Origin: a virus | Reading direction: 5' to 3' (one strand) | IMG/VR virus record: IMGVR_UViG_3300042090_002405 | Coordinates: 17,288 to 81,287 of that record | DNA length: 64,000 nucleotides | Shown here: positions 1 to 64,000 of the stretch, piece after piece | How positions within the stretch are numbered: position 1 is the first letter of the stretch | How the letters are laid out: every line of letters starts with the position of its first letter | The notes under the pieces: model-generated | The model's database searches: none | Told to the model about the DNA's origin: nothing | What the model saw: the letters and a program-made list of their open reading frames with translations, nothing else | Made by a program: the position numbers and the translations under genes

Positions 1-574
1 GTACCCTCAGTTCGGCTTCCCGGATTGCCCCCTTGTCTTTCTGCCGTTCGGCCTTCCGCAGTCCGCTTTCGGCCGTCTTGATGTTCGAGGAGAGATCGCG
101 GCATCGCCATACGAAGCCCCGTACAAGCAAGATGCTCTTCGTCCCGAGCACGCTCTTGGCGGCCTGCTTGCCTAAAGGGACGATCGGGGTACCCGGATCG
201 AGAGAAGAGAGCTCCCGCGCGAGCCGTGGGGCACAGCATTCCGCCGCTCGGTCGGCCTCCTTGTCGGTGTCCCCGCGGCACAGGGCCGCATTGGTCGCGA
301 AGACGTCCCATCGCGAGATCCCGACGTCCGAAAGGGTGTCATCTAAAAGGGACCCGGATTGCCCGATGAAGCCGGTCTTGAAGACTTCCTCTTTTCGGCC
401 AGGCCCCTCACCCACTACGATCAGCTTCGGGGCACGTCCCGACCGGGGGGGTTCGTAGGGGACGACGGGGTTACCCCGTAGGGGGCAGAGGTCGCAGCGC
501 GCGCCGTGTTTGACGGGGTCGTATGACGAGACGTCACGGGGGGTGTGCCCGTCCCATGGGGAGAGGGCGAACAT
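1..574 (-). CDS. Family-4 uracil-DNA glycosylase domain protein (possibly the N-terminal domain of a SPO1-like DNA polymerase); runs off the window
   Basis: Not in ORF track; manual translation from ATG 574: MFALSPW...GARCDLCPL...KLIVVGEGPGRKEEVFKTGFIGQSGSLL...FATNAALCR...ECCAPRL...IVPLGKQA, which has the GEGPG, FxGxSG, TN and Fe-S Cys motifs. Confidence 0.85.
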   Translation of the reverse strand, partial: MFALSPWDGHTPRDVSSYDPVKHGARCDLCPLRGNPVVPYEPPRSGRAPKLIVVGEGPGRKEEVFKTGFIGQSGSLLDDTLSDVGISRWDVFATNAALCRGDTDKEADRAAECCAPRLARELSSLDPGTPIVPLGKQAAKSVLGTKSILLVRGFVWRCRDLSSNIKTAESGLRKAERQKDKGAIREAELRV

Positions 575-765
575 CAGTCGAGAAACCGCGGGCAGTTTCC
601 ACACGTGCACACCCCCCACCCGTCGGTATGGACCGCACGGGGGCACCCGCATCGCACCCTCGAACAGGTGTCGGCGTCGGTAGTGGCATCCCCGTCCTCA
701 TCGTCGATGAAGATCAGCTCATCGTCGAGATCGTCGGCACCGTCAACATCGTCAACCGTAGTCAT
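574..765 (-). CDS. Small acidic Cys-rich (Zn-binding) protein
   Basis: CxxxxCxC...H...CxCxxC; stop overlaps the UDG start (TGATG). Confidence 0.6.
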   Translation of the reverse strand: MTTVDDVDGADDLDDELIFIDDEDGDATTDADTCSRVRCGCPRAVHTDGWGVCTCGNCPRFLD

Positions 766-1003
766 CGGTCGGCGCTCCTTCCCTCTGTCTTCTTCTTCTT
801 CTTCTTCTTCTTTTGCCGTTTGCTGTTCCGTCGAAAGCGTCCGCCGAAGTCGTGCCCGACTGCGTCAGGAAGGGGGAGACCGACGTACGAAGAACCCACG
901 TGGGGGTAGACACGCGAGAGTTCGTTGCGGGCGCTCCTCGGCGGGCGCTTTCGACGGGGGAGGCTTGCGGACCTCCCCCATCCTTCTGCTGCACAAGATA
1001 AGA

Positions 1004-1027
1004 GATCCGGAGATCCGGAGATCCGGA
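1004..1027. repeat. Tandem 8-bp repeat (GATCCGGA)x3
   Basis: Seen directly, just downstream of the SSB-like gene. Confidence 0.8.
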
Positions 1028-1035
1028 TATTCCCG

Positions 1036-1644
1036 TCAGCGGCGGGCCTTACCTCCCTTCTGCACCTTGCGCGGCGCCTCTTCCTCTTCCTCCTCTTCCT
1101 CTTTGCTCTTGGTCACGAGGCCGGCACCTGGCTTCGCGAAGCGCACATCCGTATCCGTGAGCTCCTCGCCGCTCTCCGCGATGCGCTTGGAGTGCACGGT
1201 CCAGATCGTCAATTTTTGCCCCTCGAGGGCATCGAAGAGCGGCCGGAAGTCCTCCTCGGATGTCACCTCGGTCGGGTAGACCTCGCCCATGTCGATGTCG
1301 AGTGCTGTGCACAATGATCGGAGGCGTTGTTTCATCATGTTGGCGCCGCGACGCTTGGTCGCGTCCTCGTCGTCAAAGATAATGATCGACAAGGACACTT
1401 CGGAGCCCTGAAAGCTCTCGTTCTTCTCGTCCGCCGCCGTGAGCAGCTTGAAGGGTACGATAAGACGAGGATCGCCCTTCTGGGTGATCAGCATCTTGCA
1501 CTTCCCCTTAGGGATCTGTGCCTCCCACTCGCCCTCGGGGGCGTCGGGCTTGATCTCGGTGGATGTCTTTCGCGGCTTGAAGGCTAGTTTCTTCTCGCCG
1601 TTGCCGTGCCTGTTGGTTTCGTGCGTGCCGTTTGCCATTGTCAT
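1036..1644 (-). CDS. DUF669-like single-stranded DNA-binding protein
   Basis: APEGEWEAQI...KGDPRLIVPFKL pattern, acidic C-terminal tract, next to an AAA ATPase. Confidence 0.6.
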   Translation of the reverse strand: MTMANGTHETNRHGNGEKKLAFKPRKTSTEIKPDAPEGEWEAQIPKGKCKMLITQKGDPRLIVPFKLLTAADEKNESFQGSEVSLSIIIFDDEDATKRRGANMMKQRLRSLCTALDIDMGEVYPTEVTSEEDFRPLFDALEGQKLTIWTVHSKRIAESGEELTDTDVRFAKPGAGLVTKSKEEEEEEEEAPRKVQKGGKARR

Positions 1645-1761
1645 GGTCTCTTTCTTCTCTTCTCGGGTGTGCTGGATCCGGTGAGGCGTCCGGATCGGAC
1701 GTGCGCTGTCAACACTTCGAGCCGCACCGCGCGGTCCGAAGTCGTGCCTCTACGTTCTTTC

Positions 1762-2565
1762 TTACGAGGACGAAGAGGAGGACGTCCGCGCAGAGCCGTT
1801 CGGTTTCTCCTTCCGCTCGCGAGGCGCGGGGGAGCTCATCGCCTTCATGAATTCGCCGAAGTCGGCCGGGATGTCCCTCGTCCCGTCTACGCTCCTGCAA
1901 CCCGGCCCCCACACGCCCTGAGGGTTGATCTTGAAGACGCGCTCATCCCCACGCGCGGCCTTCTCCATAAAGATGACATCCTTGAAGAGGGCGGGGAGTT
2001 CCTCTCTTGCGCTGCCCCCGATCATCGGAACGATGCCAATCCCCGACTTCGGGCGTTGCGTCACGCCGGTCTCCGGATCGGTGATCTCGCCGGACTGTTC
2101 GATAAAGTGGGTGATAAAAACGGCGTGGGCGTTGATGTCCAAGGACCGCCGGACGATGTTGAGGAGCCGCGACTTGTACTCCGGCCAGTAGCGTCGGCCA
2201 TCCGGTTGCTTGCTCTTGTTGGCGACGGCGGAAGCATCGCGCAACGCGCCCTCTAGCCACGAGGCGTAGAGAGAAAAGTCATCGTTGACGATCCACTTGT
2301 ACTTGCCCTCTTTGACGCCCCGTCGGGCCTCCTTGAGGGCGGTCTCCATGTCGTTCTCGTCACGGATGAGATCCCACTCGAATTTTTTTGTCCGACGAAC
2401 GGCGGGCTCGAGGCCGCTCTTATCCCCACAGACGAGGACGTAACCCGGGCCGAAGGCACGGACGAGCGAGTCGATCGCCGTTGTTGTTTTCCCGCACTTC
2501 GCGGCGCCCATAAGGAGCACCCGAAGGTACGTCTCGCGCTCAAGCGCGGAAGCTGCATGCGGCAT
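1762..2565 (-). CDS. AAA_24/Sak4-like P-loop ATPase (recombination)
   Basis: Walker A MGAAKCGKTT, WIVNDDFS Walker B-like, VFITH; RBS GAAGGGG before ATG 2565. Confidence 0.8.
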   Translation of the reverse strand: MPHAASALERETYLRVLLMGAAKCGKTTTAIDSLVRAFGPGYVLVCGDKSGLEPAVRRTKKFEWDLIRDENDMETALKEARRGVKEGKYKWIVNDDFSLYASWLEGALRDASAVANKSKQPDGRRYWPEYKSRLLNIVRRSLDINAHAVFITHFIEQSGEITDPETGVTQRPKSGIGIVPMIGGSAREELPALFKDVIFMEKAARGDERVFKINPQGVWGPGCRSVDGTRDIPADFGEFMKAMSSPAPRERKEKPNGSARTSSSSSS

Positions 2566-2730
2566 TCTGATCCCCTTCTCCCGGCGCCGCGGGGAGTTCC
2601 CTTTGCTGTCTTTTTTTCCCGTCCCCTCTCGTATCTGCCGGCGTTGCGGGCAGCTCGTCACTCAAGCGGCGGGATGACCGTCCTACCTCTAGCGGTTCGC
2701 GCCCGCAAGAAGAAAAAAGACCGCCCCGCG

Positions 2731-2772
2731 AAAAGACAACGGCCCTCTCCGTGACGAGCGGAAGAGGGCCGT
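2731..2772 (-). terminator. Probable intrinsic terminator
   Basis: ACGGCCCTCT..AGAGGGCCGT stem followed by TGTCTTTT on the minus strand, downstream of the HNH gene. Confidence 0.55.
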
Positions 2773-2840
2773 CTGACACCCCCAAGGGCGTCGAAGCGCG
2801 GGCGGCGGGGAGCGGGCCGCGCACTCAAGGTGGTATCACA

Positions 2841-3455
2841 CTAAACCGCGTCGCGGTACGAAAAGAACTTGCCTTCTGCCCAAAACCCTTTCTTGAGCCA
2901 GAGGCACGACCCCGCAGTCGTCCGTCGAATGCTCTCCCGCAATTGCTTGTGCATTGCACGTGTTGCGCGCGTGGGTCGGCCCAGGCGGCGCCACTCTCGC
3001 CACGCGTGCCATGCAGCCCGGAGTACCTCGTTACGGTTGCCGCCTAAGGCGCGGAGCGCGGCGGCGAGCTCTCTGTAAGAAGAGGGCTCCTTGAGCAACG
3101 GTTTTTTGGCCTCATCGTCGGCCAAATCACCGATCCAGTCCTCGCGCCCTCGCTGGTGCCGGAGGTACTCGACGAAGGAATACCTACATCCTGCTACAAA
3201 AGTGCAACCCTTGCCTTGGTTGCAAAGGAGACAGCAAGCGATGAGATTTGACCCCTCGTCGGATCCGCCGGCTGCGACAGGGAGAATGTGATCAACTACA
3301 AGCTTTGTCTCCGGAGACCCCGTAAAACAAGCCCCGCAGTAGCCACACGCGAAGCCGAAACGCGAGAGGACGCGAAAGCGCACAGAAGGCCGGATCGAGC
3401 GCCCAGGGGGCTGCCGTCTCCTTTTGGACGAGTGTACTTTGCATGTCGGCATCAC
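2841..3455 (-). CDS. HNH endonuclease
   Basis: CGYCG...LVVDHILPVAAGGSDEGSNLIACCLLCNQGKG. Confidence 0.9.
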   Translation of the reverse strand: MMPTCKVHSSKRRRQPPGRSIRPSVRFRVLSRFGFACGYCGACFTGSPETKLVVDHILPVAAGGSDEGSNLIACCLLCNQGKGCTFVAGCRYSFVEYLRHQRGREDWIGDLADDEAKKPLLKEPSSYRELAAALRALGGNRNEVLRAAWHAWREWRRLGRPTRATRAMHKQLRESIRRTTAGSCLWLKKGFWAEGKFFSYRDAV

Positions 3456-5089
3456 GATCCCCCTTGTTTTGTCTTGCAGATCGCCTTGTCAATAGACATG
3501 ACGTTGGAGACGTTGGAGACACTAGAGACACCTGGGTCCCTATTATCGGCAGATCTAGGAGTCGTATTTCTTTTCGAGGATGCCCTAGCGTTTTGGGCGG
3601 TTATCCCCCCCGAGGCGTCTCTAGTGTCTCTAGTGTCTCCTGAAGGAACAGGTGCGATCTTTCGCGTAAACCCGCGCCATCCCCTCTTTTTTTCTGGCCC
3701 AATGTTCGTGGCGCGCTGAAAGCCCATCTCGAGGAGACGCTCCGCGAGCGCGCGCTCCGAAAAATTGAAGAGATTATTTTTCTCGCACCAACCCTTCGAG
3801 GTGCGGAAAAGATCCTCGTTCGTGATGGTGAGTTCAGAGCCGCGCGTCATGCGTTCCTCTACGAATTTCCCGACCCAATCCTCACTTTCGCGGTACTCGC
3901 GCGTCGCCTCCCGAACGGCCCCGGGAACGGGAAGTCCGGATTTCTGCCACAGGAGGCACCCGCGCACGCTCCACGCGAGGATGCCCTCAACTTCGCTCAG
4001 AAGTGTCTCCAGGAGGTTCCGATTCACTTTTTCGATGCGGACGGTGAAGGGCACCAGGGCGATCCGATCCCAGAAGCTATCCGACGTGTCTTTCACGCGG
4101 GGCTTGTGGTTCGTCGCGAGGATGATCTTGTGGGTCGGGTCGAACTCCCAGAAGTCTTCGCGCATACGCCGGGCTTTGAGGGTGTCGTTACCCGTAAGCC
4201 GCTTGACTTGCTCTTCGTCGAAAACCCGGCCCTTTTTCACTTCGCTTGCGATGGCGAGCCGCACCCCAAAGAGGTCCGCAACCTCGGTGGGATGCGCCTC
4301 GGTGTCTCGTGCCATCAAGAGCGTCGGCGCCGCGGAGATCGCATAGGCCCCCAAGACTGTCTGTAGAACGCGCAGAAAGACGCTCTTGCCGTTCCGACCC
4401 CCACCGAAGAGGACCACGAACATCCGCTCAGTGACGGCCCCCGTAAGGCAGTACCCGACGTAGCGCTGCAAGAACCCTCGTACCTCCTCGTCGGGCACGA
4501 CCTCCTTTAGGAACCGTTCCCACTTCGGCGCCTTCGCCTCAGCGCGAAAGTTGAAGGGGATGATCTGTGTGAGGAGGTTTCGCGGCGAGTGCTCTTTCAG
4601 CTTGCCGGTGCGTAGATCGATCGTCCCGTTCCGACAGTTGAGGAGCATCGGGTCACGGTTCAGCTTCGAGTGGTCGATCGCAACGTCGTCCTCTGCTTTG
4701 GCGAGGGCGATCATCGCTTCGACCCGCGATCGTGCCCGAGAGCTCTTGTACCAGCGAAGGATCGCGGCCTTCTTCTTGTCGTCGACGACCTCCTTGGCGC
4801 TCTGACGAATGTGCAAAGCGGTCGCCTTCGCGAGGGCGATCATCTTGATGCTGCCGACGTCTTGCCGCCAGCGAGCCCCGTCCCACACGACGTACTCCCC
4901 CCACGCCGGGACATAATGAAACTCGTTGTAGAAGAGGGCGGCTAGCCGCTCGGCGTTGCCTGTGTCTGTATGATCGTAAGAGCGGCTCACGATCCCTGCC
5001 CTCGCGCAGTCGTGACGGATCTCGTCTTGCCGCGTGTTTGGCCCTTCGGTGACGCCTTCGTCATAGGCTCCCCACCCGGCGCTTCTCAT
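3452..5089 (-). CDS. D5/P4-type SF3 helicase (D5_N + helicase, no primase domain)
   Basis: TDTGNAERL, LLNCRNGTIDLRTG, Walker A FGGGRNGKS, KRLTGNDTLKAR, ATNHKP. Confidence 0.92.
   Translation of the reverse strand: MRSAGWGAYDEGVTEGPNTRQDEIRHDCARAGIVSRSYDHTDTGNAERLAALFYNEFHYVPAWGEYVVWDGARWRQDVGSIKMIALAKATALHIRQSAKEVVDDKKKAAILRWYKSSRARSRVEAMIALAKAEDDVAIDHSKLNRDPMLLNCRNGTIDLRTGKLKEHSPRNLLTQIIPFNFRAEAKAPKWERFLKEVVPDEEVRGFLQRYVGYCLTGAVTERMFVVLFGGGRNGKSVFLRVLQTVLGAYAISAAPTLLMARDTEAHPTEVADLFGVRLAIASEVKKGRVFDEEQVKRLTGNDTLKARRMREDFWEFDPTHKIILATNHKPRVKDTSDSFWDRIALVPFTVRIEKVNRNLLETLLSEVEGILAWSVRGCLLWQKSGLPVPGAVREATREYRESEDWVGKFVEERMTRGSELTITNEDLFRTSKGWCEKNNLFNFSERALAERLLEMGFQRATNIGPEKKRGWRGFTRKIAPVPSGDTRDTRDASGGITAQNARASSKRNTTPRSADNRDPGVSSVSNVSNVMSIDKAICKTKQGGS
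3500..3640. repeat. Inverted arrays of 9-bp-period GAGAC/GTCTC repeats; candidate replication origin
   Basis: GGAGACGTT GGAGACACT AGAGACACC (about 3506-3532) facing GTCTCTAGT GTCTCTAGT GTCTCC (3617-3640), inside the helicase 3' end. Confidence 0.6.
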
Positions 5090-5209
5090 ATATTAGAACT
5101 TGCGCGAGGGACCCCGGGTCTACTATATGGACATCCCCTCAAGCAACCTCAAATCACCGAACCGCATCACGCACCGTACGACGCGCCGCAGCAAGCCAAG
5201 GAGCACCCG

Positions 5210-5446
5210 ATGAACTACGTCAATTTCTCGCTCCACTTCCCGGATGCCGCGGTCCTTAGAGAGATCAAGAGGGCGGCCAAAGCGCGGGGCATCTCGCCGG
5301 GGATGTTTATCCGTTTGTCCGCTGAACGGTGCCTCGCGCAGAACGCCGTTTTTCGCGCAGAGTCCGACGAGAAAGAGAAAGAGAAGAAGAAAGAGGAGGA
5401 GAAGGAGAAAGAAAAGAGGAAGCGCCCGGCGAAGAGGGCCGCTTGA
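5210..5446 (+). CDS. Ribbon-helix-helix (CopG-like) regulator with a charged tail
   Basis: VNFSLHFPD..LREIKRAAKARGISPGMFIRL; RBS AAGGAG. Confidence 0.7.
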   Translation: MNYVNFSLHFPDAAVLREIKRAAKARGISPGMFIRLSAERCLAQNAVFRAESDEKEKEKKKEEEKEKEKRKRPAKRAA

Positions 5447-5447
5447 C

Positions 5448-6653
5448 ATGAACGATGCGAGGAGAACGCTGCAACCGTCCGCCTCCAAGACGGGGCTCCT
5501 ACTAGAGTGCGCGTACCCGTTCGATAAGATCATCGCCACCACCGGCCCGGGTGACCGCGAGTCCGCCGACTATGGGCTCGCGTTCCACGAGCTCATCGCG
5601 TGGAGCATCGAGAACGACTGGGCATCACCCTCAACGAGAAGAATCGCCGAGACGGCGGCGCGGTGGGGCCTCGACGACAGCGCCAAAGACGAGGAGTTGG
5701 CCCCGCACATCGCCGAAGCCGCGGGGATCCTCCGACGGTGGCTCGCGGGCGCGAACCCCTTCAAGATCAACTTTCTAGAGGGAAAGACCCACACGGAGAT
5801 CTCGTACGCGCTCGGCCCTAGGGGGGCGCGTCGGATCGCCCCGCCGACCGTGGACGAGCACATCTACGAGGACCTTCGGTCGGGGGAAATAGCGGGCACG
5901 GCTGATCTCATGATCGAACCCGCAAGGAGAAGTACGCCGTGGCTCGTGCTCGACCACAAGACGGGACAGTCCGATTTCTCCGAGCCCCTGAAGATCCCCC
6001 AGCTCTTGACGCTCGCGGCGTGCGTCGAAGCGAGAAACGTGATCGTGGCCGTCTTGCATGCCCGGCGTCGGGGCATGACGGCCGTCTACGGCGACCACGT
6101 CCCCAAGGAGATGTTGACGGAACACTGCCGGAAGGTGTTTGGACAGCTCGCCCGGATCGGCGACGGCAGCATGCGGCCGGGCACTTGGTGTCTCTCCGAG
6201 AGATGCCCAGCCGCGGCCGCCGGGGTATGCCCCGCGCGAGATGCGGAGCTCCTCGAGAAGGCCGGACATGTTCTCACGGGCCTCGTGGAATGGGTCGATC
6301 CTGACAAATCGTCGATGGAGCGGCGAGTGTTCGGCTCCTCGCGGATGACGCGCCCCCAAAAGTTGGGAATGCTATACACCGTCGTCCAGCAAGCTGAAAA
6401 GCTCGCCGTGGCCGCGAGAAGAGAGATCCGTACCGAGGTCGCCGCCGGGGCACTTCCGGAGCTCCCCTCGGCCAGCGGCGGGGGCTATCTCACGATCAGA
6501 AAGTACGAGCGCGAGACATTGTCAAAAGCATCCTACGTGCGCGCGTACGGCGCCGCGGCGGCAGAGCGCGCCTTTCAGAAATTACGGCGGGACGGAGCCA
6601 TCGAGACGACAACGGTAGAAGCGCTGCACATAGAAAAGGAGCGGGGATCATGA
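5448..6653 (+). CDS. PD-(D/E)XK RecB/Cas4-like nuclease
   Basis: SASK..LLECA, YGLAFHE, E-ISY, GTADL, VLDHKTG, QLLT, PGTWC...CPA...C. Confidence 0.8.
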   Translation: MNDARRTLQPSASKTGLLLECAYPFDKIIATTGPGDRESADYGLAFHELIAWSIENDWASPSTRRIAETAARWGLDDSAKDEELAPHIAEAAGILRRWLAGANPFKINFLEGKTHTEISYALGPRGARRIAPPTVDEHIYEDLRSGEIAGTADLMIEPARRSTPWLVLDHKTGQSDFSEPLKIPQLLTLAACVEARNVIVAVLHARRRGMTAVYGDHVPKEMLTEHCRKVFGQLARIGDGSMRPGTWCLSERCPAAAAGVCPARDAELLEKAGHVLTGLVEWVDPDKSSMERRVFGSSRMTRPQKLGMLYTVVQQAEKLAVAARREIRTEVAAGALPELPSASGGGYLTIRKYERETLSKASYVRAYGAAAAERAFQKLRRDGAIETTTVEALHIEKERGS

Positions 6654-7147
6654 CGACAAAAACGAAAATGATAGACGACAACGATCGACGGTACGACGCA
6701 CGCAAGGAAGATGGCCCACCCCCCGCGCCCGCGCCGATCAAGAGGACGATCGCCGTTCGCCCGGCGCACAGCATGAAGGTCGTCTACGTCGCACACCCCC
6801 TCGGTGGCGGGCCCGGCCGCGAAGACAACCGCCGCGCCGCCGCGAAGTGGGTCGGAGAGATCGGCAAATTGGGGGTTGCCCCCGTGGCGGACTGGATCAT
6901 CCTCTCGGGGCAGTGGCCCGAAGAAGACGGCGGGAGGGAGCTCGGCCTACGGATCGACCGAGCTTTGATTGAACGCTGTGACGAGATCTGGCTCGTCGGG
7001 CCCCGTATCTCGCCGGGCATGACGATCGAGGCCGAACACGCCCGCACATGGGGAAAGCCCGTGCGCGACCTCACGGAGTGCGCGACGATCGAAGAGGTAA
7101 AAGACCTCCTCCGACAGGCCTCTAGAGAGGAGATCGTCTCCTCGTGA
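6650..7147 (+). CDS. DUF4406/nucleoside 2-deoxyribosyltransferase-like protein
   Basis: VVYVAHPL...IERCDEIWLVGPRISPGMTIEAEHA. Confidence 0.7.
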   Translation: MTTKTKMIDDNDRRYDARKEDGPPPAPAPIKRTIAVRPAHSMKVVYVAHPLGGGPGREDNRRAAAKWVGEIGKLGVAPVADWIILSGQWPEEDGGRELGLRIDRALIERCDEIWLVGPRISPGMTIEAEHARTWGKPVRDLTECATIEEVKDLLRQASREEIVSS

Positions 7148-8964
7148 AGGTCGTAGCAGTCGGCGATGGGATCTACGCCTTTCGGTGTTCGTACTTCTCT
7201 CGTGCGCTCGTTGATCACGCGAAGATGGTGCCGGGGATGCGCTTCGATGGCCCCTCGCGCGAGTGGAGAGGGTACGCCGACGCGTGCGCAGCTTTGGCGG
7301 CGCGCCTCCGACACGCCGGGCTAAAGTTGGACACGGACGATCTCCCCAGGCCGGACGCTTGGCGGACGGCGCCTACACCCTTCTTGTTCGCGACAAATGG
7401 ACTCCGCGACTATCAAGTCGAGGGCGTGCGCTTTTTGATCGCGCGGAGCACGCAGGGGGCACTCCTCGCCGACGGGATGCGGCTCGGAAAATCGCTGGAG
7501 GCGATTGTTGCCGCCCGCGCGATCAAGCAGAAGACGCTCGTTATCTGTCAATCACACGTCGTCGGGGTGTGGGGCCGTGATCCCGAAAGCCCCGTCGGGC
7601 CCGGTGAGATCGCGAAGTGGTGGCCCGACGCGTGGCTCTCCGGAGCCCTTCGGGGTGCCCCCGAGACGGGGGATGCGCCGGGGGTCGTCGTGCTTGAGGG
7701 CGTCCGTCCCGTTCCGAAGATGTGGCTGGCAGAGCACTCCTCCGCGGCGGTCGTCGTGGTCTCCTACGACATCGTCTACGCATGGACGGAGATCCTGAAA
7801 GAGTGGGATTTCAAGACTTTGATCATCGACGAAGGACACTGCATCTCGAACCACAAATCCCGGCGCAGCACGGCGATCGAAGAGCTCGCGGCGCACGCGA
7901 AAAGAAAGATGGTTCTCACGGGCACCCCGATGACGAACCGGCCCAGGGATCTGTTCAACGTGCTGGAAACGCTCGCCCCCGGCCGGTTCGGATGGTTCTT
8001 CACGCACGAAAGGCCCGACGGATCCGTTGGCGGATCCTTCTCGCGGCTGTTCTGCGACGCGAAGCAAAAGACGATCGGGAAGGGGCCCGAAGCCAGATCG
8101 GTTTGGGACTTCTCCGGCTCTAGTAATCTGGACCCGGAAGGGATCGGGGGCTTGGCGATTGCCCCCGAAGAGAGCCTTCGTTCTCGATTGGCGTATCTGA
8201 TGCTTCGGCGCGTAAAGTCCGAAGTCGATTCTCAGCTTCCGCCGAAGACTCGCCAGGTCATCGACGTTCGTATCCCGGCCACCAAGATGGTCACGATAAC
8301 GGGATCGATGATGTCCGATCGTGGGGCCCTTCGCAGGGCTCTAGATCTGTCGGCGGACGGGAAGATAAAGGCCGTTGTCGATCTTCTTCGTACGCACGTC
8401 GAGGAGGGCGAAAAGGTCATCTGCTTTTGCTACCGGCGACTCTTCGCCGAAACTCTCGCAAAGGAGCTCAAGAAGAAGGGCGCTTCGGCGGAGTACGTGC
8501 ACGGCGGGTTGGTCCAACGTCAGAGAGACGAGCGAATCTTGCTCTGCCGCAAGAGCCCCGAACCGTGCGTGCTCTGCGCGACCATCGACACAACCTCGAC
8601 GGGTATCGATCTATCCTTCTCGTCAGTTGCAGTGTTCGCTGAACTCTCTTGGGAGCCGCACGAACTCGTGCAAGCCGAGGAAAGGATCTATCGTTTCGGC
8701 TCTTCGGAGAAACCCCTCGTGCAGTACATCATCGCGAAGGGTACGGGCGACGAGCTCATCGTCCGTGCGGTAGTCAATAAGCTGGATGACTTCGAGAAGG
8801 CCATCGGGAAGACTGGGGATCGGATGAAGGAAGATCTCTCGGGTGGGCTCCGCGGCGAGGCCGCTTTGCGGCGGCTGGCGGGAGCCCTCGCAGAGATGCA
8901 ACAGGCAGCGCCCCCGAAAGGGAGAGCCGGCAAGAAAAGAAAGAGCGCGGGAGTCGAGCGATGA
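7144..8964 (+). CDS. SNF2-family (SMARCAL1/HARP-like) helicase
   Basis: LRDYQVEGV, LADGMRLGKS, IIDEGH, LTGTPMTN, QAEERIYRFG. Confidence 0.92.
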   Translation: MKVVAVGDGIYAFRCSYFSRALVDHAKMVPGMRFDGPSREWRGYADACAALAARLRHAGLKLDTDDLPRPDAWRTAPTPFLFATNGLRDYQVEGVRFLIARSTQGALLADGMRLGKSLEAIVAARAIKQKTLVICQSHVVGVWGRDPESPVGPGEIAKWWPDAWLSGALRGAPETGDAPGVVVLEGVRPVPKMWLAEHSSAAVVVVSYDIVYAWTEILKEWDFKTLIIDEGHCISNHKSRRSTAIEELAAHAKRKMVLTGTPMTNRPRDLFNVLETLAPGRFGWFFTHERPDGSVGGSFSRLFCDAKQKTIGKGPEARSVWDFSGSSNLDPEGIGGLAIAPEESLRSRLAYLMLRRVKSEVDSQLPPKTRQVIDVRIPATKMVTITGSMMSDRGALRRALDLSADGKIKAVVDLLRTHVEEGEKVICFCYRRLFAETLAKELKKKGASAEYVHGGLVQRQRDERILLCRKSPEPCVLCATIDTTSTGIDLSFSSVAVFAELSWEPHELVQAEERIYRFGSSEKPLVQYIIAKGTGDELIVRAVVNKLDDFEKAIGKTGDRMKEDLSGGLRGEAALRRLAGALAEMQQAAPPKGRAGKKRKSAGVER

Positions 8965-9225
8965 CCAACGGACGAGAACACGAACAAGCAAAAGACGGGC
9001 GGCGAGGGTGAAGATTCGATCGAGGACGTATGCCTTCTATCCTGCGACATTTGCGGCCAGGAAGAGATCGCGGAGGAAGTAGACGAGTTTTGGGTCACGT
9101 TCACGGCCCCTACGGCCTTCGAAGTGCTCGTGTGCGACGATTGCGCCGACGACTCGAAAAACCTCGAGAGGGCTCTTCAGATATTCCTGGAAACGCGTGC
9201 AGCTAGCAGAATGCTGGCATCATGA
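8965..9225 (+). CDS. Acidic C4 zinc-finger ORF with no in-frame start codon
   Basis: Manual translation: ...CDICGQEE...VLVCDDCADD...; in frame with SNF2 after its TGA; stop overlaps ATG 9222. Confidence 0.5.
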   Translation, partial: PTDENTNKQKTGGEGEDSIEDVCLLSCDICGQEEIAEEVDEFWVTFTAPTAFEVLVCDDCADDSKNLERALQIFLETRAASRMLAS

Positions 9226-9260
9226 GCACGGGCATGCACCCGAAAGATCGTTTCGCGCAG

Positions 9261-9683
9261 CTAACCGCCCTCGTCCAAAGGGAGCTGCCCTCTTTGGGGG
9301 AGTGCGCCGCGCCCGCGCGGCGCCCCTCCAAGGCCGGCTGGAGCGCCTCCGAGGTGCTCAAGGCCCTCCAGGAGGGACGGAAGAAAGAAGACGAGGCAAG
9401 GCGCAAGCGACGCGGACGCATCTTGGCGATGATGGCGTGCGCATGGCGAGAACGAGCATACGTGGGTTTTCTTGAGCGACGACTCCCCGCGTTCCGGTGC
9501 GGGGATCAAACAGTCCGCGTGGTCACAATCGTTCAGGCAGACGGGGCACGGCTCGTGGCTGCACACGGCGCACGGTTGCTGCTCGCACTCGGCGCACGCG
9601 ATCTCCAAAAGAGCATCGTCGTACTCGAGCGGCGGTTGCGACGTCCAACCGGAGAGGTGCGGGCGAATCCTGGCTCGTCTCAT
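9261..9683 (-). CDS. Cys-rich hypothetical protein (uncertain; overlaps an opposite-strand ORF)
   Basis: CAECEQQPCAVCSHEPCPVCLNDCDHADC cluster. Confidence 0.35.
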   Translation of the reverse strand: MRRARIRPHLSGWTSQPPLEYDDALLEIACAECEQQPCAVCSHEPCPVCLNDCDHADCLIPAPERGESSLKKTHVCSFSPCARHHRQDASASLAPCLVFFLPSLLEGLEHLGGAPAGLGGAPRGRGALPQRGQLPLDEGG

Positions 9684-9869
9684 CGCGGCTTGCCGTGCGA
9701 GCGAATCACGCCGGAGTCTATCCGCGTCCGCTCGGACTTCTGCAACGGGTACCCCGTCGAGAAGGCAAACTCAGGACCTGGCAGTCGTCCTCCGCCGTCG
9801 ACCCGTCAATCTCGACCAACAAGACGTTAGGATGTTCGAAGGTTGCTTCGCATGCTTGGCAACGAAAGT

Positions 9870-10265
9870 TCACGTTGCGGTTCTCTTGCCGTTGCCGATC
9901 GTGTACGTCGTCGCTCTCTTGTTGCCCGATTTCTTGATCCGCTTCTCTTTCAGAGCCAGGGCGATGGGCCGGGGAAGCTCTTTCGCCTCGAGTCCGAGTT
10001 TTTCGCGGAGCGCTTCGGCCCGGAGCCCTTCGGGGGCCTTTGCGAGCAAAGAGCAGATCTTGTCGACAACCGCGCCGACGTCAGCGGCGGAGCGACGGGG
10101 GAGCCGGCCCGAGGCATTCCTCTTTTTTCGAGCCCCCAACGTCGGCGACGCCGCGGGGGCGGTACCGTTCGGCTTCACCTTCTTAATGACTTCGTTCAGG
10201 ACCATCGCGCGGATAGCAGCGACGAGCTCTTCCACCTTTTGCTCTACTTGTGCCGAGGTCGACAT
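9870..10265 (-). CDS. Myxobacterial-type small DNA-binding (winged-helix) protein
   Basis: GRLPRRS...LLAKAPEGLRAEALREKLGLEAKELPRPI...KSGNKRATTY resembles DNA-binding proteins I recall from Sorangium/Polyangium. Confidence 0.7.
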   Translation of the reverse strand: MSTSAQVEQKVEELVAAIRAMVLNEVIKKVKPNGTAPAASPTLGARKKRNASGRLPRRSAADVGAVVDKICSLLAKAPEGLRAEALREKLGLEAKELPRPIALALKEKRIKKSGNKRATTYTIGNGKRTAT

Positions 10266-10295
10266 GAGTATTCTTTCTTCCTTCCTTCCGAGGCC

Positions 10296-10346
10296 ACCGT
10301 AGCGTCCTCGTAGCTCGCCGTCAACCCGTGAGCTTGACTGAGCTAC
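10296..10346. promoter_or_regulatory. Back-to-back sigma70-like promoters with a GAGCTAC box after each -35
   Basis: Leftward TTGACG-17-TACGGT; rightward TTGACT; GTAGCTC...GAGCTAC inverted pair. Confidence 0.5.
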
Positions 10347-10361
10347 ATAGGAGGTGGCACA

Positions 10362-10577
10362 ATGGCGGCTGGCATGAAAAAGAAGGAGAGAAAGCCCAAG
10401 GGCGTCAAGAAGGACCTAACCAAGGTCCGCATGCTTCGTATGGGAGCCGATCTCGAGGCACGCATATGTGAACATCAGGCACGCGTCGAGGGGGAGACCG
10501 GATACGCGATTCAGGGGGGCTTTTCGGGTATGGTGCGCCTCCTGCTTGAGGAGGCCTTGGAGAGTCACTATGGATGA
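10362..10577 (+). CDS. RHH-like regulator
   Basis: KVRMLRMGADLEARI...FSGMVRLLLEEAL; RBS GGAGG. Confidence 0.6.
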   Translation: MAAGMKKKERKPKGVKKDLTKVRMLRMGADLEARICEHQARVEGETGYAIQGGFSGMVRLLLEEALESHYG

Positions 10578-10825
10578 AGCGAATGACAAGAGCTGAGTTC
10601 ATACAACGAGCCGTCCTCGCCGTCAGCGATCGCCGTTCTATATCCGACGCGGTTGACCTCGCCAACGCGCTTGAATCATCTGGAAAGGCACCGTGGGACG
10701 ACACGAAAGAAAATCGCCAGAACCGCGAGCAAATGATGTTCGGCGGGTGCCCTACTTGCGAGCGGTATCTTGACATCATCGCCGAACTGAAGACCGCCGA
10801 ACTGAAACGCAATCGGCAAGCGTAA
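10574..10825 (+). CDS. Hypothetical protein
   Basis: Coupled by overlap; CPTC motif. Confidence 0.6.
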   Translation: MKRMTRAEFIQRAVLAVSDRRSISDAVDLANALESSGKAPWDDTKENRQNREQMMFGGCPTCERYLDIIAELKTAELKRNRQA

Positions 10826-10925
10826 GCATCATCGGGCGCGTTGCGGCCACGTGCCGCCAGGTAGGAAGAGAGGAATCCGCCAAAATGCTCGAGGCGGTGG
10901 CGCGCGAAGTAAGCGCACGTGACAG

Positions 10926-11222
10926 ATGACTCAGCGACCCTACCGCGAACTAGCGCTTGTCGCGCCACGCGTCGATGAGCTGGCGACACCCTTGTCACCG
11001 CTCAGCAAGACACGGTGTCCAAAATGTACCGCAATACCTGAATTCTCAGCATTCGCTTCTTCATACAAATCCGATCCAATCGTATTCAGTGGCCGTGGCC
11101 TATGCACTGGGCGGAAGATCGGGCACGAGACGCGCGAGCATTTTCACGTCAAATGCAGAGTCTGCAAATCGCGTTTCTTGATGGCACCGGCGGATAGCCC
11201 CTCTCCGATGGATGACAAATGA
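10926..11222 (+). CDS. Zn-finger hypothetical protein
   Basis: CPKC...C...EHFHVKCRVC. Confidence 0.6.
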   Translation: MTQRPYRELALVAPRVDELATPLSPLSKTRCPKCTAIPEFSAFASSYKSDPIVFSGRGLCTGRKIGHETREHFHVKCRVCKSRFLMAPADSPSPMDDK

Positions 11223-11524
11223 CCGACTACATCCGCACCGATGCCGAGCTCGCTCATCAGCACGCCTACGAGGCGCGCGAAGCCGCCCGGCATGCCGTCG
11301 CGGCGATCCACTACCGCATCGTCGAGAGCGCCCCGCCGCCGGCGGACATCATCACCCGCGGGGCCGCATGGCGCGTCGTCCGCGAGATCTCCAAAAAGCA
11401 GGAATGGAGCGGATGGTTTTTCAGACGCGTAGAGGCCGCTGCGTACCGCGACGAGCAGATGCGACGAGACAGAGCAGCGGCGCAGAGGCTAGGGATTCAT
11501 GTGCACGTGACGGGCGATCGATGA
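11219..11524 (+). CDS. Hypothetical protein
   Basis: ATGA overlaps at both ends. Confidence 0.6.
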   Translation: MTDYIRTDAELAHQHAYEAREAARHAVAAIHYRIVESAPPPADIITRGAAWRVVREISKKQEWSGWFFRRVEAAAYRDEQMRRDRAAAQRLGIHVHVTGDR

Positions 11525-11733
11525 CCACCGTCGGCGTCTCCGGCATGGGCCGCGATCAACTGATTGCGCTGCTCCACGCAACCGCCGACGAGCGGGATGC
11601 AATGCGCAAGGCGCTCCAGGACACCCTCAGCGTCATCGCTAAGGAGGCCGAAACACCGCATGCACGCCATGGCGATCTTGATCGGCGCATCAAGGACATC
11701 GAACAGTTAGCTCGCGTTGCGCTTTGGTTGTAA
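11521..11733 (+). CDS. Hypothetical coiled-coil protein
   Basis: ATGA overlap; MTTVGVSGMGRDQLIALLH... Confidence 0.55.
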   Translation: MTTVGVSGMGRDQLIALLHATADERDAMRKALQDTLSVIAKEAETPHARHGDLDRRIKDIEQLARVALWL

Positions 11734-11745
11734 CGGAGGAATCCT

Positions 11746-12012
11746 ATGGACGCACGACAGAAAGCAAAAGACCTGATAACCCTCGCCCTCGACGAGCGCA
11801 CCCCAGAAAAGGAGCGGATTTCGGCCGCTTTTGGATGCCTGAAGGTGATCGCGAAAAACGGGCTCCTCGACAGTCCTCTTGACGGCATCCTCAGCAGCGA
11901 TAACGAGACGGTACAGGCCGCTGCGACAATCTTCGAGGCGTTGTCCAACCCCGTCCTCGTGAAGAGCGTACGGAAGATCGCGGGCGGGTTCAGCCGGGGG
12001 CGGCGGCGATGA
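11746..12012 (+). CDS. Hypothetical protein
   Basis: RBS GGAGG; helical ORF. Confidence 0.65.
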   Translation: MDARQKAKDLITLALDERTPEKERISAAFGCLKVIAKNGLLDSPLDGILSSDNETVQAAATIFEALSNPVLVKSVRKIAGGFSRGRRR

Positions 12013-12311
12013 GCATGCGGGGTGAACCGGCACGAGAGTGGTTCACTTTATTTGAAAATAGAGTGAAAATATTGGAGGGGAAGGTGCGGCGGCTCGAAGA
12101 AAGGAGCGTTCAACCCTCCGTCGAGACGACGACGGGCACCGAGGACATGAACGCCGCCCGTGAGTGGCTCCGCCGCGAAGCGACCGAAGCGCCGTACGAG
12201 GGCCAGCGGGAGCGGCTTGCCGCCTTGCTCGCGAAAACGCGTCGGGATGCGCTGGAGCGAGCGATGCTATATGCGTGGAAATCGCCGCAGAATGTGTTCA
12301 GGAAGGCATGA
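12009..12311 (+). CDS. Hypothetical protein
   Basis: ATGA overlap. Confidence 0.55.
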   Translation: MSMRGEPAREWFTLFENRVKILEGKVRRLEERSVQPSVETTTGTEDMNAAREWLRREATEAPYEGQRERLAALLAKTRRDALERAMLYAWKSPQNVFRKA

Positions 12312-12366
12312 GAGACGGGGCGTTGCTCTGTAAAGGATACATCGAGGCGCTAATCGGAAAGTAGGA

Positions 12367-12732
12367 TCAGCTACAGAGCTTCGCGATCCCCTCCTTGATC
12401 AGCCCCTCGAGGGGCTCCCCGGCGACCACCCGCGGGCGCACCGTCGCGGCGAACGCCCGAACAGCGGGCGCCCGGAACCCCATCCCGACTAGGGCATGCG
12501 TGAGCTGCTCCTCCTTCGGGCCCTCCCCTGCCTTCTCGGCCGGCTTCGGCGCGGTCTCCGGGGCCCTCGGGGCCTTCGCCGGGCTCTTCATGGCCCCCGC
12601 CAGCCATGCTACCGCCCTCGTCATCGCCTGTAGCGCCCTAGCAGCCAGCTCGAGGAGTCCGGCGGTCAAGCCGAGCACCCCGGCGACGAGCCCGAAGACG
12701 GCAACCAAGAGGCGGATGACGGCACGTTTCAT
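12367..12732 (-). CDS. Membrane-anchored protein with a RuvA domain III-like C-terminus
   Basis: N-terminal TM, Pro/Ala linker, EEQLTHALVGMGFRAPAVR...PLEGLIKEGIAKL; RBS AGGAGG. Confidence 0.6.
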   Translation of the reverse strand: MKRAVIRLLVAVFGLVAGVLGLTAGLLELAARALQAMTRAVAWLAGAMKSPAKAPRAPETAPKPAEKAGEGPKEEQLTHALVGMGFRAPAVRAFAATVRPRVVAGEPLEGLIKEGIAKLCS

Positions 12733-12770
12733 GATCTGTCCTCCTGCGCGCGGATCCTGTCTGCACCTCT

Positions 12771-12854
12771 ATTCTAACCATCTGGGATTCGGCGTCAACC
12801 AGCGACGTTCTTTAGGTTGCAGTGGTTGACAAGGAATCGCACTGGGATTATTGT
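12771..12854. promoter_or_regulatory. Divergent sigma70-like promoter pair
   Basis: Rightward TTGACA(12826)-17-TATTGT; leftward TTGACG(12798)-16-TAGAAT; both read GGTTGACnnnGAATCnCA. Confidence 0.65.
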
Positions 12855-12951
12855 GAGGGTATGAAGACGGCGCGAAAGACCTCGACGACGAAGAAGACCA
12901 CGAAGAAGTTTGCCCCGGTATTGGTTCCACCACCCACATTCGGAGATTTGC

Positions 12952-13155
12952 ATGACCCTCGCCGATTTAGAACTCGAGCTCGCCAAGCGCGGTGTCGTTC
13001 TCGCGGTTCACCGATCAGCCGGCCGCTGGCTTGCTCTCGTCACGGGAGAGGTGAGTGGTACCGGCGAGTCATTGGAACTAGACGTGGCGGTCTATCGAGC
13101 GCTAGCAAAGTTCGACGAAAAAATAGCGCAGAGCTTCTGTAAGGGGTCAGCGTGA
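12952..13155 (+). CDS. Hypothetical protein
   Basis: RBS GGAG; MTLADLELELAKRG... Confidence 0.55.
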   Translation: MTLADLELELAKRGVVLAVHRSAGRWLALVTGEVSGTGESLELDVAVYRALAKFDEKIAQSFCKGSA

Positions 13156-13318
13156 CCTCCGGGCGCCCTCGTCGCGGCGGTCCTCGTCGATCAAAATACG
13201 CCCTCCAGCACCCCTATTGCTGCCCCGTCTGCGGCGGTGCGATGCGTGAAACTTCAGGGATGGTGCGTGTTCTGGTTTGCGCCGATCGCACGTGCGCACC
13301 GGCCTTTTATCGAAAGGG

Positions 13319-13501
13319 ATGAAAATGTGGACGATCGAGTGCCGATGGGCGAAAGAGGGATGCGAGTGGGTGCGGCAGGTCGACTTGGATGGCCGACCAT
13401 CCGTGTATTACTCGCACCAAGAGGCCGCACAGGACGCGGCGACGCTAAACGACATGGCGGGGGCGACGGGTTGGGAGTTCCGGGCGGTCGTGGCGCCATG
13501 A
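13319..13501 (+). CDS. Hypothetical protein
   Basis: Small coupled ORF. Confidence 0.5.
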   Translation: MKMWTIECRWAKEGCEWVRQVDLDGRPSVYYSHQEAAQDAATLNDMAGATGWEFRAVVAP

Positions 13502-13665
13502 ACCATCTGTCGCGAGACGAGCTAAGCCTCGTTCGGGCCTTTTTGCGGGATCGGCAGGGCCAGGTTGTTCCGACGCCGCGTGCTTGGATTACGGCACTCC
13601 TGGACGAGGTCGAGCAACGTCGACGCGCCTCCAACGAAGACGACGAGGTAGAGAAGAAGTCATGA
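13498..13665 (+). CDS. Hypothetical protein
   Basis: ATGA overlaps at both ends. Confidence 0.5.
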   Translation: MNHLSRDELSLVRAFLRDRQGQVVPTPRAWITALLDEVEQRRRASNEDDEVEKKS

Positions 13666-13850
13666 CTGACAAGGAAGAGAGCAGTATCCAGATAGCCGTA
13701 CGCCTTCCGGAGTCCTGGCTCAGGGAGCTCGACGACTTCGCCAAGGCGGCGTCCGAGCCGGGACGGCAGACGTACCGTGCGGACGTGCATCGAATGGCAC
13801 TTCGTCGCGGGCTTGATCTTTTGGCGAAAGAGCGCAAGAAGCGGGGATGA
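13662..13850 (+). CDS. RHH regulator
   Basis: IQIAVRLPESWLRELDDFA...RADVHRMALRRGL. Confidence 0.7.
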   Translation: MTDKEESSIQIAVRLPESWLRELDDFAKAASEPGRQTYRADVHRMALRRGLDLLAKERKKRG

Positions 13851-14056
13851 GAAAAGTAGAGGAGGAACCCGTCTGCCCCGCGGCCATTGCCGGGACGGAT
13901 CCCTCGTGGGTGCCCCGAACGCCCGATCTGCGCTTCGGGCTGCGCAACGGCCGGCTCTGCTCACTGCCGCAGAGACTGTCGCTGAAGCCGACGGTAGAGG
14001 AAATGATCGTCGTCGACGAGCCCACCGAGGGGGACCGGAACGAAGAGGCAAGATGA
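13847..14056 (+). CDS. Hypothetical protein
   Basis: Coupled by overlap. Confidence 0.45.
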   Translation: MRKVEEEPVCPAAIAGTDPSWVPRTPDLRFGLRNGRLCSLPQRLSLKPTVEEMIVVDEPTEGDRNEEAR

Positions 14057-14250
14057 AGACGTGTATCGTGTGCGATTGTCGCGACAGCGGCTCGGAAGGT
14101 TTGCCGGATGCGCTCTTACAGGGCGCGGCGACTACTACTCTCGCCTTTGTTCTTGAAGAGGGCGTCACGGCTGCAAGAGACGGTTTGTGTGGTCGACACC
14201 GGACGTTGGTAGAGGCGGCGCGGGAGATAGCTAGAGGAATGCGGCAATGA
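14053..14250 (+). CDS. Small Zn-binding hypothetical protein
   Basis: CIVC...LCGRH. Confidence 0.55.
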   Translation: MKTCIVCDCRDSGSEGLPDALLQGAATTTLAFVLEEGVTAARDGLCGRHRTLVEAAREIARGMRQ

Positions 14251-14423
14251 GACTCGTGGTCATCGAAAGCCCGTACGGGCGCAATGTAGACGGCTCCGTT
14301 GCCATGCGAGCGCATATGTGCAAACACGACCGAGGGGCCGAGTGGGAGTCGGAGGTGTGTCACGATTGCGGGATGCGGTTGAAGGGAACGGGGCGCCCTC
14401 ATCCGGTAGAATATGACGAATGA
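14247..14423 (+). pseudogene. Truncated/chimeric gene with an MRLVVIESPY N-terminus
   Basis: N-terminus matches a common phage deoxyribosyltransferase-like family start, then diverges after about 15 aa. Confidence 0.4.
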
Positions 14424-14583
14424 ACCGCGCCGAGCATGCGTACGCCGGTCTCCATGATGTGACGTCGATCGGCGTCGTTCGCGTGGTGGCAGTCGAACAG
14501 AACACGATTCGCGTGATAGGATGGGTACGCCGTCCGCGCCAGAAACCGTATCGCGCGCTGCGCCCTTTTTGCGAGGAGCCGTC

Positions 14584-14907
14584 ATGAGCGTCCAATTCAT
14601 CGTGCAAGTCTTCGTGTCTTCGAGGTCCAAGCTTGAAGCGCCCGACATTGAAGGAGTGGTGTACGACGTCGCTAGCACAAGCACGTTTCATGGATGTTCG
14701 TGGACCTACCACGACGGAACGGCAGTCGGGGGACTATATCAGTTCGAGCGCAGTCTCCACACGCCGGAGGACGCAGAGGCCTCGACGATCATCCGTGACA
14801 TTCAACGGGGTATTCGGCGTGCGGTCGGCGCGGGCCCGACCATAGACGTGCGCGTTCTGAACGCTGATCAGGCTAGATGGGTAGTTGAATTGAGGCGGCG
14901 GGGATAG
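14584..14907 (+). CDS. Hypothetical protein
   Basis: RBS GAGGAG; last rightward gene before a convergent junction. Confidence 0.55.
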   Translation: MSVQFIVQVFVSSRSKLEAPDIEGVVYDVASTSTFHGCSWTYHDGTAVGGLYQFERSLHTPEDAEASTIIRDIQRGIRRAVGAGPTIDVRVLNADQARWVVELRRRG

Positions 14908-14908
14908 A

Positions 14909-16855
14909 TCAGTCCCCGCGTACGGGGCCTTCGGCCGCGGACCGTTTCGGCCTCACCGTCGATCGCGGCGGATTCCGGCTCAAGATGAACTCCACGTATC
15001 CGCCCTCTTGGTCGGCGTGCTGCTTGGCCTCGCCGTAGTCGCGGAAGGGGCCGGCGACGGCGCGGCCGTCCACGTCGACGGCGATGTAATCGCGAACGGC
15101 ATGCCCCCCGGCTTCCGCGATGGTTCCTCCTTGAGGGCCGCTCATCGCTCTACGGTTCGATAGTCCGTGCGCCGGAGAATGCTCTACGATCGGCTCCGCG
15201 TTGGCCGGCAGCCTATCGATCGTCTTCCGCTCGCCCGGCGCGTGCGTGTGCCAGTAGCCGCCCTCGGACCAAACGCAGGATTCGGCGTACCAGCCGTCCT
15301 CCAGCGGGAAGTAGAGTCTTGTTTCGCCGTCGACGACGCTTACGTGGGTCGCGCCCTCGCGCTGGGCGTGCGCGATGAGCTCGGGGAGGGTAGAGAAATC
15401 AGCAACTAGGTGTTGCGTCTCGCGAGCCCGCTTGCTCGTCAAAGGCGGATACTCATCGATGACATCGGCCCCGTAATGCAGGGTGACCCGATATCCCTGT
15501 CGTGCATGCGTCAATGCGGATACTCTCGCCCTACGTTCGTCGTGCGCAAACGTCGCGCTTGCTAACGAATGGGTCCCGTAATCAGGGCGCGAGAGAGTGA
15601 GCCACCAACCTTCATGCTCTTCGGAGACGGTCTCGTGCATTTCTCGCATTCCGCGCCCCGCCATCGGCCCATGCCCCGGCTGCGTCGTGGCCAGATTCGA
15701 CGCCTCTTCGCGACTCCACCATCGTTGCCAGGATGGACCGAAACGGTGGCCGCCGTCGATCGGCTGAATCGCATGTGCAATGGCGCCATCGATATGGGCT
15801 CCATGCGACGCTAGAGCTGCCTCGAATTGATAAATCGACGGCGTGGATCCTTGCACATGCCACTCAACAGTGACCTTGTCAGACTGGATGTCGTGTGGCG
15901 TGGGGGCGCCTTTGGCGTAGAGGTTGGTAGCCTTGTAGTCGTAGATGACTACGTCGCCGACTTTCCACTCGAACGCCGTCTTGTACGGATCTGCGACCAT
16001 GTGCGGCTGTCCGAACATGCGAACTAAGTCGGAGTATTTTGCAAGGAGGATATTCTCGTCGCGCAGGAAGACAGGTCCGGACGGTTCCGTCTTGCCGCAT
16101 CGGCCGGCCACGGTTCCCCGCACCTCTCCGACTTCTCCGCCCTCCGCAAGTGCCGCCGCCAGCGCATCCCGGATGGTGTAGAGCTCGTCGATGTCTTTCT
16201 TCGAGAAGGTCCCCTTGCCGAGGTGGTACTTCTTCCCTGTTTTTTTCACCTTGCCGATGTCGGTCTCGATGTTCGCCAAGGCATCGCGAATGACCTCCGC
16301 GGGAGCCTCCCCGCCGCTACTGTAGATCGCATAGAGCGGATCCCCCTGCCCGGCCCACCAGTTCTGAAAGAGCTGCAACGCTTCGTAGTCGTAGATTATG
16401 ATCACACGGTCGGCGTCCACGGGATGATGGTGTTGGCGAACTACGGGCTTCGGGCTCATCGGCGTCTCCAAGTACGAGGACTCTTCTTTCAGGCCTTCGG
16501 TGCTTCCGTAGGGCGCAGGGGCCACGACGGAGAGAGGTTCTTCAGCGGGGCGAATCGCGTCCTCCCATGTGAGCTTCTCACGGATCCACCATGCAGGCGC
16601 GCCAGTAAGCCACGCCTCGCCGCGGGGGCTGATCCGCACTAGCAAATCGATGATCTTGTCGCCGATTTTGTCCGCGCGTCCTTCGAACCGTTCAAGTTTC
16701 GCGCGCTCGGCCCGTGTGATCCAGTTCTGCCAGCGCGGGTCGGAATAACCGTACCGAGCTTGCAGCGAAGATCGGTACTCGTCGGCAGCGGCGCGCGCCG
16801 TCGCGTAGGACGCGTGCAGATCATCCCATCTTCGTCTGTCGGCCGCGGTAGGCAT
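14909..16855 (-). CDS. Multi-module (polyvalent-like) protein
   Basis: 648 aa of short unrelated modules, including a common phage domain (YSDLVRMFGQP..KTAFEW..IYDYK..EWHVQG). Confidence 0.75.
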   Translation of the reverse strand: MPTAADRRRWDDLHASYATARAAADEYRSSLQARYGYSDPRWQNWITRAERAKLERFEGRADKIGDKIIDLLVRISPRGEAWLTGAPAWWIREKLTWEDAIRPAEEPLSVVAPAPYGSTEGLKEESSYLETPMSPKPVVRQHHHPVDADRVIIIYDYEALQLFQNWWAGQGDPLYAIYSSGGEAPAEVIRDALANIETDIGKVKKTGKKYHLGKGTFSKKDIDELYTIRDALAAALAEGGEVGEVRGTVAGRCGKTEPSGPVFLRDENILLAKYSDLVRMFGQPHMVADPYKTAFEWKVGDVVIYDYKATNLYAKGAPTPHDIQSDKVTVEWHVQGSTPSIYQFEAALASHGAHIDGAIAHAIQPIDGGHRFGPSWQRWWSREEASNLATTQPGHGPMAGRGMREMHETVSEEHEGWWLTLSRPDYGTHSLASATFAHDERRARVSALTHARQGYRVTLHYGADVIDEYPPLTSKRARETQHLVADFSTLPELIAHAQREGATHVSVVDGETRLYFPLEDGWYAESCVWSEGGYWHTHAPGERKTIDRLPANAEPIVEHSPAHGLSNRRAMSGPQGGTIAEAGGHAVRDYIAVDVDGRAVAGPFRDYGEAKQHADQEGGYVEFILSRNPPRSTVRPKRSAAEGPVRGD

Positions 16856-16857
16856 TT

Positions 16858-17328
16858 TTACCGGCGTCTCCTCGACTCCATCACGTGCGTCGGCGGGGTC
16901 GATACGACGGGCGGGGGCGGTACTTCCTCCTCTTCCTCTTCTTCCTCCTCATCGTTCTCTTCGTCGTTCTCTTCGTCCCCCTCGCATCCCTCGTCCTCTT
17001 CTTCCTCGTCTTCTTCAAACTCTTCCTGGATCTCGTCCCACAGCTCCCGGGCGCCGTCTTCGTGTTCGAACCATGTCACCTCGAAGCATCCGTCCACCTG
17101 CTCGAACACCGCCGCAACGCTCGTGTCCAAAAGCGCGTCGTCGCTGTCGTCGAGTGCAACGTTCTCGTCCGCGATGCTCCGGATGCGCATCCGCGTGGAG
17201 GGACTTATCCAGAGAAGTCCGTACCAGTTGCCGTCGACGTCCTCCTCTTCCTCGTCGGCGCCCCCGTCTTGCGTGAGCTCGTACGCGTACCGATCGAGGT
17301 TGTTGCTGAATTTTCCGGGCATCGTCAT
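16858..17328 (-). CDS. Highly acidic protein (DNA-mimic candidate)
   Basis: Asp/Glu-dominated sequence with a poly-E tract; RBS GGAGG. Confidence 0.7.
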   Translation of the reverse strand: MTMPGKFSNNLDRYAYELTQDGGADEEEEDVDGNWYGLLWISPSTRMRIRSIADENVALDDSDDALLDTSVAAVFEQVDGCFEVTWFEHEDGARELWDEIQEEFEEDEEEEDEGCEGDEENDEENDEEEEEEEEEVPPPPVVSTPPTHVMESRRRR

Positions 17329-17353
17329 CTCCTCCAAAGTCCGTGCATACGAT

Positions 17354-18769
17354 CTACGAGAGCACGATCGCGCTCGGCACCACCGGTACCGCAAGCGCGA
17401 GTTGCAGCGTACGCCCGAAGAGGCCGCTCAGGAAGGTCGGAGCGGGGTTCATCGTCTGAGGGCTCAGGGGCGGGTTAGGAGGAGGGATCGCCGTACCCGG
17501 ATTGACGAACTCCCCCACGAGGGTCTCGAGTTGCGCCGCGTTCGGAGGGGACCCCAACGGCGGAGCGACGAGTTGCGCACTCGAGAGGATTGAGTTGTCA
17601 TTGAGCCCGACCCACGGGCTCGTCAACGTCAATAGTCCAGGGGAGATCGCGGCGATGATGTAGCTCTGAGGGACGCCCCCGAAGGGCGTGTCGACGGTAG
17701 GCTGCGCCGTGAACTGAATTCCCTGGCCCGCGCTGAGGGTGCCTGTCAGATCGGCAGAGACGGGCACGCTCGGCGATCCGGGGCTCAGCGTGAACCCTGC
17801 GGGCAAGATCGGCGCGGAGTTGCCCTGTTGCGCGAGCGCCGCGAAAGACGGCGGCATGTACCCTAACGGCCGAGTGATCAGAAGTTGGGTTTGATCAGTC
17901 AGGAGTTGAAACTGAGCTTGTGAGATTCCGACGGGAATCGCGGGCGGTATCGTCGACAGCTCGCAGAGAGTGATCTGCCCGACGCTGTTCCCGAAGCTCC
18001 CTGCTGTCGCAACAGACATCGAGAGGATGTCGTAGATGTCAACGCTTCCCGCGGCGAGCGTCACGGGGGCGGGGTACTTCCCTGCGAGCGATGTTGTCAC
18101 AGTGAAGGGCCCAGCTCCCGTAGAATCCAGGTACTCGATCGTGACGGACTGCGCGCCCGTACCCGGCGGGATCGCTGGAGTTGTCGGCACGCCGGCGGTA
18201 TCGAGGGGCGACGTCGAGTAGATCGCCGCGGTGACGGCTGGTGCGGGGATCATCACTGCCGCCGTGCCGTCGGCCGAAAACGGGCCCGTATAGGGCGTCG
18301 TTAAAGCAACGAATGTCGGAAAGACCCCAGCGACCGTATAGAACACGCCCGGCTGTGAGGCGAACTGCACAATATTGCCGAGGGAGAGTGACGGCCTTTC
18401 GCTCACCGTTGTGAGGGCGTTCACGTCGCCAGGTGTTGTGAGGAAGAACCCCGGCAACGGCTTCGCCTGCAACAAAGGTCCCGGACGTCCCGGCGGGATC
18501 GCCGTGATAGGCCTACCGGGGAACGATGGCGGCGCGGTCGGCGTGTGCGTCGCGTCCGTGTTCAATACGATCGTTCGCGTGGCCGTCGTCGCCGTATTCG
18601 TCGTCGTGTCGCCCGCGACGGTCAACCCGAAAAGCTGGCCGAGCACAGGATCGGCGACGCCTCCTTGTGTGTAGAGCTCCACGTCGGCTAGCTCGGCTGC
18701 GGCTTGTGCGGGCCCATACGAGGTGCCGGCGACGGAGACGGTGTACGCGAGAGTGATCTGGGACGTCAT
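17354..18769 (-). CDS. Putative virion structural protein with an internal duplication
   Basis: T/A/P/G-rich and beta-rich; LSLGNIVQFASQP..LTTPYTG recurs as LSAGQGIQFTAQP..LTSPWVG. Confidence 0.65.
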   Translation of the reverse strand: MTSQITLAYTVSVAGTSYGPAQAAAELADVELYTQGGVADPVLGQLFGLTVAGDTTTNTATTATRTIVLNTDATHTPTAPPSFPGRPITAIPPGRPGPLLQAKPLPGFFLTTPGDVNALTTVSERPSLSLGNIVQFASQPGVFYTVAGVFPTFVALTTPYTGPFSADGTAAVMIPAPAVTAAIYSTSPLDTAGVPTTPAIPPGTGAQSVTIEYLDSTGAGPFTVTTSLAGKYPAPVTLAAGSVDIYDILSMSVATAGSFGNSVGQITLCELSTIPPAIPVGISQAQFQLLTDQTQLLITRPLGYMPPSFAALAQQGNSAPILPAGFTLSPGSPSVPVSADLTGTLSAGQGIQFTAQPTVDTPFGGVPQSYIIAAISPGLLTLTSPWVGLNDNSILSSAQLVAPPLGSPPNAAQLETLVGEFVNPGTAIPPPNPPLSPQTMNPAPTFLSGLFGRTLQLALAVPVVPSAIVLS

Positions 18770-19067
18770 GCGCCGAGCCTAGCGGATGCCGAAGACGGCG
18801 CCGAGGTCGAAAACGATAGTCGAAGCGAGTAGAGGGCCAGGGATAGCTCTGGGCCTCGCTCGGATCTTGTCCTTGGGCGTGCGTGGGGCATGCGATGGGG
18901 CGGGGTCGGCAGGGGAGCCAGAGACACGCCGTGAGACAACCTGGTATGTGCCCGCGGGATGCGGGGTATGCGTGTTCGAAAGGAAACCACGGCAGGGCCG
19001 GATTTGGCCTCTCGGGGGTACCTAAATTGATTGCTTGCGGCCAACCTTATGGTGCTAAGATTGGCGG

Positions 19068-20357
19068 GTGTCAGATGGTGTAGTATTACGTAGGCGAAGA
19101 CGGCGCCAATGGGCCGCGCCAGGGGCCGTCCCCGTGCGGCGAAAGCGCTACCGCGCGCGCCCGCGGCCGCTACAGGGTCCTAGCGTCGCGCCCCCTTCGC
19201 TACCGTCCGTCGATACGGCGGGGCTCGTGTTGGCATCAAGTGCCCCGACGGTTGATGCGGTTGATGCGGCCCTCGCGCGCGACACTCCCGATGATGTGAG
19301 GGCACGTCTTGCGGTGCGGCAGTATGTGCAATCTCAGCTCTCCCGGCGCAGTAGGGAGAACGCGGTAGACGCGCTTCGTCGCATCGCTCGGATAGCAAGG
19401 AACGACCCGACGGCCCCAGCCGAAGCCTTCCCATGGCCCTCCATCTCCATGGAGATGGCTGAAATGATTCGGCGCGTGCTATCCGATCAGACGTTGCCTG
19501 GAGCGGCCTCGCCGATCTCACCAGGTACAGCCAACCTGACGTTGTCACATCTACGCGGCATCGTGCGGACGATGCACAAGATGGGTCTCATTGGCGAGAA
19601 ACAGCTCTCTATCGCGCAGCCGATGATGATCAAGAACCTGCGAGCGACGCGCAACGAACGCGGAGACTCATTGTCAGTCGACGTGGAGCAAAAACTACGT
19701 CGGGCCGCTCGAGCGCTTGGCGGCTATCGAGGAACGATGCTGAATACGGCTATCGTGGTCGCGATTGGTGCGGGTCTTCGCCGCGAAGAGGTCGCAGGCC
19801 TCATGCTTCACGGTTTGCGTAAGCCGGGGTTGCTGACGGTCATCGGCAAGGGCAACAAGGAACGGGACCATGCGATCGACCCGCAAATGCAGGCCGCGAT
19901 TGACGAATGGATGACGGAACGTGCGAAGCTTCAACCGGGCCATCACAATCTTTTTTGCTCGCCCGATCGCCCTGAACAGAAACTCTCGACCTGGAGCTTT
20001 TGGTCTTTGCTCCGCAAAGTCGCACACACGGCGTTTGGGGGATCTAGGCCGTGCGGGGGCGACTGCCCATGCTTGGATGTGCTAACCGGGCCGCACGATT
20101 TTCGTCGGACGTTCGCTACACGAATGTTCGCTGCTGGCTTCGACATACGCGAGGTGCAAGTGCTCATGGGGCACGCATCACCAGAGACCACGGCTCGCTA
20201 CGACAAGCGAGCCAAGTCGGATCTCTTAGAGAAACGCCGCCGCATGCGAATGTTCACCGTCGAAGAGTCCGTGGGTGAGATCAAAGATCCTGAGGAGCTT
20301 CTCGCGCTCATTCCGAAAGAACCGAAACGACCGCGATCTAGAAGAGGCACATCATGA
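19068..20357 (+). CDS. int: Tyrosine recombinase/integrase
   Basis: Full catalytic set: GLRREE, GKGNKER, HDFRR, LMGH, TARYD; true start may be downstream. Confidence 0.93.
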   Translation: MSDGVVLRRRRRRQWAAPGAVPVRRKRYRARPRPLQGPSVAPPSLPSVDTAGLVLASSAPTVDAVDAALARDTPDDVRARLAVRQYVQSQLSRRSRENAVDALRRIARIARNDPTAPAEAFPWPSISMEMAEMIRRVLSDQTLPGAASPISPGTANLTLSHLRGIVRTMHKMGLIGEKQLSIAQPMMIKNLRATRNERGDSLSVDVEQKLRRAARALGGYRGTMLNTAIVVAIGAGLRREEVAGLMLHGLRKPGLLTVIGKGNKERDHAIDPQMQAAIDEWMTERAKLQPGHHNLFCSPDRPEQKLSTWSFWSLLRKVAHTAFGGSRPCGGDCPCLDVLTGPHDFRRTFATRMFAAGFDIREVQVLMGHASPETTARYDKRAKSDLLEKRRRMRMFTVEESVGEIKDPEELLALIPKEPKRPRSRRGTS

Positions 20358-20404
20358 ACGCGTGGGCGAACGGGGTGTGTCTAGTTCCGCACGTCCGGCG
20401 GCCG

Positions 20405-20620
20405 TTACTCGTCCTCGTAGCCTTCTCCCTTAGTCGACACCATTTCCACAACTACCAAGCCGAACATGACGAGGACAAGAATGGGCCACCCGATGGTAGC
20501 GACCATTACCCCGGGCCACGTACGGGCAATTCCCTTTCGCGAGATGAACACGAAGACACGACCGATGAGCAAGTACAGAAATAGCAAGAGCCCAGCAAGA
20601 GCCCCAGCATCAAAGCGCAC
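20405..20620 (-). CDS. Small two-TM membrane protein
   Basis: Two hydrophobic helices. Confidence 0.6.
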   Translation of the reverse strand: MRFDAGALAGLLLFLYLLIGRVFVFISRKGIARTWPGVMVATIGWPILVLVMFGLVVVEMVSTKGEGYEDE

Positions 20621-20629
20621 CTCGAAAGA

Positions 20630-20887
20630 TCAGAGTGACTTTAGCGCGTACACTCCGGTGATCGCCCCCGAGATGCTCGTCACGGCGTTCGCCACCCCCG
20701 CCACCGTCGCAAGAACATCGAGCAGCTTCTGCCAGACTTCCGGCCCCTCCGTGACAGCGGCGGTCGCGCGAGACGCGATCACAAGCTTTCGTTCCTCGTC
20801 GGTGCCGTCGAGGAGCACGGCGGCTTGCTCCTCAGAGAGCCAAGGGGCCGCGACGATCATCTGCGCGACGAGCTCGGCGCGGGTCAT
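20630..20887 (-). CDS. Small membrane-associated protein
   Basis: RBS AGGAGAG; hydrophobic C-terminus. Confidence 0.6.
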   Translation of the reverse strand: MTRAELVAQMIVAAPWLSEEQAAVLLDGTDEERKLVIASRATAAVTEGPEVWQKLLDVLATVAGVANAVTSISGAITGVYALKSL

Positions 20888-20960
20888 GATCGGCTCTCCT
20901 CGATCGCCCAGAGGAGAAGACCTATCGCGCAGCCTAGGGTGAAGGCCAAAAGATGCATGG

Positions 20961-21227
20961 CTATTGGGGGCAACCGGCGTCGATGGGATCGGTCGCCGTC
21001 GGCGTGATCCGGTGTCGTGCTTGGATTGCTCGCGCGGCGCACACGTTTGCCAGATCAAGAATGCGTCCGACGCCCCCCTCTTGCTGATGACTTGCAGCAA
21101 GAACCGACAGCCGCACCTCTTGGTCGAGCGCGGCTTTGTCCTCCGCATAGAGCTGATGACACGCGAGGACGGACATCGTAGCGGGGAGCGCCGATAGCAC
21201 GGACAGGACGATGAGCTCTCTTTTCAC
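20961..21227 (-). CDS. Putative lipoprotein/secreted protein
   Basis: MKRELIVLSVLSALPATMSVLAC signal with lipobox-like end. Confidence 0.55.
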   Translation of the reverse strand: MKRELIVLSVLSALPATMSVLACHQLYAEDKAALDQEVRLSVLAASHQQEGGVGRILDLANVCAARAIQARHRITPTATDPIDAGCPQ

Positions 21228-21361
21228 AGCGTTCCCCCGTCCTCTACGGTCCATGTCCCCTGCGGATAGCAATACGCCCACGCAAGCGTCATCGCCACGG
21301 TCATGATGATGCAAGTCACGACGGAGAGGAGAGCAACGTTGCTCCAATCCTTTTGTGTCAC
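21224..21361 (-). CDS. Small single-TM protein
   Basis: GTGA overlaps; one hydrophobic helix. Confidence 0.45.
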   Translation of the reverse strand: MTQKDWSNVALLSVVTCIIMTVAMTLAWAYCYPQGTWTVEDGGTL

Positions 21362-21557
21362 GATTGCACCATCGATCGGGGTGTGTCCGGCTTCCGGCAA
21401 GCCTCGAGCACCGCCATCTGTACGTGCGGAGGGAATTCGGCGAGCCAGCCAAAGCACCGTCGAAGAAGGTTCGTCGAAACGTTCAACGATTCGGCGCCTT
21501 GGGCGAGGATCGAGGGGCTATAACGTTGCGGATCGAAAGGCATGGAAGAGCGCGGAT

Positions 21558-21776
21558 TTACTCGCGCTTGCGTGAGGATGCAAGAGGCGCATCGAGGATC
21601 AACTGCTCGAGCGTCCCCGACCGCGTCTGTACACGCTCCGTTGCGAGTTTTTTTAGATGCGCGAGGGCCTCGCGCGAAAGCGTGAACGTCGCCATTTGAC
21701 GGGTTCGCTGCTCGTTGGTGCGGGTTGGGGTGCCGGAACGTCTTCGCAGCGAATCGGCCCCGGACATCTCCAGCAT
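21558..21776 (-). CDS. RHH-like regulator
   Basis: MATFTLSREALAHLKKLA...TRSGTLEQLIL. Confidence 0.55.
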   Translation of the reverse strand: MLEMSGADSLRRRSGTPTRTNEQRTRQMATFTLSREALAHLKKLATERVQTRSGTLEQLILDAPLASSRKRE

Positions 21777-21796
21777 CTTCTTCGTTGGTCTCACGA

Positions 21797-22063
21797 CTAA
21801 ACCTCGTCGTCGGATCGAGCGGTTCGGGTGGCTCGTTCGCGTAGCGAGGCGACGACACCGCGGTTGTACTCTGCGCATGCCCGATCGAACGCGCTAGTTC
21901 CCTCTTTGACGCCCCACTTCTTGGCGCACGCGGTCGCTCCCATCGCGTTGATCGTTGATTCGTTCCATCCGGCGGATTGCGCGGCAGCCTCCTCCGCTCG
22001 CTCTGCCCGGGTCACGCGGTCGCGGGCGGCCATGAGTCTGGTGCGCAGGGTTTCCCTGTTCAT
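21797..22063 (-). CDS. Hypothetical protein
   Basis: RBS GAGGTG, ATGA overlap. Confidence 0.6.
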   Translation of the reverse strand: MNRETLRTRLMAARDRVTRAERAEEAAAQSAGWNESTINAMGATACAKKWGVKEGTSAFDRACAEYNRGVVASLRERATRTARSDDEV

Positions 22064-22302
22064 GACCGCACCTCGTCCAGGATCCAGCCGAGTCGTTCCC
22101 TGACGCGCGCAGGGACCTTTGCCTCGGGCACGAGTTCCCACTCCCCACCGCCGGTCTGGGGCCCGCTAACCGTCGCCCCGAATCCGCCGTTCCACGAGCC
22201 GTCCTCGTCGGCGAGATAGAACCCCCATCGCGAATCGGGGTCAGGCACCTGCACGAGCCAGGTTCGGCCAGAGCGAACGTAACCGAGTGCCGGCGCGTTC
22301 AC
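22060..22302 (-). CDS. Hypothetical protein
   Basis: RBS GAGGTG, GTGA overlap. Confidence 0.6.
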   Translation of the reverse strand: MNAPALGYVRSGRTWLVQVPDPDSRWGFYLADEDGSWNGGFGATVSGPQTGGGEWELVPEAKVPARVRERLGWILDEVRS

Positions 22303-22668
22303 GACGCCACCTCGGCCGCCCGCTCAGCGTCGGCGCGTGTCGCATAGACTTCGATCGTATCGTCGTCTACGTAGCCGGCGAGCAGATTGATCGTCGTACG
22401 AAACCCGCTGTCGGATCTCGTGCACCGACGCCTCGACCTCCGCTTCCGCCACCGACGTAGGCAGGGAAGTGTCGATCCACCCGTCATCGTCGCGCGTCGT
22501 CACGACGACGAGCGGCTGAAGGCGCTGCTCACACGAAACATCTACGTCGGTCCCGGGGAACGCCTCGGCAATCGCCTCGGCGAGCGCCGTCTCGTACGCC
22601 GCGAGGTCGTCTGACGTGTAGTCGCACCCCCAATCGAGGGTGTCCCGCACCACGATCGAGCGGCTCAC
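22299..22668 (-). pseudogene. Acidic small gene with a frameshift/deletion near 22400
   Basis: N-terminal part is in the 22324..22668 frame; the coupled C-terminus (…AERAAEVAS*) is in another frame. Confidence 0.45.
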
Positions 22669-22901
22669 GACGCCACCTCGTCAGCCGCTTCGCAGTGCGC
22701 AGGGAACTCGTCGGCCTCCTCACAATCGGCCCAATCCGCCTCCTCAACTTCCGCGCGGATCCAATCCCCTTCACCGGGGTATCGCCCGGTCTGTATCTGG
22801 CCCACGAGACGCATCACTCGATACAGTTGCCCGTTGCCCGGCACATAGGCGCCAACCGTCGGCAGCCCGTTCCCTCGCGCGCAAATCACTGCCTCGATCA
22901 T
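22665..22901 (-). CDS. Acidic hypothetical protein
   Basis: RBS GAGGAGG; first gene after the palindromic promoter. Confidence 0.6.
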   Translation of the reverse strand: MIEAVICARGNGLPTVGAYVPGNGQLYRVMRLVGQIQTGRYPGEGDWIRAEVEEADWADCEEADEFPAHCEAADEVAS

Positions 22902-22940
22902 CCCCGCATCCTCCTCGGAGCCCCGCGCCCCACGAGAAAG

Positions 22941-23013
22941 AACATAGCGCGGTACGTACCGCGCGCAAGCCCGGCGGGTCGGTTTCGGACGGATGTTCAG
23001 GTACGTACCGCGC
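22941..23013 (-). promoter_or_regulatory. Leftward promoter with an 18-bp palindromic operator and a second operator copy
   Basis: TTGCGC-16-TATGTT; GCGCGGTACGTACCGCGC at 22947-22964; GGTACGTACCGCGC at 23000-23013. Confidence 0.65.
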
Positions 23014-23017
23014 AGCG

Positions 23018-24070
23018 CTAGGTCTTCGGCCACCCTGCCGCAAGCCCCTGCGTGGCGAGCTGGATCGCCTCCGTCTTCGTCAGGACGAACCCCGCCGAGG
23101 ACAACCCCGCGACGGCCCAGCTCTGGGCCTGTGCGAGCTCCACAGCGGCCCCAGGGGTCGCCCGCGCGGCCGCGGGGGCCGGCTTCGGGGGGAACAGCGC
23201 GACGACCGCCGCAACCGCCTGTGCGTTGCCCCCGAGGGCGACCCATTTGTCGGCCTGATCGGCGACGTGGCGGCCGTGGCTATCGAATCCCGTCTTGTTG
23301 AACTGGAGCGCACTGAAGGTGACGAAGCATTCGGGATCCACACTAGCCACGAAGGCCGAGCTCACCCACGCCCATGAGCCCCACGTCCATACGCGGTAGA
23401 AGCCGTTCAGGGACGTCCCGTTGCTCGAGTCGTTTGGGCCGGCGATGTCCGCGAGGGCCGAGTAGTGGCCGTTGTTCGGGTTGGGCGTATCGGCGTTCGG
23501 CCACACGGTTCCCTGTGCGAACCCTGCGAGAAAGTCGTCCGGGACGCTCCATGCGAGGCAGATGCCGTAGAACTGATCTTGACAATACTGCGCAAGCGGA
23601 ACGTTCGTCACGTCGACGTCGAGGTGATCCGCGATCACTGCCGTCGAGTCCCCCGCGATTCCTCCACCGGCCGGGGTCCAGATGCCGGAGGGTCCAACGA
23701 GCATGTCTTCGTCAGTCCCGTTGTCTCCGCCGCTTACGCTTTCATATTGGCTGATCAGGGCGGCTTGATTGACGGATATCTCTGCGAATCCTGGTTGCCC
23801 CTGGCCATAGGTGCGAATCTCGTCGATGTGCGCACACATCACGGGGCCGCAATCGCCATACTGATTGTTGCCAAGCATAGGACAAGAGACTGTTGCGTTA
23901 CCTGTGCAGTCTACAGGTAACACTGTTGTGGGCGGCGCGACGTGTCCAACAGGCAATACCGCTTTCGCCATCGGCTTCTTGCGGCGAAGCAGATCGCGGT
24001 GGTGAAAATGGACCCACGTCCCGTGCTTAGGGAGCCATACCTTTTGTGAGGTGGACGTTTTCGAAGCCAT
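23018..24070 (-). CDS. Papain-fold cysteine peptidase-like protein
   Basis: MLGNNQYGDC (nucleophile), NGHY, VWTWG. Confidence 0.6.
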   Translation of the reverse strand: MASKTSTSQKVWLPKHGTWVHFHHRDLLRRKKPMAKAVLPVGHVAPPTTVLPVDCTGNATVSCPMLGNNQYGDCGPVMCAHIDEIRTYGQGQPGFAEISVNQAALISQYESVSGGDNGTDEDMLVGPSGIWTPAGGGIAGDSTAVIADHLDVDVTNVPLAQYCQDQFYGICLAWSVPDDFLAGFAQGTVWPNADTPNPNNGHYSALADIAGPNDSSNGTSLNGFYRVWTWGSWAWVSSAFVASVDPECFVTFSALQFNKTGFDSHGRHVADQADKWVALGGNAQAVAAVVALFPPKPAPAAARATPGAAVELAQAQSWAVAGLSSAGFVLTKTEAIQLATQGLAAGWPKT

Positions 24071-24085
24071 GGTTTTCTCCCTTCT

Positions 24086-24748
24086 CTATTCCTTGTGCCG
24101 GATCGAGCGGAGCTTCACGCGAAAGTCGGGATCCTCGAGAAGCGCCGCGACCTTTGTGGACTTAATCACCAAAGTCCCCGCATCGCCCGCCGGCCCGTTC
24201 GTCCAAAGATCGATGATGTTCGCGATTTCTTGCGCCGTGATCATGCCGCACGAAGTGCCGACCGCCGTTGCGATGTCCTCGAACGTTGTTGTACCGGCTG
24301 CGACGGCTGCTGCGATGGCCTCCTCTACGCAAATCGTCACCTGGCCCACGTCGGCGGTAACGGGAGCAACCTTGTTACAGCCCGCGACAGCGGCAGCGAC
24401 GGTTTCGTGCGCATGCGCATGCGATGGCTGTGTACGGGGCAACGCAAAGGCCAGCAAGATGAGCGCTGCCAGAGCGTAAATCATCCGCAAGGCGGCGGGC
24501 GCTTTCGTCTCCGCGGGCGGTGTGGGCGCAGGAGGCGGCACTACGGGCGGGGTGTTCGGCGGGACGATAATGCTCCGCGCGACGAGCGCGATCACGACCG
24601 CGACGAGCCCGCCCCAGGGGCCTAGCTTCGTCAGATCGAGGCTTCCCGGCTGAAGGAGCTGCTGCCCGACGGCGGTGACCAGAAGCGTCAGCACGGCGGC
24701 GAGGTGGGCCGAGTTGAGAGATACGCGCGAGCCTAGTTTCAGGTTCAT
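24086..24748 (-). CDS. Holin-like multi-TM membrane protein
   Basis: Two N-terminal TMs, Pro linker, third hydrophobic segment. Confidence 0.55.
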   Translation of the reverse strand: MNLKLGSRVSLNSAHLAAVLTLLVTAVGQQLLQPGSLDLTKLGPWGGLVAVVIALVARSIIVPPNTPPVVPPPAPTPPAETKAPAALRMIYALAALILLAFALPRTQPSHAHAHETVAAAVAGCNKVAPVTADVGQVTICVEEAIAAAVAAGTTTFEDIATAVGTSCGMITAQEIANIIDLWTNGPAGDAGTLVIKSTKVAALLEDPDFRVKLRSIRHKE

Positions 24749-24768
24749 CGGTCGAAGATACTACAAGA

Positions 24769-24966
24769 GTGCGCGCCTTCGTACTCCTCTTGGCCCTTCT
24801 GTCGGCTTGCGGCATGTGGGCGCAGACAGGGAGCATCTACCGCGGGAGTTGCGTCCACGCGGGCGTACGGCCGGCCAGTGACGGGGGCGGCGACTATGCC
24901 GTGACCTTGCAGGTCAGCACGGACTTCCCCCTCTGCAAGAACGTCTACCCGTCTCGTGGACGTTAG
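24769..24966 (+). CDS. Possible small lipoprotein (antisense to neighbours)
   Basis: MRAFVLLLALLSA-C lipobox; fills the gap between two minus-strand genes. Confidence 0.45.
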   Translation: MRAFVLLLALLSACGMWAQTGSIYRGSCVHAGVRPASDGGGDYAVTLQVSTDFPLCKNVYPSRGR

Positions 24967-25667
24967 CGGGTCGGGGCAACCGTTGTTGCCGCGTGTTTTG
25001 CTTCGCTCGCGCACCAAGCCAGAAGGGGGCCCGCTGTCGAGATCCCCGCGAGCACCGCCAGCACGATCTTCAAATTTCGAACACGATTGCGCGAAAGCTT
25101 TTTGATCGCCTGTTCCGCCTCTGCTGCTGCGCGGGCTTGTTTCCTTTGCGCTTCCTCGGCGCCTTCCGCGCGTGCTTTGGACAAGGCGGCCTCTTTTTCT
25201 GCCGTCTCGCGCGCCTCGTGCAGCTCGTTGATCTGATCTTGGATCTGCGCGAGATAGTCGGGCTTGATTGTCCACGAACCCGTGTCCGACGGCTTGCCGG
25301 GGGGCGGCATCACCGAGCGCATGCCGTGGACGCTGCTGTACGCGCCAGGGTATGGCGAAGGTCGTCGCTTGGAGGACTCTTCGTCGAGGCGCTTCTCGAG
25401 ATCGTCTGTCCGCTTCGCCATCAAATTCACGAGGCGGTGTTGCGAGGTAATCTCTTCGCGGAGGGCCTTGAAATTTTGCTCGTCGCGCTGCGAATGCGCC
25501 TCGATGGTTGCAGATAGGCCCGTGTGATTTTTCACGAGCTCGTTGCGCAGAGCATTCGACTCGGCGCGATACTCGTGCGCTGTGACAGGGCGCCGATTTG
25601 GATCCGCTAGGGTCTGGTAGAGCGCGTGGATCATCTCCTCTTGGCTCAGCAGCGGCGGGGACGGCAT
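24963..25667 (-). CDS. Coiled-coil protein with a C-terminal TM (lysis/membrane)
   Basis: RBS AAGGAG; heptad regions; IVLAVLAGISTAGPLLAW. Confidence 0.65.
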   Translation of the reverse strand: MPSPPLLSQEEMIHALYQTLADPNRRPVTAHEYRAESNALRNELVKNHTGLSATIEAHSQRDEQNFKALREEITSQHRLVNLMAKRTDDLEKRLDEESSKRRPSPYPGAYSSVHGMRSVMPPPGKPSDTGSWTIKPDYLAQIQDQINELHEARETAEKEAALSKARAEGAEEAQRKQARAAAEAEQAIKKLSRNRVRNLKIVLAVLAGISTAGPLLAWCASEAKHAATTVAPTR

Positions 25668-25869
25668 CCTCAGCTCCTTCGGCGGAAACGGCAGCAACGG
25701 CGACAGAAACGGAATCCTCCCCAAGTGTAGAGCGCCCCTCAAGATACCGCCGGCCTCTGCCGGACCCGCCGTCGTGAACATTAGGGAGCCTCGTTTCGCT
25801 CCGAGCGTACTCCGGGCGGGACGCTACAGCTACCGTCTCCTGCGAGGTGGTTTGCGGTATGCTTTTAGC

Positions 25870-26028
25870 ATGCGAACCTCATCCATATGCCGCCGGTGCC
25901 ACCGCCTTCGGGCCGTAGACGAGACCCGAGCCTGTGCGACGTGCGTGGCGGAGCTCCGCGCGCAGGAGCGCCGCCGTCCAGCACCCCCACCGCCCACGGT
26001 GGCTGTCGTGCCGGAGAAGCCGACCTAA
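25870..26028 (+). CDS. Small Zn-finger protein
   Basis: CRRC...CATC. Confidence 0.45.
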   Translation: MRTSSICRRCHRLRAVDETRACATCVAELRAQERRRPAPPPPTVAVVPEKPT

Positions 26029-26031
26029 GCC

Positions 26032-27243
26032 CTAAGAGCCCTCGTCGAGGGTGTCGCCACGGGTCGACATCGCCCCCTCGCCGCTCTTGAGCTCGTGGAG
26101 CAGCGTGAAGACGCGCTCGTATTTTTTCCGGCACGCCGCGAGCGAATACTTTTCGCGTGCCGCCGCCGCGATGTCTTCTCGGTTGAGACGCCCCTCTAGC
26201 ACGAGCTCGACCGAGCGGATCATGTCCCCTAGCGTCCGGAAGCGGTACCCATTAAGACCGGGCTCGATGGTCTCCGTGAAGGCCCCCCAATCGCTCGCGA
26301 GAAGGGGGGTTCCGGAGAGAAGCCCCTCGACGCCCGAGCCCCCGAAGGGCTCGATGAATTGCGTAGGCATGATGCTCGCGACAGCGTTCCGCATCCATTT
26401 TGATCGGTCCTTGCCGACGAGGGCCCCGACGTACTCCGCTTTGCCGGCATACTCGCCGCAGTGTGCGCGGATCCATTCGAAGTCCCCCTGCCCCGCGAAG
26501 ACAAATCGAAGGGCGCTCTTGGGATACTTTTGGAACCATGCTTTCAGGAGGGTCCCGACGATGTCCGCGCCTTTGGACGAATTGATCCGCCCCATGAAGA
26601 GGATGTACGGCCCTTTCGCGTCGCCTTCGCCTTTGCCGTACGGCCACTCTTCCGGATCGAAGTAGTTCGGGATCACGAACGAGTAGCAAGGGTTCGTTCC
26701 AAGTCCGTACGAAGTGCCTTCCCAGCGGCCGAGATGCCGGTACATCCACGCGTGGCTCTCATAGATACGTGCGGTCGTACCGGCTTGGGTGGGCCCCTCG
26801 ATGGGGGCGTCCGGGTAGCCGATGCCGGTCTCAACGTGCATCGCCGCGGCGAATTCGGGGATGATACTCGCATGTGCACAACCGAATGGGTGCGCTACGA
26901 AGTCGTGCAAACGGACGCGTTTCCGCATCGCGCGACGAAGGCGCTCCTCGAAGAGCCGATGCCCCTCCGATCCAACCTTCGCATGGTTTCCGATAAAGTC
27001 GGCAGGGTCTCGAGGGTAGAGCTTTCGAACCTCGCTCTTGGTGAGGATCTTCACGTGTTCGTCGGCGAGGCTCTCCGACCCTTCGTTGCCGTACTCGATT
27101 ACCCCGCCTTGGAAGAAGCCCTTCATCATCTTCGGGAAGCGCAGGGCCTTCATCGTGAAAGCGCAGTGGCTGAACTCTAAAGAGGGGACGGTGTGAAACG
27201 GCGCGATTAGATGAAGCGCGCCAGGCACAGACGCGCGCTTCAT
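26032..27243 (-). CDS. GT-B (family 4-like) glycosyltransferase
   Basis: VIPNYFD, LFMGRINSSKG, EPFGGSGVEGLLSGTPLLASDWGAFTETI..G.NGY. Confidence 0.9.
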   Translation of the reverse strand: MKRASVPGALHLIAPFHTVPSLEFSHCAFTMKALRFPKMMKGFFQGGVIEYGNEGSESLADEHVKILTKSEVRKLYPRDPADFIGNHAKVGSEGHRLFEERLRRAMRKRVRLHDFVAHPFGCAHASIIPEFAAAMHVETGIGYPDAPIEGPTQAGTTARIYESHAWMYRHLGRWEGTSYGLGTNPCYSFVIPNYFDPEEWPYGKGEGDAKGPYILFMGRINSSKGADIVGTLLKAWFQKYPKSALRFVFAGQGDFEWIRAHCGEYAGKAEYVGALVGKDRSKWMRNAVASIMPTQFIEPFGGSGVEGLLSGTPLLASDWGAFTETIEPGLNGYRFRTLGDMIRSVELVLEGRLNREDIAAAAREKYSLAACRKKYERVFTLLHELKSGEGAMSTRGDTLDEGS

Positions 27244-27449
27244 CGCTGGATCCCAGGCTGGGGCTGGGGGTCATATTTGCCACTGCTCGCGAGACGTGCG
27301 CAGGTACGAATCCATGCCGACAATGTTGCCCCACTCGCTCGCGCGGCCTTTGTAAAGATCTTCTCTTCTTCGGGTGTGATTCGAAGATGCACGCTCACCG
27401 TGCGCTTCGAGCTCTTCGGCCGCCCGCGCACCTGCCCGCGCGGCGTCAC
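27240..27449 (-). CDS. RHH (MobC/Arc-like) regulator
   Basis: GRPK..VSVHLRITPEEEKIFTKAARASGATLSAWIR. Confidence 0.8.
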   Translation of the reverse strand: MTPRGQVRGRPKSSKRTVSVHLRITPEEEKIFTKAARASGATLSAWIRTCARLASSGKYDPQPQPGIQR

Positions 27450-27838
27450 TTTGCTATCCGGCTAGGCCCATTATCTGTGGCGGCGGCAAGGCCCAACAGG
27501 AGATCGTCGTACCCGCGTACCTGAATGTAGACGAGGGGCGGCTCCCGATCGACCGTAGGGGCCTTGATCACTTCTGCGAGGAGTTTGAGGTCTCCCTCTT
27601 CGAGTTGCATCGTCTGTCCGACGCTCTTTTCGAACTCTTTCTTGAGCCGAAGCATCGCGTCGAGGTTCGTAATCGGTGTGGTCCAACGCTTGTCGTTGAG
27701 CCAATGCCCGAGTGCGTAAGCCCGAAACGAGTACGCGTTGCCCGCGGCGCCAGAGATTTGATCGCGGAGCACGACGGTCGCGGGGATGGGCGCTTCTCTC
27801 ATTCCGCGCCGTGTAGACCAGAAAAAGAGGCGGGTCAA
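27446..27838 (-). CDS. Hypothetical protein (possible fibre chaperone)
   Basis: Coupled ORF downstream of the fibre and GT genes. Confidence 0.5.
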   Translation of the reverse strand: MTRLFFWSTRRGMREAPIPATVVLRDQISGAAGNAYSFRAYALGHWLNDKRWTTPITNLDAMLRLKKEFEKSVGQTMQLEEGDLKLLAEVIKAPTVDREPPLVYIQVRGYDDLLLGLAAATDNGPSRIAK

Positions 27839-28488
27839 CCCCCGGGCGTGTTCGTCGCGTAGAACTCATGCCCTCCCGAGTGCATGACGTGCCCTGGCCC
27901 GCCACACCAAAGCATCACGCGACCGCCGAGGGCTCGCCACCGCGCGCAGAAAGAGAGATCTTCCGAAAGAAGGCCGTCCCCCTCGGTCGGCCCCGTGTAG
28001 AGCAGTCCGAAGAGGTCGGCGCACTTCCACGGGTTGGGGTGGTCCGTGTAGATCCGCGCGGCTTTCGTCATCTCTTCGAGACATTTTCTCGAAGTGAGCG
28101 TGAAACCGAACCCTAACCCTTCTACCTCGAGGAGATCCCCTTCGCGTTTTTTGTCCGGCAGCGCTGCATGCGTAAACTTGATGGGGTAATCCTTTCCTAC
28201 GTACGGTGCGCCGACGAGGTCCTCTCTCGTATCGATCATCCTCTGTATGATTTCCGGTCTGTCTGCCCACTGGTCAGCATCGAGCCAAAGAACGTGCGTC
28301 ATCTTCTCTAGGCGGGTGTCCTGAAGAATACGCGCGGCGAGACGGTTCCTCGCTCGTACGGGCTCGAACGATACCGCGGTCTTTGCGAAGCGGGGTGGCA
28401 CTAGGTTCGCGCGGAAATCCGCGAACCCCAGTGTGACCAGCGCATTTTTCGGGTTCGTTCCTCGAACGGGCGTGGCGACGACGATCAC
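27835..28488 (-). CDS. GT-A (family 2-like) glycosyltransferase
   Basis: IVVATP, RARNRL, THVLWLDAD (DxD), GFGFTL, LSEDLSFCARW, H.G. Confidence 0.85.
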   Translation of the reverse strand: MIVVATPVRGTNPKNALVTLGFADFRANLVPPRFAKTAVSFEPVRARNRLAARILQDTRLEKMTHVLWLDADQWADRPEIIQRMIDTREDLVGAPYVGKDYPIKFTHAALPDKKREGDLLEVEGLGFGFTLTSRKCLEEMTKAARIYTDHPNPWKCADLFGLLYTGPTEGDGLLSEDLSFCARWRALGGRVMLWCGGPGHVMHSGGHEFYATNTPGG

Positions 28489-28495
28489 GGCGCGG

Positions 28496-29890
28496 TCACG
28501 GCGCGGCGGTTGTACCGCCGACGTAGAAGGGTGAACCGCCCACGAGCACCTCGAAATAGTGCGTGGGCGCTGTCCCGGTACCGCCGATAGTCTGCCCGGA
28601 GAAGTTGACGAGGCCGCCCGACGTCGCCGCCAACACTAGGTTGCTTCCGCTTGCCGCTGCGAGCTCCAAGATACCGCTCGTCGCGAAGATAGATGCTGTT
28701 CCTCCGGCTGACGCCAAGAAGTATTGACCGCTGCTCGCGTTGAGCTCGAGTTGCCCGGTTGTCTCTAGCGTCGCTACTCCACTCGCCGCCGTGATGAAAA
28801 CGGTTCCAGTGTCCGGGGTGAGTGTGATGTTTGTCGAAGACGTCTCGAGCGTCATGCCCCCCGCGCCCGTCGCATCGAGAACTACCGTAGAGCCCGTCAG
28901 ATGTGCTGCGCCGGCCGCCGCGAGAAGCAGTGTTGCGTTCGCACCATTGCCCTCCAGCATGAGGTCACTCGACGACGTGAGCGTCTGCGCGCCACTTGTG
29001 CCGAGCGTCGTTACATCCGTGGATGGGGCCAGAAGGATTCCGCCGCCTGAAGCGGAGATCTCTACAGACAGAGCTGCGTCAATGTCGATGTTGCCGCCCG
29101 ACGACGTGATCGTGAGCAGAGCGCCGCCCGTGAGCGTCTCGTTGCCACCTGTGCCGAAAGTCGTCGTGTTGTTGGAGGGGGCGATCGTGATGCCGCCCCC
29201 CGCGGTCGAGATGTCTAGACCGCTGCTTCCGATGATTCCGGGGCCGCCGTTGATGGTGACGGCGCCGTTCGAAAATGTTGTGTTGCCGCCCCCTGGGTTG
29301 ACCGCGATCGATCCGGAATTCGTTTCGATCGTGATCTGCGCGCCCCCTAGGGGGGACGACGTGAAAACTGTAAGCGTGTCGTTATCGTTGTTGCCAAGAG
29401 TGGCGCTTCCTCCGCCGAAGCTGTTGCCACCGTTGATCCACGCGTTGGCAGCACCTGCGCCGGTTGCGCCCTGAGGGCCGGTCGCCCCTGTCGTGCCTAC
29501 TCCCGTAGCACCGGCCGCGCCCTGCACGCCAGTTGCGCCCTGTACGCCGGTTGCGCCCGTCGCGCCGCCCCCCGGGCCGGTCGGCCCTTGTAGCCCCGTC
29601 GCGCCGGTCGACCCCGCCCCTGTGGCACCCGTCACTCCCGTTGCGCCCTGCACGCCGGTTGCCCCGGCAACACCCGTCGCTCCCGTGGCCCCCGAGCCGG
29701 GCCCCGTTGCTCCCTGGACGCCCGTGGCGCCGGTCGCCCCTGCTCCCGTCGCACCCTGTACCCCGGTAGCACCCGGCGGGCCCGCAACGCCCGTCGCACC
29801 CGTTGCGCCTCCGCCGGCCCCTCCGCCGCTGCTGGGAGGGCTTTCGTAGGTGTTGGGCGACTTATTTTTGATCCCTGCGATAGACCCCAT
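28496..29890 (-). CDS. Collagen-like (G-X-T) fibre protein
   Basis: About 120 aa of GAT/GVQ/GPT triplets followed by a beta-rich domain; N-terminal [10 protein letters not shown]. Confidence 0.85.
29453..29810 (-). repeat. Collagen Gly-X-Y triplet repeat region
   Basis: [22 protein letters not shown]... Confidence 0.9.
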
Positions 29891-29918
29891 GGAAGAAACT
29901 CCGCGTTGGCTGTGACGG

Positions 29919-31877
29919 TTAGCGGACCGGAGGCGGTGCCGGGAACGCCGGGTGCGTCACTACCGGAGTCTCCATAGGCGTCGCTGGGTACCTTTCAGGA
30001 TCGAGCTTCGGCGGTCGAAGGGCGCGCTCGATCGGATGGTCCAAGAGGAAGCTCGGGACATCCGCCGATTTGATCGTGGGGCCAAGTGGCTGAAGCCCCG
30101 GGACGGGATCGCTTACTCCGACGGGCCCTTGCGGGTAAGGCCCGTACGCTGCGCCCGAAGGCTGGGCACCTCCGCCGTCGAAAAAGTGCCCATGCCTGTG
30201 CCCGTGTCCGTAGTGGGCCGCCCACTGCCGGAGACGATTCCACTTGTCCGATCCGTGCACCGGGGGCCGAGGGCGACCCACGATCGCCTCGAGCCGATGC
30301 GCGTGCACGAGGGGGGCGCCGGGCACCTCGTGGCTCACTCCGGCGAGGGCGGTACGCGCGATGGGCTCCGGGATACCTAGCTTTTTCGCGAGGTCTATGG
30401 AGGAGAGCCCCGCGAGGGCTGGTTGCGATACGAGCGCCGCGGCGGCCTGGTGGGCCAGATCTGCGGCGTTCGCTGGGAGATTTTGTTTCACGTCACGGAT
30501 GGCGGAGGAAAGGAGATCATTCGTCTGCGCGCCGAGGGCGTTGAGCACTTTTCCGACGGGGCCGCCGCTAGCCGCGGGGGGAAGGAGCTGGTGGGCGGCG
30601 GCGTAACCCTTCTTCTGGAGGCCTTGTGCTGTCGAGAGCGCCAACCCCGTGTCGAAGGCATGCGAGGAGGCCTGATCGAGCCCCTGCTTCGCAGTCGCGA
30701 TCTGGGCCAAGACGGGACCGGCTGCCCCCTGCGCGGCTTGCGTGAGCTGGTTACCGATGGCGGCGCCTTGCTGGAGCGCTTGCTGGGCCGCCGGCCCCGC
30801 GGCTTGGCCGATGACCGCCCCAGCGGCGCCCAAAACATCCTGAGGAAGAGGCTTGCCCTCGGCGAGGTTTGCTGCCGCCGTGAGGCCGGAGGTGGCTTCG
30901 GGAGGAACGCCTGCGACCTGAGAGGCGTATTTGGCCTTGTCGCTGAGCCACTGCGTCACTTGCTTCTTTTGATCGAGAATGGCTTGGCCGATGTTCTTGC
31001 CGTGGAGCGCTTCGTCGGTCGCGCCGAGAACCAAAGTTTTTGCGAAGAAGGCGGGGTTGGCCTGCATGTAGCCAGACTTGTACGTCTGCGCGAGGGTGTT
31101 CAGGACCTTGTTCTTCGCGAGGTCCTTACCGATCTTCTTTCCGGCTCCGGTGTGGCCCGCCTCGACGGCGCCGGTGGCCAGGATCGCGGCGGCACCCGCC
31201 CCTGGAATAAACGCCACGGGGCCGACTTTCGTTGCGTCTTGCGCGATCTGCTTGAGGGCTTTCAGTGGCTGGAACTTGAACCCTACCCCTATCGATCCGC
31301 CAGCGCCGGAGACACCCGGCGTTCCGGTTCTGCCACTTTCGAGCTTCGTGGCGCGCGCCTGAAGCACGCTCGCCGCCGCGGGGTAGCCAGGCAAGAGTAG
31401 TGTCGCAAACGACCGTAGCTTCGTCGGATCGGTCTCTTGGTGCGCCGCCGTAAGGACCGCGCTCTCGAGATCCTTCGGCAGGTTCGCGTCGAGGACGGGT
31501 TTACTAGAAGCAACGATCAGATTCGACGGACCGCTCACGCCGATTTGGAACCCGATCGCCGCTCGGCCGCCCCTAGAGATACGCTCGTGCATGGGCCGAG
31601 CGTACCACGACCTACTCGACCACCATCCTGAGAAAATGAGGGGTTCGTGAGCCCGTCCCGGAGAAGTCGGATGCGCACCGCCGTCTTCCCCCGCCTGGTG
31701 TCCCGGCGAGCCATACGTCGGATGCGGTCTCGACGATCTCACTCTGCCGGGGGTACTTCTCTCGTAGGGCTCATGGAGGACGGTCTCCGTGAGTCGGCTC
31801 GCCGAGAGCCCGATCGGCTTGGCTGCCCTGTGGTGGGGCGCCAGGCCGTTCGCGTTTCGGCGGTGGTGAGAGCCCAT
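29919..31877 (-). CDS. Ala/Gly/Gln-rich putative virion (membrane or DNA-entry) protein
   Basis: 652 aa helical low-complexity protein carrying [15 protein letters not shown] and GVSD/GVSG motifs. Confidence 0.65.
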
Positions 31878-32420
31878 CTAGTTTTGTGCGTACGGATGCT
31901 CGCGCCAGTAAGTCATCGCGCGGCCCATCCTCCGCGCAGATCGGCGCTCGGCGCGCGGCGTGTTCCACGCGAGCCCGTCGGTGTACTCGGCAAGCCACGT
32001 ACGAGGGTCCGATCCGCGACAAATTCGAAAACTTTCTTGCACCATTTCGATCGCTACGCCTGATGCCCCCAGCATGCCCGAGCACGTACGGTCGCGCGAC
32101 CGTACGGTCTGAAAGAGACCCCAGGATTTGTTTGAGTCGCCGCCCTTCTTGCACATGGTGACGTCGTCACGAAAGTGACTTTCGTCGGCCGCGATCGCGA
32201 CGAGGAGCAAACCCGTCTTTGCCCGCGCCGCGATGGGATCTCGGTCGGCGAACACCGGCTGCACGTACGGCTGGGAGACGGCGAAGGCGATGTCCCGCGC
32301 GATGGCCTCGTAGCGCGCTTCGGTCACTTCTTCGTTCTCGGTCCACCGATGCTCCTCTACGGGAACGAACGTGTGCATCGCGGCAAGAAGCCAGAGTGTG
32401 AGGTGTAGGATGTTCGGCAT
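31878..32420 (-). CDS. Lysozyme-fold (transglycosylase-like) protein with a signal peptide
   Basis: AIAADESHF...GDSNKSWGLFQ. Confidence 0.65.
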   Translation of the reverse strand: MPNILHLTLWLLAAMHTFVPVEEHRWTENEEVTEARYEAIARDIAFAVSQPYVQPVFADRDPIAARAKTGLLLVAIAADESHFRDDVTMCKKGGDSNKSWGLFQTVRSRDRTCSGMLGASGVAIEMVQESFRICRGSDPRTWLAEYTDGLAWNTPRAERRSARRMGRAMTYWREHPYAQN

Positions 32421-32463
32421 GACCGGCGCTTCTAGCGCGGCAGAGACCGAAGGCCAACCCGTT

Positions 32464-32661
32464 TCATTCACGGGGCGGCGGTCGCGAGCGCTTCTTCCTT
32501 CGCAGGATTGCTTCGACGAGAAGAGTGCGCACGGCATCTGATCGCGAGACGCTATGAGTTTTCTGGGCTCGTTGCATCTCCTCCGCAATCTCATCGATTT
32601 CCTTCATGAGATCGCGTCCAATACGCAGGCCCAGATGTACACCCGTGTCTTCGTGGCTCAT
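32464..32661 (-). CDS. RHH regulator
   Basis: VHLGLRIGRDLMKEIDEIA...SRSDAVRTLLVEAI. Confidence 0.8.
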   Translation of the reverse strand: MSHEDTGVHLGLRIGRDLMKEIDEIAEEMQRAQKTHSVSRSDAVRTLLVEAILRRKKRSRPPPRE

Positions 32662-32709
32662 ACCAATATTGTTGCACAAGCTTGCACAATGTCAAACAGC
32701 ATCTAGTAT
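32662..32709. promoter_or_regulatory. Overlapping divergent promoters with TTGCACAA direct repeats
   Basis: TTGCACAA at 32672 and 32682; rightward TTGCAC-16-TAGTAT; leftward TTGACA at 32695. Confidence 0.6.
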
Positions 32710-32735
32710 GAGCGTCGGAGGCGGGACACGAAAAC

Positions 32736-33902
32736 ATGAAAACCCTTCTTTGCGCGACGATGACGGTGTTTGCGGTGGCGACAACGGGTTGTATGGCAGC
32801 ATCATCGCCATCGCCATCTCCTGTAGAGGAGGCCACAGGAACGACCGAAGAGGCCGCCACGACGACATGCACGAACGACTCGCAGTGCTCTGGCACCACG
32901 CCGTTCTGCACTGGATTGTCCCTCGCGTTGAACGCGAGCAGCACGACGCAGACCATCAACGGAGAGTCCGTCGCCGCGGGCAACTTCGCCGAGTACATGC
33001 CGCAGACGGTCGGGGAGTGCACGGGATGGTCCACGACTAATTCGCGTGCGTCGCAAGTACAGGGATCCTGCGCAGCGGGGCAGATCTGTGTGAACCTGAA
33101 TGGCGGAGCTCAAGGGTCCTGCTACACGACGTGCACGGGATCAGGGCAGGGCACGTGCTCGGCGGGTTTGATCTGCGATTCGAACACGAACGTGTGCTCT
33201 ACGAACGCGTCGGCGTGTGCTTCTGGGCTCGCGGTTTTCGGAAGCACTCCGCTTACCGTGACGTCCAAGGCGACCTACTCGGGTGGCACGGTCACCTACG
33301 GACAAGAGATTGGTGGGTCTGCGATTCCCTCGGCGGGGCACTGGGTGCCTGAGGTGTGGGCAACAACCCCGTCTTGGTCGACCAAAATCAAGGTCAACTT
33401 CAACATGCAAGGCATCTGCACGTGGATCTCGAACAGTGACACGCAAGCGACTTGCACTGCGAGTGACGAGTCTTGGTACGCGACCAACGGCGTCGACGTG
33501 TGTTCGTACTACACGACGGGTGCTGCCGAGGTCTTCTGCATGGAGTCCGACGTGTTCGGGGAGACGGGCGAGCTCGTCGAGTACAGAGCCCTCACTACGA
33601 CGACGCCCTTCGGCGTCACGCAGTCAGCGCTGACTGCCGTGAGCCCGCCCGCTAACTTCACGCTTCCCGCCCGAGGAACCGTTCCTCCCGGTGTGGAGGG
33701 TGTAACGGGCTCGAGCGGGACGACGTGGCAGACACTCGAGGGCCCCGCTGGCACTTCGGGCGGCTATGCCGGATACGGCGGCTATGGCGGCTATGGCGGG
33801 GCCGGCGGCTACAGTGGATATGGTGGTTACGGTATCTACGGCAGCTACGGCGGATACGGCGGGGACTGCGCCTACGGCGGTTGCGGCGGCTTCGGCGACT
33901 GA
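32736..33902 (+). CDS. Cys-rich myxobacterial-type lipoprotein with a Gly/Tyr-rich tail
   Basis: Lipobox TTG-C, EEATGTTEEAAT linker, CxxDxQC repeats, (GGY)n C-terminus. Confidence 0.8.
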   Translation: MKTLLCATMTVFAVATTGCMAASSPSPSPVEEATGTTEEAATTTCTNDSQCSGTTPFCTGLSLALNASSTTQTINGESVAAGNFAEYMPQTVGECTGWSTTNSRASQVQGSCAAGQICVNLNGGAQGSCYTTCTGSGQGTCSAGLICDSNTNVCSTNASACASGLAVFGSTPLTVTSKATYSGGTVTYGQEIGGSAIPSAGHWVPEVWATTPSWSTKIKVNFNMQGICTWISNSDTQATCTASDESWYATNGVDVCSYYTTGAAEVFCMESDVFGETGELVEYRALTTTTPFGVTQSALTAVSPPANFTLPARGTVPPGVEGVTGSSGTTWQTLEGPAGTSGGYAGYGGYGGYGGAGGYSGYGGYGIYGSYGGYGGDCAYGGCGGFGD

Positions 33903-33912
33903 TCCTGAAGTC

Positions 33913-34164
33913 CTATTTGCAGGGGTGCCCGTCCGTACCCGTCGTCGGGTGCCCCTTGCAGGCGGGACGGCCTGGCCACCACGTCCCGGGTTTCGTGGGG
34001 GCAGGTTTGGAAGCGGGTTTGCCGTTCACGTACTTCGGCAGTCCGGGGCCGCAGTGCGCACAGAACTGGGTTGTCTTGGTAGCCGGTCTCTTCTTGGCCG
34101 CCTCGGCGTTACCGACGGCGGCTACTGCGATAGCGACCGTGAGGGCTAGGATGATAGTTCGCAT
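33913..34164 (-). CDS. Small secreted basic protein
   Basis: Signal peptide ending AEA; RBS GAGGAAGG. Confidence 0.6.
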   Translation of the reverse strand: MRTIILALTVAIAVAAVGNAEAAKKRPATKTTQFCAHCGPGLPKYVNGKPASKPAPTKPGTWWPGRPACKGHPTTGTDGHPCK

Positions 34165-34179
34165 TGAATTCTTCCTTCC

Positions 34180-37100
34180 TCACGGGGCCGACGAGTTGAA
34201 CGTTGCCGTGAAGACTTGCGGGTAAATGCCCGGGGCAGTTTGGCATGTGCCTCCCGTGCAAACGTTTGAGGCACAATCAGCATTGTGCACGCACGTGATG
34301 CTCTGTCCGACGTTGGGGACGTTTTGGGTCTGGCAGAGGCCGTTGATGCAAGCGCCAACACCACCAGTTCCTGAGATAGGCGGACAGTCGGTCGAGAGCT
34401 CGCAAGTGGATCCCGTAATGTTGGCCTGGAGTGGATCTAAACCGTTACGGTTATCGGCCCACGTCGTTACCCATTTGCCCCCGCCAACGCCTACTAGTCC
34501 GAAGTCATAATCGCCGATCGTTGTGTTGTATGTCAGGACGCGTTCTGGGGCGGGTGTCTGCGAGCCCGAGCTGATCGTGGTAGTTCCGTGCGGACAAGAT
34601 CCGCCCGTGCACGGGGCAACACCGACCTGAAATCCAAATCCGACGATTTGATACTCAAAATCTTGAGTTTGATTTCCGTAATTACACGAGGCCTGACCTG
34701 CGCCAGGAAATGGGGCCGACGCACCGCCAGAGCAGAAACCACCAACGCATTGACTGGTCGGTCCATTGTAGGCGCAGTCTGCGTTAGAGCCGCACGCGCA
34801 CACTTCAGCGGGCGATGAACTGGTGGGGGGAACATCTACGCAGTTTGCGCAACTTCCGTTAGGCCCATTGCAGCCGGCGGTGCAATCGTTGTAGCCGAGC
34901 GTGGTATTATACGTACAGCCGATTCCGAATCCTAATCCTGTTGGGATTATGCAATCCACATTGATGCCCAATAGCCCGGTAGCAGGCGGCGTTCCGTTGT
35001 TGGTGGTGGGGATTTGGGTGCGATACCCGTAGCCCGTGCACTCGTTGAGCAACACGTTGTTGGCTGCTGTGCCGTACCCCTGCGCTAGAACGCACTGCGG
35101 GTAGCCGGCGTCGGGAGCGATCGGGTCTTGGCCAACTCCGGGGGTGAACGGGGCTGTCGGGAGTGCCGTGCCCGCATCGGTGGGGAAATTGACCCTGACT
35201 GTCTGGTGAAATGTCACGGCGGCGTAAATGTTGCTCCCACCGCTGCCTTGTGTGATTGCGATGTTCGATCCGTACTGATTGCCGGAGATCTCTGCGATAC
35301 CAGATGTGGCCCCGTAGCCCGTATCGTACGTCGGAACGACGAGCGCTCCTCCGTATGCAGCAACCCCTGCTGTGTAGTTCGTGTTCAGGACTTGTACCGG
35401 TTTCGTCGTGGATGGGGATATCATTGACGCCCATTCGTCCGCAACCTGCCCCGCTGTAGCGGCAGGCCATTGCCCCGCGACAGCGCGAAGACCACGGTAT
35501 TGCGTCGCGGCGGCCTGGTATTGCGCTTGGTTGCACCCAGGTTGTCCGAGCACGCATGTGGACGTGAAAACCGGACGCTCGTACACGAACACGAATTCGC
35601 CGGGCGCATTTCCGGGAGCACCGTTAACGAGCGACGAAACAGAACCGGCCCAATACGGATTGACCGCCATTGACACGCGATACCAATGATTGCCGTTACC
35701 GCGAGGAGTAGGCCCAAGTCCTTCGAACAGGGATCCCTGCAGGGATACCTGCGGGACGAAACCAGACCCTGCCCCGTTTGCTCCGCTGTTGTTGTTCGGA
35801 TTGCTCGTAAGGACGAGGGGGTAAGCAGGATTGCCAAGAGTATCCAAGTCCTTGCCCAGAACGTACGTAGTCCAATCGCTAGCGTATCCGTGATACGGGT
35901 TGTCTGAAACGGACAGATACCAAACGAGTCCGACGTTTGTAACCTGATCTCTGGTAGACGAAATCGATCCGGGGGCCAGGAACGGCGCATTGCCCGGCAA
36001 TTGATTGCTCGGCGCTGCACCGCCATTCCAAACCACAGGATATTGCGCCCCCACGTAGATGAGGTAGATGCGGGGCGCACACGGCTGGGTTCCGTTGCCA
36101 CATGTAGCCGGCTTATGGCGCACTGCCATATTCATTTGCCATGGCTGTTGCACCGGCAGGCAATTGCCGTATGTGCCGTTGCCGAGGTTACAGCTATCGA
36201 GATTCAAGAAGTGCAGCCGGTTAGCGTCTCGAGAGCTATTGTAACCGTTGATCGGCGCAACAGACGGGTCTGCGTCCGTCGCAATCGGCGTTTGGTGCAC
36301 CCCATCGACGGCGAACTGCCCAGACGGCAAGCATGCGTCCTGTACGAGCCCACACTGCCCTGTCACGGTGTTCGGTGTCGTCACTGCCGAACCCAATGCC
36401 AACGTGCCGTTGCCTCCTCCGGTGCATCCAGTAAAGCTGGTGGCGGTCATACCGGTGCACGTGACGGTTTGTTCGCCCGGAATCCCGGGAGGAGAAGTGT
36501 TGACAAGGATACTTGCGGGCGCTGCGGGGAAGCCGGCGGTCGACGTGACATTGATCGTTGCTTGGGGAAGTCTCTTGCCCGCAGACGCCGCCGCGATTGC
36601 CGTAGTGGCGGTGCCGATACATTGCACGCCCGCACAGCAACGGGTCGCGTTGCTTTTTTGGGACGCTACGCACGTAGATTGCGACGCACCGAATGCGGAC
36701 TGAACGTACCCAGCAAAGCTCGGTTGACAACTACCGTTTTGGTCTCGAGATGCAGAGGTCCATTCGTTCCAACCGTTTTGCTTGGTTGCAGAGACGCCCG
36801 CTATAGGACCGCAGTTCGCCGGATCTGGGACAGGAAAGGCGTAAGAGTTGTTGCAGGGTACGCCGTTCAAGCAATGCGGGGGGACGGGTGTAAAATGAAA
36901 ACTGCCCGTCGGATCGACCGGAACCTCTGCGAGATATGGGCCTGCCAACGGGTCAGGTAGCCCTGGATTCCGGATCGAGAACGTGCCCGTATTTTGATAT
37001 TGGATGGGTTGTTGTCCTGCGTTTGCAGCATCCCACACCACCTCGAGATTCGCTGGCTGGTTGGGCGTCGGATTGCACCCAGACGTTCCTATGACACACG

Positions 37101-38583
37101 TGTTACCGTCGACGCGCACCATCGGCGCGTCTGCGATTCCAGCTCCGTAAGTCACGTCGTCCATGAACGATCCCATGGAAACGGTGGCGGAGTTCGTAAA
37201 GCTCTTACCACCGTTTGTGCTGACGGTCAGTGTGATGTCCTGGATGCTGCCGCCAGTGGCAAAATTGGATGCTAAAGTTGCCCAGTTATAGAACCCACCG
37301 CCGGCAGCGCTGGCATTTAGCGTGCCATTCTGGGTTGTCCCGCATACGCCAGTCCCACATGCGTAGTTTTGCGGCCCCGGTGCAGAGATCCCGCACGTTC
37401 CGTTAGATATCCCCGGGCACACTAGACCTTGAGGGCAATCGGCATTTGTGTTGCAACTGAAATTCAAGGATGGAGGCGGGAAACCGGAGCCCAACAACGC
37501 AGTTTGCATGTTCCCGCAAATCGAATTGCATCCACCTGCGAACAGTCCCGATCCGCTACTGAGGCTATCATCGCAGAACTGCTCCGCCGCGGTCCCGTCT
37601 TTGCCGTGCGGGCATGTCGCATCGGCGGCGGCTTGTGTAGATCCGGTACAGACACAGAAACCGGGGGATGCCGATGTGCATGTCGAAGGGGTACAAGGAT
37701 CGGTGCCGTCTGGAGTGCAAAGCATCGTTCCGGGACAATCGGATTGCACGAGACATGTCGGCTCGCCGTAGAGAGATCCGTTTGAGGCACACGTCGGCAG
37801 CGTCGGTCCTATGAGCGGTGCTGCTCCCGCCGGAGGTGGAAACGTTTGGGCCTTCGTCTGTACGTAGCTCGCGATGACAGCAAGGTCGTTGCCGGTATTG
37901 CCACTACCCCCCTTCGTGTTGTTTGCGTACGGGACTGCTGTGATCGTGCCGTTGAACGCAAAATCCCCAAACGCCGCGTTGCTCCCGTGGTCTCCACCAG
38001 CACCCCACTTCTGCGAGCAAGCATTTGCGCCTGCCGTGATTCCGTTGGCAGGACAAGCCCACTGGTAAAAATTTGGGTTGTTGGCCGCTACCGTGCTCGT
38101 AGTGGGCCCAGATCCGACACTGACCGTAGAGCTCCAGTTCGAGAACGTGGGCCCCGAAGCCGTCAGTGACGCCTCCGAAAAATGCAGTATCTGCGACCCT
38201 GAAGCGTTTGGATCGCTCACGATCCTCGTCGCGAAGTTATTGACGTACTGCTGACCCCCGCCCTTCATATTCAGGAGCGTTCCGTTGATATCTGCGCCCG
38301 AGATGAGCCCCTTCACGCAACTCGTCGGCGGGGCGCATCCGTTCTGCCCTGCGCCTGTTCCTGGGGGCAGCGTCGGGTCGCACGTAATCCACGAACCGGA
38401 GCAGTGGCTGGGGGTTGTCAGCCACGTATTGCCTGACACCCCCGTGATGAGCGGCCCCGAAGCGCCGAACATCCCCGGCGCGAGCCCCATTCGGTTTCCT
38501 GGGCCGGTGTTGCGACAACACGCCCACACCGCAGCGGCGATGACGAGAAAAGAAGCAGCTAGAGCGGCAATCTTGCGATTCAT
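34180..38583 (-). CDS. Very large Cys-rich exported/virion surface protein
   Basis: N-terminal TM; many CxxxxDCP repeats; Asp-box-like VSTNGGKSF; TWADNRNG. Confidence 0.75.
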   Translation of the reverse strand: MNRKIAALAASFLVIAAAVWACCRNTGPGNRMGLAPGMFGASGPLITGVSGNTWLTTPSHCSGSWITCDPTLPPGTGAGQNGCAPPTSCVKGLISGADINGTLLNMKGGGQQYVNNFATRIVSDPNASGSQILHFSEASLTASGPTFSNWSSTVSVGSGPTTSTVAANNPNFYQWACPANGITAGANACSQKWGAGGDHGSNAAFGDFAFNGTITAVPYANNTKGGSGNTGNDLAVIASYVQTKAQTFPPPAGAAPLIGPTLPTCASNGSLYGEPTCLVQSDCPGTMLCTPDGTDPCTPSTCTSASPGFCVCTGSTQAAADATCPHGKDGTAAEQFCDDSLSSGSGLFAGGCNSICGNMQTALLGSGFPPPSLNFSCNTNADCPQGLVCPGISNGTCGISAPGPQNYACGTGVCGTTQNGTLNASAAGGGFYNWATLASNFATGGSIQDITLTVSTNGGKSFTNSATVSMGSFMDDVTYGAGIADAPMVRVDGNTCVIGTSGCNPTPNQPANLEVVWDAANAGQQPIQYQNTGTFSIRNPGLPDPLAGPYLAEVPVDPTGSFHFTPVPPHCLNGVPCNNSYAFPVPDPANCGPIAGVSATKQNGWNEWTSASRDQNGSCQPSFAGYVQSAFGASQSTCVASQKSNATRCCAGVQCIGTATTAIAAASAGKRLPQATINVTSTAGFPAAPASILVNTSPPGIPGEQTVTCTGMTATSFTGCTGGGNGTLALGSAVTTPNTVTGQCGLVQDACLPSGQFAVDGVHQTPIATDADPSVAPINGYNSSRDANRLHFLNLDSCNLGNGTYGNCLPVQQPWQMNMAVRHKPATCGNGTQPCAPRIYLIYVGAQYPVVWNGGAAPSNQLPGNAPFLAPGSISSTRDQVTNVGLVWYLSVSDNPYHGYASDWTTYVLGKDLDTLGNPAYPLVLTSNPNNNSGANGAGSGFVPQVSLQGSLFEGLGPTPRGNGNHWYRVSMAVNPYWAGSVSSLVNGAPGNAPGEFVFVYERPVFTSTCVLGQPGCNQAQYQAAATQYRGLRAVAGQWPAATAGQVADEWASMISPSTTKPVQVLNTNYTAGVAAYGGALVVPTYDTGYGATSGIAEISGNQYGSNIAITQGSGGSNIYAAVTFHQTVRVNFPTDAGTALPTAPFTPGVGQDPIAPDAGYPQCVLAQGYGTAANNVLLNECTGYGYRTQIPTTNNGTPPATGLLGINVDCIIPTGLGFGIGCTYNTTLGYNDCTAGCNGPNGSCANCVDVPPTSSSPAEVCACGSNADCAYNGPTSQCVGGFCSGGASAPFPGAGQASCNYGNQTQDFEYQIVGFGFQVGVAPCTGGSCPHGTTTISSGSQTPAPERVLTYNTTIGDYDFGLVGVGGGKWVTTWADNRNGLDPLQANITGSTCELSTDCPPISGTGGVGACINGLCQTQNVPNVGQSITCVHNADCASNVCTGGTCQTAPGIYPQVFTATFNSSAP

Positions 38584-40238
38584 CACGCGACCTCGGTGTA
38601 GCGGTTGACACATGAAATGTGCAGCGTGACAGGCACAGCAGTGGCTGGCGCCTGTGAAATTTGAAAGAGCAATGTGCCCGTGAAGGTGCCATCATCGAGT
38701 GCCTGGAAAAGCCAGTTCCCCGTCGCCGGCTGCGCGCCCGCTGTTCCCGTCGTGGTCGTCACAGCGATCTGCCCTGGCGGTCCTGCGACGGGGAAGATGA
38801 TGGGGCCCGAACCGGGCCACGAGCACGATACGGTCGTCTCGAAGGTCGCGAAATCGGCGTAGCTTGCGGAGGTGGCTGTGGTGCTCGTGGGGCCGCTCGT
38901 GAGTGCTGCGCCATTGGCGAATGGAGCGGGGGTTGGCGTGCCGGTAAAAGTCAACGTTCCCACCGCGGCCGACGTCGGCGCGATCGTCGCAGAGTTCGTC
39001 CCATCCGTGACGACATCCCCGGGCGCGAACGCCGGGCCCGTCACGGCGCCAATGCTGATCTCATTCTGCACCTGCCCCTGCGCGACGACGGATATATCGA
39101 GCAGATAGGCCTTCCCGGCCTGGAGCTGAAACGGCCCCGGGGTCGTCCCCGACGCCAGATTAGAGGCGGCGCCGGTGTTGGTGCCAAGAAACGGCTGATC
39201 CGAGAACTGTGCGTCGCCCGGGACCGAGATGGCCCCGCCCGCGAACGCGCGCTGCGTGCTCCGCGTCGCAACGGCCTGATAGCCAGCCGCTTCTGCCGCG
39301 TCTGCGCGCGCCTGGCACTCGATGCCCCGCGCAAACGCGGCGCCCATGTTGACGGAGATCGCTACGGACTGCCGGCCGAGCGCGACATCGCCCGGCGGAA
39401 GCCCTGAAACAGGGGGTGCGATAGAGCCGGCGATGCAGTTGAAGCCCGCGACGAAGGCGTAAGCCGAGTTGGCTTGACAGGAGCCGAATGCCACGCCCCA
39501 CGAGCTCAGGACGGACGCTTGAGGGCCGTACGCGAATCCGCCGATTGCGGTCGGAGCAACAAAGCTGCCGTTGCCGCCTGCAAACGAGTTCTGCCCAGCC
39601 GCGATGTTCTGATTCCCACCTGGCACATAGGCGCCCATGCCGGCGGCGATGTTTCCGATTCCGCCCCCCACACCCGATGCGTACCCCGTGGCGGAGTTCT
39701 TGAGGCCGCCGGCAACGGTTGCGTACGCGCCGACAGTAGGATCCAAGAAGATCCCGCTCGTAGCTGTCGCGGTAGCCCCCGACAACACCCCTTGGAGGGA
39801 ATCGCCGCTGCTGATGGTCCCGCCGGTCACCCCCGCAAGGGTCAGGACAGATCCGGTATCGCTCGCGACAACCGCACTGGCTCCGGAGGTTAGATCGTTG
39901 ACCGATTCACCGACCTGAAAGGTACCGGTAAGAAGATCGTAGCTGACAGTCGCGGCGCCGGCTTGGTTCTGGTCACCGCCCCCTATCGTCGTGTAGTTCG
40001 CCGTTGCGCCGGGGTTCACCCCCGATGTGTCATTGCCCGCAGAGAAGATCCCCGTGGCGTTCGGGTTGACGGCGCTGTTCGTCCCACCGTTGCTACGGTT
40101 AGACTGAATGTCGACCGCCCCGGAGACGGTGTTGAAGACGAACGGGAGCAAGCCGATAACCCCCCCGCTGCCTACCGCCGGCGAAATCGGATAGGTGATC
40201 GGAGACTTGTTTTTTAGTCCAGCGACTACGGCAACCAT
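38583..40238 (-). CDS. Fibre/spike protein with YadA-head-like repeats
   Basis: GGxxNxAxGxxAxVxGG repeats; N-terminal GLKNKSPITY. Confidence 0.75.
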   Translation of the reverse strand: MVAVVAGLKNKSPITYPISPAVGSGGVIGLLPFVFNTVSGAVDIQSNRSNGGTNSAVNPNATGIFSAGNDTSGVNPGATANYTTIGGGDQNQAGAATVSYDLLTGTFQVGESVNDLTSGASAVVASDTGSVLTLAGVTGGTISSGDSLQGVLSGATATATSGIFLDPTVGAYATVAGGLKNSATGYASGVGGGIGNIAAGMGAYVPGGNQNIAAGQNSFAGGNGSFVAPTAIGGFAYGPQASVLSSWGVAFGSCQANSAYAFVAGFNCIAGSIAPPVSGLPPGDVALGRQSVAISVNMGAAFARGIECQARADAAEAAGYQAVATRSTQRAFAGGAISVPGDAQFSDQPFLGTNTGAASNLASGTTPGPFQLQAGKAYLLDISVVAQGQVQNEISIGAVTGPAFAPGDVVTDGTNSATIAPTSAAVGTLTFTGTPTPAPFANGAALTSGPTSTTATSASYADFATFETTVSCSWPGSGPIIFPVAGPPGQIAVTTTTGTAGAQPATGNWLFQALDDGTFTGTLLFQISQAPATAVPVTLHISCVNRYTEVA

Positions 40239-40266
40239 GTCTTATCTCCCTGTCCTATTTCCTATT

Positions 40267-41877
40267 TCAGTTGGCCAGATTGCAGAGACTACCGCCGCCC
40301 TCGACCCATAGGCACCCCAGCGTGGCGCCCAAGTTGGAGTCGGCGTTAGCGGCGCTCGCAGTGATGTTGCACGTAAGCGTGGGTGATGCGACAGTAGGTA
40401 CCCCCAGACATGCTTTGGTCTGACCGTTTAGGGTGATCCCGCCAGTCTCTAGAAACGTTGCGGCGGCCTCGCCAGCTCCGGACGGGTAAGTCACGTGGCC
40501 GTTCGATGTAACGCCTAGGGTCCCTGTGCCCCAAAGGAACGGCCCCAGAGTGGGAAACGAGTCGGAGCTGTTGAGGTTCAGCGAACCGTTTACGGTGAGG
40601 GTCGATCCGTCCAAGTACGCGGTGCCGAGGATCCCGCCGCTGACGTTGATGAGATTCCCGTGGCCCTGCGCGAAAATCACGTCGTTCGTAAATTGTCCAT
40701 AGTTTGGCGTGATGTTGTACGAGTTCCCGGTGCCAAAAAAGCCCGCTGAATAACAAGTGCCAGACGCCTGTAGGCCTGTGACAATAGACGTATTCGAAAG
40801 AGGGCCGCCATACGACGGCAAGACGCCGCCGAGGATTGCCGAGTTGATGAATCCATTTCCTACGAGAGGGCCGGCGTTGGGCGTTGCCACGTAGACCGGA
40901 TAGTTGCTCGTACTCTCGACGAATTCGGTAGCGGCACCGATAGTAATCCCGGCGAAAACATTCGTCGTCGTCGGCGTACGCACGCCGATGTTGTAAAGAA
41001 CGAGACCGTTCGCGAAGGTTGATGTGCTCTCGCCTTGCACTACGGCTCCGGCTGTGGCGATGTTGATTTGCGGCGTCGAGTTGATCGTGACGGTGTCCCC
41101 CGTCGTCCATACGTCTTGCTCTTGCGGATTCTCGCAGTTCTTGAGCTCCGGCGGGGATATTGAGATTGCGCTTGCCGTCTGGCTCATCAGCCACGTCGTG
41201 CCAGACACTAGCTTGTAGAGCCATCCTCTAGAGGCATGCGTTGAGTTGATGACGAGTAGCCCAGGTGAAAGAGAGCCCGCATCGGCACCAGCAAAGGTCA
41301 CCTCGAGAAGCTGCGGCGTAGATCGGTTCTTTGCGGCCACGACCGTGATGGTGGTCGTCTGCACCGTAGTAAGGGCCCCTTCGAGAAGAACGCTTGCACC
41401 CGATTCGAGGAAGTACGGCCCCACGTACCATACGTCAGAGTCGCTCGTGTTCGAACTCATCGCCTTGATCGTCGTGTTCTGCCGGATGCGCGGGCTCATC
41501 GTGCCCCATCGCGCAACGATCTGCGTATACGAAAGGCAGGGGCCGTCGGCGATCCCGGGAATCCCCGACGTGCACGTCGACTGTCCGCACGTGACATTAC
41601 CGTCGCTCGCGCATCCGGAGGTATTGCTGGGATCGACGTACCATGCCGCCTGGCTCCAAGAGCTCGGGCACGTAGGTGCCCCGCCATCACCGGGAGCTGT
41701 CGAGCACAGAGGGGGAAAAACAACAGGGGGCGGCAGAGCGTTTGCCGCACCGAACGTCTGGCCATTCGCGCCGGCCGCAGGGGCAGTTTCGATGGCGGTA
41801 CGTTGGCCGTAGATGCTCACCACCAAGGCGAAGACAGCGCACCCCAGAACGAAAAACGAAAACTTCTTCGACATCAT
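40267..41877 (-). CDS. Membrane-anchored beta-helix-like surface/spike protein
   Basis: N-terminal TM; WYVDPSN..ASDGN...PCLSY motif typical of beta-helix spike N-termini. Confidence 0.7.
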   Translation of the reverse strand: MMSKKFSFFVLGCAVFALVVSIYGQRTAIETAPAAGANGQTFGAANALPPPVVFPPLCSTAPGDGGAPTCPSSWSQAAWYVDPSNTSGCASDGNVTCGQSTCTSGIPGIADGPCLSYTQIVARWGTMSPRIRQNTTIKAMSSNTSDSDVWYVGPYFLESGASVLLEGALTTVQTTTITVVAAKNRSTPQLLEVTFAGADAGSLSPGLLVINSTHASRGWLYKLVSGTTWLMSQTASAISISPPELKNCENPQEQDVWTTGDTVTINSTPQINIATAGAVVQGESTSTFANGLVLYNIGVRTPTTTNVFAGITIGAATEFVESTSNYPVYVATPNAGPLVGNGFINSAILGGVLPSYGGPLSNTSIVTGLQASGTCYSAGFFGTGNSYNITPNYGQFTNDVIFAQGHGNLINVSGGILGTAYLDGSTLTVNGSLNLNSSDSFPTLGPFLWGTGTLGVTSNGHVTYPSGAGEAAATFLETGGITLNGQTKACLGVPTVASPTLTCNITASAANADSNLGATLGCLWVEGGGSLCNLAN

Positions 41878-44330
41878 TGCAGTACCCACGCTGTGCCTGT
41901 GTAGTAGAGGGTCGCGCCCCCACCGGCGGGGATAGACGCGAGAGCGCCGGTGCCGGCATCGAGGACGGTCAACGTGTTTCCGGAGTCATCGGTCCGCGTG
42001 ATCCGTAGTGTCTGCGCAGCAGGCCCGGAGTCGAGAAGCGTGATTGTCGTGTTCACCGCAAGGGACTTGACGGTGTACCAGTTGCCGCCTTGCGTGTAGC
42101 CGGCGGTCGCGCCCGCACCGGTGATCGACAAAGACACCGCACCGCCCGCGGGATTGTTGATTGCTGCGCCTGGGACAGGCCCTGCGAGGTAGCCGCCCAC
42201 TACAACCACGACAACGTTGGCCGAGTAGCTCCCGCCTTGAGCGATAAAGGTGAGCCACGATTGGCCGTCGAATGTGGCGACGGTGCCCGGCGCTCCTGAC
42301 AGCGCAGTCGCCTCTTCGAAACGCGTTCGATAGAACGTGAACTGCGTCGCGACGAGGCTAGGCGAGTCGATCTGGCAATCGTCGTAGGTCTGCGTCGTGG
42401 TCGTCGTGATCGCGACGGTGTCCAAAACAGAGCATCCCGAGACGGCCTGGACGCTCCCACATGACAAGTTGGTCGAGACCCAATTCACGTCATTGGAGAG
42501 TCCTAGCTTCCACGTGGGTGACGCGCCGGACGTGACGACGAGCTGGGTGTCGTTGTTCTCCACGAGGAGCGCAGAGAAGTTCGTTGCGCCGGAAACGTTC
42601 AAGGTGCTGTTGAGAAGCTCGCCGTCCTTGAGGAGGAGAGCGCTTTGGCACGAGCCCGGACCGTCAGTGACGGTCATCGCCATCTCGTTGATGGCCAGTG
42701 CTTCAAAAACGAGGAGCGCTTGCGAGGGGATAAACGCCGTGACGCCGTTGGCCCAATTGACCGTCAAGCCGGTCATCATCACGGGCCCCGTGAATGTCGG
42801 AGCCGCGGGGAAATTGGTCGAAGTGATCTGGATCGATCGACATGGAGGAATCGTCCACGTTTGTGGATCTGGGTCCCACACGTCCGCCGCGGTAGGGGCT
42901 ATCGATCCGACCTCGAACGTGGCCGCATCGTCAGCACTCGTCGGATCCCCTAGCGTCGCAAGCCACGCTTCGGGACTAGAGTACGGGGCGCTCTCGGTGC
43001 CGTTCTGAAAAGCCGCCGGCACGAGGGTATTGCCGTCGATCCAACGAAATCGCGCAAGAGGGACCGCGCCGCCGCCATCCGAAGACTGCCCAAAGATCTG
43101 AAGAACCCAATGGCCGCTTTCAAAATATACTACGACGCTCCCAGGCCCCGTCAGGGTGATAATCGTACCGCTGCCAGCATCTAGGATTTGGAGCTCAGCG
43201 CCCTCCGTATTGTCGGTGCGCGTAAAGCAGATCGTGTCTCCTGGATCGGCGGTGTCCGCCACCGTGATGGTGGTAACGCCCTCCGCAAGGGTTGGGATGG
43301 TGTACCAGTTGCCGCCCTGTTCGTATCCCGACGAAGCACCGGTGCCGATGATCGAAACGGTCACCGATTCCGTAATATTCGCGCCGGGTACTTGCCCCGC
43401 GAGAAAGCCGCCCGTGACAGCGACGATCGTAGAGCCGTACGTGCAATCCGCGTCTTGAAACGCCTTCCACGAGATGCCGTCGAACTCCGCGGTGGGCGCG
43501 GAGAGTACGCACGCTTGTGACCAACTCGTCTGGTTGAAAAAGCACTGCGCCCCCGCCGTTAGACCGGGCGCGCCGATAGACGCTCTCGTGTAGTTCTGGT
43601 TGCCGCTCGTCGTGATCGTACCGCTGTCAGAGACGATCGAATCCTCTGCCTGCAACCCCGCGCAGGTTAGGTTCGTAGAGCTCCATTGACTCCCCTCTTG
43701 AAGCGTGAGCGACCACGTCGGAGTAGCGCTGGACGTTACTTGCAGCTGCGCTTGGGTGCCGCTGATGTCGAGAATCTCGAAAAGAGCCGCTCCTGTCACG
43801 TCGAGCGTGCCTTGCAGGTTGCTGCTACCGAAGATCAACGCAGATGGGGCGGATCCAGCCGCGTCCGTGATCGTCATCGTGAGGCCGGAAATGTTGGCGT
43901 TCTCGACGATGAACGTGGCGATCGTGGGCACGAACGCCGCCGGGGCGTTGTTCCAATTGATTGTCAGTGGTGCGAACGACGGCGCCACCATGTTGAACGC
44001 CATGAGGATGACGTTTCGGCTACTGGGTACAGTCCACGTTTGCGGATTCGGACTCCACGCATCCGCTGCAGCCGGGGAGATGACGCCTAGCTCGGCTGTC
44101 GATGCGTCGTCGGTGCTCGTCGGTGCGCCCAGCGTGTTGAGCCATGCCTCGGGGCTTTGGTACGGCGTCCCGGGTGCGCCGTTCTGCATCGCAGGCGCGA
44201 CGGTCGTGTACGCGTCGATCCATCGTAGCCGCTTCAGCGGAACGTCCGAGAAGGGACCGGAGCCGCCCATGCCCAGCGACCTCTCGTAGGTGAGAGGCGA
44301 TCGATTCTTGATGCCGAGAATAGAGCCCAT
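41874..44330 (-). CDS. Spike protein made of two tandem ~390-aa copies
   Basis: VPLxRxRWID..QNG...PYxSPEAWLxTLGxPTS occurs twice; N-terminal GIKNRSPLTY. Confidence 0.8.
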   Translation of the reverse strand: MGSILGIKNRSPLTYERSLGMGGSGPFSDVPLKRLRWIDAYTTVAPAMQNGAPGTPYQSPEAWLNTLGAPTSTDDASTAELGVISPAAADAWSPNPQTWTVPSSRNVILMAFNMVAPSFAPLTINWNNAPAAFVPTIATFIVENANISGLTMTITDAAGSAPSALIFGSSNLQGTLDVTGAALFEILDISGTQAQLQVTSSATPTWSLTLQEGSQWSSTNLTCAGLQAEDSIVSDSGTITTSGNQNYTRASIGAPGLTAGAQCFFNQTSWSQACVLSAPTAEFDGISWKAFQDADCTYGSTIVAVTGGFLAGQVPGANITESVTVSIIGTGASSGYEQGGNWYTIPTLAEGVTTITVADTADPGDTICFTRTDNTEGAELQILDAGSGTIITLTGPGSVVVYFESGHWVLQIFGQSSDGGGAVPLARFRWIDGNTLVPAAFQNGTESAPYSSPEAWLATLGDPTSADDAATFEVGSIAPTAADVWDPDPQTWTIPPCRSIQITSTNFPAAPTFTGPVMMTGLTVNWANGVTAFIPSQALLVFEALAINEMAMTVTDGPGSCQSALLLKDGELLNSTLNVSGATNFSALLVENNDTQLVVTSGASPTWKLGLSNDVNWVSTNLSCGSVQAVSGCSVLDTVAITTTTTQTYDDCQIDSPSLVATQFTFYRTRFEEATALSGAPGTVATFDGQSWLTFIAQGGSYSANVVVVVVGGYLAGPVPGAAINNPAGGAVSLSITGAGATAGYTQGGNWYTVKSLAVNTTITLLDSGPAAQTLRITRTDDSGNTLTVLDAGTGALASIPAGGGATLYYTGTAWVLQ

Positions 44331-44357
44331 GGATCCCTCGTTCGCCCGCGCTTGGCC

Positions 44358-44861
44358 TCAGACGCTCACGACTTCGACGGTAAGGCGCGCCGACGGCGAA
44401 ACGGAAGGCGGTTTACCCAAAACCGTCGCGCTCGTCGCTCCGTCCTGACAAATCGCGTCGAGTTGCACCGTGTAACTACCTGTCGAGGTCACCGGCACTT
44501 CGAAGACACGCGTGACGGTCTGGCTCGGCATGATAATCGTCGAGTTTTCAACACCGTCCTGAATAACCGGAGGTCCGGGGGGTTGAGATATGAATATGCC
44601 CGTGAAGATCGTCCCATTTCCAGCGATGGAGGTGTAATTGACCGTCGCATGGACGATGATCTTCTGCCCTGCGGCCGCAAGGATCCCAGTGATCGTCACG
44701 AGGGGCGTATCGACGGAGTCGCTAACCGTGATCGTGTCCGCCCCGTTGTCCCCGTAGTACGTCGCGACGAGTCCCGGCGGTACCGCCATCCCCGAGCCCA
44801 CGGCGGGAGATTGCTCATAGGTGCTCGGGGAGCGATTTTTGGTGCCTGTCAGGTAGCCCAT
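44358..44861 (-). CDS. Short fibre/vertex protein with a C1q/BclA-CTD-like beta domain
   Basis: N-terminal GTKNRSPSTY followed by a beta-sandwich pattern. Confidence 0.7.
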   Translation of the reverse strand: MGYLTGTKNRSPSTYEQSPAVGSGMAVPPGLVATYYGDNGADTITVSDSVDTPLVTITGILAAAGQKIIVHATVNYTSIAGNGTIFTGIFISQPPGPPVIQDGVENSTIIMPSQTVTRVFEVPVTSTGSYTVQLDAICQDGATSATVLGKPPSVSPSARLTVEVVSV

Positions 44862-44992
44862 CGAAGATCCTTTTTCTTTCTTGCCGTGATCCACTGCACG
44901 AAGCCGTGTCGTGGCAGATCACGGTTTGAGAGTCAGGATCTCGACGTCGTCACGTTTTGCTTGCTGCCGATCGACTTTTGAAAAACTCGCGT

Positions 44993-45469
44993 TTATCCCG
45001 GGTACGTAAGAACGACTCCAACGTCCGTGACATCTGCTCCCGCAACGGTCCCGGGGTTGTTGGAGATCGGGCTCAAGAGACTTGCGCCTAGTGGGAAAGT
45101 CAGCACGGTGACGTTGTACGGAGAGCCGTTCGGCAACGGGTCAGAAAACGTGAACGGGCCGTTTGCAGTGAGTGTGAGATCGTCTCCGCCGTTGATCTGC
45201 AAAACGAGCGGACCTGTCCCGGTGTCGTATCCCGACAACGTGCCCCCCACGGTGAACAGGTCAGCCGCCACTACGGAGGCGCGTAGCGAGATCGCTTGGT
45301 CTTTCGGCCGCGATGCGTTCGACCATCCACTGTACTCCGTGTCGTAAACCGAGCCTGTGGCGACGAAGTTCGCGAATTCGCGGTACACTGCCTCGTCCAT
45401 GAGCTGGCGCGAGCAGCCGTTTTCGCTAGCGCCTCCCTTCGCGCGAAGCGTGGTCAACTTCCTTCTCAT
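44993..45469 (-). CDS. Protein with an Ig-like surface domain
   Basis: FTVGGTLSG..LVLQINGGDDLTLTANGPFTF...YNVTVLT.P, a repeat domain common in bacterial surface proteins. Confidence 0.7.
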   Translation of the reverse strand: MRRKLTTLRAKGGASENGCSRQLMDEAVYREFANFVATGSVYDTEYSGWSNASRPKDQAISLRASVVAADLFTVGGTLSGYDTGTGPLVLQINGGDDLTLTANGPFTFSDPLPNGSPYNVTVLTFPLGASLLSPISNNPGTVAGADVTDVGVVLTYPG

Positions 45470-45756
45470 GACACTTTCTCCTCTTCGCCCGGGTCTCCGA
45501 GCAGCTTGAGCAAAACCGCATCTGCTAGCAGCGCAAGAAAGCTCGTCGCCGCCCCTACGACCGCTGCGTCCCCTATGCGGCCGAATCCTACGGTGACAAT
45601 CCCGCTCGCCCCCGCCGCTGCCCCAACCCATGTACCGGTGCACTGACTGCACTCGAAGAGGGCCGGGAAAAGCCGTCGGATCGGACGCGCGATCGTGCTG
45701 CGCACGACGAGGAGCGTCGCGCCGATCAGCGCGGAGAGGAGGAGGATCGAGGTCAT
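45466..45756 (-). CDS. DUF1360-like membrane protein
   Basis: LFECSQCTGTWVG between TMs. Confidence 0.65.
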   Translation of the reverse strand: MTSILLLSALIGATLLVVRSTIARPIRRLFPALFECSQCTGTWVGAAAGASGIVTVGFGRIGDAAVVGAATSFLALLADAVLLKLLGDPGEEEKVS

Positions 45757-45941
45757 CGGCGTGCGGAGAGCACCTCGAGAAGATGCGCAGCTACAGCGGG
45801 GCGGAGTTTGATGATGCCGACCGAACCGGCTTCGGCATCGTCGTCGGTGAGCTCGACAGAACCGTCCTCGAAGAGGCGTATTTTCGGACAGCGCTTGTAG
45901 CCACAGCACATTGTCTCTCCGTGGATGACTTTCGGGTTCAT
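45753..45941 (-). CDS. Small hypothetical protein
   Basis: CCGYKRCP motif; coupled. Confidence 0.55.
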   Translation of the reverse strand: MNPKVIHGETMCCGYKRCPKIRLFEDGSVELTDDDAEAGSVGIIKLRPAVAAHLLEVLSARR

Positions 45942-45946
45942 CGCTT

Positions 45947-46492
45947 TCACCTTCTCCTTCCGCCGCCGCCGCCGCCCGAGAAGACAGCGCCCATCGCCAA
46001 AAACGCAGCGACACCCACGCCACCCAGAACGAGCGTGCTCTTCTTGAGAAACCACGGCGAGGGCTCCTCGATCGGTGCCGCTGGTGCCGCCTGTGCCGTC
46101 GCGACTGGCGCCGCAGAGGGCCCGTCCGCGGCCGTACCGCTGTCAGCCGGATGCGCCTTCGATTGCGTGTACTCGTGCTTTGAGCTGCGCTTCGCCGTTA
46201 CGATTCCGCCGCCGCAATTGCTCTGCCCATGCCCCGCCCACCACGATGGTCGCGGATGGCAACCTGCCGGGGCACCCGGGGATACAGCTTGCGCGGCCTT
46301 TGCCGTGGACGCGCCGTACTTTCCATCGGGCGTGAGCCCCGCGGCCGTCTGGAAGTTGCACACGAGCTGCACGTTCGCGAGGTCGCACGGATCTACCTGT
46401 GCGAGTGTCATGGCGAACGCTTGCGATGAGCCCGTGTCGTCGCCGATCCCGACGGCGCGGACCGCGCGCCCGTTGTACCGAAGAGAGAACAT
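45947..46492 (-). CDS. Peptidoglycan-binding, C-terminally anchored virion membrane protein
   Basis: FQTAAGLTPDGKYGAST (PGBD); C-terminal TM followed by RRR. Confidence 0.7.
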   Translation of the reverse strand: MFSLRYNGRAVRAVGIGDDTGSSQAFAMTLAQVDPCDLANVQLVCNFQTAAGLTPDGKYGASTAKAAQAVSPGAPAGCHPRPSWWAGHGQSNCGGGIVTAKRSSKHEYTQSKAHPADSGTAADGPSAAPVATAQAAPAAPIEEPSPWFLKKSTLVLGGVGVAAFLAMGAVFSGGGGGGRRR

Positions 46493-47361
46493 CAGCGCCA
46501 AGCCTTCGCAATAGTCGCAGGTAATGCGGGTGCCGCCGAGGGCGCGGCTCGATGTCCGTGCGATCTCGATCCGCCCTTCTTTCGGGCCATGTGAACGACA
46601 CCCGCAACGAGTGCAACTCCGGCCAGCCCGATCCCCACCTTGGCCGGCGTGCTGAGATTGCGGAACTTGTCGAGCGCCGACGAAGCGGACGGTGGCACCG
46701 GGGAGGGAGCCGCTGCTGCCGTCGTGGGAGCAGCCGGCGGCGCCGGTGTTGCCGCTGCCGATGCATCGGGCGGGACGGGCGAGTCGGACGCCGGCGCCGC
46801 GCCGCTGGGAAACTGCGTCCCGAAATCGCTCGGGTGTGCCTGCGTCGTTGCGACCAAGGCCTGGACGGTGTTCGGATCGAGGTTGCCGTCCGTGGGAAGG
46901 GTTCCCCCCGAGTTCGCGTTGTACCAGCCTTGAAAGCAGGAGACCGCCGCTTGCAGATTTGTCCCCGGATCTTGCCAGCTAGGACAAGTTGTCCCCGTCG
47001 CCGCGCCGATGAGGGTGTTCAGCGACGTCAGCGTAGCGACGACCCATGCTTGTTGGTCGCTCGTCAGCGCGGGCGCGTCGGCGAGAGAAAAGCCACGCAC
47101 GCATCCGCCGCCGTACCAAACCGGCTCTTCCCCGCCGCACCCCCGCCCGCCGTACTCCGCGGGCCCTCCGGACCACCTCGCCGGGTTTCTGGCCCAGCGC
47201 GGGATCGGTCCGTAGCAGTCGACGCACGACGGCTTCCGTACGGGAAGGACGTTGCGCGACCACCAACAGTCAGCCGCGCGGATCCCCTCGTCTGTAGGCC
47301 CCTGGATAGGATAGTCCCGCACGAAATCATATCGGCCGGACGCTTGCGCGGGGGTAGTCAC
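46492..47361 (-). CDS. PGBD-like, C-terminally anchored virion membrane protein
   Basis: FQGWYN...LPTDGNLDPNT; Pro/Ala linker; TM plus basic tail. Confidence 0.65.
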   Translation of the reverse strand: MTTPAQASGRYDFVRDYPIQGPTDEGIRAADCWWSRNVLPVRKPSCVDCYGPIPRWARNPARWSGGPAEYGGRGCGGEEPVWYGGGCVRGFSLADAPALTSDQQAWVVATLTSLNTLIGAATGTTCPSWQDPGTNLQAAVSCFQGWYNANSGGTLPTDGNLDPNTVQALVATTQAHPSDFGTQFPSGAAPASDSPVPPDASAAATPAPPAAPTTAAAAPSPVPPSASSALDKFRNLSTPAKVGIGLAGVALVAGVVHMARKKGGSRSHGHRAAPSAAPALPATIAKAWR

Positions 47362-47612
47362 GGGAACCTCACGGGCCAGCGCATCGCCGGCGGAGTCGGA
47401 AGAGGGGGGCCGCTGAGCGCGCCGCCGTACGTGGGGCTCTTCTGCATGTTGGCGAGCGCTCCCATCAGAAACGCTCCGAGGACACCTCCGACGAGCGCAC
47501 CGCTGATAGGGCTCTTGCCTTGCCGGGCGGCGTACTCGACTCCAGCGTAGGCGCCGAGGCCGGCAATCGCTGCCGTGCTAACACCGCCCCCGATAGCGCG
47601 TAACAAACTCAT
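47358..47612 (-). CDS. Small Gly-rich two-TM protein
   Basis: Glycine-zipper-like helices. Confidence 0.6.
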   Translation of the reverse strand: MSLLRAIGGGVSTAAIAGLGAYAGVEYAARQGKSPISGALVGGVLGAFLMGALANMQKSPTYGGALSGPPLPTPPAMRWPVRFP

Positions 47613-47620
47613 GGTGTCTC

Positions 47621-48586
47621 CTAGGGGATGGTCCTCGGGTTGATGCCGGCGAAGCCGACGAGATTGTCTTGAGGAAGGTTCTCGTCGAAGGCCATGGCCC
47701 CATAGATCGAGCCGTACTGGGCGAAGTCGCTATACGCGACGAGGAATTTGTCTTCTTCCGATAGCGCGGCGAACTGCTGAAGTTGAAGAGGTGTGGCGTT
47801 CAGAAACGAGGGGTTCGTCGTCGGATCGTTCTGCCTGACGCTGGCGAAAAAAACGACGTCGCACGGCACCGGAATAGGGATATCGAGCAACCGCTCGGAC
47901 TGATCTGTTCGCCCGCGATACCGGAGATCGTGGATGTTGCCGAGCGAAGCCGCCATCGGTACGCCCCAAGGCCTTCCCCCGTTGGGCGGCGTGTACGCGG
48001 TCGGCGCGAAGGGCGGACCCGCGAAGGTCTCGTAGAGGAGAGCCGGCGAAAGGGCGTCCTCGTAAATCAGCCCGTCGGTGTTTGCAGGATTGCGGGTGTC
48101 CCTGCGGGACCGATTGATCACCATAACGTGCCAGGAGATGTTGCCGCCGGGCGGGTGCCACAGCGGGTTTTTGATCTCCTTGCGAAACGTGACGGTACTC
48201 CCGACGGGCGGACCCGGAGGGGGCGGAGGAGGCAACTCACTGTTCGGCGTGAGGGGATCTGTCCCCGACGGGAGCCGCGCAACCATCTCGACGTACTGCC
48301 GAATTCCGACGAGCCGCACGCCGACCTCGGCGGATCCGAACGTCGCACGGGCGAGGATGAAGAGATACCGGCCCCCGAGCGCCGCCGTTGGGGTCGAAGG
48401 GACAACGAGCCCCGTGTACGCGTTCGTCTGGTACGGATCACTTCCGATGAAGCCAAATTCGGGGTTGGGCCCCGCCGTGATGAGCTCGTAACGACCACGC
48501 GCGAGCGGCTGACGGATCCCTTCGCCGACCCCGCCGGGCCAAGTGCGGAGTTCGAGGATCTTGTCGCTACGGGCGTGAGAGGACAT
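47621..48586 (-). CDS. Putative minor capsid/penton protein
   Basis: Beta-rich (LVGIRQYV, LDIPIPVPCDVVFFASVRQ), downstream of the capsid pair. Confidence 0.45.
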   Translation of the reverse strand: MSSHARSDKILELRTWPGGVGEGIRQPLARGRYELITAGPNPEFGFIGSDPYQTNAYTGLVVPSTPTAALGGRYLFILARATFGSAEVGVRLVGIRQYVEMVARLPSGTDPLTPNSELPPPPPPGPPVGSTVTFRKEIKNPLWHPPGGNISWHVMVINRSRRDTRNPANTDGLIYEDALSPALLYETFAGPPFAPTAYTPPNGGRPWGVPMAASLGNIHDLRYRGRTDQSERLLDIPIPVPCDVVFFASVRQNDPTTNPSFLNATPLQLQQFAALSEEDKFLVAYSDFAQYGSIYGAMAFDENLPQDNLVGFAGINPRTIP

Positions 48587-49797
48587 TACGCCGGCTTCTT
48601 TCCGCGTGCGAGCAGGCGGCACAGGTGCGTGGTCGACACACCGACCTGCTCGGCGATCACGCGCAGACTCGATCCTGCGTCACGCATTGCGTGCGCGCGA
48701 TCGAGCACCTCTGACGATACGGCCGATTGTCGCGTGCGCCGAACAACACGATCGAGAAGGTTGAAGCGAAGAAGGTTCACGGGGCGCGCGGCGGATTCGC
48801 GGGCTTCCTTCGAACGTCGTAGGGCCTCTTTTATCTTCAGACCCTTGGCGCGACTGCGCTCGGCGAGTGCTTCGGGCGACAGCTTCGCCTTAGCTGCAAG
48901 CGCGCCCTCTTTTGTCCTGCGCACGCGTTCGACACGTGCTTCCGGCGTCATGGCGGCCCATCCCTTTTTCGTAGCCGCGCTGTATTCCTCTGACGATTTT
49001 GTCAGTACCTTTTTCCCACCTGTGCTGCCGTATAGCTCTCTGCGGATGGCCCATGTCTTCTGAGCCGCCTCTCTACGCTGCTCCGTCGTCTGACTCTCAC
49101 GCATACGTTGTCTGGTTTCAGGGCCCAATGAGTCCAGCCGACTTTTTCGGGCCTTCTCGACTCTCTCCGTACGCGCTTCGGGCGTCATGCTTGACCATTG
49201 TTTGCGCACACGTTCGCTCTTCTGCTCAGGCGACATGCCGGACAATTGGTGCTTAACCCTGTTGCTCTTCTCGACAGAAGAGAACTGCGACCAAAACGCT
49301 TTTTGGCCCGCGGAGAAGGATGCGCCGGCCTCCTCTGATTTTAGCCATTTCAGATGACGAGACAGACGCTCGGGCGACCACGCATGAATGTTCTTCCGGA
49401 AGTATGCGACACGTTCTTCGGGAGTCATCGCCTGAATACGCCTCTTCGACATATCGCCGATTAGACGTTTGCTTTCTGCGTGGTGATGCCCGTTGCCCCC
49501 GCCTCCCGAGGAGAGATTGTACCCGTGCGGTGTGCGCGTTCGTCTCTGTTCAATCCATCGAGCTTCGGCGATGTCCACTCCCTCTTGAGTGGTTACGACG
49601 TCGAGTAACTCATGGACAAAGGCCGCCGCACCGTATTTGCGAATCGCGGCGCTCAGAAGACGAGCGCCGCCCTTGTTACGCTTGGCGGCGTTGACGTGTT
49701 CTTTCCAGCGACCTTCGACCGTATGCACAGTCTGTCCGACGTAGCGTTTTCCATTCACCGTATTGGTGTGGATATAGATATGGAATCTGGGCCTCAT
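48586..49797 (-). CDS. GIY-YIG homing endonuclease with NUMOD-like repeats and a C-terminal HTH
   Basis: HIYIHTNTVNGKRYVGQT..RWKEH..AIRKYG..E..GYNL; MTPEAR repeats; SLRVIAEQVGVSTTHL. Confidence 0.9.
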   Translation of the reverse strand: MRPRFHIYIHTNTVNGKRYVGQTVHTVEGRWKEHVNAAKRNKGGARLLSAAIRKYGAAAFVHELLDVVTTQEGVDIAEARWIEQRRTRTPHGYNLSSGGGGNGHHHAESKRLIGDMSKRRIQAMTPEERVAYFRKNIHAWSPERLSRHLKWLKSEEAGASFSAGQKAFWSQFSSVEKSNRVKHQLSGMSPEQKSERVRKQWSSMTPEARTERVEKARKSRLDSLGPETRQRMRESQTTEQRREAAQKTWAIRRELYGSTGGKKVLTKSSEEYSAATKKGWAAMTPEARVERVRRTKEGALAAKAKLSPEALAERSRAKGLKIKEALRRSKEARESAARPVNLLRFNLLDRVVRRTRQSAVSSEVLDRAHAMRDAGSSLRVIAEQVGVSTTHLCRLLARGKKPA

Positions 49798-50396
49798 TGC
49801 GCGATCATCAGAACTGAAAGATCTGGAGACTCAATCCCAAGTTTGCGCAAACGGCATCGACATTCCGCATCACTGAGATCGGAGACGCTCTTGTCCAACA
49901 ACTGTTGGCCCAAAAATGTGAGCGTTACATTGAACGGTACGCTCACCGGAGTTTGTGTGAGAATAGCGCTCACCTTAACATTAGATTGCTTCAATAGAGG
50001 CCAGCCATTCGGCCACGCCAATGCGATTACATCGAACAGATTACCCAAATCTGTAAAGTCATCGTTTATCGAATATTTAGGGCCGCCATATACATCCAAC
50101 TGAATCCCAACGCCAGTTTGACCCGATTGCTTCAACTGGTTGAAGTACAGCGATTGAAACGGCGACCCGGGAAACGAGTTCTGCTGAAACAGGTTGTACG
50201 ATACACGCTGAATCAGCGTGTCCTGCGTCAGGTTATTGTCGAACGATCCGACAATCGGTGGTGCGTTGACAACCGACGAGGAGAACTGGATCGGGACGTC
50301 GACCACGAACGGGACGATCGGAACGCCGACGACCAACCCGTAAGCTAGTTTAGGAGCCCACAAGGCGAGCTCACGAATATTTGGCTTCGGTTCCAT
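49794..50396 (-). CDS. Putative small single-jelly-roll major capsid protein
   Basis: 200 aa, all-beta pattern, WPLLKQSNVKVSA...VTLTFLG C-terminus; follows the larger capsid candidate. Confidence 0.55.
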   Translation of the reverse strand: MEPKPNIRELALWAPKLAYGLVVGVPIVPFVVDVPIQFSSSVVNAPPIVGSFDNNLTQDTLIQRVSYNLFQQNSFPGSPFQSLYFNQLKQSGQTGVGIQLDVYGGPKYSINDDFTDLGNLFDVIALAWPNGWPLLKQSNVKVSAILTQTPVSVPFNVTLTFLGQQLLDKSVSDLSDAECRCRLRKLGIESPDLSVLMIAQ

Positions 50397-50425
50397 CGTC
50401 AGGTTCTCCTCAAGCGCACTCTACC

Positions 50426-50468
50426 AAAATGAAAACGGGCGACGCAGCGTTTTCCGCCACGCCGCCCG
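50426..50468 (-). terminator. Intrinsic terminator after the large capsid candidate
   Basis: CGGGCGGCGTGGCG-GAAAA-CGCTGCGTCGCCCG then TTTTCATTTT. Confidence 0.75.
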
Positions 50469-50501
50469 GCTCAACTCCTGAACGTTCGGATCGGTTTTCG
50501 A

Positions 50502-51851
50502 TCAGCCGGCCGACTGAGGCGCCATGATCGTCGGCAGGTTGGTCTGGCAGTACGCCTTCCACCCGCCGGGCATCTCCCAGCCCTTCAGCTTGATCGCGAG
50601 CTTCAGCACACCGCCCTTGAAGACCTCGCGGCAGGTGTTGACGTCCTGCCGAACGAGACCGGGGACGGTATCGAGCGTTTGCTCGAGCATCTGGTTCTGA
50701 ATTCCGGCAGTGAGCGGGGACGTCGGCACCGAGTTGGAGCTAGAGGCCGAAATCCCCGTGTTGCACGTGAGGTTCACGTCCGCACTAATGTTCGTGCCGA
50801 GAGGCTCGTTTGTGATCGTGAGGGCCTCGAGCATGGATGCCTGGTGCACGGCGTCCTGCGCGACGAAGAGCATCCCGATGGGGATACCGCGCTCGAGGAA
50901 GCACGGGCTCTCCACGGGGCGATACATCTGCCCGCGGCACCCGTACCCCTGCCACCGGAGACCGCCCCAAGTGACCGGCGCGAGATCGTAGTCGCGGGTC
51001 GGGTGGAAGATGCCGACGTTCAGCACATTGGCAGGCGCCGTGGCGTTTCCGCTGTAGCCGACGCTGCCGACGCGGCGATGCGTGACCGGCAAGAAGATCG
51101 TGCCGGATCCCTTTGCGCGGTAGTTCGCGTTGACCTGCGCCACGTACTCGATCACGGGGACCTCGGACGTGCCGGACGCCATGGCGTCCGCGAACGAGCC
51201 GAAGTAGGAGACGTCCGCGGCGAGCTCGTTCAGCACGAGTTCCCTCTGCGACGTCTTCCATTGGAACTGGTAGGCGTTGATGAAGTTCCACCCCGCGCGC
51301 CACACTTCCGAGCCCCACGCGAGATCAGCCGGCGTGAGGACGGTCCCGGCAAACGTACCGACCGGGGGGATCCCCGTTCCGGTGTTGCCACCGAGGGCAC
51401 CGCCAATCTGATCATTGAGCGTGAAGACATCCGGCGAAGGGGGAGGCGTCGTCGTCGTGGCGGGTGCCGCGAAGGCGTTGCCGATCGTCGAGAAGCTCAT
51501 CGGCTCGCAGAACACGTGCACGCCTACGCCCTGCGTGAGGATGTCCGTCTGGAGAATGCCGTTGATCAGGAACGTGCTGTCGATGCTCTGGACGCCCGGG
51601 ACAGACGAAGAGCCCGACAACAGATTGACCGTGTCGCCGAAGGTCGCGGTTGCTTCCTCGATCGTGAGCGGCAAGGGGATCGTCCACACGACCTCCTCGA
51701 TCACGGGAATATTGCCGAAGGAGCAACGAAGGCACTTCTCCGCAGCGCCGAGAGTCCCGGGGGCTTCCCCGAGACCAAACGGCACGCGGCGCACCTTCTC
51801 GCGATCCTGACCCCACTTCGCGGACTTTTTACCGATAATGGAACGTGACAT
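50502..51851 (-). CDS. Putative large jelly-roll major capsid protein
   Basis: STFLINGILQTDILTQGVGVHV, YRPVESPCFLERGIPIGMLF, LKLAIKLKGWE; strongly GC3-biased codons and its own terminator. Confidence 0.55.
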   Translation of the reverse strand: MSRSIIGKKSAKWGQDREKVRRVPFGLGEAPGTLGAAEKCLRCSFGNIPVIEEVVWTIPLPLTIEEATATFGDTVNLLSGSSSVPGVQSIDSTFLINGILQTDILTQGVGVHVFCEPMSFSTIGNAFAAPATTTTPPPSPDVFTLNDQIGGALGGNTGTGIPPVGTFAGTVLTPADLAWGSEVWRAGWNFINAYQFQWKTSQRELVLNELAADVSYFGSFADAMASGTSEVPVIEYVAQVNANYRAKGSGTIFLPVTHRRVGSVGYSGNATAPANVLNVGIFHPTRDYDLAPVTWGGLRWQGYGCRGQMYRPVESPCFLERGIPIGMLFVAQDAVHQASMLEALTITNEPLGTNISADVNLTCNTGISASSSNSVPTSPLTAGIQNQMLEQTLDTVPGLVRQDVNTCREVFKGGVLKLAIKLKGWEMPGGWKAYCQTNLPTIMAPQSAG

Positions 51852-51953
51852 GACGATCTCTCTTTTCGTGTGCCCGCCGTTTCACAGGGCCGACGCAGGC
51901 GTTCTTTGTTGAACTTCTTTCGTTCTTCCGCTTCCGCTCGTTCGTCTAGTCTC

Positions 51954-54059
51954 TCAAGAGAGGACGAGAGAGTCCTTTTCCTCGTCGCCGATGAAGCCGA
52001 GGAAGCTGTTGTTTTCGCCGACGCAACCGCAGCCTTCACCGCCCGCGGAGTTCATGGGGACGGGGCCAGGGCCTGGTGTTGCGGGAGGGCCGGGTGAATA
52101 GGTCGGCGGCCCGACTGGATTTGCCGGAGGCGGGGCGGTCGGGAGTGCTCCGTCGCCTGCTGCCGGCGGTGCAGCGGAAGCATCGGCCGGCGGGGGCTCC
52201 CCTCCACCGCCACCATCAGCCGGCGCATCGCTAACGCCACCCTGGATGGGGGGTGCGGGAGGCGCAACCGGAGAAGCGGGGGACTCGTAGAGGTACGGGT
52301 AGTGCCCATACGGATGGGCAAGACACCACGCGTGGAGCTGCGCATCCGTGTACGTCGGGTACAGACCCTTCGCGCGCGCCATGCAGTGGTGATGGTGGTG
52401 CTTGTGGTGTGGCGCCGTACCGGGCGCACTCGGGATGGCGTAAGGAGTGTTGAATCCAGCGCGCGACCAACGGTTGCTCAAGTTCGCGAAGTGCGCGACC
52501 CCGCCGGGCCTGTACATCGGATGGGAGAACTGAAACCGCGACGCTCCGGGAGGGGCAGGACGGCGGACATAACCGAGTCCGGCTTCATGACGGAGGGCCT
52601 GAGCAGCAGACGGGTAATTCTCGTTGTCGCTCACCCCGGCTTGTCGCCGAAAAACCTGAACCGCATCGGGGTAGGGCGAATCACCACCGAGGGCTAGAGG
52701 GCCGACATCGCCAATCGGAGCGGACGAAAGGGCCCCGAAAGACTGTCCACTCGCGGACGTTGTGGCGGAATCGAGATTCAGCTTCGCGGCCACTTCCGAG
52801 GGATACAGACGCGCGATGACGCTTCCCTGCAAAGCAGAGGTATCTTTCGGCGCGAGCATCGGGACAACCACGTTCGTCCAAAGCGTCGTGAACGCCTTCA
52901 CCCCCGCGCCAAGAGCCACGGCTTCAAGAGAAGCCTTCAGGTAATGGTTCTTGACATGCCCCGATGCAATCGCGGGAACGACGATCGCACCAGCCAGCGC
53001 GAGAGCGCGGTGCAGATGCGGGGGCGATGCGACGTTGAGGGCGTTGGCCATGGTACCAGCGCCGTCGGACGTGAACTTGTTCGTGGGCTTCTCGTCTCCC
53101 GCGGGGTTATAGGTTGCAAGATACCGATCGAGCGCATCGGACAACGAGTAACCAATGCCGATCGACACGGCCGAGATGGCGAGTCTTCCGACTGACTTGA
53201 CCGCTCCGCCGATGCCGGCGCGTGCGTAGTGACGGCGCGTCGCACGAACGCGACGAGCGGGCGTCCGAACAGCGTGCACCCGGCGACGACGCGACCGCAC
53301 CCGACGGCTCGGGGCCTGCACCAAGATCTCACGTACGCGCGTGCGCGTCCGCGTACGAACCTTGTTCGCGCTCGCCCTACGGTGTCGGCGACGTGCGCGG
53401 ACCACCGAAGTAGCCGCATGCACCCGACGACGCCGACGCGCCATCACCCGACGCGGAGCAGCAGCTCGAACCCGCGCACGAACCCGACGCCGCCGACGCG
53501 CTACCGGAGCGGCGGCGCGCACCCTGCGTCGTGCTCGCGCCCGAACAACCGTGGACGCACGCACCTTGCGCGCCGCACGGGCTTTCCGGTGACGCTTGCG
53601 CGCACGCACGACCGGCGTAGCTGCGTGCACTCGACGACGACGGGTGGAGCGGACCTTCTTCGAGCTGCGAGCGCGATGCTTGACGACCATGTGATCCTCT
53701 TCTCGTGCGATGACGGCCTGAATTCCTCGGCCAAACAGGATGGTCCGGAAGGTTTTTAGGCCCCTTGGAGAGAACTGCCGGAGGCGAATGTGCTGATCGG
53801 TCGTGTGCACCTTGCCGTGGTGGTAGCCGTGAGCTTTCGCCCAGGCCTTTGCGGCGGAAGGTGTCCACTGTTGTCGGTCGAACAGGAGCGACTGAACGTC
53901 CGCGCGCGGATGTGACGCGGGGGCCGCACGGGTGACACGACGGCGGAACGCGCCGGCAGCGACCCGACGGGACGCAGCACGACTACGGCGTGCAGAGACG
54001 CCACGCTCTTCTTGCGTTTCCTCTTCATACCGAGCGAGCCGGTCGTCATAGAGACCCAT
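51954..54059 (-). CDS. Arg-rich DNA-condensing core-like protein with TM segments and a Pro-rich tail
   Basis: About 155 aa of RRV[RH]A repeats; N-terminal VQSLLFD..W...AKAWAKAHGY...IRLRQF.P domain. Confidence 0.7.
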   Translation of the reverse strand: MGLYDDRLARYEEETQEERGVSARRSRAASRRVAAGAFRRRVTRAAPASHPRADVQSLLFDRQQWTPSAAKAWAKAHGYHHGKVHTTDQHIRLRQFSPRGLKTFRTILFGRGIQAVIAREEDHMVVKHRARSSKKVRSTRRRRVHAATPVVRARKRHRKARAARKVRASTVVRARARRRVRAAAPVARRRRRVRARVRAAAPRRVMARRRRRVHAATSVVRARRRHRRASANKVRTRTRTRVREILVQAPSRRVRSRRRRVHAVRTPARRVRATRRHYARAGIGGAVKSVGRLAISAVSIGIGYSLSDALDRYLATYNPAGDEKPTNKFTSDGAGTMANALNVASPPHLHRALALAGAIVVPAIASGHVKNHYLKASLEAVALGAGVKAFTTLWTNVVVPMLAPKDTSALQGSVIARLYPSEVAAKLNLDSATTSASGQSFGALSSAPIGDVGPLALGGDSPYPDAVQVFRRQAGVSDNENYPSAAQALRHEAGLGYVRRPAPPGASRFQFSHPMYRPGGVAHFANLSNRWSRAGFNTPYAIPSAPGTAPHHKHHHHHCMARAKGLYPTYTDAQLHAWCLAHPYGHYPYLYESPASPVAPPAPPIQGGVSDAPADGGGGGEPPPADASAAPPAAGDGALPTAPPPANPVGPPTYSPGPPATPGPGPVPMNSAGGEGCGCVGENNSFLGFIGDEEKDSLVLS

Positions 54060-54329
54060 GCCACGACTCGACTAAGGTTTTCGGGGCGTCTTTGTCGCGT
54101 CAATCCTTATGTTTTCGGGCGGTCCGTGCGCGGTGCACGCGGAGTGATTAGGGTACGCGCCTGGCGTGCGCCGTCAGCCGGTAAGCTGTCGGGGAAAGCC
54201 GCGGATCCAAACCGTATAGTTCGTATGGGTCGGCTGTTAATGCGCCGCACGCAGACGGGCGGCAGACGATCGTCGGAATCGTTCCGTGTAGTCCGCCTCT
54301 TTCGAGAGAATTGTATTCCGGTTGTATTA

Positions 54330-54992
54330 CTACCGGATTCCGGGATACCGCAGACCCGGCGCGCTCATCGGGCTACCTGACACGCCGACATCCTTTTCGC
54401 TCATCCCGACGAAGTCACCGACGCCTTTTTCTTTGGCGTCTTTGCCGGGCTCCAGCCACCACTCGCGAAGATGCTGCGCGGTCTGACCCACGGGGTGATT
54501 TGTAGTGCCGTCCGTGCGCACCCAGTTGTCGAGCTCGTCCTGGAAGGCACAGAACACATGCGTGGGAACGTCGGCCGGTTCCTTGTGACTGCTCCCAATA
54601 ATCATCGCGGGGATCCCGATACTCATGTATGCCGCCGCAAGTAGTACGCTGTACTCGTCACAATCAATGCCCTTTATGCAAAGGCCTTTTTCTTTGTCGA
54701 GACACAGAATTTGATCGGGCGTTGCGATGAACTCCCCCATGAGAGGGTCGGCGACGTAGAAAGTTTGATTCCTCGCCGCATCCAAGATCGCTGTCACCTT
54801 TTGACGACGTCCTCCCTTCGCGGCGCCGGCCTTGTCGATCACCTGTGTCGTCCATGCACGAAGCCGGGGGGACATCCGCGCCTTCCATGCGCGATCGGCC
54901 GTCTCTTGAAGCGAGATCTTCGCGCCTCGTGCGCCGGCAGGATGAGACCTCGCATCAGTCTGGATCCCCTCGAGAGGTTTCTCTTGAATCAC
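54330..54992 (-). CDS. Transglutaminase-fold cysteine protease
   Basis: IDCDEYSVLLAA...IGIP (Cys), THVF (His), WVRTDGT (Asp). Confidence 0.8.
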   Translation of the reverse strand: MIQEKPLEGIQTDARSHPAGARGAKISLQETADRAWKARMSPRLRAWTTQVIDKAGAAKGGRRQKVTAILDAARNQTFYVADPLMGEFIATPDQILCLDKEKGLCIKGIDCDEYSVLLAAAYMSIGIPAMIIGSSHKEPADVPTHVFCAFQDELDNWVRTDGTTNHPVGQTAQHLREWWLEPGKDAKEKGVGDFVGMSEKDVGVSGSPMSAPGLRYPGIR

Positions 54993-55681
54993 GGATGATT
55001 CCCTTTCGTGGGCGTGGGGGGTTGCAGTGATCCGTACATCGCTTGAAGGGCAAGACGCGCGGAGTAGAGCGCGCTCTCAAGCGCATCTTGAATCTCGGCC
55101 CGCATCCCCGCAAAGTGCTCGGGCGATCGAAGTGCGAGATCAGCGGATAGTGCTTGCGCGCCCTTGATTGCCCAATCGGCGACATCTTTCGCGTACTGCG
55201 CATGCCACCCCGCATCGGCGTTCTCTGAAGAAAAGGCGGGGGACGCGGCCGCGATGATCTCCGCCGCCGTACGCGGAGCACACGACAAGAACTCCACGCC
55301 GTCCCTCTCGTCGAGGTCGCGCACTTGTTCGGCCGCGTCGTCGAGCGCTCGAAAGTGCGAGAGGATGACAGGTGCCATTTCCCCGAACGGGCTCGGCGTC
55401 ACGCCGTCCGCGTAAGGCAAGCTCGCGAAGTACGCCGGGGGGTAGAGGTTGTCGTCAGCGAACGCCGGATCGAACCATTTCTCAGGGAGGAAGAGCTCTT
55501 CGCCGACGCGGAGGTCGCGAAAGGTCACGAAGCCGTTGCGGTGCGCGACAGTATCCTTGTGGCCGTTGGCCCGGGTCAGATCGAACGAGGCGCACTTGGG
55601 GCAGCCGGCGTGCTCCTCCATCGCCGCGATCGATGCCGGAGTGTCCCCATCTCGAACTACGTACGTCCTCCGCATCCGCAT
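54989..55681 (-). CDS. LysM-domain protein
   Basis: TYVVRDGDTPASIA...LTRAN...LRVGEELFLP. Confidence 0.75.
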   Translation of the reverse strand: MRMRRTYVVRDGDTPASIAAMEEHAGCPKCASFDLTRANGHKDTVAHRNGFVTFRDLRVGEELFLPEKWFDPAFADDNLYPPAYFASLPYADGVTPSPFGEMAPVILSHFRALDDAAEQVRDLDERDGVEFLSCAPRTAAEIIAAASPAFSSENADAGWHAQYAKDVADWAIKGAQALSADLALRSPEHFAGMRAEIQDALESALYSARLALQAMYGSLQPPTPTKGNHP

Positions 55682-55693
55682 TCTTCGGGAAGA

Positions 55694-55809
55694 CTACGCG
55701 CACGCATGGCCCCCGTCTACGTCGTGGGCGCCATCGAGGCCGGCGTCGCCGATGTTGAAGTTGAAGGATGCTCGGTGTAATGGCGCGGGTGATTGATCGG
55801 ATCGCTCAT
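55694..55809 (-). pseudogene. DUF3310-family remnant with internal deletions
   Basis: MSDPINHPRHYTEHPS, then FNFNIGDAGL in another frame. Confidence 0.6.
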
Positions 55810-56031
55810 CTTTTTCCCCCGTCTACGCCGTACCGAAAAGCTGCACGATCGACCCTGTCTCACCGAGCGGCTGTTTGCACCGCGCGCACCGCGTTCCGTC
55901 TGGCGGGGCTGAGTACCCGAGCATCTCGTCCCCTGCTGCAAACAGGCGTGGTGCACGCGGAGACGACGTGCGCGCTTGGCGTCCTTTTGACCGACGCGGA
56001 ATCTGTTTTCGGAGGAGCCCACGACGGACGA

Positions 56032-56229
56032 TTAGAGTGGCGCTACTTCGCGCGTTGGCGAGTACACCACCGGCCGTCCGTCCCCGTGCGCAAGCCGGAT
56101 CCCCTCCCCATCGATCGCCATCCTCACCAAAGGGGTCTTCAGGAGCTTGTCGAGCGTCTTCGCTACTGCTGCTGCGTCTCGATCGTCCCGTGCCTCGATA
56201 ATGACATGCATCAAAATCTTGTACTTCAC
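56032..56229 (-). CDS. Hypothetical protein
   Basis: GTGA overlap; MKYKILMHVIIEARDD. Confidence 0.6.
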   Translation of the reverse strand: MKYKILMHVIIEARDDRDAAAVAKTLDKLLKTPLVRMAIDGEGIRLAHGDGRPVVYSPTREVAPL

Positions 56230-57848
56230 CGGGGGCCCCCGGGCATCGGCATCGGCGGAGCGCCCCATGTGCGCGGGCTTTGCGGCGCGATCGGCTCCGG
56301 CATGTGTTCCGGCGCGGGCGGGGGTGGCAAAGAGTCTACAGGCACCGCCACAAATCCCGGCGGTGGCGTGTAGCCGGGGGTCACCTCGACGTAGCCCGGC
56401 GGGAGCGTTCGCTGCGGCCCGCGCCGCGCCTCGACGCGGTTCTGCAGCGCTTCTCGCTGCTCCGAAAACCATTTGAGGACGTTGCCCATGTTGGCCGTCA
56501 CGGTTTCGAACGCGCGCACAGACCCGTTCTCGCGGTCCATGACGATGGGCCACCCGTTACCAACGTCCACGACCTTAACGGGATTGCTGTCGTCCCCGTC
56601 GTCGCCGACGTTGTAGCGGCGTCGTGCGCCATCGTCCTCAGGCGGGGGGCGAAAGCGGTCCGCGATCCCCATCGCTGTATCGATCACCGAGGCGGCCTCG
56701 CGGAACTCCTCGACGGCTGACTTCTGCCGCATGGGGGGCCCTGGGGGCGGACCTCCGGACGGGCCGCCGTATGCGGCGGTGCGGTACGCACCGGGACCTG
56801 GCGGTGGCGGAGCAGCGGGAGCGCCGAGGGCCTGAAAAAGACGATCCGCCGGAACGAAACCGAACCCCGGAACGAAAAACATTCCGGGCGGCGCTTGGAT
56901 CGGCGGCATGCCCGGCAATGCTCCGGGCGGTCCCGCGTGCGGCGCGGGGGGCGGCGATGGAGCGGCGGGTTGCTGCATCCGCTGCATCGTTTGCATCATC
57001 CACGACATCATCGCTATCGGATCGGCGGACGATGGGGGCGGGGCTGGCGCAGCCGAAGGAGCAACCGGCTGCTGCTGTAGCTGCTGCATCTGACGATACA
57101 TGTCGAACGTCTGCTGCATCATCGCGATCGGATCCACAGATGGCGGGGCCGAGGAGGATGGTGCGGGTGACGGCGGTGGAGCACCTGGAGCCCCCCCGCG
57201 TGCCGCGTTTTGCATGTCGAGGAACATCCCGAACATGCGCTGCATGAGGGTCACGGGATCGCCCATTCCTCCGTTGGGCGGCGGTTGCATCGGCTGCTGC
57301 ATCATCGTTGGTCCCGTCGTCGGTTGTCCTTGGTCGCGCGTGTCCGTCAGGACGATCCGCCCCTTGCCGCGCTTCTGCTTATCGCTCGAGTCTACGAATT
57401 CGACCTCGTATCCGGCCTCTTCGTAGCGCCCGTGGTGCGTCATCAGCACGGTGTAGAGCTCTGCGCCCGATTTCGGACGGCTGCGGATCACCCACTGCAC
57501 CGGCGAGCCCGTCAAACGCTTGACCTTGATGTCGATCGTGTTGGCCGGCCAGAACTTCAGAAGCCCATCGTACTTCTCGAGAAGGTCTTCGATGTTGAAG
57601 GGCGCTCTCGCCTGGCCGGACCGCTTCTTGTTGACGAGATCTTCCATACGGCGGTTGTCGCGCACGCTCTCCGCGTCGACGGCGCCTAATTCTTTGATCT
57701 TGGACTCGTCGGCGACGAGAGCGCCTGGCTCTTCGCCTTCTGCGGACTCCTCGGGCACCGCGCCGATCTCGGCGACGATATCTGCCTCGTCTTGCTGCGC
57801 GGGGGTGTTCGAGGGCGGAGCTGCGCCGCCGCTGTTTCGACGTCCCAT
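56226..57848 (-). CDS. Pro/Gln/Met-rich low-complexity protein
   Basis: Three DP[VI]xxM[QM] helices separated by Pro linkers; RBS AGGAAAG. Confidence 0.75.
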   Translation of the reverse strand: MGRRNSGGAAPPSNTPAQQDEADIVAEIGAVPEESAEGEEPGALVADESKIKELGAVDAESVRDNRRMEDLVNKKRSGQARAPFNIEDLLEKYDGLLKFWPANTIDIKVKRLTGSPVQWVIRSRPKSGAELYTVLMTHHGRYEEAGYEVEFVDSSDKQKRGKGRIVLTDTRDQGQPTTGPTMMQQPMQPPPNGGMGDPVTLMQRMFGMFLDMQNAARGGAPGAPPPSPAPSSSAPPSVDPIAMMQQTFDMYRQMQQLQQQPVAPSAAPAPPPSSADPIAMMSWMMQTMQRMQQPAAPSPPPAPHAGPPGALPGMPPIQAPPGMFFVPGFGFVPADRLFQALGAPAAPPPPGPGAYRTAAYGGPSGGPPPGPPMRQKSAVEEFREAASVIDTAMGIADRFRPPPEDDGARRRYNVGDDGDDSNPVKVVDVGNGWPIVMDRENGSVRAFETVTANMGNVLKWFSEQREALQNRVEARRGPQRTLPPGYVEVTPGYTPPPGFVAVPVDSLPPPPAPEHMPEPIAPQSPRTWGAPPMPMPGGPR

Positions 57849-57879
57849 CTTCTTTCCTCGTTTCCTTCCTTCTGCCTGA

Positions 57880-58344
57880 TCAGGATGGGGCTACGGTGCC
57901 GTTCGTCGCCGGAGCGGCAGCGACGGACGGAGCATCGGAGGGAGTCTCGGGCTCCTCCGGCTCTCCGTCCTCTTCGCCCTTCGTCTCGTCGATCTCGAGC
58001 TCGTCTGCGAAAATGTCGGCGGGCATCGCCTCCTCTACGTAGCGGACAGCCCTCATCGGGATGATGCTGCGGATCCCCATGGAGAAGTCGGGCGCGAGGC
58101 AGTACACCCGGATCTCCTCGGCATCGCGGTCCAAAAACATGCGGAGGACCTTGTGGCCCGAGATGAACGGATGCGTGTGGCCCACCACCCACATGACGGG
58201 CTCGTCTTTCTTGCCCGGTTCCGACGGGAAAACCGCATCTGACACGGCGCGCATGATCATCGGGTAACCGGGCTCGATGAGATCGGGCGGCTCGGGCTGG
58301 GGAATTGCTGCCGTCGCCGGTGCGTGGGGTTGCTGCATGGCCAT
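57880..58344 (-). CDS. Hypothetical protein with an acidic tail
   Basis: RBS AGGAG before ATG 58344. Confidence 0.65.
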   Translation of the reverse strand: MAMQQPHAPATAAIPQPEPPDLIEPGYPMIMRAVSDAVFPSEPGKKDEPVMWVVGHTHPFISGHKVLRMFLDRDAEEIRVYCLAPDFSMGIRSIIPMRAVRYVEEAMPADIFADELEIDETKGEEDGEPEEPETPSDAPSVAAAPATNGTVAPS

Positions 58345-58387
58345 GGATACGAACTCCTGAAAGTTGGTTTGGCGGACGGGCTCTCCG

Positions 58388-59023
58388 TCAGTCGAGTAGT
58401 CCCTCTTCCGCGAAAGAGAAAAACGATCGTTTATCTTCACTTCCCCCGACGATCAAATGATCAAGCAAGATCACATTGACCGCCTCGAACGCTTTTAGAA
58501 AGGCGTCCGTCGTTTCCTTGTCGGCTTCACTTGGTTCGGCTTCGACACCTGAAGGATGCACGTGCATGAGGATCACAGCGTGCGCACCGTCGATGAGTGC
58601 TGCTTGTAGCGTAGGGACCATCGGGGCCATGGTTGCCGTCGCCTCCCCTCGGCCTGTTTCCGCCACAGACTTCATTCGCAGATGTAGATCGAGTGTGATG
58701 AGTCCGAAGACCTCATTTACCTCGTCGCCGATCGCATCCTCGATGAGCTCGAAGGCCTTCTCTGGAGTGTTCAGCGGTCCAATCTTGTCAGCGAGCGCGT
58801 TGCACGCCGCGAATCGCGCCGGGTCCTTATGTACAACGAGAAACGGCCGGCACTTCGAGTCGGGGCCCGCCGAAAGCACCACTGGCTCAACGTCGTCCGG
58901 CCGGTGCGGCGCGACCGTTTCGGCCACCCGGCGCGCCTGAGCGGGCTCATGACACCCGCACTCTGCACCAATGCGACGTCGCTTCTCGCCGACCGCGACG
59001 AGGTTGTAGGACTTCCGTTTCAT
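58388..59023 (-). CDS. radC: RadC-like JAB/MPN domain protein
   Basis: E.F.LITLD...AVILMHVHPSGVEAEPSEADKETT...LLDHLIVG..FFSFAEEG. Confidence 0.9.
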   Translation of the reverse strand: MKRKSYNLVAVGEKRRRIGAECGCHEPAQARRVAETVAPHRPDDVEPVVLSAGPDSKCRPFLVVHKDPARFAACNALADKIGPLNTPEKAFELIEDAIGDEVNEVFGLITLDLHLRMKSVAETGRGEATATMAPMVPTLQAALIDGAHAVILMHVHPSGVEAEPSEADKETTDAFLKAFEAVNVILLDHLIVGGSEDKRSFFSFAEEGLLD

Positions 59024-59442
59024 GCGATAGAGCCAGTCGGAGCGGCGTGGTCGCGATGGACGTGGTTGATGATCTGCTGCGAGGGTTGCTGGGCTTCCCC
59101 AAGGGACACCGCCGCATCGGCGCTGCCGAACGCGACGAAGTTGCCCGCGCTCTCGGTCTGCACGACGAACTCCTCCAAGGGCACGTCTGTAACGATGAGC
59201 CGCACGTCCTTGTCATCCAGGATCGGGCGAAAGCGCACGCCGCCATCGAGCACAATATTTTGGATCTGCACAGGCAACACCACGGACCCCACGACGATGT
59301 CGGCGCTCACATCTTTGCCGACCGCGTCGACGAGGACAAACTTCGTCGTGTTCCGCGTCTCGTCGGGCCGGACGATGGAGGAGAGGACACGCTTGATCAC
59401 GATGCGGCCCAAGATCTGGGAACGACGGGGGATGAATTTCAC
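59020..59442 (-). CDS. GroES/Cpn10-like co-chaperonin
   Basis: MKFIPRRSQILGR...SSIVRPD...VDAVGKDV..IVVGSVVL...ILDDKDV. Confidence 0.55.
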   Translation of the reverse strand: MKFIPRRSQILGRIVIKRVLSSIVRPDETRNTTKFVLVDAVGKDVSADIVVGSVVLPVQIQNIVLDGGVRFRPILDDKDVRLIVTDVPLEEFVVQTESAGNFVAFGSADAAVSLGEAQQPSQQIINHVHRDHAAPTGSIA

Positions 59443-60062
59443 GGAGCTCTCCTTGTCTTCGGCTTCTGCCCGGCCTTCTTCTTGGTCTTCTTCGTGGTCT
59501 TCTGCTTCTTGGTCTTCTTTTTCTTGGGCTCTTCGAAGTCCGCCATGAACGCCCTGAGCGCCCTCGTCTTTGACGCCGTCGCTTCGGTGAGCAGCGACAC
59601 GGGGCCGGCTTCGAGTGTGGCCACGAGGGACAATGCTGTCGAGGTCGTGGCCCCCCCTTGCGAGGCCTTCCGAAGCTCCTCGAGCTCCGCTTGACACGCC
59701 ATGAAATCGGCGATGACTTCCGAAAAATGCTCCCGCGACGGGGCGTAGTACGGGCCCTCCGCCAGCCGCTTAGCATCGAGAGGTGCAAACTGCCGCGCCG
59801 CCGTAAGGATCACAAGAGCACTCATGCGCATCTCCCGATCGCGGCAAGCTGACACGCACGCTACTTTTTCGTCCGCCTTGCCGGGGCAGGTCTCCACGTG
59901 CCGGCATTTCTCGAGAATCGAAGCGGCCTCTTGCACAGCGATCTGCCAAGCGACCTTCGACCGCCAAAGCTGGCGGCGCACGCCGTCCCAGTGCCGTACG
60001 AAGACAGATACCTTCTCGTCGCCGGGCGTGGCCAGCCCCATCATTCTGTCGTTGTTCATCAT
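59439..60062 (-). CDS. Hypothetical protein with a Lys-rich tail
   Basis: Cys cluster; KKKKTKK C-terminus. Confidence 0.65.
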   Translation of the reverse strand: MMNNDRMMGLATPGDEKVSVFVRHWDGVRRQLWRSKVAWQIAVQEAASILEKCRHVETCPGKADEKVACVSACRDREMRMSALVILTAARQFAPLDAKRLAEGPYYAPSREHFSEVIADFMACQAELEELRKASQGGATTSTALSLVATLEAGPVSLLTEATASKTRALRAFMADFEEPKKKKTKKQKTTKKTKKKAGQKPKTRRAP

Positions 60063-60071
60063 CCCCGTTCC

Positions 60072-60311
60072 TCAGATCGTCTTTCCGTTGGGCTCCTTGA
60101 TCCTTAGGTAGCCCTCGCTCGTCTGGTGCCGATCCGCTGCCTGAAGCAAGATCGACCGCATCCATACGCTGATCTTCACGCCGCATTGCTGCGCGCGCTG
60201 ATCTACGTTCCGATATTGCTCCGGCGTCATCTTCAGCGTGACGACCTTAGTTTTCGCGGAGACAGCGGTGTGTGCCATCAGGAGGGAGGCCAATCGGATG
60301 GCCGTCGGCAT
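60072..60311 (-). CDS. RHH regulator
   Basis: KVVTLKMTPEQYRNVDQRAQQCGVKISVWMRSILL. Confidence 0.75.
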   Translation of the reverse strand: MPTAIRLASLLMAHTAVSAKTKVVTLKMTPEQYRNVDQRAQQCGVKISVWMRSILLQAADRHQTSEGYLRIKEPNGKTI

Positions 60312-60386
60312 ACTGCTCTCTGGTTTCGCATCTCGTCAAGACGGATAGTTGATGAGGCGCCAAAAAAAAAGCGCTACTCTTCTCTC

Positions 60387-60605
60387 GTGACTGGGCACAT
60401 TCGTCGAGGAGATCGCTTCACGGTGGGCTTCGGGCAAGCCATGATCACGGCCCCGCTTCTAGCTACGGGTGCCGCCGCTGGTGAACCGTCGCCGTGGGCT
60501 ATGGCGCTGGCGACGACGGCGTTCGGCGTGGCGACTGGATGGGTGCTCGACGAGGTGTCGCACCGGATGCGCGGCGGCAAAGGTCGAAGAAGCCGAGGAC
60601 GATGA
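60387..60605 (+). CDS. Small membrane protein with the GF motif
   Basis: MTGHIRRGDRFTVGFGQ...TM...basic tail. Confidence 0.55.
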   Translation: MTGHIRRGDRFTVGFGQAMITAPLLATGAAAGEPSPWAMALATTAFGVATGWVLDEVSHRMRGGKGRRSRGR

Positions 60606-61051
60606 CCATGGAACATGTGCGACTTGGAAATCGACGCGTGGCAGGGTTCGATGTCGGCGTGGGGGGCCTCTTCGACATCTTCGGCGGAGGAAGTGGGACG
60701 AGTCCCAATCCGGCCTATCAAGCTACTGCCACGATCACTGGGCAAAAAGTAGATCCGAACGCGCCCCCGGACGCCCCCGCCGGCCCGACAGTCCAGGATG
60801 CTTGCGCCAACATCCCGACTTGGGCCCAAGCCATCGCCGGCTGTTCAAACGCCAACGTCAAACCCGCGCCGGGTCAAAGTGTGGCGACAGCGCCTGCATC
60901 GCCGTTGACATTGTTCTTCGGGGGCGGCGTGGATGCAAACGGCAACCCGATCCAGACCCCGCTCCAATGGCTGGAAGCCCACAAGACAGCGATTGCGATC
61001 GGCGGCGCCGTCTTCGCTGGAATCGTCGTCTACGGGGCCATACGGCGATGA
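60602..61051 (+). CDS. C-terminally anchored virion membrane protein
   Basis: VRLGNRRVAGFDVGVGG...TM+RR. Confidence 0.65.
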   Translation: MTMEHVRLGNRRVAGFDVGVGGLFDIFGGGSGTSPNPAYQATATITGQKVDPNAPPDAPAGPTVQDACANIPTWAQAIAGCSNANVKPAPGQSVATAPASPLTLFFGGGVDANGNPIQTPLQWLEAHKTAIAIGGAVFAGIVVYGAIRR

Positions 61052-61428
61052 CTCTCCAGTGGGGTGGACGTCGCGTGATGGGCTTCGGAATCGGCGAAGA
61101 TTCTGTTGCACCTACGTCCACCGCGGAAACGTCGACGGATACGACGGCCGGGGAACGTACCGGTACGTTCACGCGAACGCACGACGCTGAGACGCCGTTG
61201 ACGGAGCAACAGCGCACCAACATCGTCGACACATGGAGCGCCGCGGCAGGCTACAAAAAGATCGTCCTTCCCGATGGGACTCCCGGGTTTCAGGGACCGG
61301 ACGGAAACCTCCTTCGCGCAAATGGTCTGCCCTACGTTGCCGAAACGCACTTCCCGATCGGGGTCGTCGCAGTTGTAACCATGGTTCTGACTGTCGGGCT
61401 TCTTTACGCAATCACGCCGCGAAGATAA
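61048..61428 (+). CDS. C-terminally anchored virion membrane protein
   Basis: MTLQWGGRRVMGFGIGED...TM+RR. Confidence 0.65.
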   Translation: MTLQWGGRRVMGFGIGEDSVAPTSTAETSTDTTAGERTGTFTRTHDAETPLTEQQRTNIVDTWSAAAGYKKIVLPDGTPGFQGPDGNLLRANGLPYVAETHFPIGVVAVVTMVLTVGLLYAITPRR

Positions 61429-61438
61429 GTCTCTCGTC

Positions 61439-61873
61439 ATGAATACGGTCACGTCCATCGCTCGACTCCTGGTGCGCCCATCTGCCCGAACGATGGGGCA
61501 CTCGGTCGCCGCATTGTCCGTAAAGCAGACACTGCCATCTCTCATCACGACTATAGGGCACGCCTGTACGGTGGCCTGGCTAACGACGGGGGCTTACTGG
61601 CTAGCGTTCGCCGGCCTCGCATGTGACATGCTCGATGGGGCGGTTGCGCGACACCTTGACGTCGTATCCGAGTTCGGTGCGCTCTATGACTGGACGGTAG
61701 ACGTCACGATGGCGGCGATAATTTGCCTCGTTGCGCTGCACGCACCATGGCTCTTGATCGCTTTGGTTCCGATCGCTGTCTGGTGTAAGCGACGAGGTCT
61801 TCGTTTTTCGGGGCGGGCCGCGTTGACGTTGCTTGCGGTAGGTCTAGGGTGGAGGGGCGGGGTGCCGTGGTAA
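61439..61873 (+). CDS. CDP-alcohol phosphatidyltransferase
   Basis: Complete signature DMLDGAVAR-x5-SEFGALYDWTVD within a multi-TM protein. Confidence 0.85.
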   Translation: MNTVTSIARLLVRPSARTMGHSVAALSVKQTLPSLITTIGHACTVAWLTTGAYWLAFAGLACDMLDGAVARHLDVVSEFGALYDWTVDVTMAAIICLVALHAPWLLIALVPIAVWCKRRGLRFSGRAALTLLAVGLGWRGGVPW

Positions 61874-62739
61874 TCCGTCGAGGCGACAAGATCGTACGAG
61901 GGTTCGCCCTCGGCGCCGACGACTCCGTCGACGCTCTCGTCGCGAGCAAGCTGTCGGAGCTCGGTTACGGTTCCGTGTCCGACTTTCAGAAGGCAAAGGG
62001 ACTAACTGTCGACGGCGTTGCCGGGCACGACACCCTGACAGCGATGGGACTCGGGTACCTCTTCGATCTCTCTTCGAGGGGGATGCTTTCTTCGGGGCAA
62101 ACCCAGCTCGAAACGAAAAACACACCGCTTACCCCCGAGCAAGCTGCGCAGGCACTCAGCGAGGGCTACCAGTCCATCACCGGCTCTGTACCGTCCCCGG
62201 ACGTTCTGTCGTTGCTACTCGCGCAGTCCGGGCACGAAACAGCCAACTGGCAAAAGCTCCCCAACTACGCCTTCGGGGGCGTAAAAGCGACATCCGGAAC
62301 GCCCTACGTCCAGGCCTTCGTTACCCCCGAGGGGGATCCGCCGAAACATTACGTGCTGGCTTTCGCGGCGTACCCCACGGCGGCGGCGGGGGCAAAGGCG
62401 TACATCCGAACACTGAAGAACCGATCGGCATGGTGGGACGGGCTTCAGAGCGGCGTCCCGCAGACCTTCGTCGACGCTTTGGTGAGCATCCCCGGAGCGC
62501 TCTACTTTACCGGCAATGCCGGGGACTACCTCGCGAGCATGCAAACCCGCGTGCAGCAATTCGCCGATCTCGCAAAAGAGTACGCAAGGCCACTCGCGCG
62601 GCCCGCTCAGGCGGCCGCCGCGGTCGTTGCGCCGTACATCGCGCCGATCGTGCAAAACCCAAAACGTGCACTTGCGGTCGCGGCGGGGGTCGTGGCGGTC
62701 GCTACCGCGGCGGCGTGGATCGCGACTCGTCGCCGGTAG
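61867..62739 (+). CDS. Membrane-anchored PGBD + GH73/FlgJ-like muramidase
   Basis: FQKAKGLTVDGVAGHDT; AQSGHETANW..YAFGGVK..FAAYPT..YFT; C-terminal TM+RRR. Confidence 0.8.
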   Translation: MVIRRGDKIVRGFALGADDSVDALVASKLSELGYGSVSDFQKAKGLTVDGVAGHDTLTAMGLGYLFDLSSRGMLSSGQTQLETKNTPLTPEQAAQALSEGYQSITGSVPSPDVLSLLLAQSGHETANWQKLPNYAFGGVKATSGTPYVQAFVTPEGDPPKHYVLAFAAYPTAAAGAKAYIRTLKNRSAWWDGLQSGVPQTFVDALVSIPGALYFTGNAGDYLASMQTRVQQFADLAKEYARPLARPAQAAAAVVAPYIAPIVQNPKRALAVAAGVVAVATAAAWIATRRR

Positions 62740-62758
62740 ATCGCCGGTAGGTGTCGAT

Positions 62759-63160
62759 CTAGTTCTCGGCGGCCATCTCCGCCGGATGCAAAAACGCCCC
62801 GATCGCGCAGCACCCGACCGCATCAAGCTCCGGCATCTCTACGACGAGCCAGAAGGCGATCCCGTCCCGCGGAAGCTGCATCTTCTTGTGCGCAGACTCT
62901 CGTGCGAGAGGATGGATCTTTTTTTGTGTGTCAGTCCAGCGGCGGAACGCTTGCTCGATATATGCCGATCGCGAGAATGCCTGGAAGCCGTCCGCATCCT
63001 TCGTGTCGCGCGCGACGACGACGAGCACGATGTCAGGGGTACCAAAGTGCTGGCGCGCTTCGCGGTACGCCTTGAGCAAATCATAAGGCGGGAGCGCTTC
63101 GGCGATCTCCTTCATCTGGGGGGAGGTGCCGGGGGCGAGAATGAGTTCCGTCTTGGTCAC
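62759..63160 (-). CDS. Hypothetical protein
   Basis: GTGA overlap with the upstream RHH remnant. Confidence 0.6.
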   Translation of the reverse strand: MTKTELILAPGTSPQMKEIAEALPPYDLLKAYREARQHFGTPDIVLVVVARDTKDADGFQAFSRSAYIEQAFRRWTDTQKKIHPLARESAHKKMQLPRDGIAFWLVVEMPELDAVGCCAIGAFLHPAEMAAEN

Positions 63161-63358
63161 GGGATGGAGATACCATACTTCCGGTCCGATCGTCGATCGG
63201 CTGGTGTCGGACCGCCTCGTTGCCTTGATCCCACAGCGATCCGGCGCCTCTTTCGACGCGGAGCGGCGGCGAGCTGGCCGTGGGCCTTCCGGAGAAGCTG
63301 GCGCAAGATGTCTGAAGCCGATAGGCCCTCCATCTCGGCAAGCTCCTCCAACCATCCG
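63157..63358 (-). pseudogene. 5'-truncated RHH regulator
   Basis: WLEELAEMEGLSASDILRQLLRKAH without a convincing N-terminal strand; abuts the RBS of the divergent gene. Confidence 0.45.
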
Positions 63359-63373
63359 AAAGGAGTAACCCAA

Positions 63374-64000
63374 GTGACGATCACGCCAGCACTTCCGCTC
63401 GACGTTGGGGCCCATCCGAAGCCCTCCGTCGATCAACTCAAGCGCATCGGTCTCGACCCGAAGGCGATCCCCTCATGCGCGATGGAGCGCGCCTATCTCG
63501 CATGGGCGCTCGAGCAGCACAAGGCCGACCCGGCGGGATGGCCACTCGAGCGCGTGGTTGCCGAGTTCGGGGACAACGTGCCGTGCGCGTCGGACGTTCT
63601 GCGTTCTGCGGTCATCCGATTCAACGATCGCGTGGGGCTCCATCCGGCCGGGATCGAGCGACGAGCTCGCGCCTTCACCGATGAGGTTCTGAGCGCGATC
63701 GCAACGTCAGGACGGGACCGTGCGATCGAGCGCCAGCGCGGATACGCGCTTGCCGATTGGGGCCTCCGGTTTGCGACGCCACTCTTCCTCGAGCTTGGGA
63801 CGACGCTCGTCCCGTGGGCTCCCAAGCTGCGAGCTCTCGCGCCCATCGTGGACGATTCGAGCCTTTTCGAAGCGCGGAAAATGACATCCATCCTCTGGGA
63901 TGAGGCGGTTCGCGCACGCGGGGCCATGTGGGACAGATTGCGAGCGGCGGCGATGGCGGAGGCGGGGGCGGTAGCGGTGGCGGCGGCGGCGATGGCGGCG
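63374..64000 (+). CDS. Conserved phage-type Ala-rich protein; runs off the window
   Basis: Not in ORF track; RBS AAAGGAG + GTG; LDVGAH..SCAMERA..DNVPCAS..RFNDR..RGYALADW..KLRALAPIVD..poly-Ala. Confidence 0.7.
   Translation, partial: MTITPALPLDVGAHPKPSVDQLKRIGLDPKAIPSCAMERAYLAWALEQHKADPAGWPLERVVAEFGDNVPCASDVLRSAVIRFNDRVGLHPAGIERRARAFTDEVLSAIATSGRDRAIERQRGYALADWGLRFATPLFLELGTTLVPWAPKLRALAPIVDDSSLFEARKMTSILWDEAVRARGAMWDRLRAAAMAEAGAVAVAAAAMAA

Follow-up and report, generated by a model that had tools for sequence, protein, structure and literature searches.

The locus studied here raises the question of why four otherwise unrelated fibre-like proteins of a single virus begin with a common 16-residue N-terminal peptide, and what this peptide (the tag) does. 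The virus, IMGVR_UViG_3300042090_002405, is an uncultivated wetland virus of 81,287 bp, and the window, i.e. the whole stretch of DNA that was analysed, comprises 64,000 nucleotides of that record (positions 17,288 to 81,287). The original prediction interpreted the tag as a vertex docking code for interchangeable receptor-binding fibres, an interpretation that is partly supported by the results below.

All four tagged open reading frames (ORFs) lie on the minus strand. The first (28496..29890, 464 aa, tag codons 29843-29890) was translated into the tag, a Ser/Pro/Gly linker, a collagen-like G-X-Y region (residues ~28-146) and a Gly/Thr/Ala/Ser-rich C-terminal body. The second (38583..40238, 551 aa), whose translation begins with MVAVVAGLKNKSPITYPISP, bears the tag MVAVVAGLKNKSPITYP, with one extra residue ahead of the Gly, and an Ala/Gly/Thr-rich body behind its linker. 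The third (41874..44330, 818 aa; translated N-terminus MGSILGIKNRSPLTYERS, tag MGSILGIKNRSPLTYE) continues from its linker into two tandem modules of ~400 aa, and the fourth (44358..44861, 167 aa; translated N-terminus MGYLTGTKNRSPSTYEQSP, tag MGYLTGTKNRSPSTYE) into a small beta-rich body. The linkers are 8-15 residues long and rich in Pro, Ser and Gly. Shine-Dalgarno-like sequences (GGAG, GGGAG, GAGGG or AAGGA) were located 6-9 nt upstream of the ATG in all four ORFs. A GTG at 44894 is a formal alternative start for the ORF at 44861; the ATG is favoured as its true start because of the ribosome-binding site and the starts of all relatives. Contigs from RNA libraries span parts of the region, which is no demonstration of transcription, and their depth cannot rank the genes.

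The 81,287-bp genome contains just four copies of the motif G-x-KN[KR]SP-x-TY, each at residues 6-16 of a minus-strand ORF, and six-frame scans of the window and of the whole genome confined both KN[KR]SP and G.KN[KR]SP.TY to the four ORF starts. The corresponding degenerate DNA pattern gave four matches, versus none in any of 100 dinucleotide-preserving shuffles. The translations, scans and shuffles thus confirmed the predicted tag. Synonymous positions vary at most tag codons (GGG/GGA/GGC, AAA/AAG, AAT/AAC, AAG/CGA/CGC, TCG/TCT/TCC, CCC/CCG/CCT and TAC/TAT), and because the codons differ between copies, conservation acts on the peptide, as had been proposed. A tag profile recovered only these four ORFs in the genome and scored their tags at 29-35 bits (E 2e-9 to 1e-7 per genome), values that are not an independent test, since the alignment from which the profile was built includes the four tags.

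The relatives used for comparison were 29 loci that share the capsid-candidate gene with the window. In these loci 43 ORFs begin with M-x-x-h-h-G-x8-T-Y-P, the family-wide form of the tag being M-x-x-h-h-G-R-G-R-Y-A-R-E-T-Y-P. In an alignment of the four window tags and 37 others taken from relatives, G6 and Y15 were invariant and M1 and P16 nearly so, with the Gly at residue 5-7 and the Tyr at residue 14-16 from Met1. The basic GRGRYARE core between the Gly and the Thr-Tyr is missing in the window, where [ILT]KN[KR]SPx is found instead, and judged by this alignment the window motif is a divergent, lineage-specific (K-type) subtype of the family-wide tag. Intermediate tags, MTHIAGIKRRSPETYD and MSKIAGLKGRSPETYP, were identified beside GRGRY-type tags in locus L015, and the intermediate cores IKRRSPE and LKGRSPE were present only in L015 and L028.

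Tagged ORFs, 3-10 per record, were detected in 13 of the 15 related viral records that were searched whole, nearly all of them matching from model position 1, and the most divergent subgroup (117-125 kb) retains MSF[IV]IGRGR[TY]ARETYP. A search of 5.8 billion proteins yielded 76 matches at E<=0.01, every one with the tag at residue 1. A strict motif scan of IMG/VR returned four chance matches and zero relatives because the relatives use another variant of the tag. The closest relative, the L007 record (a 29 kb fragment, 37% complete), encodes fibre-like genes that carry no recognisable tag, so these viruses may be able to do without the tag or to replace it.

The tag lacks the character of a signal peptide. 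When 47 tagged proteins were examined over residues 1-50, the best 15-residue Kyte-Doolittle window had a median of 0.59 and a maximum of 1.87, and no Sec/Tat-type hydrophobic h-region after a basic n-region was found by this measure; a Gly/Ser/Pro linker follows the tag. The tag is basic and the bodies are acidic; the only two basic residues of the collagen-like protein, K8 and K10, are both located within its tag. N-myristoylation (MG...) was ruled out, as one tag begins MVAVVAG and the translation signals are bacterial. These observations bear on an alternative according to which the tagged proteins would lie outside the virion, as factors secreted from or displayed on infected cells by means of a common non-classical export or localisation signal. 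At their N-termini, the untagged neighbours at 34180-38613 and 40267-41877 do have signal or membrane-anchor segments, and envelope-directed proteins are thus encoded in this region. This alternative is nevertheless very improbable, because the tag has neither a hydrophobic core nor a twin-arginine-plus-h-region design, because this virus family is the only one in which it was seen, the contigs concerned (1-130 kb) carrying the family capsid-candidate genes wherever this could be checked, and because the tagged genes are located in a late cluster next to the capsid genes. In the related loci, most tagged genes share the strand of the capsid-candidate operon and follow it downstream at a distance of no more than ~12 kb.

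The bodies behind the tag are diverse and fibre-like in nature. The original prediction that a linker leads into a different body in each protein held: blastp among the four window bodies, with the first 20 residues removed, detected no mutual similarity at E<1e-4. The 47 tagged proteins fell into 25 blastp clusters, and their bodies included Collagen (E 1.8e-135 and 1.6e-74) and Ice_binding (solenoid, E 4.6e-45) matches, along with many that belong to no known family. In the window, the collagen assignment of the 29890 protein was borne out by ~37 G-X-Y triplets in runs of >=4 (residues 28-146) and by matches to PHROG tail-fibre families (best phrog_6320, E 1.3e-16), its Pfam Collagen match (E 0.001) being below the cut-off. 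The two halves of the 44330 protein, which had been described as duplicated, are indeed 44.6% identical (E 1.7e-92), and single-copy homologues of ~400 aa bearing a GRGRY-type tag were found in eight related loci. The designations 'YadA-like' for the 40238 protein and 'C1q-like' for the 44861 protein were not confirmed, as neither protein matched a Pfam or PHROG family, the former reaching UspA1 only at E 0.33. The body of the 40238 protein has an L007 homologue from residue 31 onward (29% identity, E 1e-11). A comparison of the 44861 protein with 'class B', a conserved small tagged protein of the relatives, revealed no relation.

Two glycosyltransferase-like genes, a GT1-like gene at 26032-27243 (E 2e-12) and a weakly matching Anp1-like gene at 27835-28488, adjoin the collagen-like tagged gene, and glycosylation is known for surface proteins of collagen-like type, BclA being one example. 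The tag might accordingly be read as a recognition site for a modifying enzyme or an assembly chaperone, such as a glycosyltransferase or a trimerisation nucleator, and not as a part that fits a virion socket. We consider this unlikely, since the tagged bodies differ widely in fold and size, some belonging to proteins of 145-180 aa that contain no repeats, since a Tyr/Gly-invariant 16-mer with a flexible linker fits a tether better than an enzyme site, and since glycosyltransferases were not kept beside the tagged genes in the related loci inspected.

The fibre-like bodies, the strictly N-terminal tag and its peptide-level conservation across the family suggest instead that the tag is a virion-attachment (docking) tag which fastens swappable surface fibres to the particle, and on these sequence comparisons we regard this as the probable reading. 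The 16-17-residue peptide would act as a short plug for one conserved socket on the particle, possibly as a small hairpin with stems formed by h4-h5 and T14-Y15 and a turn from G6, and the flexible Pro/Ser/Gly linker would join plug to body. Any fibre-like body that bears the plug could then be mounted on the virion, so that several adhesin or fibre types would be displayed and swapped by recombination, and the G-x-KN[KR]SP-x-TY of the window would be the family-wide GRGRYARETYP plug in a re-keyed form specific to its lineage.

Three conserved minus-strand genes of the window encode the family core proteins and are candidates for such a socket. The 449-aa capsid-protein candidate (50502..51851) is the anchor gene of the virus family. 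Directly downstream of it lies the gene for a 200-aa protein (49794..50396), which is present in 29/29 loci at 54-74% identity and in 547 clusters at 90% identity in public data, and which may be a second capsid or penton protein. A 321-aa beta-rich protein (47621..48586), encoded between the capsid genes and the tagged genes, is present in 29/29 loci at 48-68% identity (492 clusters at 90% identity). For the 200-aa protein, nothing matched in Pfam, PHROG, NCBIfam or PDB sequences; the 321-aa protein likewise matched no family or PDB entry, and the ESM Atlas gave nothing usable for it. PDB searches with profiles of all three core proteins gave zero matches. The 321-aa protein has private substitutions at alignment columns 150 and 275/276 in the window and in L015, the two genomes that bear K-type tags, which may be a weak hint to the socket drawn from too few independent lineages. 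The capsid-candidate N-terminus MSRSIIGKKSAKWG looks like a tag but scored ~1 bit against the tag profile, as did the N-termini of the 200- and 321-aa proteins, so that this resemblance is not supported.

The capsid candidate looks jelly-roll-like rather than HK97-like. Its fold reached only pLDDT 34 with a shallow alignment, whereas a deep alignment worked; Foldseek found no match at E<1e-3 in PDB or BFVD, the weak top rows being papillomavirus L1 and CRESS/anellovirus capsids, and the ESM Atlas gave only sub-threshold feature matches (0.86) to Cressdnaviricota capsid clusters. A capsid of the jelly-roll type is probable for this virus. By tblastn, the capsid candidate had no match in 50,697 GenBank phage records. 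No terminase, portal, tail or FtsK/HerA-type packaging ATPase was recognised in Pfam, PHROG and NCBIfam scans, and no tail, baseplate or gp10-like family was recognised among 30 proteins with the same databases, which highly divergent versions could escape. Walker-A motifs occur only in D5-like helicase, SF1 helicase, MoxR-like AAA_5 and Sak4-like AAA_24 proteins, none of which was recognised as a packaging ATPase. The host is presumably a bacterium, because of the Shine-Dalgarno sites and lipoprotein-type signal peptides. Matches in GTDB genomes were limited to a 5.8-kb contig in the bin of a Binatia MAG and a spurious match of 15 residues, too little to assign a host.

Upstream of the capsid candidate, a transglutaminase-like putative Cys protease (Pfam Transglut_core, E 0.0023, below the cut-off) is encoded and conserved at 62-64% identity in relatives. 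Together with the strictly N-terminal position of the tag at a fixed spacing from Met1, and with the common tag form I-I-G-R-G, which we take to resemble adenoviral-protease-type (I/L/M)XGX-G sites, this gene lends something to the idea that the tag serves as a propeptide or for capsid targeting, routing proteins into the assembling particle or to a viral protease before it is cleaved, akin to the T4 capsid targeting sequence or the cleaved BclA N-terminus. In T4, a ~10-residue N-terminal peptide on unrelated proteins (IPI-III, Alt) directs them into the particle. That sequence serves small proteins destined for the capsid interior, and the prohead protease cleaves it, whereas the tagged bodies are long, fibre-like and acidic. 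Such processing appears improbable here, as long collagen fibres and solenoids (up to >1,400 aa) are unlikely internal proteins and the second Gly of the putative cleavage motif is absent from the K-type tags of the window. Cleavage and docking are not mutually exclusive because BclA does both: in the exosporium-targeting motif of BclA/BclB (Bacillus anthracis), attachment involves proteolytic removal of the extreme N-terminus, although that system belongs to a cellular spore structure, not a virus, and its motif is unrelated to the tag.

Docking through a short N-terminal peptide has precedents. The adenovirus fibre tail FNPVYPY binds a cleft between two penton-base monomers (PMC8156859). Adenovirus fibre and the window proteins share the order of short conserved N-terminal peptide, flexible segment and variable fibre, and in adenovirus the flexible segment allows a trimer to be seated at a site whose symmetry differs. 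The tagged proteins had no Pfam or PDB sequence match to adenoviral fibre, only Tyr-Pro being common to the motifs. Adenovirus has one or two fibres, whereas 4 (elsewhere up to 10) different tagged proteins are encoded per genome here; no penton base was recognised here, and the presumed host differs, being a bacterium. [quoted passage not shown] The plug-in logic, a short N-terminal peptide ahead of an unrelated body, is the same as in the window. The podophages differ in being tailed, in using as socket a T4gp10-like branching domain of RBP1, of which no counterpart was recognised here, and in having one such protein where many bear the tag here; the RBP2 peptide is also unrelated in sequence to the tag.

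We infer that the tagged proteins would be present on the virion and bound there through the tag to the 200-, 321- or 449-aa protein, at a vertex or on a facet, and that their bodies may bind receptors. A more specific proposal, which we hold only tentatively and think doubtful as a whole, is a plug-and-socket system in an undescribed, abundant lineage of large (60-125 kb), tailless jelly-roll viruses of bacteria, in which a capsid-associated socket formed by the 321- or 200-aa protein would accept up to 10 fibres and in which the window virus would have been re-keyed (GRGRYARE to [IL]KN[KR]SPx).

The plug principle was already known from adenovirus and the Klebsiella podophages; what is new is the divergent K-type version of the tag. 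The lineage is itself noteworthy, as none of the families in Pfam, PHROG or NCBIfam matched its structural module, its capsid candidate looks jelly-roll-like, and its conserved core proteins form roughly 500 clusters at 90% identity. The K-type tag, the L015 intermediates and the apparent absence of the tag in the closest relative provide a natural series for locating the socket, and if the re-keyed plug-and-socket model is true, covariation of tag and socket could reveal the binding site and give an orthogonal docking-code pair. If the tag is a docking plug, a Gly near residue 6 and a Thr-Tyr-Pro near residues 14-16 of the N-terminus would serve as a sequence rule for reading the receptor-binding repertoire from metagenomes, and the tag would explain how so many host-recognition fibres are mounted on one particle, and exchanged, in an abundant, uncultivated lineage of wetland and soil viruses.

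Translation of four minus-strand ORFs with starts at positions 29890, 40238, 44330 and 44861 (proteins 1 to 4; 28496..29890, 38583..40238, 41874..44330 and 44358..44861) agreed with the N-terminal peptides of the original prediction. When all six frames were scanned, in the window and across the whole genome, KN[KR]SP and G.KN[KR]SP.TY were confined to these four ORF starts, and the degenerate DNA motif gave four matches in the real sequence versus none in 100 shuffles. Shine-Dalgarno-like motifs (GGAG, GAGG or AGGA) are located 6-9 nt 5' of each tagged ATG, and the tagged starts are therefore well placed. DNA alignment bore out the predicted codon differences between the copies, most codons differing synonymously, and the tag is therefore conserved as a peptide.

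A short Pro/Ser/Gly linker joins each tag to its body, and the four proteins, compared without their first 20 residues, show no detectable similarity to one another, as had been predicted. The collagen label of protein 1 was supported by about 37 G-X-Y triplets in runs of at least four and by matches to phage collagen-like tail-fibre families (PHROG), and the duplication proposed for protein 3 was found to be a module of about 400 aa in tandem (44.6% identity, E 1.7e-92), while the labels "YadA-like" (protein 2) and "C1q-like" (protein 4) could not be verified by Pfam, PHROG and PDB sequence searches. The basic tag contrasts with acidic bodies; protein 1 has two basic residues in total, both within the tag. 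Hydropathy analysis detected no hydrophobic core in the N-termini of the tagged proteins, which excludes a Sec or Tat signal as the tag's identity. Interspersed among the tagged genes are those for two large untagged proteins on the minus strand, a Cys-rich protein of 1,477 aa (34180-38613) and a protein of 536 aa (40267-41877), both with a hydrophobic signal or membrane-anchor start and neither with a homologue in the 29 related loci described below. These proteins may represent a second, membrane-based anchoring route for surface proteins.

The original prediction also expected the motif in related genomes, and there only at the N-termini of variable fibres. The strict form had no true match elsewhere in IMG/VR, whereas a family form was recovered from relatives. 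When the 449-aa capsid candidate (50502-51851, minus strand) was used as query, 29 related viral loci were identified (65-78% identity, contigs of 4-125 kb), in which 43 ORFs, mostly downstream of the 449-aa gene and on the same strand, open with M-x-x-[IV]-[IV]-G-R-G-R-Y-A-R-E-T-Y-P or close variants. In an alignment that took in all four tags of the window, G6 and Y15 were invariant, M1 and P16 were nearly invariant, and the Tyr was always at ORF residue 14-16. Loci L015/L028 carry common-type tags beside two intermediates (MTHIAGIKRRSPETYD and MSKIAGLKGRSPETYP) that bridge to the window's form (K-type). By sequence comparison, then, the window has its own local version of a tag shared across the family.

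A profile derived from this alignment recovered the four known sites and no others in the genome that contains the window, and 3-10 sites in each of 13 of the 15 related records searched whole, nearly all aligning from profile position 1; the most divergent subgroup (117-125-kb genomes) retains MSF[IV]IGRGR[TY]ARETYP. One of the two exceptions is a complete genome with a weak profile hit only. The other is a 29-kb fragment of the closest relative (L007; capsid candidate 78-80% identical to that of the window), which has no recognisable tag though it carries fibre-like ORFs (11447-14498) starting MANFRALTIGG..., MSSTAPIVLKNGIPTVG... (a protein 2 homologue) and MHVHNPIFDS...; the LKN in the MSSTAPIVLKNGIPTVG ORF may be a remnant of the window-type tag. 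Among 5.8 billion proteins, in a search restricted to longer proteins, 76 profile hits were obtained at E<=0.01, and the tag was at the very N-terminus in 76/76. The majority were a conserved 165-245-aa "class B" protein (M[ST]EFVGRTGSxRVYSYPE...FARNFATGPK), which is absent from the window's genome. The 47 tagged proteins fell into 25 blastp clusters; relatives' bodies included true collagen triple-helix repeats (Pfam E 1.8e-135 and 1.6e-74) and an ice-binding-like beta-solenoid (Pfam E 4.6e-45), and the remainder matched no Pfam family.

The source is an IMG/VR viral contig of 81,287 bp (G+C 62%, estimated completeness 98%; window at bases 17,288-81,287), with near-identical contigs in several wetland metagenomes. 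Wetland metatranscriptome contigs matched parts of window 32000-51900 at >=99% identity, including the protein 3 body (43226-43490) and the capsid candidate (50478-50843 and 51558-51900), although such matches may reflect DNA carry-over rather than transcription. Recognisable replication and integration genes encode a D5-like primase-helicase, SNF2 and SF1 helicases, a Sak4-like ATPase, an RNA ligase and two tyrosine integrases (locus L002 8949-9836, minus strand, Pfam E 3e-11; window 19068-20357, plus strand, PHROG integrase E 6.6e-30). With two integrase genes and one relative that IMG/VR lists as a provirus, the lineage may be temperate; a search of GTDB genomes turned up no integrated copy, its sole match being a short contig that had been binned with a Binatia MAG. 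A bacterial host is indicated by the translation signals and by the lipoprotein-type signal peptides.

Pfam, PHROGs and NCBIfam scans matched the structural module to no family and recognised no terminase, portal, HK97 capsid or tail protein, and no FtsK/HerA-type packaging ATPase was identified. A CDP-alcohol phosphatidyltransferase (phospholipid synthase) domain (61439-61873, plus strand; Pfam E 1.8e-10, above cut-off) is encoded among several genes for small membrane proteins, which would suit either a virion that contains a membrane or the remodelling of host lipids. The 449-aa protein, the best conserved gene with 188 clusters of relatives at 50% identity in public data, gave no fold from a shallow alignment; an alignment of 84 diverse sequences yielded a confident, beta-rich model (pLDDT 84.9, pTM 0.84), with which Foldseek found nothing significant in PDB or BFVD. 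Because no tail or HK97 genes were recognised, the model is beta-rich and membrane-related genes are present, a tailless jelly-roll virion is plausible and somewhat favoured.

The tag is best read, from sequence and analogy, as a putative virion-attachment plug, which would attach each fibre-like body to the virion through the flexible linker. This reading is based on the fixed N-terminal position, the invariant Gly/Tyr frame around a variable basic middle, the flexible linker that follows, the obligate trimerisation of collagen bodies, the many body types in each genome, and the tag's strong conservation against a turnover of bodies among close relatives. That range of bodies is less well accommodated by a tag for a modifying enzyme or chaperone, or by a non-virion localisation signal. 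It also fits less well with a cleaved targeting or processing signal, for which a conserved protein nearby could be cited. This 220-aa protein (54330-54992, minus strand; 62-64% identity in relatives), whose gene lies upstream of those for the capsid candidate and an Arg-rich 701-aa protein, matches the transglutaminase core weakly (E 0.0023, below the Pfam cut-off); it could act as a protease in maturation or as a cross-linking enzyme.

The plug principle is already known from other systems. The reading matches two experimentally established cases, the adenovirus fibre tail, which binds between penton-base monomers (PMC8156859), and Klebsiella podophage RBP2, whose incorporation depends on a conserved 29-residue peptide that can also bring a foreign body into the particle (PMC13352976, PMC6872550). 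A further resemblance is to the N-terminal motif that targets the collagen-like protein BclA to the exosporium (PMC4674009). No description of the tag peptide, of its spread over up to 10 proteins per genome, or of the virus lineage was found in the searchable literature.

Candidate sockets for the tag are the conserved 200-aa (49794..50396), 321-aa (47621..48586) and 449-aa proteins, all on the minus strand; private substitutions of the 321-aa protein in the two genomes with K-type tags are the sole hint, and an anecdotal one. Between the 200-aa and 321-aa genes lies a GIY-YIG endonuclease gene (48586-49797, minus strand; Pfam E 3.6e-8), which looks like a mobile homing-endonuclease insertion within the cluster of capsid genes, since only 5/29 related loci have a homologue there. 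In locus L029 (11311-12614) the 200-aa protein is represented by two paralogues in tandem, of 228 and 207 aa, and directly between these and the 321-aa homologue is a 160-aa tagged gene. The capsid candidate itself has a loosely tag-like N-terminus (residues 1-14, MSRSIIGKKSAKWG; h-h-G-basic-...-aromatic), which in relatives reads S-I-[IV]-G-[RK]-x4-5-[FWY]-G. The tag profile scores about 1 bit on it and the likeness may be due to chance; if it is real, the tag could be imitating an arm of the capsid protein.

Follow-up and report, generated by a model that had tools for sequence, protein, structure and literature searches.

Why should a set of otherwise different viral proteins begin with the same short peptide? 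The question is raised by an uncultivated, 81-kb virus (IMG/VR record IMGVR_UViG_3300042090_002405), of which we analysed a window of 64,000 nt, positions 17,288 to 81,287 of the record; all coordinates below are those of this window. Seven proteins have in common an ungapped 16-residue block, h-[S/R]-x-G-G-[R/K]-x-V-x-G-F-[G/A]-h-G, which we call the tag (Table 1). Its layout covers about 16–18 residues: the residue at -2 is E, a short strand (h-S-aromatic) is joined through a G-G turn to a second strand (R-x-V), and the core G-F-G follows. G-F is followed by G or A, L and G, and then by a linker rich in Ala, Pro, Ser and Thr which contains Asp and Glu. The tag of m1 is degenerate, A-V replacing G-F. 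A previous sequence-only reading had quoted eight peptides from this stretch, all of which were found in the sequence at the genes named.

Table 1. Tagged proteins and associated features of the window.
Feature	Position	Strand	Length (aa)	Tag	Description
m7	29919..31592	-	557	31533-31580	Ala/Gln/Gly-rich; no C-terminal anchor
m1	45947..46492	-	181	46436-46483	PG-binding core; C-terminal TM helix, end RRR
m2	46492..47361	-	289	47074-47121	N-domain, linker, internal tag, helical PG-binding-like domain, TM helix, basic tail
N-terminal arm of capsid candidate (gene 50502-51851)	51759..51797	-			K-V-R-R-V-P-F-G-L-G-E-A-P
Transglutaminase-like protein	54330..54992	-			Candidate maturation protease; weak match to Pfam PF01841, E 0.0023, below the curated cut-off
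m3	60387..60605	+	72	60399-60446	Minimal carrier: tag, short linker, S-P-W, membrane helix, basic tail
m4	60602..61051	+	149	60617-60664	C-terminal TM helix, end RR
m5	61048..61428	+	126	61054-61101	C-terminal TM helix, end RR
CDP-alcohol phosphatidyltransferase gene	61439..61873	+			Between m5 and m6; Pfam PF01066, E 1.8e-10
m6	61867..62739	+	290	61873-61920	PG_binding_1, weakly glucosaminidase-like domain; C-terminal TM helix, end RRR

A plausible start codon lies 2–5 residues ahead of the tag in six of the seven carriers. In three of these six start-proximal carriers the start overlaps the upstream stop as ATGA or TGATG: the ATG of m4 overlaps the stop of m3, that of m5 the stop of m4, and that of m1 the stop of m2 (TGATG). 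A fourth start, the GTG of m6 at 61867, has a 7-nt overlap with the upstream stop. The tag of m2 is internal (residue 81). The motif had been described as lying near N-termini; the N-terminal location holds, and the tag is in fact the N-terminus itself (residues 2–7 onward), with one carrier family excepted.

The frequency of the motif was compared with that in shuffled sequences. Simple regular expressions gave seven matches versus 2.6 ± 1.6 in dinucleotide shuffles, a modest enrichment of about 2.7-fold. A profile built from relatives only found six matches in the genome at a score of at least 8 bits, versus 0.62 in shuffles. The exact degenerate DNA pattern of the tag has 30 matches across 2.9 million IMG/VR contigs; 14 of them, each in frame and 1–5 residues past M, come from this virus family, in which they are spread over 11 contigs. 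Within IMG/VR the tag is near-exclusive to this family. Across the relatives we collected 45 non-redundant instances, which begin 0–7 codons from a start, again excepting the m2 family. The tag is conserved in the hydrolase orthologues, in 120 homologues of m2 and in 110 homologues of m3. The sequence-only reading had staked its case on enrichment over shuffled sequences and on conservation among homologues, and the profile counts and the hydrolase, m2 and m3 families bear it out on both points.

When the carriers were compared all-against-all with the motif masked, nothing remained in common except a PG-binding core, which confirms the previous impression of different cargo and rules out a remnant of paralogy. 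Every synonymous codon is used at the conserved tag residues, and pairs having the same residue differ in codon more often than they agree. Because synonymous codons are used freely at these positions, the tag is selected at the protein level, and a DNA- or RNA-level element is ruled out. This selection and the unrelated cargo support the modular-peptide part of the earlier interpretation. As judged from sequence, this is a modular N-terminal peptide specific to the family, and the viral proteins bearing it form a changing set whose members are otherwise unrelated.

The simplest carrier is of the m3 type. In metagenomes we found 203 homologues of about 60 aa each, which consist of just the tag, a linker and a membrane helix. 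In the alignment of 110 of these (those of at most 80 aa) the residues G-F-G are almost invariant, being conserved in 109, 99 and 109 sequences, respectively. Proteins of this type are 60–72 aa long, and their conserved helix (W...A-T-S-V-V-G-A-A-T-G-W) is followed by a basic tail. The genes for m3, m4, m5 and m6 form one coupled operon (60387-62739). Protein m6 matches Pfam families PF01471 (E 3.4e-6) and PF01832 (E 0.038), and its orthologues begin M-I-R-x-G-G-R-x-V-R-G-F-A-L-G. Three hydrolase orthologues are tag-less, and in two of the three the anchor is also absent.

Genes m2 and m1 are located directly 3' of the capsid-module genes (54330..47621), among which two that follow the capsid candidate code for conserved proteins (49794..50396 and 47621..48622). 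The N-domain of m2 is a conserved, Cys-containing stretch of 57 aa with a variable linker after it; throughout the family, a flexible linker and a conserved G-x-x-G-E precede the internal tag. A fold search with m2 gave weak matches to PG-binding propeptides. The hairpin which the sequence-only reading proposed does appear in the AlphaFold2 model of m2, where tag strands 81–83 and 86–88 flank the GG turn, though at low confidence (pLDDT 35–50); this predicted hairpin has no intramolecular partner. Tagged genes of relatives occur in runs of two or three, and tandem double tags also occur.

The tag is strongly linked to the opposite end of the protein. A C-terminal TM helix with a basic tail is present in five of the seven carriers versus about 1 of 100 other ORFs (p ~1e-6). 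The claimed association with C-terminal anchors is thus upheld, although not for every carrier, as m7 is without a membrane anchor.

A weak copy of the motif had also been suspected in the capsid candidate, and we located it in the N-terminal arm (Table 1). Arm and tag have a core [R/K]-x-x-h-G-hydrophobic-G in common, the hydrophobic residue being F or L, and in the arm this core is conserved in 72 aligned family members (alignment A4; the family comprises 190 clusters at 50% identity). With hhalign, the tag profile lands on the capsid N-arm, but with P = 0.15. Within the clade of this virus, the similarity of tag to arm is weak in the register F11=F24 (Mann–Whitney p = 0.015, the sequences being non-independent) and is not above background in the register G10=G25. 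The sister clade carries a shortened tag variant, M-x-V-F-D-x-x-L-V-G-F-G-Q, from which the G-G pair is absent, and this variant matches the N-arm of the capsid candidate there, R-x-I-G-L-G-Q-x-P. In that clade, G-[LF]-G sites near the start of tail-anchored ORFs reach a mean BLOSUM similarity to the arm of 14.6, versus 9.1 at other G-[LF]-G sites (p 8e-5), and Q follows G-[LF]-G at 12 of 22 such start-proximal sites versus 13 of 154 others. The tag resembles the N-arm clearly in the sister clade and weakly in the present one; this co-variation of arm and tag is a comparison of two clades only.

The nature of the capsid candidate was approached in several ways. Searches of Pfam and of the PDB sequences with the profile of the family gave no match, and an AlphaFold2 model made with 21 close homologues reached a pLDDT of 32. 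A feature search leaned weakly (0.81) to capsid families of tailed phages; a tailed-phage capsid, if correct, would make an internal membrane less likely. Searches with the 540-aa upstream protein gave no match, and no loci were obtained when two distant capsid homologues served as queries. At 24 of 29 clade A loci and at all seven clade B loci, the gene for the transglutaminase-like protein lies upstream of the capsid gene. Cleavage is feasible, given that the gene of the putative protease belongs to the conserved core.

A tblastn search with m3 and m2 against 50,697 GenBank phage records gave no match, and a host search in 185,579 genomes yielded no more than one 5.8-kb contig, from a Binatia MAG, besides a spurious match over 15 residues. 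A locus search with m6 alone found no relative; one with the m6 alignment found distant hydrolase domains of other viruses and nothing else.

What could such a peptide do? We tentatively favour a modular docking tag which ties tail-anchored proteins to the capsid and which may afterwards be trimmed by the conserved transglutaminase-like protease candidate, a reading that we hold to be plausible while short of probable. The tag would fold upon binding, and the N-terminus would dock on the capsid shell or on an assembly intermediate, at a site or with a partner that may be that of the capsid protein's own N-arm with its like core [R/K]-x-x-h-G-[F/L]-G. The C-terminus of the carrier would remain in the membrane. 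Docking and anchoring together would select carriers into the particle and tie the membrane to the shell; the proteins so selected would be peptidoglycan-binding proteins, the glucosaminidase-like hydrolase, the 60-aa minimal tether and others. Against a docking tag speak the internally tagged m2 family, in which a free N-terminus is evidently not required, and the anchor-less m7. Further, the operon 60387-62739, with small membrane proteins and a peptidoglycan hydrolase, resembles a lysis cassette as well.

Known systems offer several parallels to a docking tag. PM2 P3 and NO16 GP18 (Vinavirales) are small minor capsid proteins: their N-terminal part occupies pockets under the capsomers, where it is ordered, and a TM helix is predicted at their C-terminus (PMC13552765). 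In the m3 type, too, an N-terminal peptide is joined by a linker to a C-terminal helix. There is, however, no sequence similarity to GenBank phage records, and the peptide found here is a portable 16-residue module on many unrelated proteins, enzymes included. Moreover, PM2 and NO16 are internal-membrane phages with a double-jelly-roll capsid, whereas here both the membrane and such a capsid fold are putative.

The capsid targeting sequence (CTS) of T4 is a short N-terminal peptide, the sole conserved part of diverse internal proteins, and directs them into the prohead (PMC3012670). Our tag is likewise a short N-terminal peptide (residues 2–7 onward) and, the PG-binding core aside, the sole common part of unrelated proteins, a likeness drawn on grounds other than sequence comparison; the cargo of T4, however, is soluble and resides in the DNA-filled head of a tailed phage, whereas the carriers here are mostly tail-anchored. 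One enzyme, the prohead protease, both removes the CTS and processes the N-terminus of the capsid protein, and this shared processing may, by analogy, parallel the resemblance of tag and capsid arm.

Cargo-loading peptides of encapsulins and encapsulation peptides of microcompartments are short and terminal, have a small hydrophobic, Gly-rich core and a flexible linker to unrelated cargo, and bind to the inside of a protein shell. They are non-viral, and their cargo consists of soluble enzymes; those of encapsulins are usually C-terminal and those of microcompartments helical. The tag has the linker (rich in Ala, Pro, Ser and Thr) but is N-terminal, and so does not qualify as a peptide of the encapsulin type. 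N-terminal fibre tags (adenovirus fibre tail, PRD1 P5/P31, NO16 GP13) likewise fasten exchangeable proteins to the particle; in NO16 GP13, residues 3–20 form a beta-strand stalk entering the penton (PMC13552765). Such tags are on external vertex fibres, whereas the present one has a different sequence and is on membrane-anchored proteins.

The resemblance of the m3–m6 operon to a lysis cassette leads to an alternative without capsid involvement, which we consider unlikely: the tag would be a hetero-oligomerisation module, hairpins of tagged, tail-anchored proteins pairing by beta-strand augmentation in the host or viral membrane. The resulting mixed membrane complex would serve lysis, a holin-like 60-aa protein gating tethered peptidoglycan hydrolases, or genome delivery. 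Holins typically are of such small size, with a single helix and a charged tail, as is the m3 type, and the operon combines small membrane proteins having basic C-termini with a PG-binding, glucosaminidase-like protein. The runs of two or three tagged genes in relatives and the tandem double tags would also suit oligomerisation. When m3, m4, m5 and an 84-aa protein were compared with the lysis-membrane families of PHROG and Pfam, no match was obtained; known holin and spanin families are rejected on this basis, whereas a new holin may be among these proteins. Oligomerisation is further at odds with the location of m2 and m1 directly downstream of the capsid-module genes and with the 557-aa, anchor-less m7, and leaves the likeness to the capsid N-arm unexplained.

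That likeness would be accounted for if the motif were a mere cleavage site of the maturation protease, capsid N-arm and tagged proteins all being substrates with a cut at the Gly-rich core or past it, with no targeting role. Maturation proteases of adenovirus, ASFV and poxviruses use Gly-Gly or Gly-X sites, the transglutaminase-like (papain-type) protein is a core gene adjoining the capsid module in both clades, and a cut at the internal motif of the m2 family would expose the motif or free the N-domain. We nevertheless rate this as decidedly unlikely. The 16–18 conserved residues go far beyond the usual need of a protease site; in most carriers the motif is at residue 2–7, so that cutting at the G-G turn would hardly shorten the protein at all; the variant of the sister clade lacks the G-G pair; and the Pfam match of the protease candidate is below threshold.

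The strong association of tag and tail anchor could also reflect a non-classical signal for export, membrane insertion or chaperone recognition, grasped by a host or viral factor, which would act in post-translational insertion of the C-terminal helix or in moving PG-binding domains over the cytoplasmic membrane. Three carriers have PG-binding domains, which need the periplasm for action, and yet no signal peptide; the N-terminus of the mycobacteriophage Ms6 endolysin is reportedly bound by an export chaperone, which would be a precedent. To our knowledge no export signal of this kind exists, and this explanation too fails to account for the likeness to the capsid N-arm and for the anchor-less m7, so that we regard it as improbable. 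Among established signals, a Sec signal is ruled out by the lack of a hydrophobic core: a 12-residue window with KD ≥ 2.0 is present within the first 45 residues of only 3 of 44 instances. A Tat signal, which consists of a twin-arginine motif, a hydrophobic core and an A-x-A site, is rejected as 7 of 45 instances have twin arginines and the same 3 of 44 the strongly hydrophobic window. A type IV prepilin signal of class III, in which F/M-T-L-I-E and some 20 hydrophobic residues come after G, does not apply since there is neither E at +5 nor a hydrophobic stretch after G-F. Finally, a functionless chance resemblance or fading remnant of paralogue ancestry, for which the modest excess of the simple regular expressions and the tendency of GC-rich DNA to yield Gly-rich strings may be cited, can hardly be credited in view of family-wide conservation, N-terminal position, synonymous turnover, unrelated cargo and near-exclusivity to the family.

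If the tag proves to be a signal for a lysis complex or a protease, the motif would nonetheless be new and sharply defined, with more than 200 natural variants. The virus family to which it belongs is without a described member, its capsid candidate matches nothing in Pfam or the PDB, and metagenomes contain hundreds of homologues. For PRD1-type phages, it has yet to be established how the phage's own membrane proteins are sorted into the virion patch (PMC6356626). A transferable tag resembling the capsid arm would make this selection of membrane proteins testable by tag swaps, pull-downs and co-folding. Docking may extend further, although we think it unlikely: mimicry of the capsid N-arm could constitute a programmable address system in an undescribed, widespread family of 55–125-kb viruses, in which any protein having the tag and a membrane helix at the opposite end plugs into the capsid lattice and is loaded with the membrane patch. 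If true, this would explain the choice of membrane proteins by internal-membrane viruses, and would make available a portable tag with which to load membrane proteins into capsids.

Seven predicted proteins of this virus (m1–m7, see table) carry a block of 16 residues, the tag, which is a modular, protein-level, N-terminal peptide, tied to tail anchors and specific to this virus family. Every peptide quoted in the sequence-only reading was found in the sequence, and the seven strong instances align without gaps as h-[S/R/Q]-x-G-[G/D/N]-[R/K]-x-[V/A/T]-x-G-F-x-[I/L/V]-[G/A]-x-x. Six of the seven start 2–5 residues past a plausible start codon; the m2 copy is at residue 81. Three of the six N-terminal carriers have well-defined starts, because their ATG overlaps the preceding gene's stop codon. 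For m3, which starts with GTG, the bases immediately ahead are G-G-C-G-C-C, nine consecutive A and G-C-G-C; no obvious ribosome-binding site was seen there. In five whole genomes and loci, 45 non-redundant matches of at least 10 bits were found, of which 44 were kept after one spurious match had been set aside. Fifteen matches are the m2 orthologue set; nearly all others lie 0–7 codons downstream of a start.

Coordinates of the tag carriers and other features (window positions, or those of the relative named)
Feature	Position	Strand	Remark
m1	45947–46492	−	tag carrier
m2	46492–47361	−	tag carrier, internal copy
m2 N-domain, residues 1–57	47191–47361	−	conserved ahead of the internal tag in 120 homologues
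m3	60387–60605	+	tag carrier
m4	60602–61051	+	tag carrier
m5	61048–61428	+	tag carrier
m6	61867–62739	+	tag carrier, hydrolase-like
m7	29919–31592	−	tag carrier
Tagged operon	60387–62739	+	
Upstream of m3	~60340–60386	+	head of tagged operon, within a divergent intergenic region
Untagged ORF	24966–25823	−	C-terminal hydrophobic helix and basic residues
Capsid candidate	50502–51851	−	448 aa
Capsid candidate N-arm	51759–51797		
Conserved capsid-module gene	49794–50396		
Conserved capsid-module gene	47621–48622		
GIY-YIG endonuclease	48586–49797	−	Pfam E 3.6e-8
Weak transglutaminase-like match	54330–54992	−	recognisable gene
D5-type primase-helicase, SNF2 helicase, integrase, glycosyltransferase			recognisable genes
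CDP-alcohol phosphatidyltransferase			recognisable gene
Tandem double tag, G001	20655–21623	−	
m1 counterpart, G002	73192–74208		
m1 counterpart, G003	33547–34593		
Clade B tag, L092–L098	~11.2–14.5 kb		shortened form

The expected enrichment over shuffled sequence was found with a profile made from relatives only, without any sequence of this genome: six matches of at least 8 bits were obtained against 0.62 in shuffles, and three of at least 10 bits against 0.15. Post-hoc regular expressions gave modest enrichment (seven matches versus 2.6 ± 1.6 in dinucleotide shuffles). The strongest of these tests is a scan of 2.9 million IMG/VR contigs with the exact DNA pattern GGN GGN MGN NNN GTN NNN GGN TTY GSN HTN GG. 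It has 30 exact matches, 14 of them in 11 contigs of this virus family, all in frame and 1–5 residues past a Met; the other 16 are internal Gly-rich stretches or out of frame. Conserved positions among the 44 instances are I/V/L at 1 (41/44), G at 5 (37/44), V/A/T at 8 (42/44), G at 10 (41/44) and F at 11 (41/44). All synonymous codons are used at conserved residues (for G10, GGC 18, GGG 10, GGA 8 and GGT 5), and in same-residue pairs the codon differs in 3183 and agrees in 2457, so that it is the protein which is under selection.

The tag is also conserved among homologues. Orthologues of m6 begin M-I-R-x-G-G-R-x-V-R-G-F-A-L-G, the internal m2 tag is kept in 120 homologues, and 110 homologues of the m3 type (60 aa) have the consensus M-x-E-x-I-x-x-G-G-x-P-V-V-G-F-G-Q, with its G-F-G residues present in 109, 99 and 109, respectively. 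Proteins of the m2 family open with a conserved N-domain of 57 residues (M-T-P-A-Q-A...C...C-V-D-C-K-G-P-I-P-M-W-A), after which come a variable-length linker, a conserved G-x-x-G-E and the tag. The N-domain, with near-invariant C32, C46 and C49 and the string Q-G-P-T-D, had no family match and its model is poor; it might bind metal as a cap, or else pair with the tag. In L024, the most divergent clade A relative, the region upstream of the tag lacks homology to the others, and the residue just ahead of the tag is a Met. The hairpin proposed earlier appears in the AlphaFold2 model of m2 (12-sequence alignment) as strands 81–83 and 86–88 around a G-G turn, but at a pLDDT of only 35–50 and without a partner inside the molecule. 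The helical domain after the tag is modelled confidently, with weak fold matches to PG-binding propeptides.

The cargo differs among carriers, as had been stated. With the 16 residues masked, they share only a 23-residue PG-binding core (m1/m6) and one weak low-complexity match. PG_binding_1 is present in m1 and m6 and weak in m2, and m6 has a weakly glucosaminidase-like domain; no recognisable domain was found in m3, m4, m5 and m7. Two m1 counterparts in relatives, downstream of the m2 gene, have three or four tandem PG-binding repeats. C-terminal anchors had been noted earlier; five of the seven carriers close with a hydrophobic helix and then at least two Arg/Lys, against about 1/100 of the remaining candidate ORFs (Fisher p ~1e-6, the gene set being a rough one). 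A single untagged candidate ORF with such an end was found (see table). The tag is missing from three m6 orthologues (P0015, P0018 and P0009), which begin directly at the PG-binding domain; two of the three are without the anchor as well. Genomes have one to seven carriers, this one the most, and further, different proteins are tagged in relatives. Tandem double tags (proteins P0011 and P0013; G001) show that the putative hairpin half can duplicate; their sequences are M-I-S-F-G-G-Q-S-V-R-L-G-G-R-P-V-C-G-F-S-L-G, and V-S-F-G-G-R-P-V-L-G-L-G followed by I-Y-Y-G-G-R-R-V. Varying carrier number, different tagged proteins and tandem tags are typical of a portable module.

The window comprises bases 17288–81287 of the 81,287-bp IMG/VR record (98% complete by CheckV), has a GC content of 62% and contains few recognisable genes. 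Of all its genes, the capsid candidate is the most conserved and the highest in third-position GC. On IMG/VR contigs of 4–125 kb, 29 relatives were found at 64–78% identity; seven more, at 41–46%, form the sister clade B. With matches to 190 clusters (50% identity) among 1.84 billion library proteins, this predicted protein defines a large family, for which Pfam, PHROGs, PDB sequences and GenBank phages gave no match. A search by protein-language features weakly favours (0.81) capsid families of tailed phages over double jelly-rolls. The GIY-YIG gene lies between two conserved capsid-module genes and looks like a mobile homing-endonuclease insertion, because the counterparts of its neighbours are ~20 nt apart in most relatives and a few others have insertions of 750–1200 nt there.

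A weak instance of the tag had been reported in the capsid candidate. It was located at the N-arm, and all 72 members aligned from the wider family retain the arm's core [R/K]-x-h-G-[L/F/M]-G-x-x-P. The likeness of the arm to the clade A tag is suggestive but not significant. With hhalign, the tag profile aligned precisely to the arm (P = 0.15); one register gave a mean BLOSUM score of 4.5 against a background of 2.9 (p = 0.015, for sequences that are not independent), and the other no similarity. The picture is clearer in clade B, where the tail-anchored ORFs that follow the capsid genes begin M-N-V-F-D-R-N-L-[V/I]-G-[F/L]-G-Q and the capsid arm reads R-x-I-G-L-G-Q-x-P. When G-[LF]-G sites were picked on two criteria alone, a nearby start codon and a hydrophobic C-terminus, the resulting 22 had a mean arm likeness of 14.6 versus 9.1 for the other 154 (p = 8e-5), and Q followed in 12/22 versus 13/154. 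The sister clade thus has an older, shorter tag form, which tracks the capsid arm; with two clades only, such co-variation is a lead, not proof. The shortened form is M-x-V-F-D-x-x-L-V-G-F-G-Q, and some clade B tagged proteins have a second G-F-G-Q copy ~45 residues ahead of the C-terminus.

We favour, at somewhat less than even probability, that the tag docks tail-anchored proteins onto the capsid shell. It would fold upon binding to the shell or its assembly partner, as the capsid's own arm may do, so that tagged proteins would bridge membrane and shell and be taken into the particle. Two points speak against docking: the weak lean of the capsid candidate to tailed-phage families, and the tagged operon, which might just as well be a lysis cassette with the tag joining its membrane proteins to each other. 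Such a hetero-oligomerisation module is a distinctly less likely alternative. Later trimming of a docked tag is possible, because the transglutaminase-like gene is conserved within the capsid module of both clades; that the tag is purely a protease site is rather unlikely, and an export or insertion signal is more doubtful still. Chance is very improbable.

For docking, PM2 P3 and NO16 GP18 are structural precedents, with an N-terminal part in capsomer pockets and a predicted C-terminal TM helix; the T4 capsid targeting sequence (CTS) is a functional one, a single N-terminal ticket common to diverse cargo. Terminal address peptides are already known (T4 CTS, encapsulin and microcompartment peptides, fibre tails). 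New here are the tag sequence, the undescribed virus family, the tail-anchored membrane-protein carriers and the likeness to the capsid's own N-arm.

What the first reader, a model, noticed from the sequence alone, without database searches (positions are those of the whole stretch)
51954..54059. Protamine/adenovirus pVII-like Arg-rich core protein fused to membrane helices
Seen: a tract of about 155 aa of RRV[RHM]A-type repeats, then three hydrophobic segments and a His/Pro-rich tail. It sits immediately upstream of the capsid candidate and has an internal RBS-ATG near 53690. Inference: it condenses the genome and tethers it to the internal membrane, giving a chromatin-like core that is unusual for bacterial viruses.
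Basis: partly seen in the sequence, partly recalled or inferred. Interest (0 to 1): 0.75.

Follow-up and report, generated by a model that had tools for sequence, protein, structure and literature searches.

The report
Membrane-anchored polybasic virion protein
A real, widely conserved gene of an uncultivated 81-kb tailless bacterial virus encodes a protein with a long, strongly positive arginine-rich arm joined to three probable membrane helices. It most likely binds the viral DNA and ties it to the particle's lipid layer, a way of packing DNA not described for bacterial viruses, but no binding has been shown.

Summary
ORF 51954-54059 (-) encodes 701 aa. It has an Arg tract (aa 125-281, net about +66, almost no acidic residues), three hydrophobic helices, a His run, a Pro-rich tail and an internal ATG at 53690.

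The feared GC-driven shadow frame is refuted. In 25 of 25 related viral loci with enough upstream DNA, one ORF just before the capsid gene joins the same conserved end domains through a basic tract. In 60 of 60 distant relatives the tract stays polybasic while R:K swings from Arg-dominated to Lys-dominated. A second strain differs by in-frame 9-nt and 6-nt indels.

All 137 relatives with the N-domain keep a Met 2-9 residues after it. All 17 distinct locus sequences checked, and the window, have a Shine-Dalgarno-like motif before that Met. A shorter isoform is therefore likely.

There is no homology to adenovirus pVII or to any Pfam, PHROG, PDB or deposited-phage entry.

Function is inferred: a membrane-anchored polycation that neutralises the genome in a virus with no recognisable packaging ATPase (confidence about 0.45). 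Rivals are a capsid-membrane cement or tape measure, a DNA-delivery protein and a replication tether.

The scan noted the same family on another genome (e1-6063976) and a similar architecture in e1-5978985.

The parts
54075..54103 (-). Promoter-like element: -35 TTGACG (54103-54098), 17-nt spacer, -10-like AAACCT (54080-54075). It leaves only 15 nt between the -10-like hexamer and the ATG, so the leader has no Shine-Dalgarno motif.
   Evidence: In alignment A5 of 13 upstream regions, TTGAC is present in 9 and TGGAC in 3, at a fixed distance from the ATG, followed by a TGAAAGCCT-like element. Coordinates verified. The generic promoter scan missed it. That it is a promoter is inferred.
54012..54059 (-). 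Start codon (54059-54057) and conserved N-terminal peptide MGLYDDRL... (aa 1-16).
   Evidence: The same peptide begins most full-length relatives. Distant relatives keep an M..SY..(K/R)M..FR version.
53694..53903 (-). Small alpha/beta N-domain (aa 53-122; QSLLF..WT..KAWAK.HGY..VTDQ.IR.RQ..GI.AV.ARE).
   Evidence: A1: 18 sequences, 75% mean column identity. AF2 gives one helix plus 3 strands at pLDDT 58.8. No Pfam, PDB or Foldseek match. ESM-Atlas structure look-alikes (TM 0.81-0.85) are ~70-77-aa viral proteins and a domain in Mu-like_Pro proteins. The domain also exists as stand-alone 67-128-aa proteins. It is absent from 5 related loci.
53688..53702 (-). Internal Shine-Dalgarno-like GAAGAGGA (53702-53695) and ATG of Met124 (53690-53688). 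Probable second start, giving a 578-aa product without the N-domain.
   Evidence: 137 of 137 distinct relatives with the N-domain have a Met 2-9 residues after the ARE motif; about 15% would be expected from background Met frequency. All 17 distinct locus sequences examined, and the window, have a purine-rich SD-like motif before that ATG. M1 has none.
53217..53687 (-). Polybasic Arg tract, aa 125-281 (net about +66). Three RRRRVHA-type units lie at aa 140, 209 and 257.
   Evidence: In 136 relatives the tract is 126-265 aa, R 19-43%, K 3-19%, net +48 to +92. In 60 of 60 distant relatives it is still polybasic, with R:K from 0.42:0.04 to 0.02:0.23. A second strain (run X2) has in-frame indels of 9 nt at 53383 and 6 nt at 53495.
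53115..53204 (-). Hydrophobic helix 1 (aa 286-315), ending in the conserved DRYLATYNP motif.
   Evidence: AF2 helix, model residues 2-31, pLDDT 72-88. Family mean KD 1.5, up to 1.91 in relatives. D, R, Y and P of the motif are invariant in A3.
52854..53015 (-). Hydrophobic helical hairpin: helix 2 (aa 349-368, 53015-52956) and helix 3 (aa 372-402, 52946-52854).
   Evidence: AF2 helices, model residues 65-84 and 88-118, pLDDT 83-89. Mean KD 1.3. The best structural matches are transmembrane helices of transporters, Z 8.2-8.8, which is within the noise level for helical models.
52755..52829 (-). Conserved amphipathic segment (aa 411-435; ...IARLYPSEVAA.LN).
   Evidence: R, Y, P, E and N are invariant in A3. 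AF2 helix, model residues 136-151. KD about 0.4.
52587..52682 (-). Two copies of the (D)SPYPDA.QALR-type peptide repeat (aa 460-491).
   Evidence: 137 of 151 relatives have 1-3 copies. Alignment A2.
52386..52409 (-). His run HHKHHHHH (aa 551-558). Clade-specific.
   Evidence: Among the 23 aligned sequences only the window and L001 have it.
52056..52292 (-). Pro/Gly/Ala-rich low-complexity linker (aa 590-668).
   Evidence: P 23-38% per 40-aa window. Variable in length among relatives.
51984..52031 (-). Conserved C-terminal motif CGC[IV]G..N.FLGF[IV]GD (aa 677-692).
   Evidence: Present within the last 70 aa in at least 98 of 151 relatives, whatever the protein length (442-1205 aa).
51954..51956 (-). 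Stop codon. The capsid candidate starts 102 nt downstream, at 51851.
   Evidence: Gaps of 48-153 nt in 25 related loci. An RNA-library contig spans 51558-52054.

Best explanation
The ORF is a genuine gene of a conserved, undescribed protein family: 301 clusters at 50% identity in 1.84 billion representatives.

The protein is modular:
- an N-terminal peptide;
- an optional small alpha/beta domain;
- a polycationic tract of 126-265 aa in close relatives (97-397 basic residues precede the core in distant ones), probably disordered, with a net charge of about +48 to +92 in close relatives and up to +138 in distant ones;
- three hydrophobic helices, probably membrane-embedded;
- an amphipathic helix;
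- a Pro/Gly-rich linker with short peptide repeats;
- a conserved Cys-containing C-terminal motif.

The gene appears to head a late transcription unit with the capsid gene, behind its own promoter-like element and a very short leader. It probably yields two products, the full-length protein and a form started at Met124.

Most likely mechanism (inferred): the hydrophobic helices sit in the virion's lipid layer. The polycationic arm binds and neutralises the viral dsDNA on one face. The C-terminal part reaches toward the protein shell on the other face. The genome would thus be condensed and coupled to the membrane during concerted assembly, in a virus with no recognisable packaging ATPase. The protein would work like adenovirus pVII, baculovirus P6.9 or the SPV1 nucleoprotein core, without being related to them.

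Shown: the gene, its frame, its architecture, its synteny, and selection on charge. Inferred: membrane insertion, DNA binding, presence in virions, and the two isoforms.
For: Frame and gene:
- Conserved N- and C-terminal modules are joined in frame through a basic tract in dozens of homologues.
- Arg codons are mixed and there is no DNA tandem repeat.
- A second strain carries two in-frame indels.

Selection on charge:
- R+K stays at about 42% while R:K varies widely.
- 60 of 60 distant homologues are polybasic, some Lys-dominated.

Structural module:
- The gene lies immediately upstream of the capsid gene in 25 of 25 loci.
- Neighbouring capsid-module proteins are only mildly acidic (net -1 to -12), so no protein polyanion partner is evident.

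Membrane:
- Three conserved hydrophobic helices are predicted at pLDDT 72-89.
- Neighbouring genes encode tail-anchored TM+RRR proteins and carry a CDP-alcohol phosphatidyltransferase signature.

No motor:
- The genome is rated 98% complete by CheckV, and FtsK, Pox_A32 and Terminase_6N profiles find nothing.
- The Walker-A ORFs are an SF1-type helicase, a Sak4-like ATPase, a D5 primase-helicase and an AAA_5-like ATPase.

Precedents and other support:
- PM2 is thought to enclose its DNA while a DNA-interacting membrane patch pinches off (PMC6356626).
- SPV1 has a nucleoprotein core inside a membrane (PMC8459092).
- pVII is Arg- and Ala-rich (PMC7998265).
- Tract length rises with contig length (rho 0.65, n=17, uncorrected).
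- RNA-library contigs match parts of the gene.
Against: - There is no experimental or proteomic evidence that the protein is in virions or binds DNA.
- The hydrophobic helices are marginal: KD is below 1.6 in the window, and crude apparent free energies are positive.
- The internal membrane of this virus is itself only inferred.
- A +66 arm cannot cross a membrane, so it stays on the cytoplasmic face. In PRD1-type vesicle budding (PMC6356626) that face looks at the capsid, not at the DNA.
- GC3 of the gene (0.67) is lower than that of the capsid gene (0.85), which does not suggest very high expression.
- RNA-library contigs do not cover the Arg tract and may derive from DNA.
- The genome-size correlation is driven by one clade and by contigs of unknown completeness.
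- Absence of a packaging ATPase rests on profile searches only.
Confidence: 0.45

Rival explanations
1. Capsid-membrane cement or tape measure. The basic arm lies on the capsid-facing (originally cytoplasmic) side of the internal membrane. There it binds lipid head groups and the inner capsid surface, and helps to set or stabilise the size of a large shell, as the extended minor proteins of PRD1 (P30) or the chloroviruses do.
For: - The positive-inside rule plus PRD1-type budding puts the arm on the capsid side (PMC6356626).
- The tract is extended, of low complexity and variable in length.
- Tract length and whole-protein length rise with contig length (rho 0.65 and 0.75).
- The gene directly precedes the capsid gene.
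Against: - Capsid-module proteins carry only small negative charges, net -1 to -12, a poor match for +48 to +138 per copy.
- Known tape-measure proteins are not polycations, as far as I recall.
- Conservation of charge with free R/K exchange is typical of binding to nucleic acids.
- The conserved C-terminal motif and peptide repeats on the opposite side of the helices are better candidates for capsid contacts.
Confidence: 0.2
2. Genome-delivery (pilot or ejection) protein. The arm rides on the DNA, and the hydrophobic helices with the C-terminal region insert into the host envelope at entry to form or extend a conduit. This would resemble the membrane proteins that build the PRD1 tube.
For: - Marginally hydrophobic, Gly/Ala-rich helices with small-xxx-small spacing fit membrane-active, oligomerising segments.
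- The gene lies in the structural module.
- PRD1 uses its internal membrane and membrane proteins for delivery (PMC3782422, abstract listed).
Against: - A pilot function needs few copies and would hardly need +48 to +138 charges, nor scale with genome size.
- There is no similarity to any known ejection or tube protein.
- This reading overlaps with, rather than excludes, DNA binding inside the virion.
Confidence: 0.12
3. Non-structural membrane tether. The protein would attach replicating or maturing viral DNA to the host membrane or to an assembly site, and would not itself be packaged. As I recall, phage phi29 p16.7 does this.
For: A membrane anchor plus a nucleic-acid-binding arm is exactly the architecture of such tethers. 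There is no evidence that the protein is in virions.
Against: - Invariant position at the head of the capsid gene cluster, behind a conserved promoter-like element, not in the replication module.
- Large size, with conserved C-terminal motifs that suggest structural contacts.
Confidence: 0.1
4. The Arg tract is a GC-driven shadow frame or mis-joined ORF, and the real product is only the 441-aa C-terminal part that one gene caller reported.
For: - One database holds only a 441-aa call starting at Val261 (P0001).
- Arg-rich shadow frames are frequent in high-GC DNA.
- GC3 of the tract (0.65) is not elevated.
Against: - Conserved domains on both sides of the tract are in the same frame in dozens of homologues.
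- Tract length varies only by whole codons.
- R is replaced by K in relatives.
- The strain indels of 9 and 6 nt are in frame.
- Short database entries that carry only the N-domain run on into the tract and look like fragments.
Confidence: 0.01

Closest known systems
Adenovirus core protein VII (pVII), with pX/Mu and V
   Same: A highly basic Arg- and Ala-rich polycation (pVII: R 23%, A 19%; PMC7998265), encoded among late structural genes. A cysteine-protease-like gene lies nearby (weak Transglut_core hit). The presumed role is charge neutralisation and condensation of a dsDNA genome inside an icosahedral, jelly-roll-type particle.
   Different: There is no sequence or profile similarity. pVII is a small soluble protein with no membrane segments. 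Adenoviruses have no internal membrane and do have a packaging ATPase. Relatives of the window protein can be Lys-dominated. Cleavage is not shown here.
Portogloboviridae (SPV1) nucleocapsid protein VP1 and its nucleoprotein core
   Same: [quoted passage not shown] This is the closest known virion plan if the reading is right.
   Different: SPV1 is an archaeal virus with a 20-kb circular genome. I know of no evidence that VP1 is fused to membrane helices. Homology was not testable because no VP1 sequence was at hand; searches of deposited virus records found nothing.
Corticovirus PM2 assembly model (membrane proteins P3/P6, DNA-interacting membrane patch)
   Same: In this bacterial internal-membrane virus, a virus-specific membrane area is thought to interact with the nucleic acid and to pinch off with the genome inside, concurrently with shell formation (PMC6356626). 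That is the kind of assembly the polybasic membrane protein would serve.
   Different: PM2 is 10 kb, with a supercoiled circular genome. The review does not mention a basic or DNA-binding membrane protein. There is no sequence similarity.
Protamines, baculovirus P6.9 and WSSV VP15-type viral protamine-like proteins
   Same: Arg-rich tracts with almost no acidic residues, used to compact dsDNA (PMC5899202 and PMC11654684 for P6.9, listed).
   Different: Those are small proteins consisting almost entirely of the basic tract (from memory), in eukaryotes and their viruses. They have no membrane anchor and no flanking conserved domains. Not homologous.
Mu-like prophage protein I family (PF10123), whose members carry a small extra domain, and nested in-frame products in phage head genes
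   Same: The N-domain (aa 53-122) has structure look-alikes (TM 0.81) in a part of Mu-like_Pro proteins and in ~70-77-aa viral proteins. The gene also seems to make a shorter product from an internal in-frame start. As I recall, Mu gene I and lambda C/Nu3 do the same.
   Different: This is only a language-model and structure lead with no alignment. There is no Pfam hit to PF10123. The function of that small domain is unknown.

Membership tests
Adenovirus core protein VII (Pfam Adeno_VII) | Sequence or profile similarity to the family | tested here: not met
   hmmscan of the 701-aa protein against Pfam-A at E<=0.1 gave only a spurious LisH_PAC1 hit. PHROGs gave none.
Adenovirus core protein VII (Pfam Adeno_VII) | Highly basic, Arg- and Ala-rich composition | tested here: met
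   Window tract: R 37%, A 19%, D+E 2%, net about +64 to +66. pVII: R 23%, A 19% (PMC7998265).
Adenovirus core protein VII (Pfam Adeno_VII) | Soluble core protein without membrane segments | tested here: not met
   Three conserved hydrophobic helices follow the tract.
Adenovirus core protein VII (Pfam Adeno_VII) | Precursor trimmed by the viral protease; mature form bound to DNA in the virion core | not testable with these tools
   This needs virion proteomics and N-terminal mapping. Only a weak Transglut_core hit (E 0.0023, below cut-off) marks the upstream gene as a possible protease.
Protamine / baculovirus P6.9-type proteins | Small protein made almost wholly of an Arg-dominated tract | tested here: not met
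   The protein is 701 aa with six or more modules. In relatives the tract can be Lys-dominated, R 0.02 / K 0.23.
Portogloboviridae VP1 nucleocapsid protein | Sequence similarity | tested here: inconclusive
tblastn of the N-domain and of the core against 50,697 deposited phage and archaeal-virus records found no match. The low-complexity tract cannot be searched meaningfully.
Integral membrane protein | Hydrophobic segments of transmembrane length and hydrophobicity | tested here: inconclusive
   AF2 predicts helices of 30, 20 and 31 residues at pLDDT 72-89. The best 19-aa KD is 1.56 in the window; family means are 1.3-1.5, up to 1.97. The top structural matches are transporter TM helices, but Z 8-9 is within noise for helical models.
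Integral membrane protein | Charge distribution that fits the positive-inside rule | tested here: met
   A net charge of about +66 lies directly N-terminal of helix 1, and the core itself is neutral. The orientation (N-terminus in the cytoplasm) is inferred, not measured.
HU/IHF (JGI's name for relative P0017) | Bacterial DNA-binding (HU) domain | tested here: not met
   P0017 has no precomputed Pfam domain, and the window protein has no such hit. The name probably reflects the basic, low-complexity tract.

The most novel reading that the evidence does not exclude
This family is the main genome-packing device of a new lineage of large (about 60-125 kb) tailless bacterial viruses that have no packaging motor. 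Hundreds of copies of a membrane-anchored polycation would condense the dsDNA on a membrane patch, and membrane and jelly-roll shell would close around it. That would give a chromatin-like nucleoprotein core, so far known only from archaeal and eukaryotic viruses. Nested isoforms (with and without the N-domain) and the C-terminal motif would link core, membrane and shell.
Probability: 0.3. Interest if true: 0.85.

Novelty: new variant of a known kind. Interest (0 to 1): 0.62.

Why it matters
Known bacterial dsDNA viruses either pump naked DNA into a preformed shell with an ATPase or, as proposed for PM2, enclose it as the membrane vesicle forms. I found no description of a virus-encoded polycationic core protein for them: one review of membrane-containing phages mentions none, and the NO16 virion study reports only host histone-like proteins of uncertain status.

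A conserved polycation fused to membrane helices, always next to the capsid gene, in viruses where no packaging ATPase can be found, makes motor-free, protein-mediated DNA condensation in a bacterial virus directly testable. It also offers a bacterial counterpart to adenovirus, baculovirus and SPV1 cores, which bears on how concerted assembly evolved among jelly-roll viruses.

Practically, gene callers truncate or split this gene (a 441-aa call in one database). The family is therefore under-annotated.

Tried and rejected
- Pfam and PHROGs on the whole protein, the N-domain and the core: nothing significant. Weak Ish1 (HeH-like) hits in 11 of 18 N-domains, best E 0.0012, and one Lsr2_DNA-bd hit at E 0.012, all far below cut-off. 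I treat these as a lead only.
- A profile search of the N-domain (A1) against PDB sequences found nothing.
- Foldseek of the N-domain model against PDB, and of the core model against BFVD: no match at E<=0.001.
- VIA-align of the core model: Z 8-9 to transporter TM helices, not above the level usual for helical models.
- tblastn of the capsid, N-domain and core against 50,697 phage records: no match.
- Genome contigs: only two MAG contigs (Candidatus Binatia, Polyangiaceae), too few to name a host.
- TRF: no tandem array in the tract.
- tRNA scan, looking for a viral tRNA-Arg: none.
- The generic promoter scan found nothing. The conserved TTGAC element showed up only in the alignment.
- Stand-alone N-domain genes lie in other unannotated contigs. 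They are followed by a CmpB-like membrane protein, and no capsid or core homologue is nearby, so they give no functional clue.
- RNA-library contigs leave the Arg tract and the 5' part uncovered. This cannot be interpreted.
- The 'hydrophobic-x-x-Asn' junction code reported for other genomes (e1-5942402, e1-5978985) does not apply to this clade. In distant relatives 60% of tract Asn are followed by Pro. In the close family Asn is rare and only 4 of 109 are followed by Pro, and the window tract has a single Asn.
- The correlation of tract length with contig length was not corrected for phylogeny or completeness. I do not use it to choose between models.
Full report
OBSERVATION. The window is 64 kb of a single 81,287-bp IMG/VR virus record (linear, CheckV completeness 98%). 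ORF 51954..54059 on the minus strand encodes 701 aa. M1 lies four codons after the upstream in-frame stop. Residues 125-281 have 37-45% Arg, about 19% Ala, about 15% Val and almost no acidic residues, with a net charge of +66. Three hydrophobic stretches follow (aa 286-315, 349-368, 372-402). Then come a His run (551-558), a Pro/Gly/Ala-rich tail (590-668) and a Cys-containing C-terminal motif. The capsid candidate 50502..51851 starts 102 nt downstream. The 'repeats' are degenerate: TRF finds no array, and the RRRRVHA-type unit occurs three times at in-frame spacings of 48 and 69 codons with only 62-72% DNA identity.

IS IT MORE THAN A SHADOW FRAME? Composition alone would not decide. The tract is the most basic 150-aa window among 194 six-frame ORFs of the genome (R+K 0.44, D+E 0.01), but other, probably non-coding, frames reach 0.30-0.37. 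Arg-rich shadow frames abound in other high-GC loci.

The comparative evidence is decisive:
- A search with aa 280-600 found 85 homologues. Nearly all full-length ones have the same order of parts, all in one frame: MGLYDDRL peptide, QSLLF domain, a 160-330-aa R/K tract, then the DRYLATYNP core.
- In all 25 related viral loci with enough upstream DNA, the longest ORF ending 48-153 nt before the capsid gene has this architecture.
- In 136 distinct relatives the tract is 126-265 aa, with R 19-43%, K 3-19% and net +48 to +92.
- A profile of the hydrophobic core found 301 clusters (E<=0.001) among 1.84 billion representatives. All 60 distant hits with at least 60 residues before the core are polybasic there (net +23 to +138). 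Their R:K ratio runs from 0.42:0.04 to 0.02:0.23. Charge, not sequence or GC content, is what is kept.
- Arg codons are mixed: CGT 24, CGC 15, CGG 14, CGA 5.
- A near-identical strain in another wetland sample differs inside the tract by a 9-nt deletion and a 6-nt insertion, both in frame.
- One database holds only a 441-aa call from Val261 (P0001). That is a gene-caller truncation.

ANATOMY.
- N-domain (aa 53-122). It is highly conserved (75% mean column identity) and folds at low confidence as one helix plus three strands. It has no Pfam, PDB or Foldseek match. ESM-Atlas structure look-alikes are small viral proteins and a part of Mu-like_Pro proteins (a lead only). The domain also exists as stand-alone 67-128-aa proteins. 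Five related loci lack it.
- Hydrophobic core (A3, 51% column identity). It is predicted as helices of 30, 20 and 31 residues at pLDDT 72-89, plus an amphipathic helix. Hydrophobicity is marginal, with family mean KD 1.3-1.5. The segments are Gly/Ala-rich.
- C-terminal part. The (D)SPYPDA.QALR peptide occurs 1-3 times in most relatives. The C-terminal motif CGC[IV]G..N.FLGF[IV]GD is kept whatever the protein length.

STARTS AND TRANSCRIPTION. All 137 distinct relatives with the N-domain have a Met 2-9 residues after the ARE motif, at varying offsets; about 15% would be expected by chance. All 17 distinct locus sequences checked, and the window, have a purine-rich SD-like motif before that ATG. 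In the window it is GAAGAGGA, 4 nt before ATG 53690.

M1 has no SD. It is preceded by a conserved TTGAC (-35-like) element and a TGAAAGCCT-like element at fixed distance, which leaves a very short leader. I infer a dedicated promoter, short-leader initiation at M1 and SD-dependent initiation at Met124, giving two nested products.

RNA-library contigs from an independent wetland metatranscriptome match parts of the gene at >=99%. One bridges its 3' end and the capsid gene's 5' end. That shows presence in an RNA library, not proven transcription.

CONTEXT. The neighbourhood is almost entirely unannotated. The genome also carries a D5 primase-helicase, an SNF2 helicase, an integrase, a Sak4-like ATPase, an SF1-type helicase and an AAA_5-like ATPase. 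FtsK, Pox_A32 and Terminase_6N profiles find nothing. Nearby genes encode tail-anchored proteins ending in TM+RRR, a peptidoglycan-binding protein, and an intact DG(x2)AR(x8)G(x3)D(x3)D lipid-synthase signature. All of this is consistent with a membrane-containing particle, but that remains unproven.

MECHANISM. The best reading is a membrane-anchored polycation that binds the viral dsDNA and couples it to the lipid layer during concerted assembly. The Pro-rich linker and C-terminal motif would sit on the other face, toward the shell.

Arguments for it:
- selection on charge with free R/K exchange;
- lack of an acidic protein partner among the capsid-module proteins;
- the invariant position before the capsid gene;
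- the missing motor;
- the precedents of PM2's DNA-interacting membrane patch (PMC6356626), SPV1's nucleoprotein core inside a membrane (PMC8459092) and Arg/Ala-rich pVII at 500-800 copies per virion (PMC7998265).

By my own arithmetic, about 1,300 copies would neutralise half of the 162,574 phosphates of the 81,287-bp genome.

The main difficulty is topology. The arm must stay on the cytoplasmic face, which in PRD1-type budding faces the capsid (PMC6356626). This keeps a cement or tape-measure role alive (0.2). A delivery role (0.12) and a non-structural DNA tether (0.1) also remain possible. The rise of tract length with contig length (rho 0.65, n=17) fits several models and is not phylogeny-corrected.

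COMPARISON AND NOVELTY. The protein is not a member of the pVII or protamine families. There is no profile similarity, it has membrane helices, and relatives can be Lys-dominated. It may work like them. No deposited phage has a relative. The review of membrane-containing phages mentions no basic or DNA-binding core protein, and the NO16 virion study reports only host histone-like proteins of uncertain status. I class it as a new variant of a known kind: viral polycationic genome-condensing proteins, here fused to a membrane anchor in a bacterial virus.

The scan has noted the same family on another genome (e1-6063976) and a similar architecture elsewhere (e1-5978985). The Asn-junction code described there is seen as Asn-Pro in distant relatives but not in this clade.

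LIMITS. Both structure models are of modest confidence. DNA binding, membrane insertion, virion location and isoforms are all inferred.

Noticed in passing
window 54060-54330: The intergenic region between the transglutaminase-like gene and the target is about 270 nt, and about 300 nt in relative L009. Its last 45 nt carry a conserved TTGAC...TGAAAGCCT...CCGTGAC-ATG element. The rest was not analysed for RNA structure.
   Followed up: partly
L050:5992-6297, L053:6001-6312 (metagenome contigs): The N-domain also occurs as a stand-alone gene of about 100 codons in other unannotated, virus-like contigs. There it is followed by a membrane protein with a Pfam ABC_trans_CmpB hit. No capsid or core homologue lies within 6 kb.
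   Followed up: partly
window 59439-60062 (-): A 207-aa ORF in the same module ends in a Lys-rich tail of about 30 aa (KKKKTKKQKTTKKTKKK...). It is a possible second basic protein of the particle.
   Followed up: no
window 60494-61051 (+), 61849-62739 (+), 60126-60605 (+): Several ORFs end in a hydrophobic helix followed by RR/RRR, that is, tail-anchored with a basic tip. One of them carries a peptidoglycan-binding domain. If these basic tips face the DNA together with the Arg arm, they would define the inner face of the membrane.
   Followed up: partly
window 61439-61873 (+): A 144-aa multi-helix ORF has an intact CDP-alcohol phosphatidyltransferase signature, DG(x2)AR(x8)G(x3)D(x3)D, read by eye from the translation.
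   Followed up: partly
L032:5842-7167 (-) (genome 5842-7167, outside the window): A 441-aa P-loop protein matches PHROG 1297 'ATPase'. By language-model look-alikes it resembles AAA_5/MoxR-type ATPases of tailed phages. It is the only ATPase of unknown role in the genome, so a packaging role is not formally excluded.
   Followed up: partly
window 53383-53500: A near-identical strain from another wetland sample (run X2) differs inside the Arg tract by a 9-nt deletion, a 6-nt insertion and three substitutions, which I read as amino-acid changing. Only one other difference (54154) was listed in the laid 4-kb stretch. The tract evolves fast while staying in frame.
   Followed up: yes
window 52045: One RNA-library contig carries an 18-nt T-rich loose end on the + strand, which is A-rich on the gene's strand, inside the Pro-rich region. 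It may be a polyadenylated decay fragment or an artefact.
   Followed up: no
relatives P0060 and L009 (tract region): About a third of close relatives (42-46 of 130) have a conserved non-basic island inside the tract, ..EAW(R/K)GDSAGH.KAA.KG... Many also have RE(A/V)P...EA(K/R)R punctuation units. The window has neither, and instead has V(H/R)A(A/V)(A/T)(P/S) five times.
   Followed up: partly

Follow-up and report, generated by a model that had tools for sequence, protein, structure and literature searches.

The membrane-associated lytic enzymes of phage PRD1 are the P7 transglycosylase and the P15 muramidase, and to our knowledge no lipid-synthesis gene is known in PRD1, PM2 or other described membrane phages. 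According to a review, phages lack lipid-biosynthesis machinery, and those that contain a membrane take up host lipid selectively by unexplained means (PMC6356626). A literature search returned no report of CDP-alcohol phosphotransferases (CDP-APs) encoded by phages or other viruses. Solved CDP-APs available for comparison include the Methanocaldococcus jannaschii PSS (7POW/7B1K), Staphylococcus aureus PgsA (7DRJ/7DRK), AF2299 (4O6M) and the PIP synthases 5D92 and 6H53. In canonical CDP-APs the TM4-TM6 half contributes to the acceptor and lipid pockets, as in the AF2299, PIPS and PgsA structures, and we know of no solved CDP-AP without TM6.

The window analysed here, 64,000 nt in length, comprises bases 17288-81287 of an 81,287-bp IMG/VR record (G000; CheckV completeness estimate 98%). 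Near its 3′ end lies an ORF encoding a small membrane protein of the CDP-AP superfamily (Table 1), for which M19 is an alternative start, the form in which the protein is entered in the ESM Atlas. The preliminary description of this DNA claimed a complete CDP-AP signature for the ORF, and this is indeed present from D63 to D88 in the form D63-M-L-D66-G67-A-V-A70-R71-(8 residues)-G80-A-L-Y-D84-W-T-V-D88, which contains every position of the family pattern DxxDGxxAR..G..xxxD..xxxD. When the window was scanned with a degenerate DNA pattern for the signature, only this match was obtained. The ORF product scores 41.8 bits against PF01066 (gathering cut-off 22, E = 1.8e-10), with the match confined to profile positions 3-91 of 152, and a search of the whole record likewise gave a single PF01066 match (E = 1.4e-11). 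An hmmsearch of the PDB with the family profile retrieved M. jannaschii PSS (7pow, E = 1.6e-11), and hhalign against a PgsA-like alignment (A3) gave a probability of 96.9%, the aligned part being TM1-TM3. Judged by these matches, the ORF product is a genuine member of the CDP-AP superfamily with all catalytic residues; the structure model described below, with five helices, departs from the six-TM core (TM1-3 plus TM4-6) of the superfamily.

Table 1. Features of the window virus and of related loci discussed in the text; positions without a contig or locus prefix are those of the window
Feature	Position	Strand	Remarks
Major capsid candidate	50502..51848	-	Relatives on IMG/VR contigs
RadC-like JAB gene	58388..59023	-	In conserved block
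NikA-like ribbon-helix-helix gene	60072..60311	-	Last gene of syntenic block; divergent from + operon
Small membrane protein, first gene of + operon	60387..60605	+	C-terminal '..ATGWVLDEV..RGR'; 'GWVIEE..' counterparts in relatives
149-aa tail-anchored GF-motif protein	60602..61051	+	End overlaps next gene's start (ATGA)
126-aa tail-anchored protein	61048..61428	+	N-terminal RRxxGFxIG; stop 10 nt before CDP-AP ATG
Mini CDP-alcohol phosphotransferase (CDP-AP) gene	61439..61873	+	144 aa; 126 aa from ATG 61493
Catalytic-signature DNA	61625..61702	+	D63xxD66G67xxA70R71-x8-G80xxxD84xxxD88
Tail-anchored peptidoglycan hydrolase	61867..62739	+	PG_binding_1 + GH73/glucosaminidase-like; earliest possible start GTG 61849
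Terminator-like hairpin	62879..62914	+	14 pairs + T run, ~140 nt after hydrolase stop
Tail-anchored SLT-like protein of group members	L019:14146-14811		Also L020, L028
Mini CDP-AP paralogue, MAG G032 (L068)	C18:613898-614233
Mini CDP-AP paralogue, MAG G032 (L069)	C18:963865-964218
Mini CDP-AP paralogue, MAG G032 (L070)	C19:895439-895726
PgsA-like loci, IMG/VR contigs			L232, L243, L272, L237, L280, L228, L255, L263, L286, L208, L210, L241

Exhaustive searching of 1.84 billion representative proteins with phmmer yielded 191 matches at E ≤ 1e-3, 44 of which have E ≤ 1e-10. Among the 150 matches listed, nearly all are 100-185 aa in length and align to query residues 28-138, and the longer ones are extended at the N-terminus, not the C-terminus; the closest non-self match, 52% identical, is of the same short form. 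The family surfaced only in this search, a word-index homologue search with the protein having found no match. Similarly, no family was found in PHROGs, no match was obtained by tblastn against 50,697 GenBank phage records, and related-locus searches of viral and genome contigs with either the protein or the profile built from its homologues (A1) revealed no usable relatives or conserved stretch. A scan with profile A2 matched one giant-virus contig. The nearest neighbour in the ESM Atlas, a 134-aa CDP-AP cluster in which 55% of taxon-labelled members are viral, can be taken as a lead.

Alignment of 42 homologues, each 31-50% identical to the window protein, shows G40, D63, D66, G67, A70, R71, G80, D84, D88 and R126 to be invariant and P33, T37 and S124 nearly so, and the proteins end 10-20 residues past the SGRA helix. 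Members can be recognized by a core of ∼110-125 aa that ends after helix 5, a P-x3-T-x2-G motif in TM1, the full signature, and S-x-R before helix 5, all of which are found in the window protein (A1 profile score 150.9 bits). The protein thus belongs to an undescribed "mini" clade of CDP-APs with a ∼115-aa core of five helices, no TM6 and an SGRA motif of its own, and the pattern of conservation indicates that the catalytic half of the clade is under strong purifying selection. In the TM1 of the PgsA set there is an invariant Arg (R13, in P-x3-T-x2-R), the place of which, going by motif register, is taken in the mini clade by an invariant Gly (P33-x3-T37-x2-G40). The REIxISALREWM and GKxKT motifs of PgsA TM4-TM5, which are invariant in A3, are absent from the 42-member alignment.

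The preliminary description took the protein for an ordinary synthase of PGP, PS, PI or cardiolipin-type lipids, an assignment which the five-helix form of the protein and its scores against the NCBIfam equivalogs do not bear out. The cut-offs of these models (PgsA, PssA, PIP and AIP synthases, CAP-type cardiolipin synthase) range from 107 to 350 bits and the scores of the protein from 13 to 35, the individual values being 29.6 versus 109.1 bits for PgsA (TIGR00560), 25.4 versus 107 for type II PssA (TIGR00473), 26.7 versus 170 and 35 versus 180 for the PIP and archaetidylinositol-phosphate synthase models (NF045883 and NF040950), and 17.1 versus 240 for CAP-type cardiolipin synthase (NF053678). 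Identity with an ordinary host pgsA or pssA was rejected, given equivalog scores far below cut-off and a C-terminal half that cannot be aligned to PgsA.

Virus-encoded genes of the same superfamily are also found in giant viruses (GVMAG, IMG/VR), and the signature occurs on dozens of IMG/VR contigs. The giant-virus genes, as seen at 80 loci of at least 119 matches, are of canonical length, AT-rich and in some cases paired with CdsA; none of the 80 loci scores as mini (at most 49 bits versus 95-103 for mini members) and, unlike the CdsA-paired genes, the window virus has no CdsA. Full-length PgsA-like genes (182-198 aa, with E. coli-type motifs) are present on IMG/VR contigs of 10-107 kb (Table 1), and may be either genuine pgsA genes carried by phages or host DNA that flanks proviruses.

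Structure prediction with AlphaFold2 from the family alignment gave a model with a mean pLDDT of 88, and of at least 95 over residues 30-130, in which helices span residues 28-50, 53-73, 78-99, 105-118 and 125-135, the last being only 11 residues long. The top rows of a Foldseek search are all CDP-AP structures, with weak E-values. The best 18 rows obtained with VIA-align are also all CDP-AP entries (Z 7.2-9.2, ∼110 residues aligned), with unrelated helical bundles scoring Z 7.0 or less, but such Z values can be attained by helical bundles by chance, so that the claim of homology leans on the sequence profiles as well. Model residues 26-139 cover residues 1-151 of 185 in PgsA (7drk_B) and residues 24-165 of PIP synthase, a span that corresponds to TM1-TM5 of the solved enzymes. 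Both sequence alignments (PDB hmmsearch and hhalign) end after TM3, and TM4, the R-x-S-G-R-A segment and helix 5 constitute a clade-specific C-terminal half. Counts of Lys and Arg in the loops predict an N-in topology, which would place the Asp cluster at the cytoplasmic face, where the solved enzymes also have it, and a homodimer prediction with two copies of residues 23-144 scored 0.41 against a mark of 0.42. The mini form therefore resembles the solved CDP-APs in its TM2-TM3 signature, TM1-TM5 fold (Z 8-9 over ∼110 residues, within reach of chance for helical bundles) and predicted topology, and differs from them in its ∼115-aa core, the lack of TM6, a shortened TM4-TM5 and the SGRA motif; PgsA additionally differs in its TM1 Arg, by motif register, and in the unalignable C-terminal half. 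Since TM6 is missing and the TM4-TM6 half helps to shape the pockets of canonical enzymes, the activity or substrate of the mini form may differ from theirs.

The mini CDP-AP gene is the fourth in a series of closely packed genes on the plus strand, which diverges from the NikA-like gene. The placement given in the preliminary description, between GF-motif membrane proteins and overlapping the start of a muramidase, is borne out: the CDP-AP stop codon (TAA, 61871-61873) overlaps the GTG start of the hydrolase gene (GTGGTAA), and the products of both neighbours start with a region containing the string RRxxxGFxxG and are anchored by a hydrophobic stretch at the C-terminus. The upstream neighbour begins MTLQWGGRRVMGFGIG and has at its C-terminus a hydrophobic tail followed by RR; it belongs to no Pfam family and was not found at the loci of relatives. 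The downstream ORF (GTG 61849 or GTG 61867) opens ..VVIRRGDKIVRGFALG and its product scores 27.5 bits for PG_binding_1 (cut-off 23), with a weak Glucosaminidase match of its own; homologues at 52-75% identity carry both PF01832 and PF01471, which makes a muramidase/glucosaminidase-type peptidoglycan hydrolase a reasonable annotation, and a PDB sequence search with the protein gave no match. The overlapping stops and starts, together with the terminator after the hydrolase gene, suggest a single operon, of which the hairpin is the probable end. Terminator-like sites are enriched in the 59.9-63.2 kb region (9 found versus 2.3 expected), and no sigma-70-type promoter was found at the locus. The composition of the CDP-AP gene is within the viral range (GC 0.61, GC3 0.68) and its codon adaptation index, 0.576, is the lowest among the genes tested. 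As in PRD1-type phages, a peptidoglycan hydrolase is encoded among small proteins of virion-membrane type.

Relatives of the major capsid candidate of the window virus, 64-78% identical to it, are encoded on 29 IMG/VR contigs, and a block of genes for capsid, core protein, protease, RadC and NikA-like protein is syntenic in 15-27 of these 29 loci. The RadC-like JAB and NikA-like genes, kinds that are usually associated with conjugative elements, are in the conserved block of 15-18 relatives. Past the NikA-like gene the relatives also have a divergent plus-strand operon for tail-anchored proteins, including a counterpart of the first operon gene, and its content otherwise differs from that of the window virus. 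In many relatives (L032-L046) this operon is headed, as here, by a small protein ending '..ATGWV(L/I)(D/E)E..' with a basic tail, which in several is preceded by a tail-anchored protein of 140-190 aa and followed by a protein of 260-330 aa ending '..LIVYYxPR'; no Pfam family was found for the small protein or these flanking proteins.

No PF01066 match was obtained in 27 close relatives, of which 18 have a completeness of 90% or more, and the A1 profile found nothing real in the same 27 (positive control on G000, 9.6e-46). Mini-type genes were detected by an IMG/VR motif scan in three further records, G028, G029 and G031, the "DW" DNA pattern used not being mini-specific, as most of its metagenome matches are canonical-length enzymes. 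G028 (202 kb) and G029 (a provirus) have no gene in common with the window virus beyond one weak generic match each. A long fusion in G028 was considered and rejected, the upstream 300 codons having the appearance of non-coding high-GC read-through. G031 (59 kb, GC 38%) shares with the window virus the capsid protein (45-49%), small capsid protein, protease, core protein, RadC and more, and belongs to the group as a distant member; its mini gene is found 1.2 kb short of the end of the contig, in a position unlike that in the window virus. The structural genes and RadC shared between low-GC G031 (L194-L196, 38%) and the 62%-GC window virus indicate that the group spans hosts of very different base composition. 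The A1 profile found no match in the four nearest relatives of G031 (G033-G036; capsid identity 49-70%, three complete and one at 92%), three of which (G033, G034 and G036) have direct terminal repeats. CdsA and PAP2 genes were looked for in the four carrier viruses and none was found, and Terminase_6N and HK97-capsid profiles gave nothing usable in the same four genomes.

The mini CDP-AP gene is therefore present in two of 33 records of the group and is not one of its core genes. In a poorly resolved tree the window copy is placed near P0002, P0004 and two copies from an 11.2-Mb delta-proteobacterial MAG, and the G031 copy in the other half, such that two acquisitions would most simply explain the two carriers; G028, G029 and P0118 form a separate, well-supported clade. 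The MAG (G032), which is probably myxobacterial, encodes three mini paralogues (Table 1) that are the nearest cellular relatives of the viral gene; their loci have a GC content of ∼0.71 and the ORFs a GC3 near 0.9. Two of the paralogues are in paralogous cassettes with a common protein of 417/468 aa that belongs to no known family, one mini copy is followed by a PP2C phosphatase gene, and the third copy is frameshifted in the assembly.

A sporadic gene that is absent from related viruses, which the preliminary description had named as a finding that would tell against its reading, is what was observed (none of 27 close relatives and none of the four G031 relatives), and this distribution indicates that a particle of this type can be built without the gene. 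The other such finding, recent capture from a host, is unsupported, since no listed homologue exceeds ∼50% identity, the nearest are mini forms and not housekeeping synthases, and the GC and GC3 fall within the viral range, unlike those of the MAG copies described above. That the enzyme independently supports a lipid-containing virion can no longer be argued, as 31 of the 33 group records lack it; a gene missing from almost all sister genomes provides no evidence for a membrane in this group. Taken as a whole, the enzyme family and the viral membrane-protein context proposed in the preliminary description were upheld, and no support was obtained for its particular lipid products, for a role in lipid supply or for a lipid-containing virion.

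The distribution and sequence of the gene are most likely explained by an accessory head-group transferase, probably catalytically active, through which the lipid of the host membrane is modified in the course of infection. In full, this reading holds that the gene was acquired horizontally and that its active product alters the host membrane in a way that tunes infection, and is not core to virion construction, as the lack of the gene in almost all sister viruses suggests; it is given a probability of about one half. The mini CDP-AP would bind a CDP-alcohol and a divalent metal (Mg or Mn) at the cytoplasmic face of the membrane and transfer the substituted phosphate to a hydroxyl acceptor with release of CMP. 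The virus itself encodes no pathway genes, so the likeliest donor is the CDP-diacylglycerol of the host, from which the phosphatidyl group would be transferred. The invariant R126, with S124, precedes helix 5 at the place of the PgsA GKxKT motif and may bind an anionic group, which suggests that the acceptor perhaps carries one. Translation from one operon with tail-anchored proteins and an anchored hydrolase would direct the enzyme to those parts of the host inner membrane where the viral membrane proteins gather, and head-group composition could shift locally.

A role in virion membrane lipid is possible, and phospholipid might be made or remodelled for an internal membrane of the virus itself, for example as anionic lipid in patches of the future virion vesicle. 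Its neighbours encode tail-anchored proteins that are candidates for the virion membrane, two of the four mini carriers found with the DW pattern in IMG/VR (a scan that sees part of the family) fall in a single jelly-roll capsid group, and on one contig, described below, a mini domain is fused to an anchored SLT lysozyme of the type found in this group. Such an enzyme would also fill a gap in the account of selective host-lipid uptake (PMC6356626). However, 31 of 33 members possess the same structural module without the gene, which consequently cannot be needed for particle formation, the virion membrane in the group is putative, the carriers G028 and G029 share no structural genes with it, and the G031 copy lies next to a recombinase gene rather than among structural genes. 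A lipid supply for the virus's own membrane is accordingly considered unlikely.

It is also conceivable, if improbable, that the CDP-AP and the peptidoglycan hydrolase act together to open the envelope during entry or lysis, with the CDP-AP serving as a membrane platform for the anchored hydrolase, as its regulator or as an enzyme with a lipid-linked envelope precursor as substrate. Translational coupling of the two genes would fit this, as would P0118, a 366-aa protein in which an SLT-like lysozyme domain is joined to a mini CDP-AP domain. The lysozyme part of P0118 is 34% identical to a tail-anchored SLT-like protein (Table 1; 22.1 bits for Pfam SLT versus a cut-off of 21.3) encoded in the structural region of three group members (G018, G019 and G026). 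The lysozyme of P0118 thus matches the anchored type of the group, with the mini CDP-AP standing in for the single tail anchor. By analogy, the coupled CDP-AP and hydrolase genes of the window virus may be a two-gene counterpart of this fusion, a hint of the Rosetta-stone kind. This fusion, however, has been seen on a single 1,386-bp contig and may be an artefact of assembly or gene calling. Pfam searches of ten neighbours at five other mini-family loci and of four neighbours of the G029 copy found no peptidoglycan-hydrolase domain in the former and no family in the latter, and at eleven viral loci with distant homologues of the window hydrolase there is no mini CDP-AP within 4 kb. The invariant catalytic residues argue, in addition, against a mere anchor. 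The hydrolase slot is filled by unrelated enzymes in different group members, namely GH73/PG_binding_1 in the window virus and SLT-like proteins encoded ∼3 kb past the capsid gene in G018, G019 and G026, and no homologue of the window hydrolase is detectable in most relatives. Across 24 neighbour genes of mini members, Pfam identified only a resolvase and a PP2C phosphatase; the G029 copy, as a lead, is also flanked by genes for tail-anchored proteins.

The virus encodes an integrase, and the gene is sporadic in the manner of a moron, lies ∼2 kb from the end of the record and, in G031, adjoins a serine recombinase gene. These features would suit lysogenic conversion or superinfection exclusion, in which altered envelope lipids or a surface glycolipid decorated with a phospho-alcohol would block other phages, but the gene is coupled into an operon of structural/lysis type rather than forming a self-contained cassette that has a promoter and terminator to itself, which makes this explanation a decidedly improbable one. 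A pseudo-enzyme, that is, a small multi-pass protein that has kept the fold for a structural role in the virion membrane, would account for the loss of TM6, the divergent TM4-5 half and the apparent replacement, by motif register, of the canonical TM1 Arg by Gly, yet is very hard to reconcile with eight signature residues that stay invariant at 31-50% identity, a degree of constraint difficult to explain without catalysis or at least the binding of metal and nucleotide.

What is new here is a partly virus-borne clade of mini, five-helix CDP-APs, with a transferase function that is predicted from the conserved residues. With its core of ∼115 residues, the clade would be the smallest form of this family of membrane enzymes and would reveal which half of the six-helix CDP-AP fold is dispensable. 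A broader and doubtful proposal is that viruses rich in tail-anchored proteins, and probably possessing an internal membrane, have repeatedly recruited a minimal five-helix CDP-AP that makes a particular lipid head group in the patch of the future virion membrane, the repetition being suggested by two separate acquisitions in the capsid group and one fusion to an anchored lysozyme. If this were true, the enzyme would be the first case of a phospholipid head-group synthase encoded by a phage, and would offer a mechanism for the selective lipid make-up of membrane-containing phages. A head-group transferase borne by a phage among anchored proteins makes the question of how phages select their lipids directly testable.
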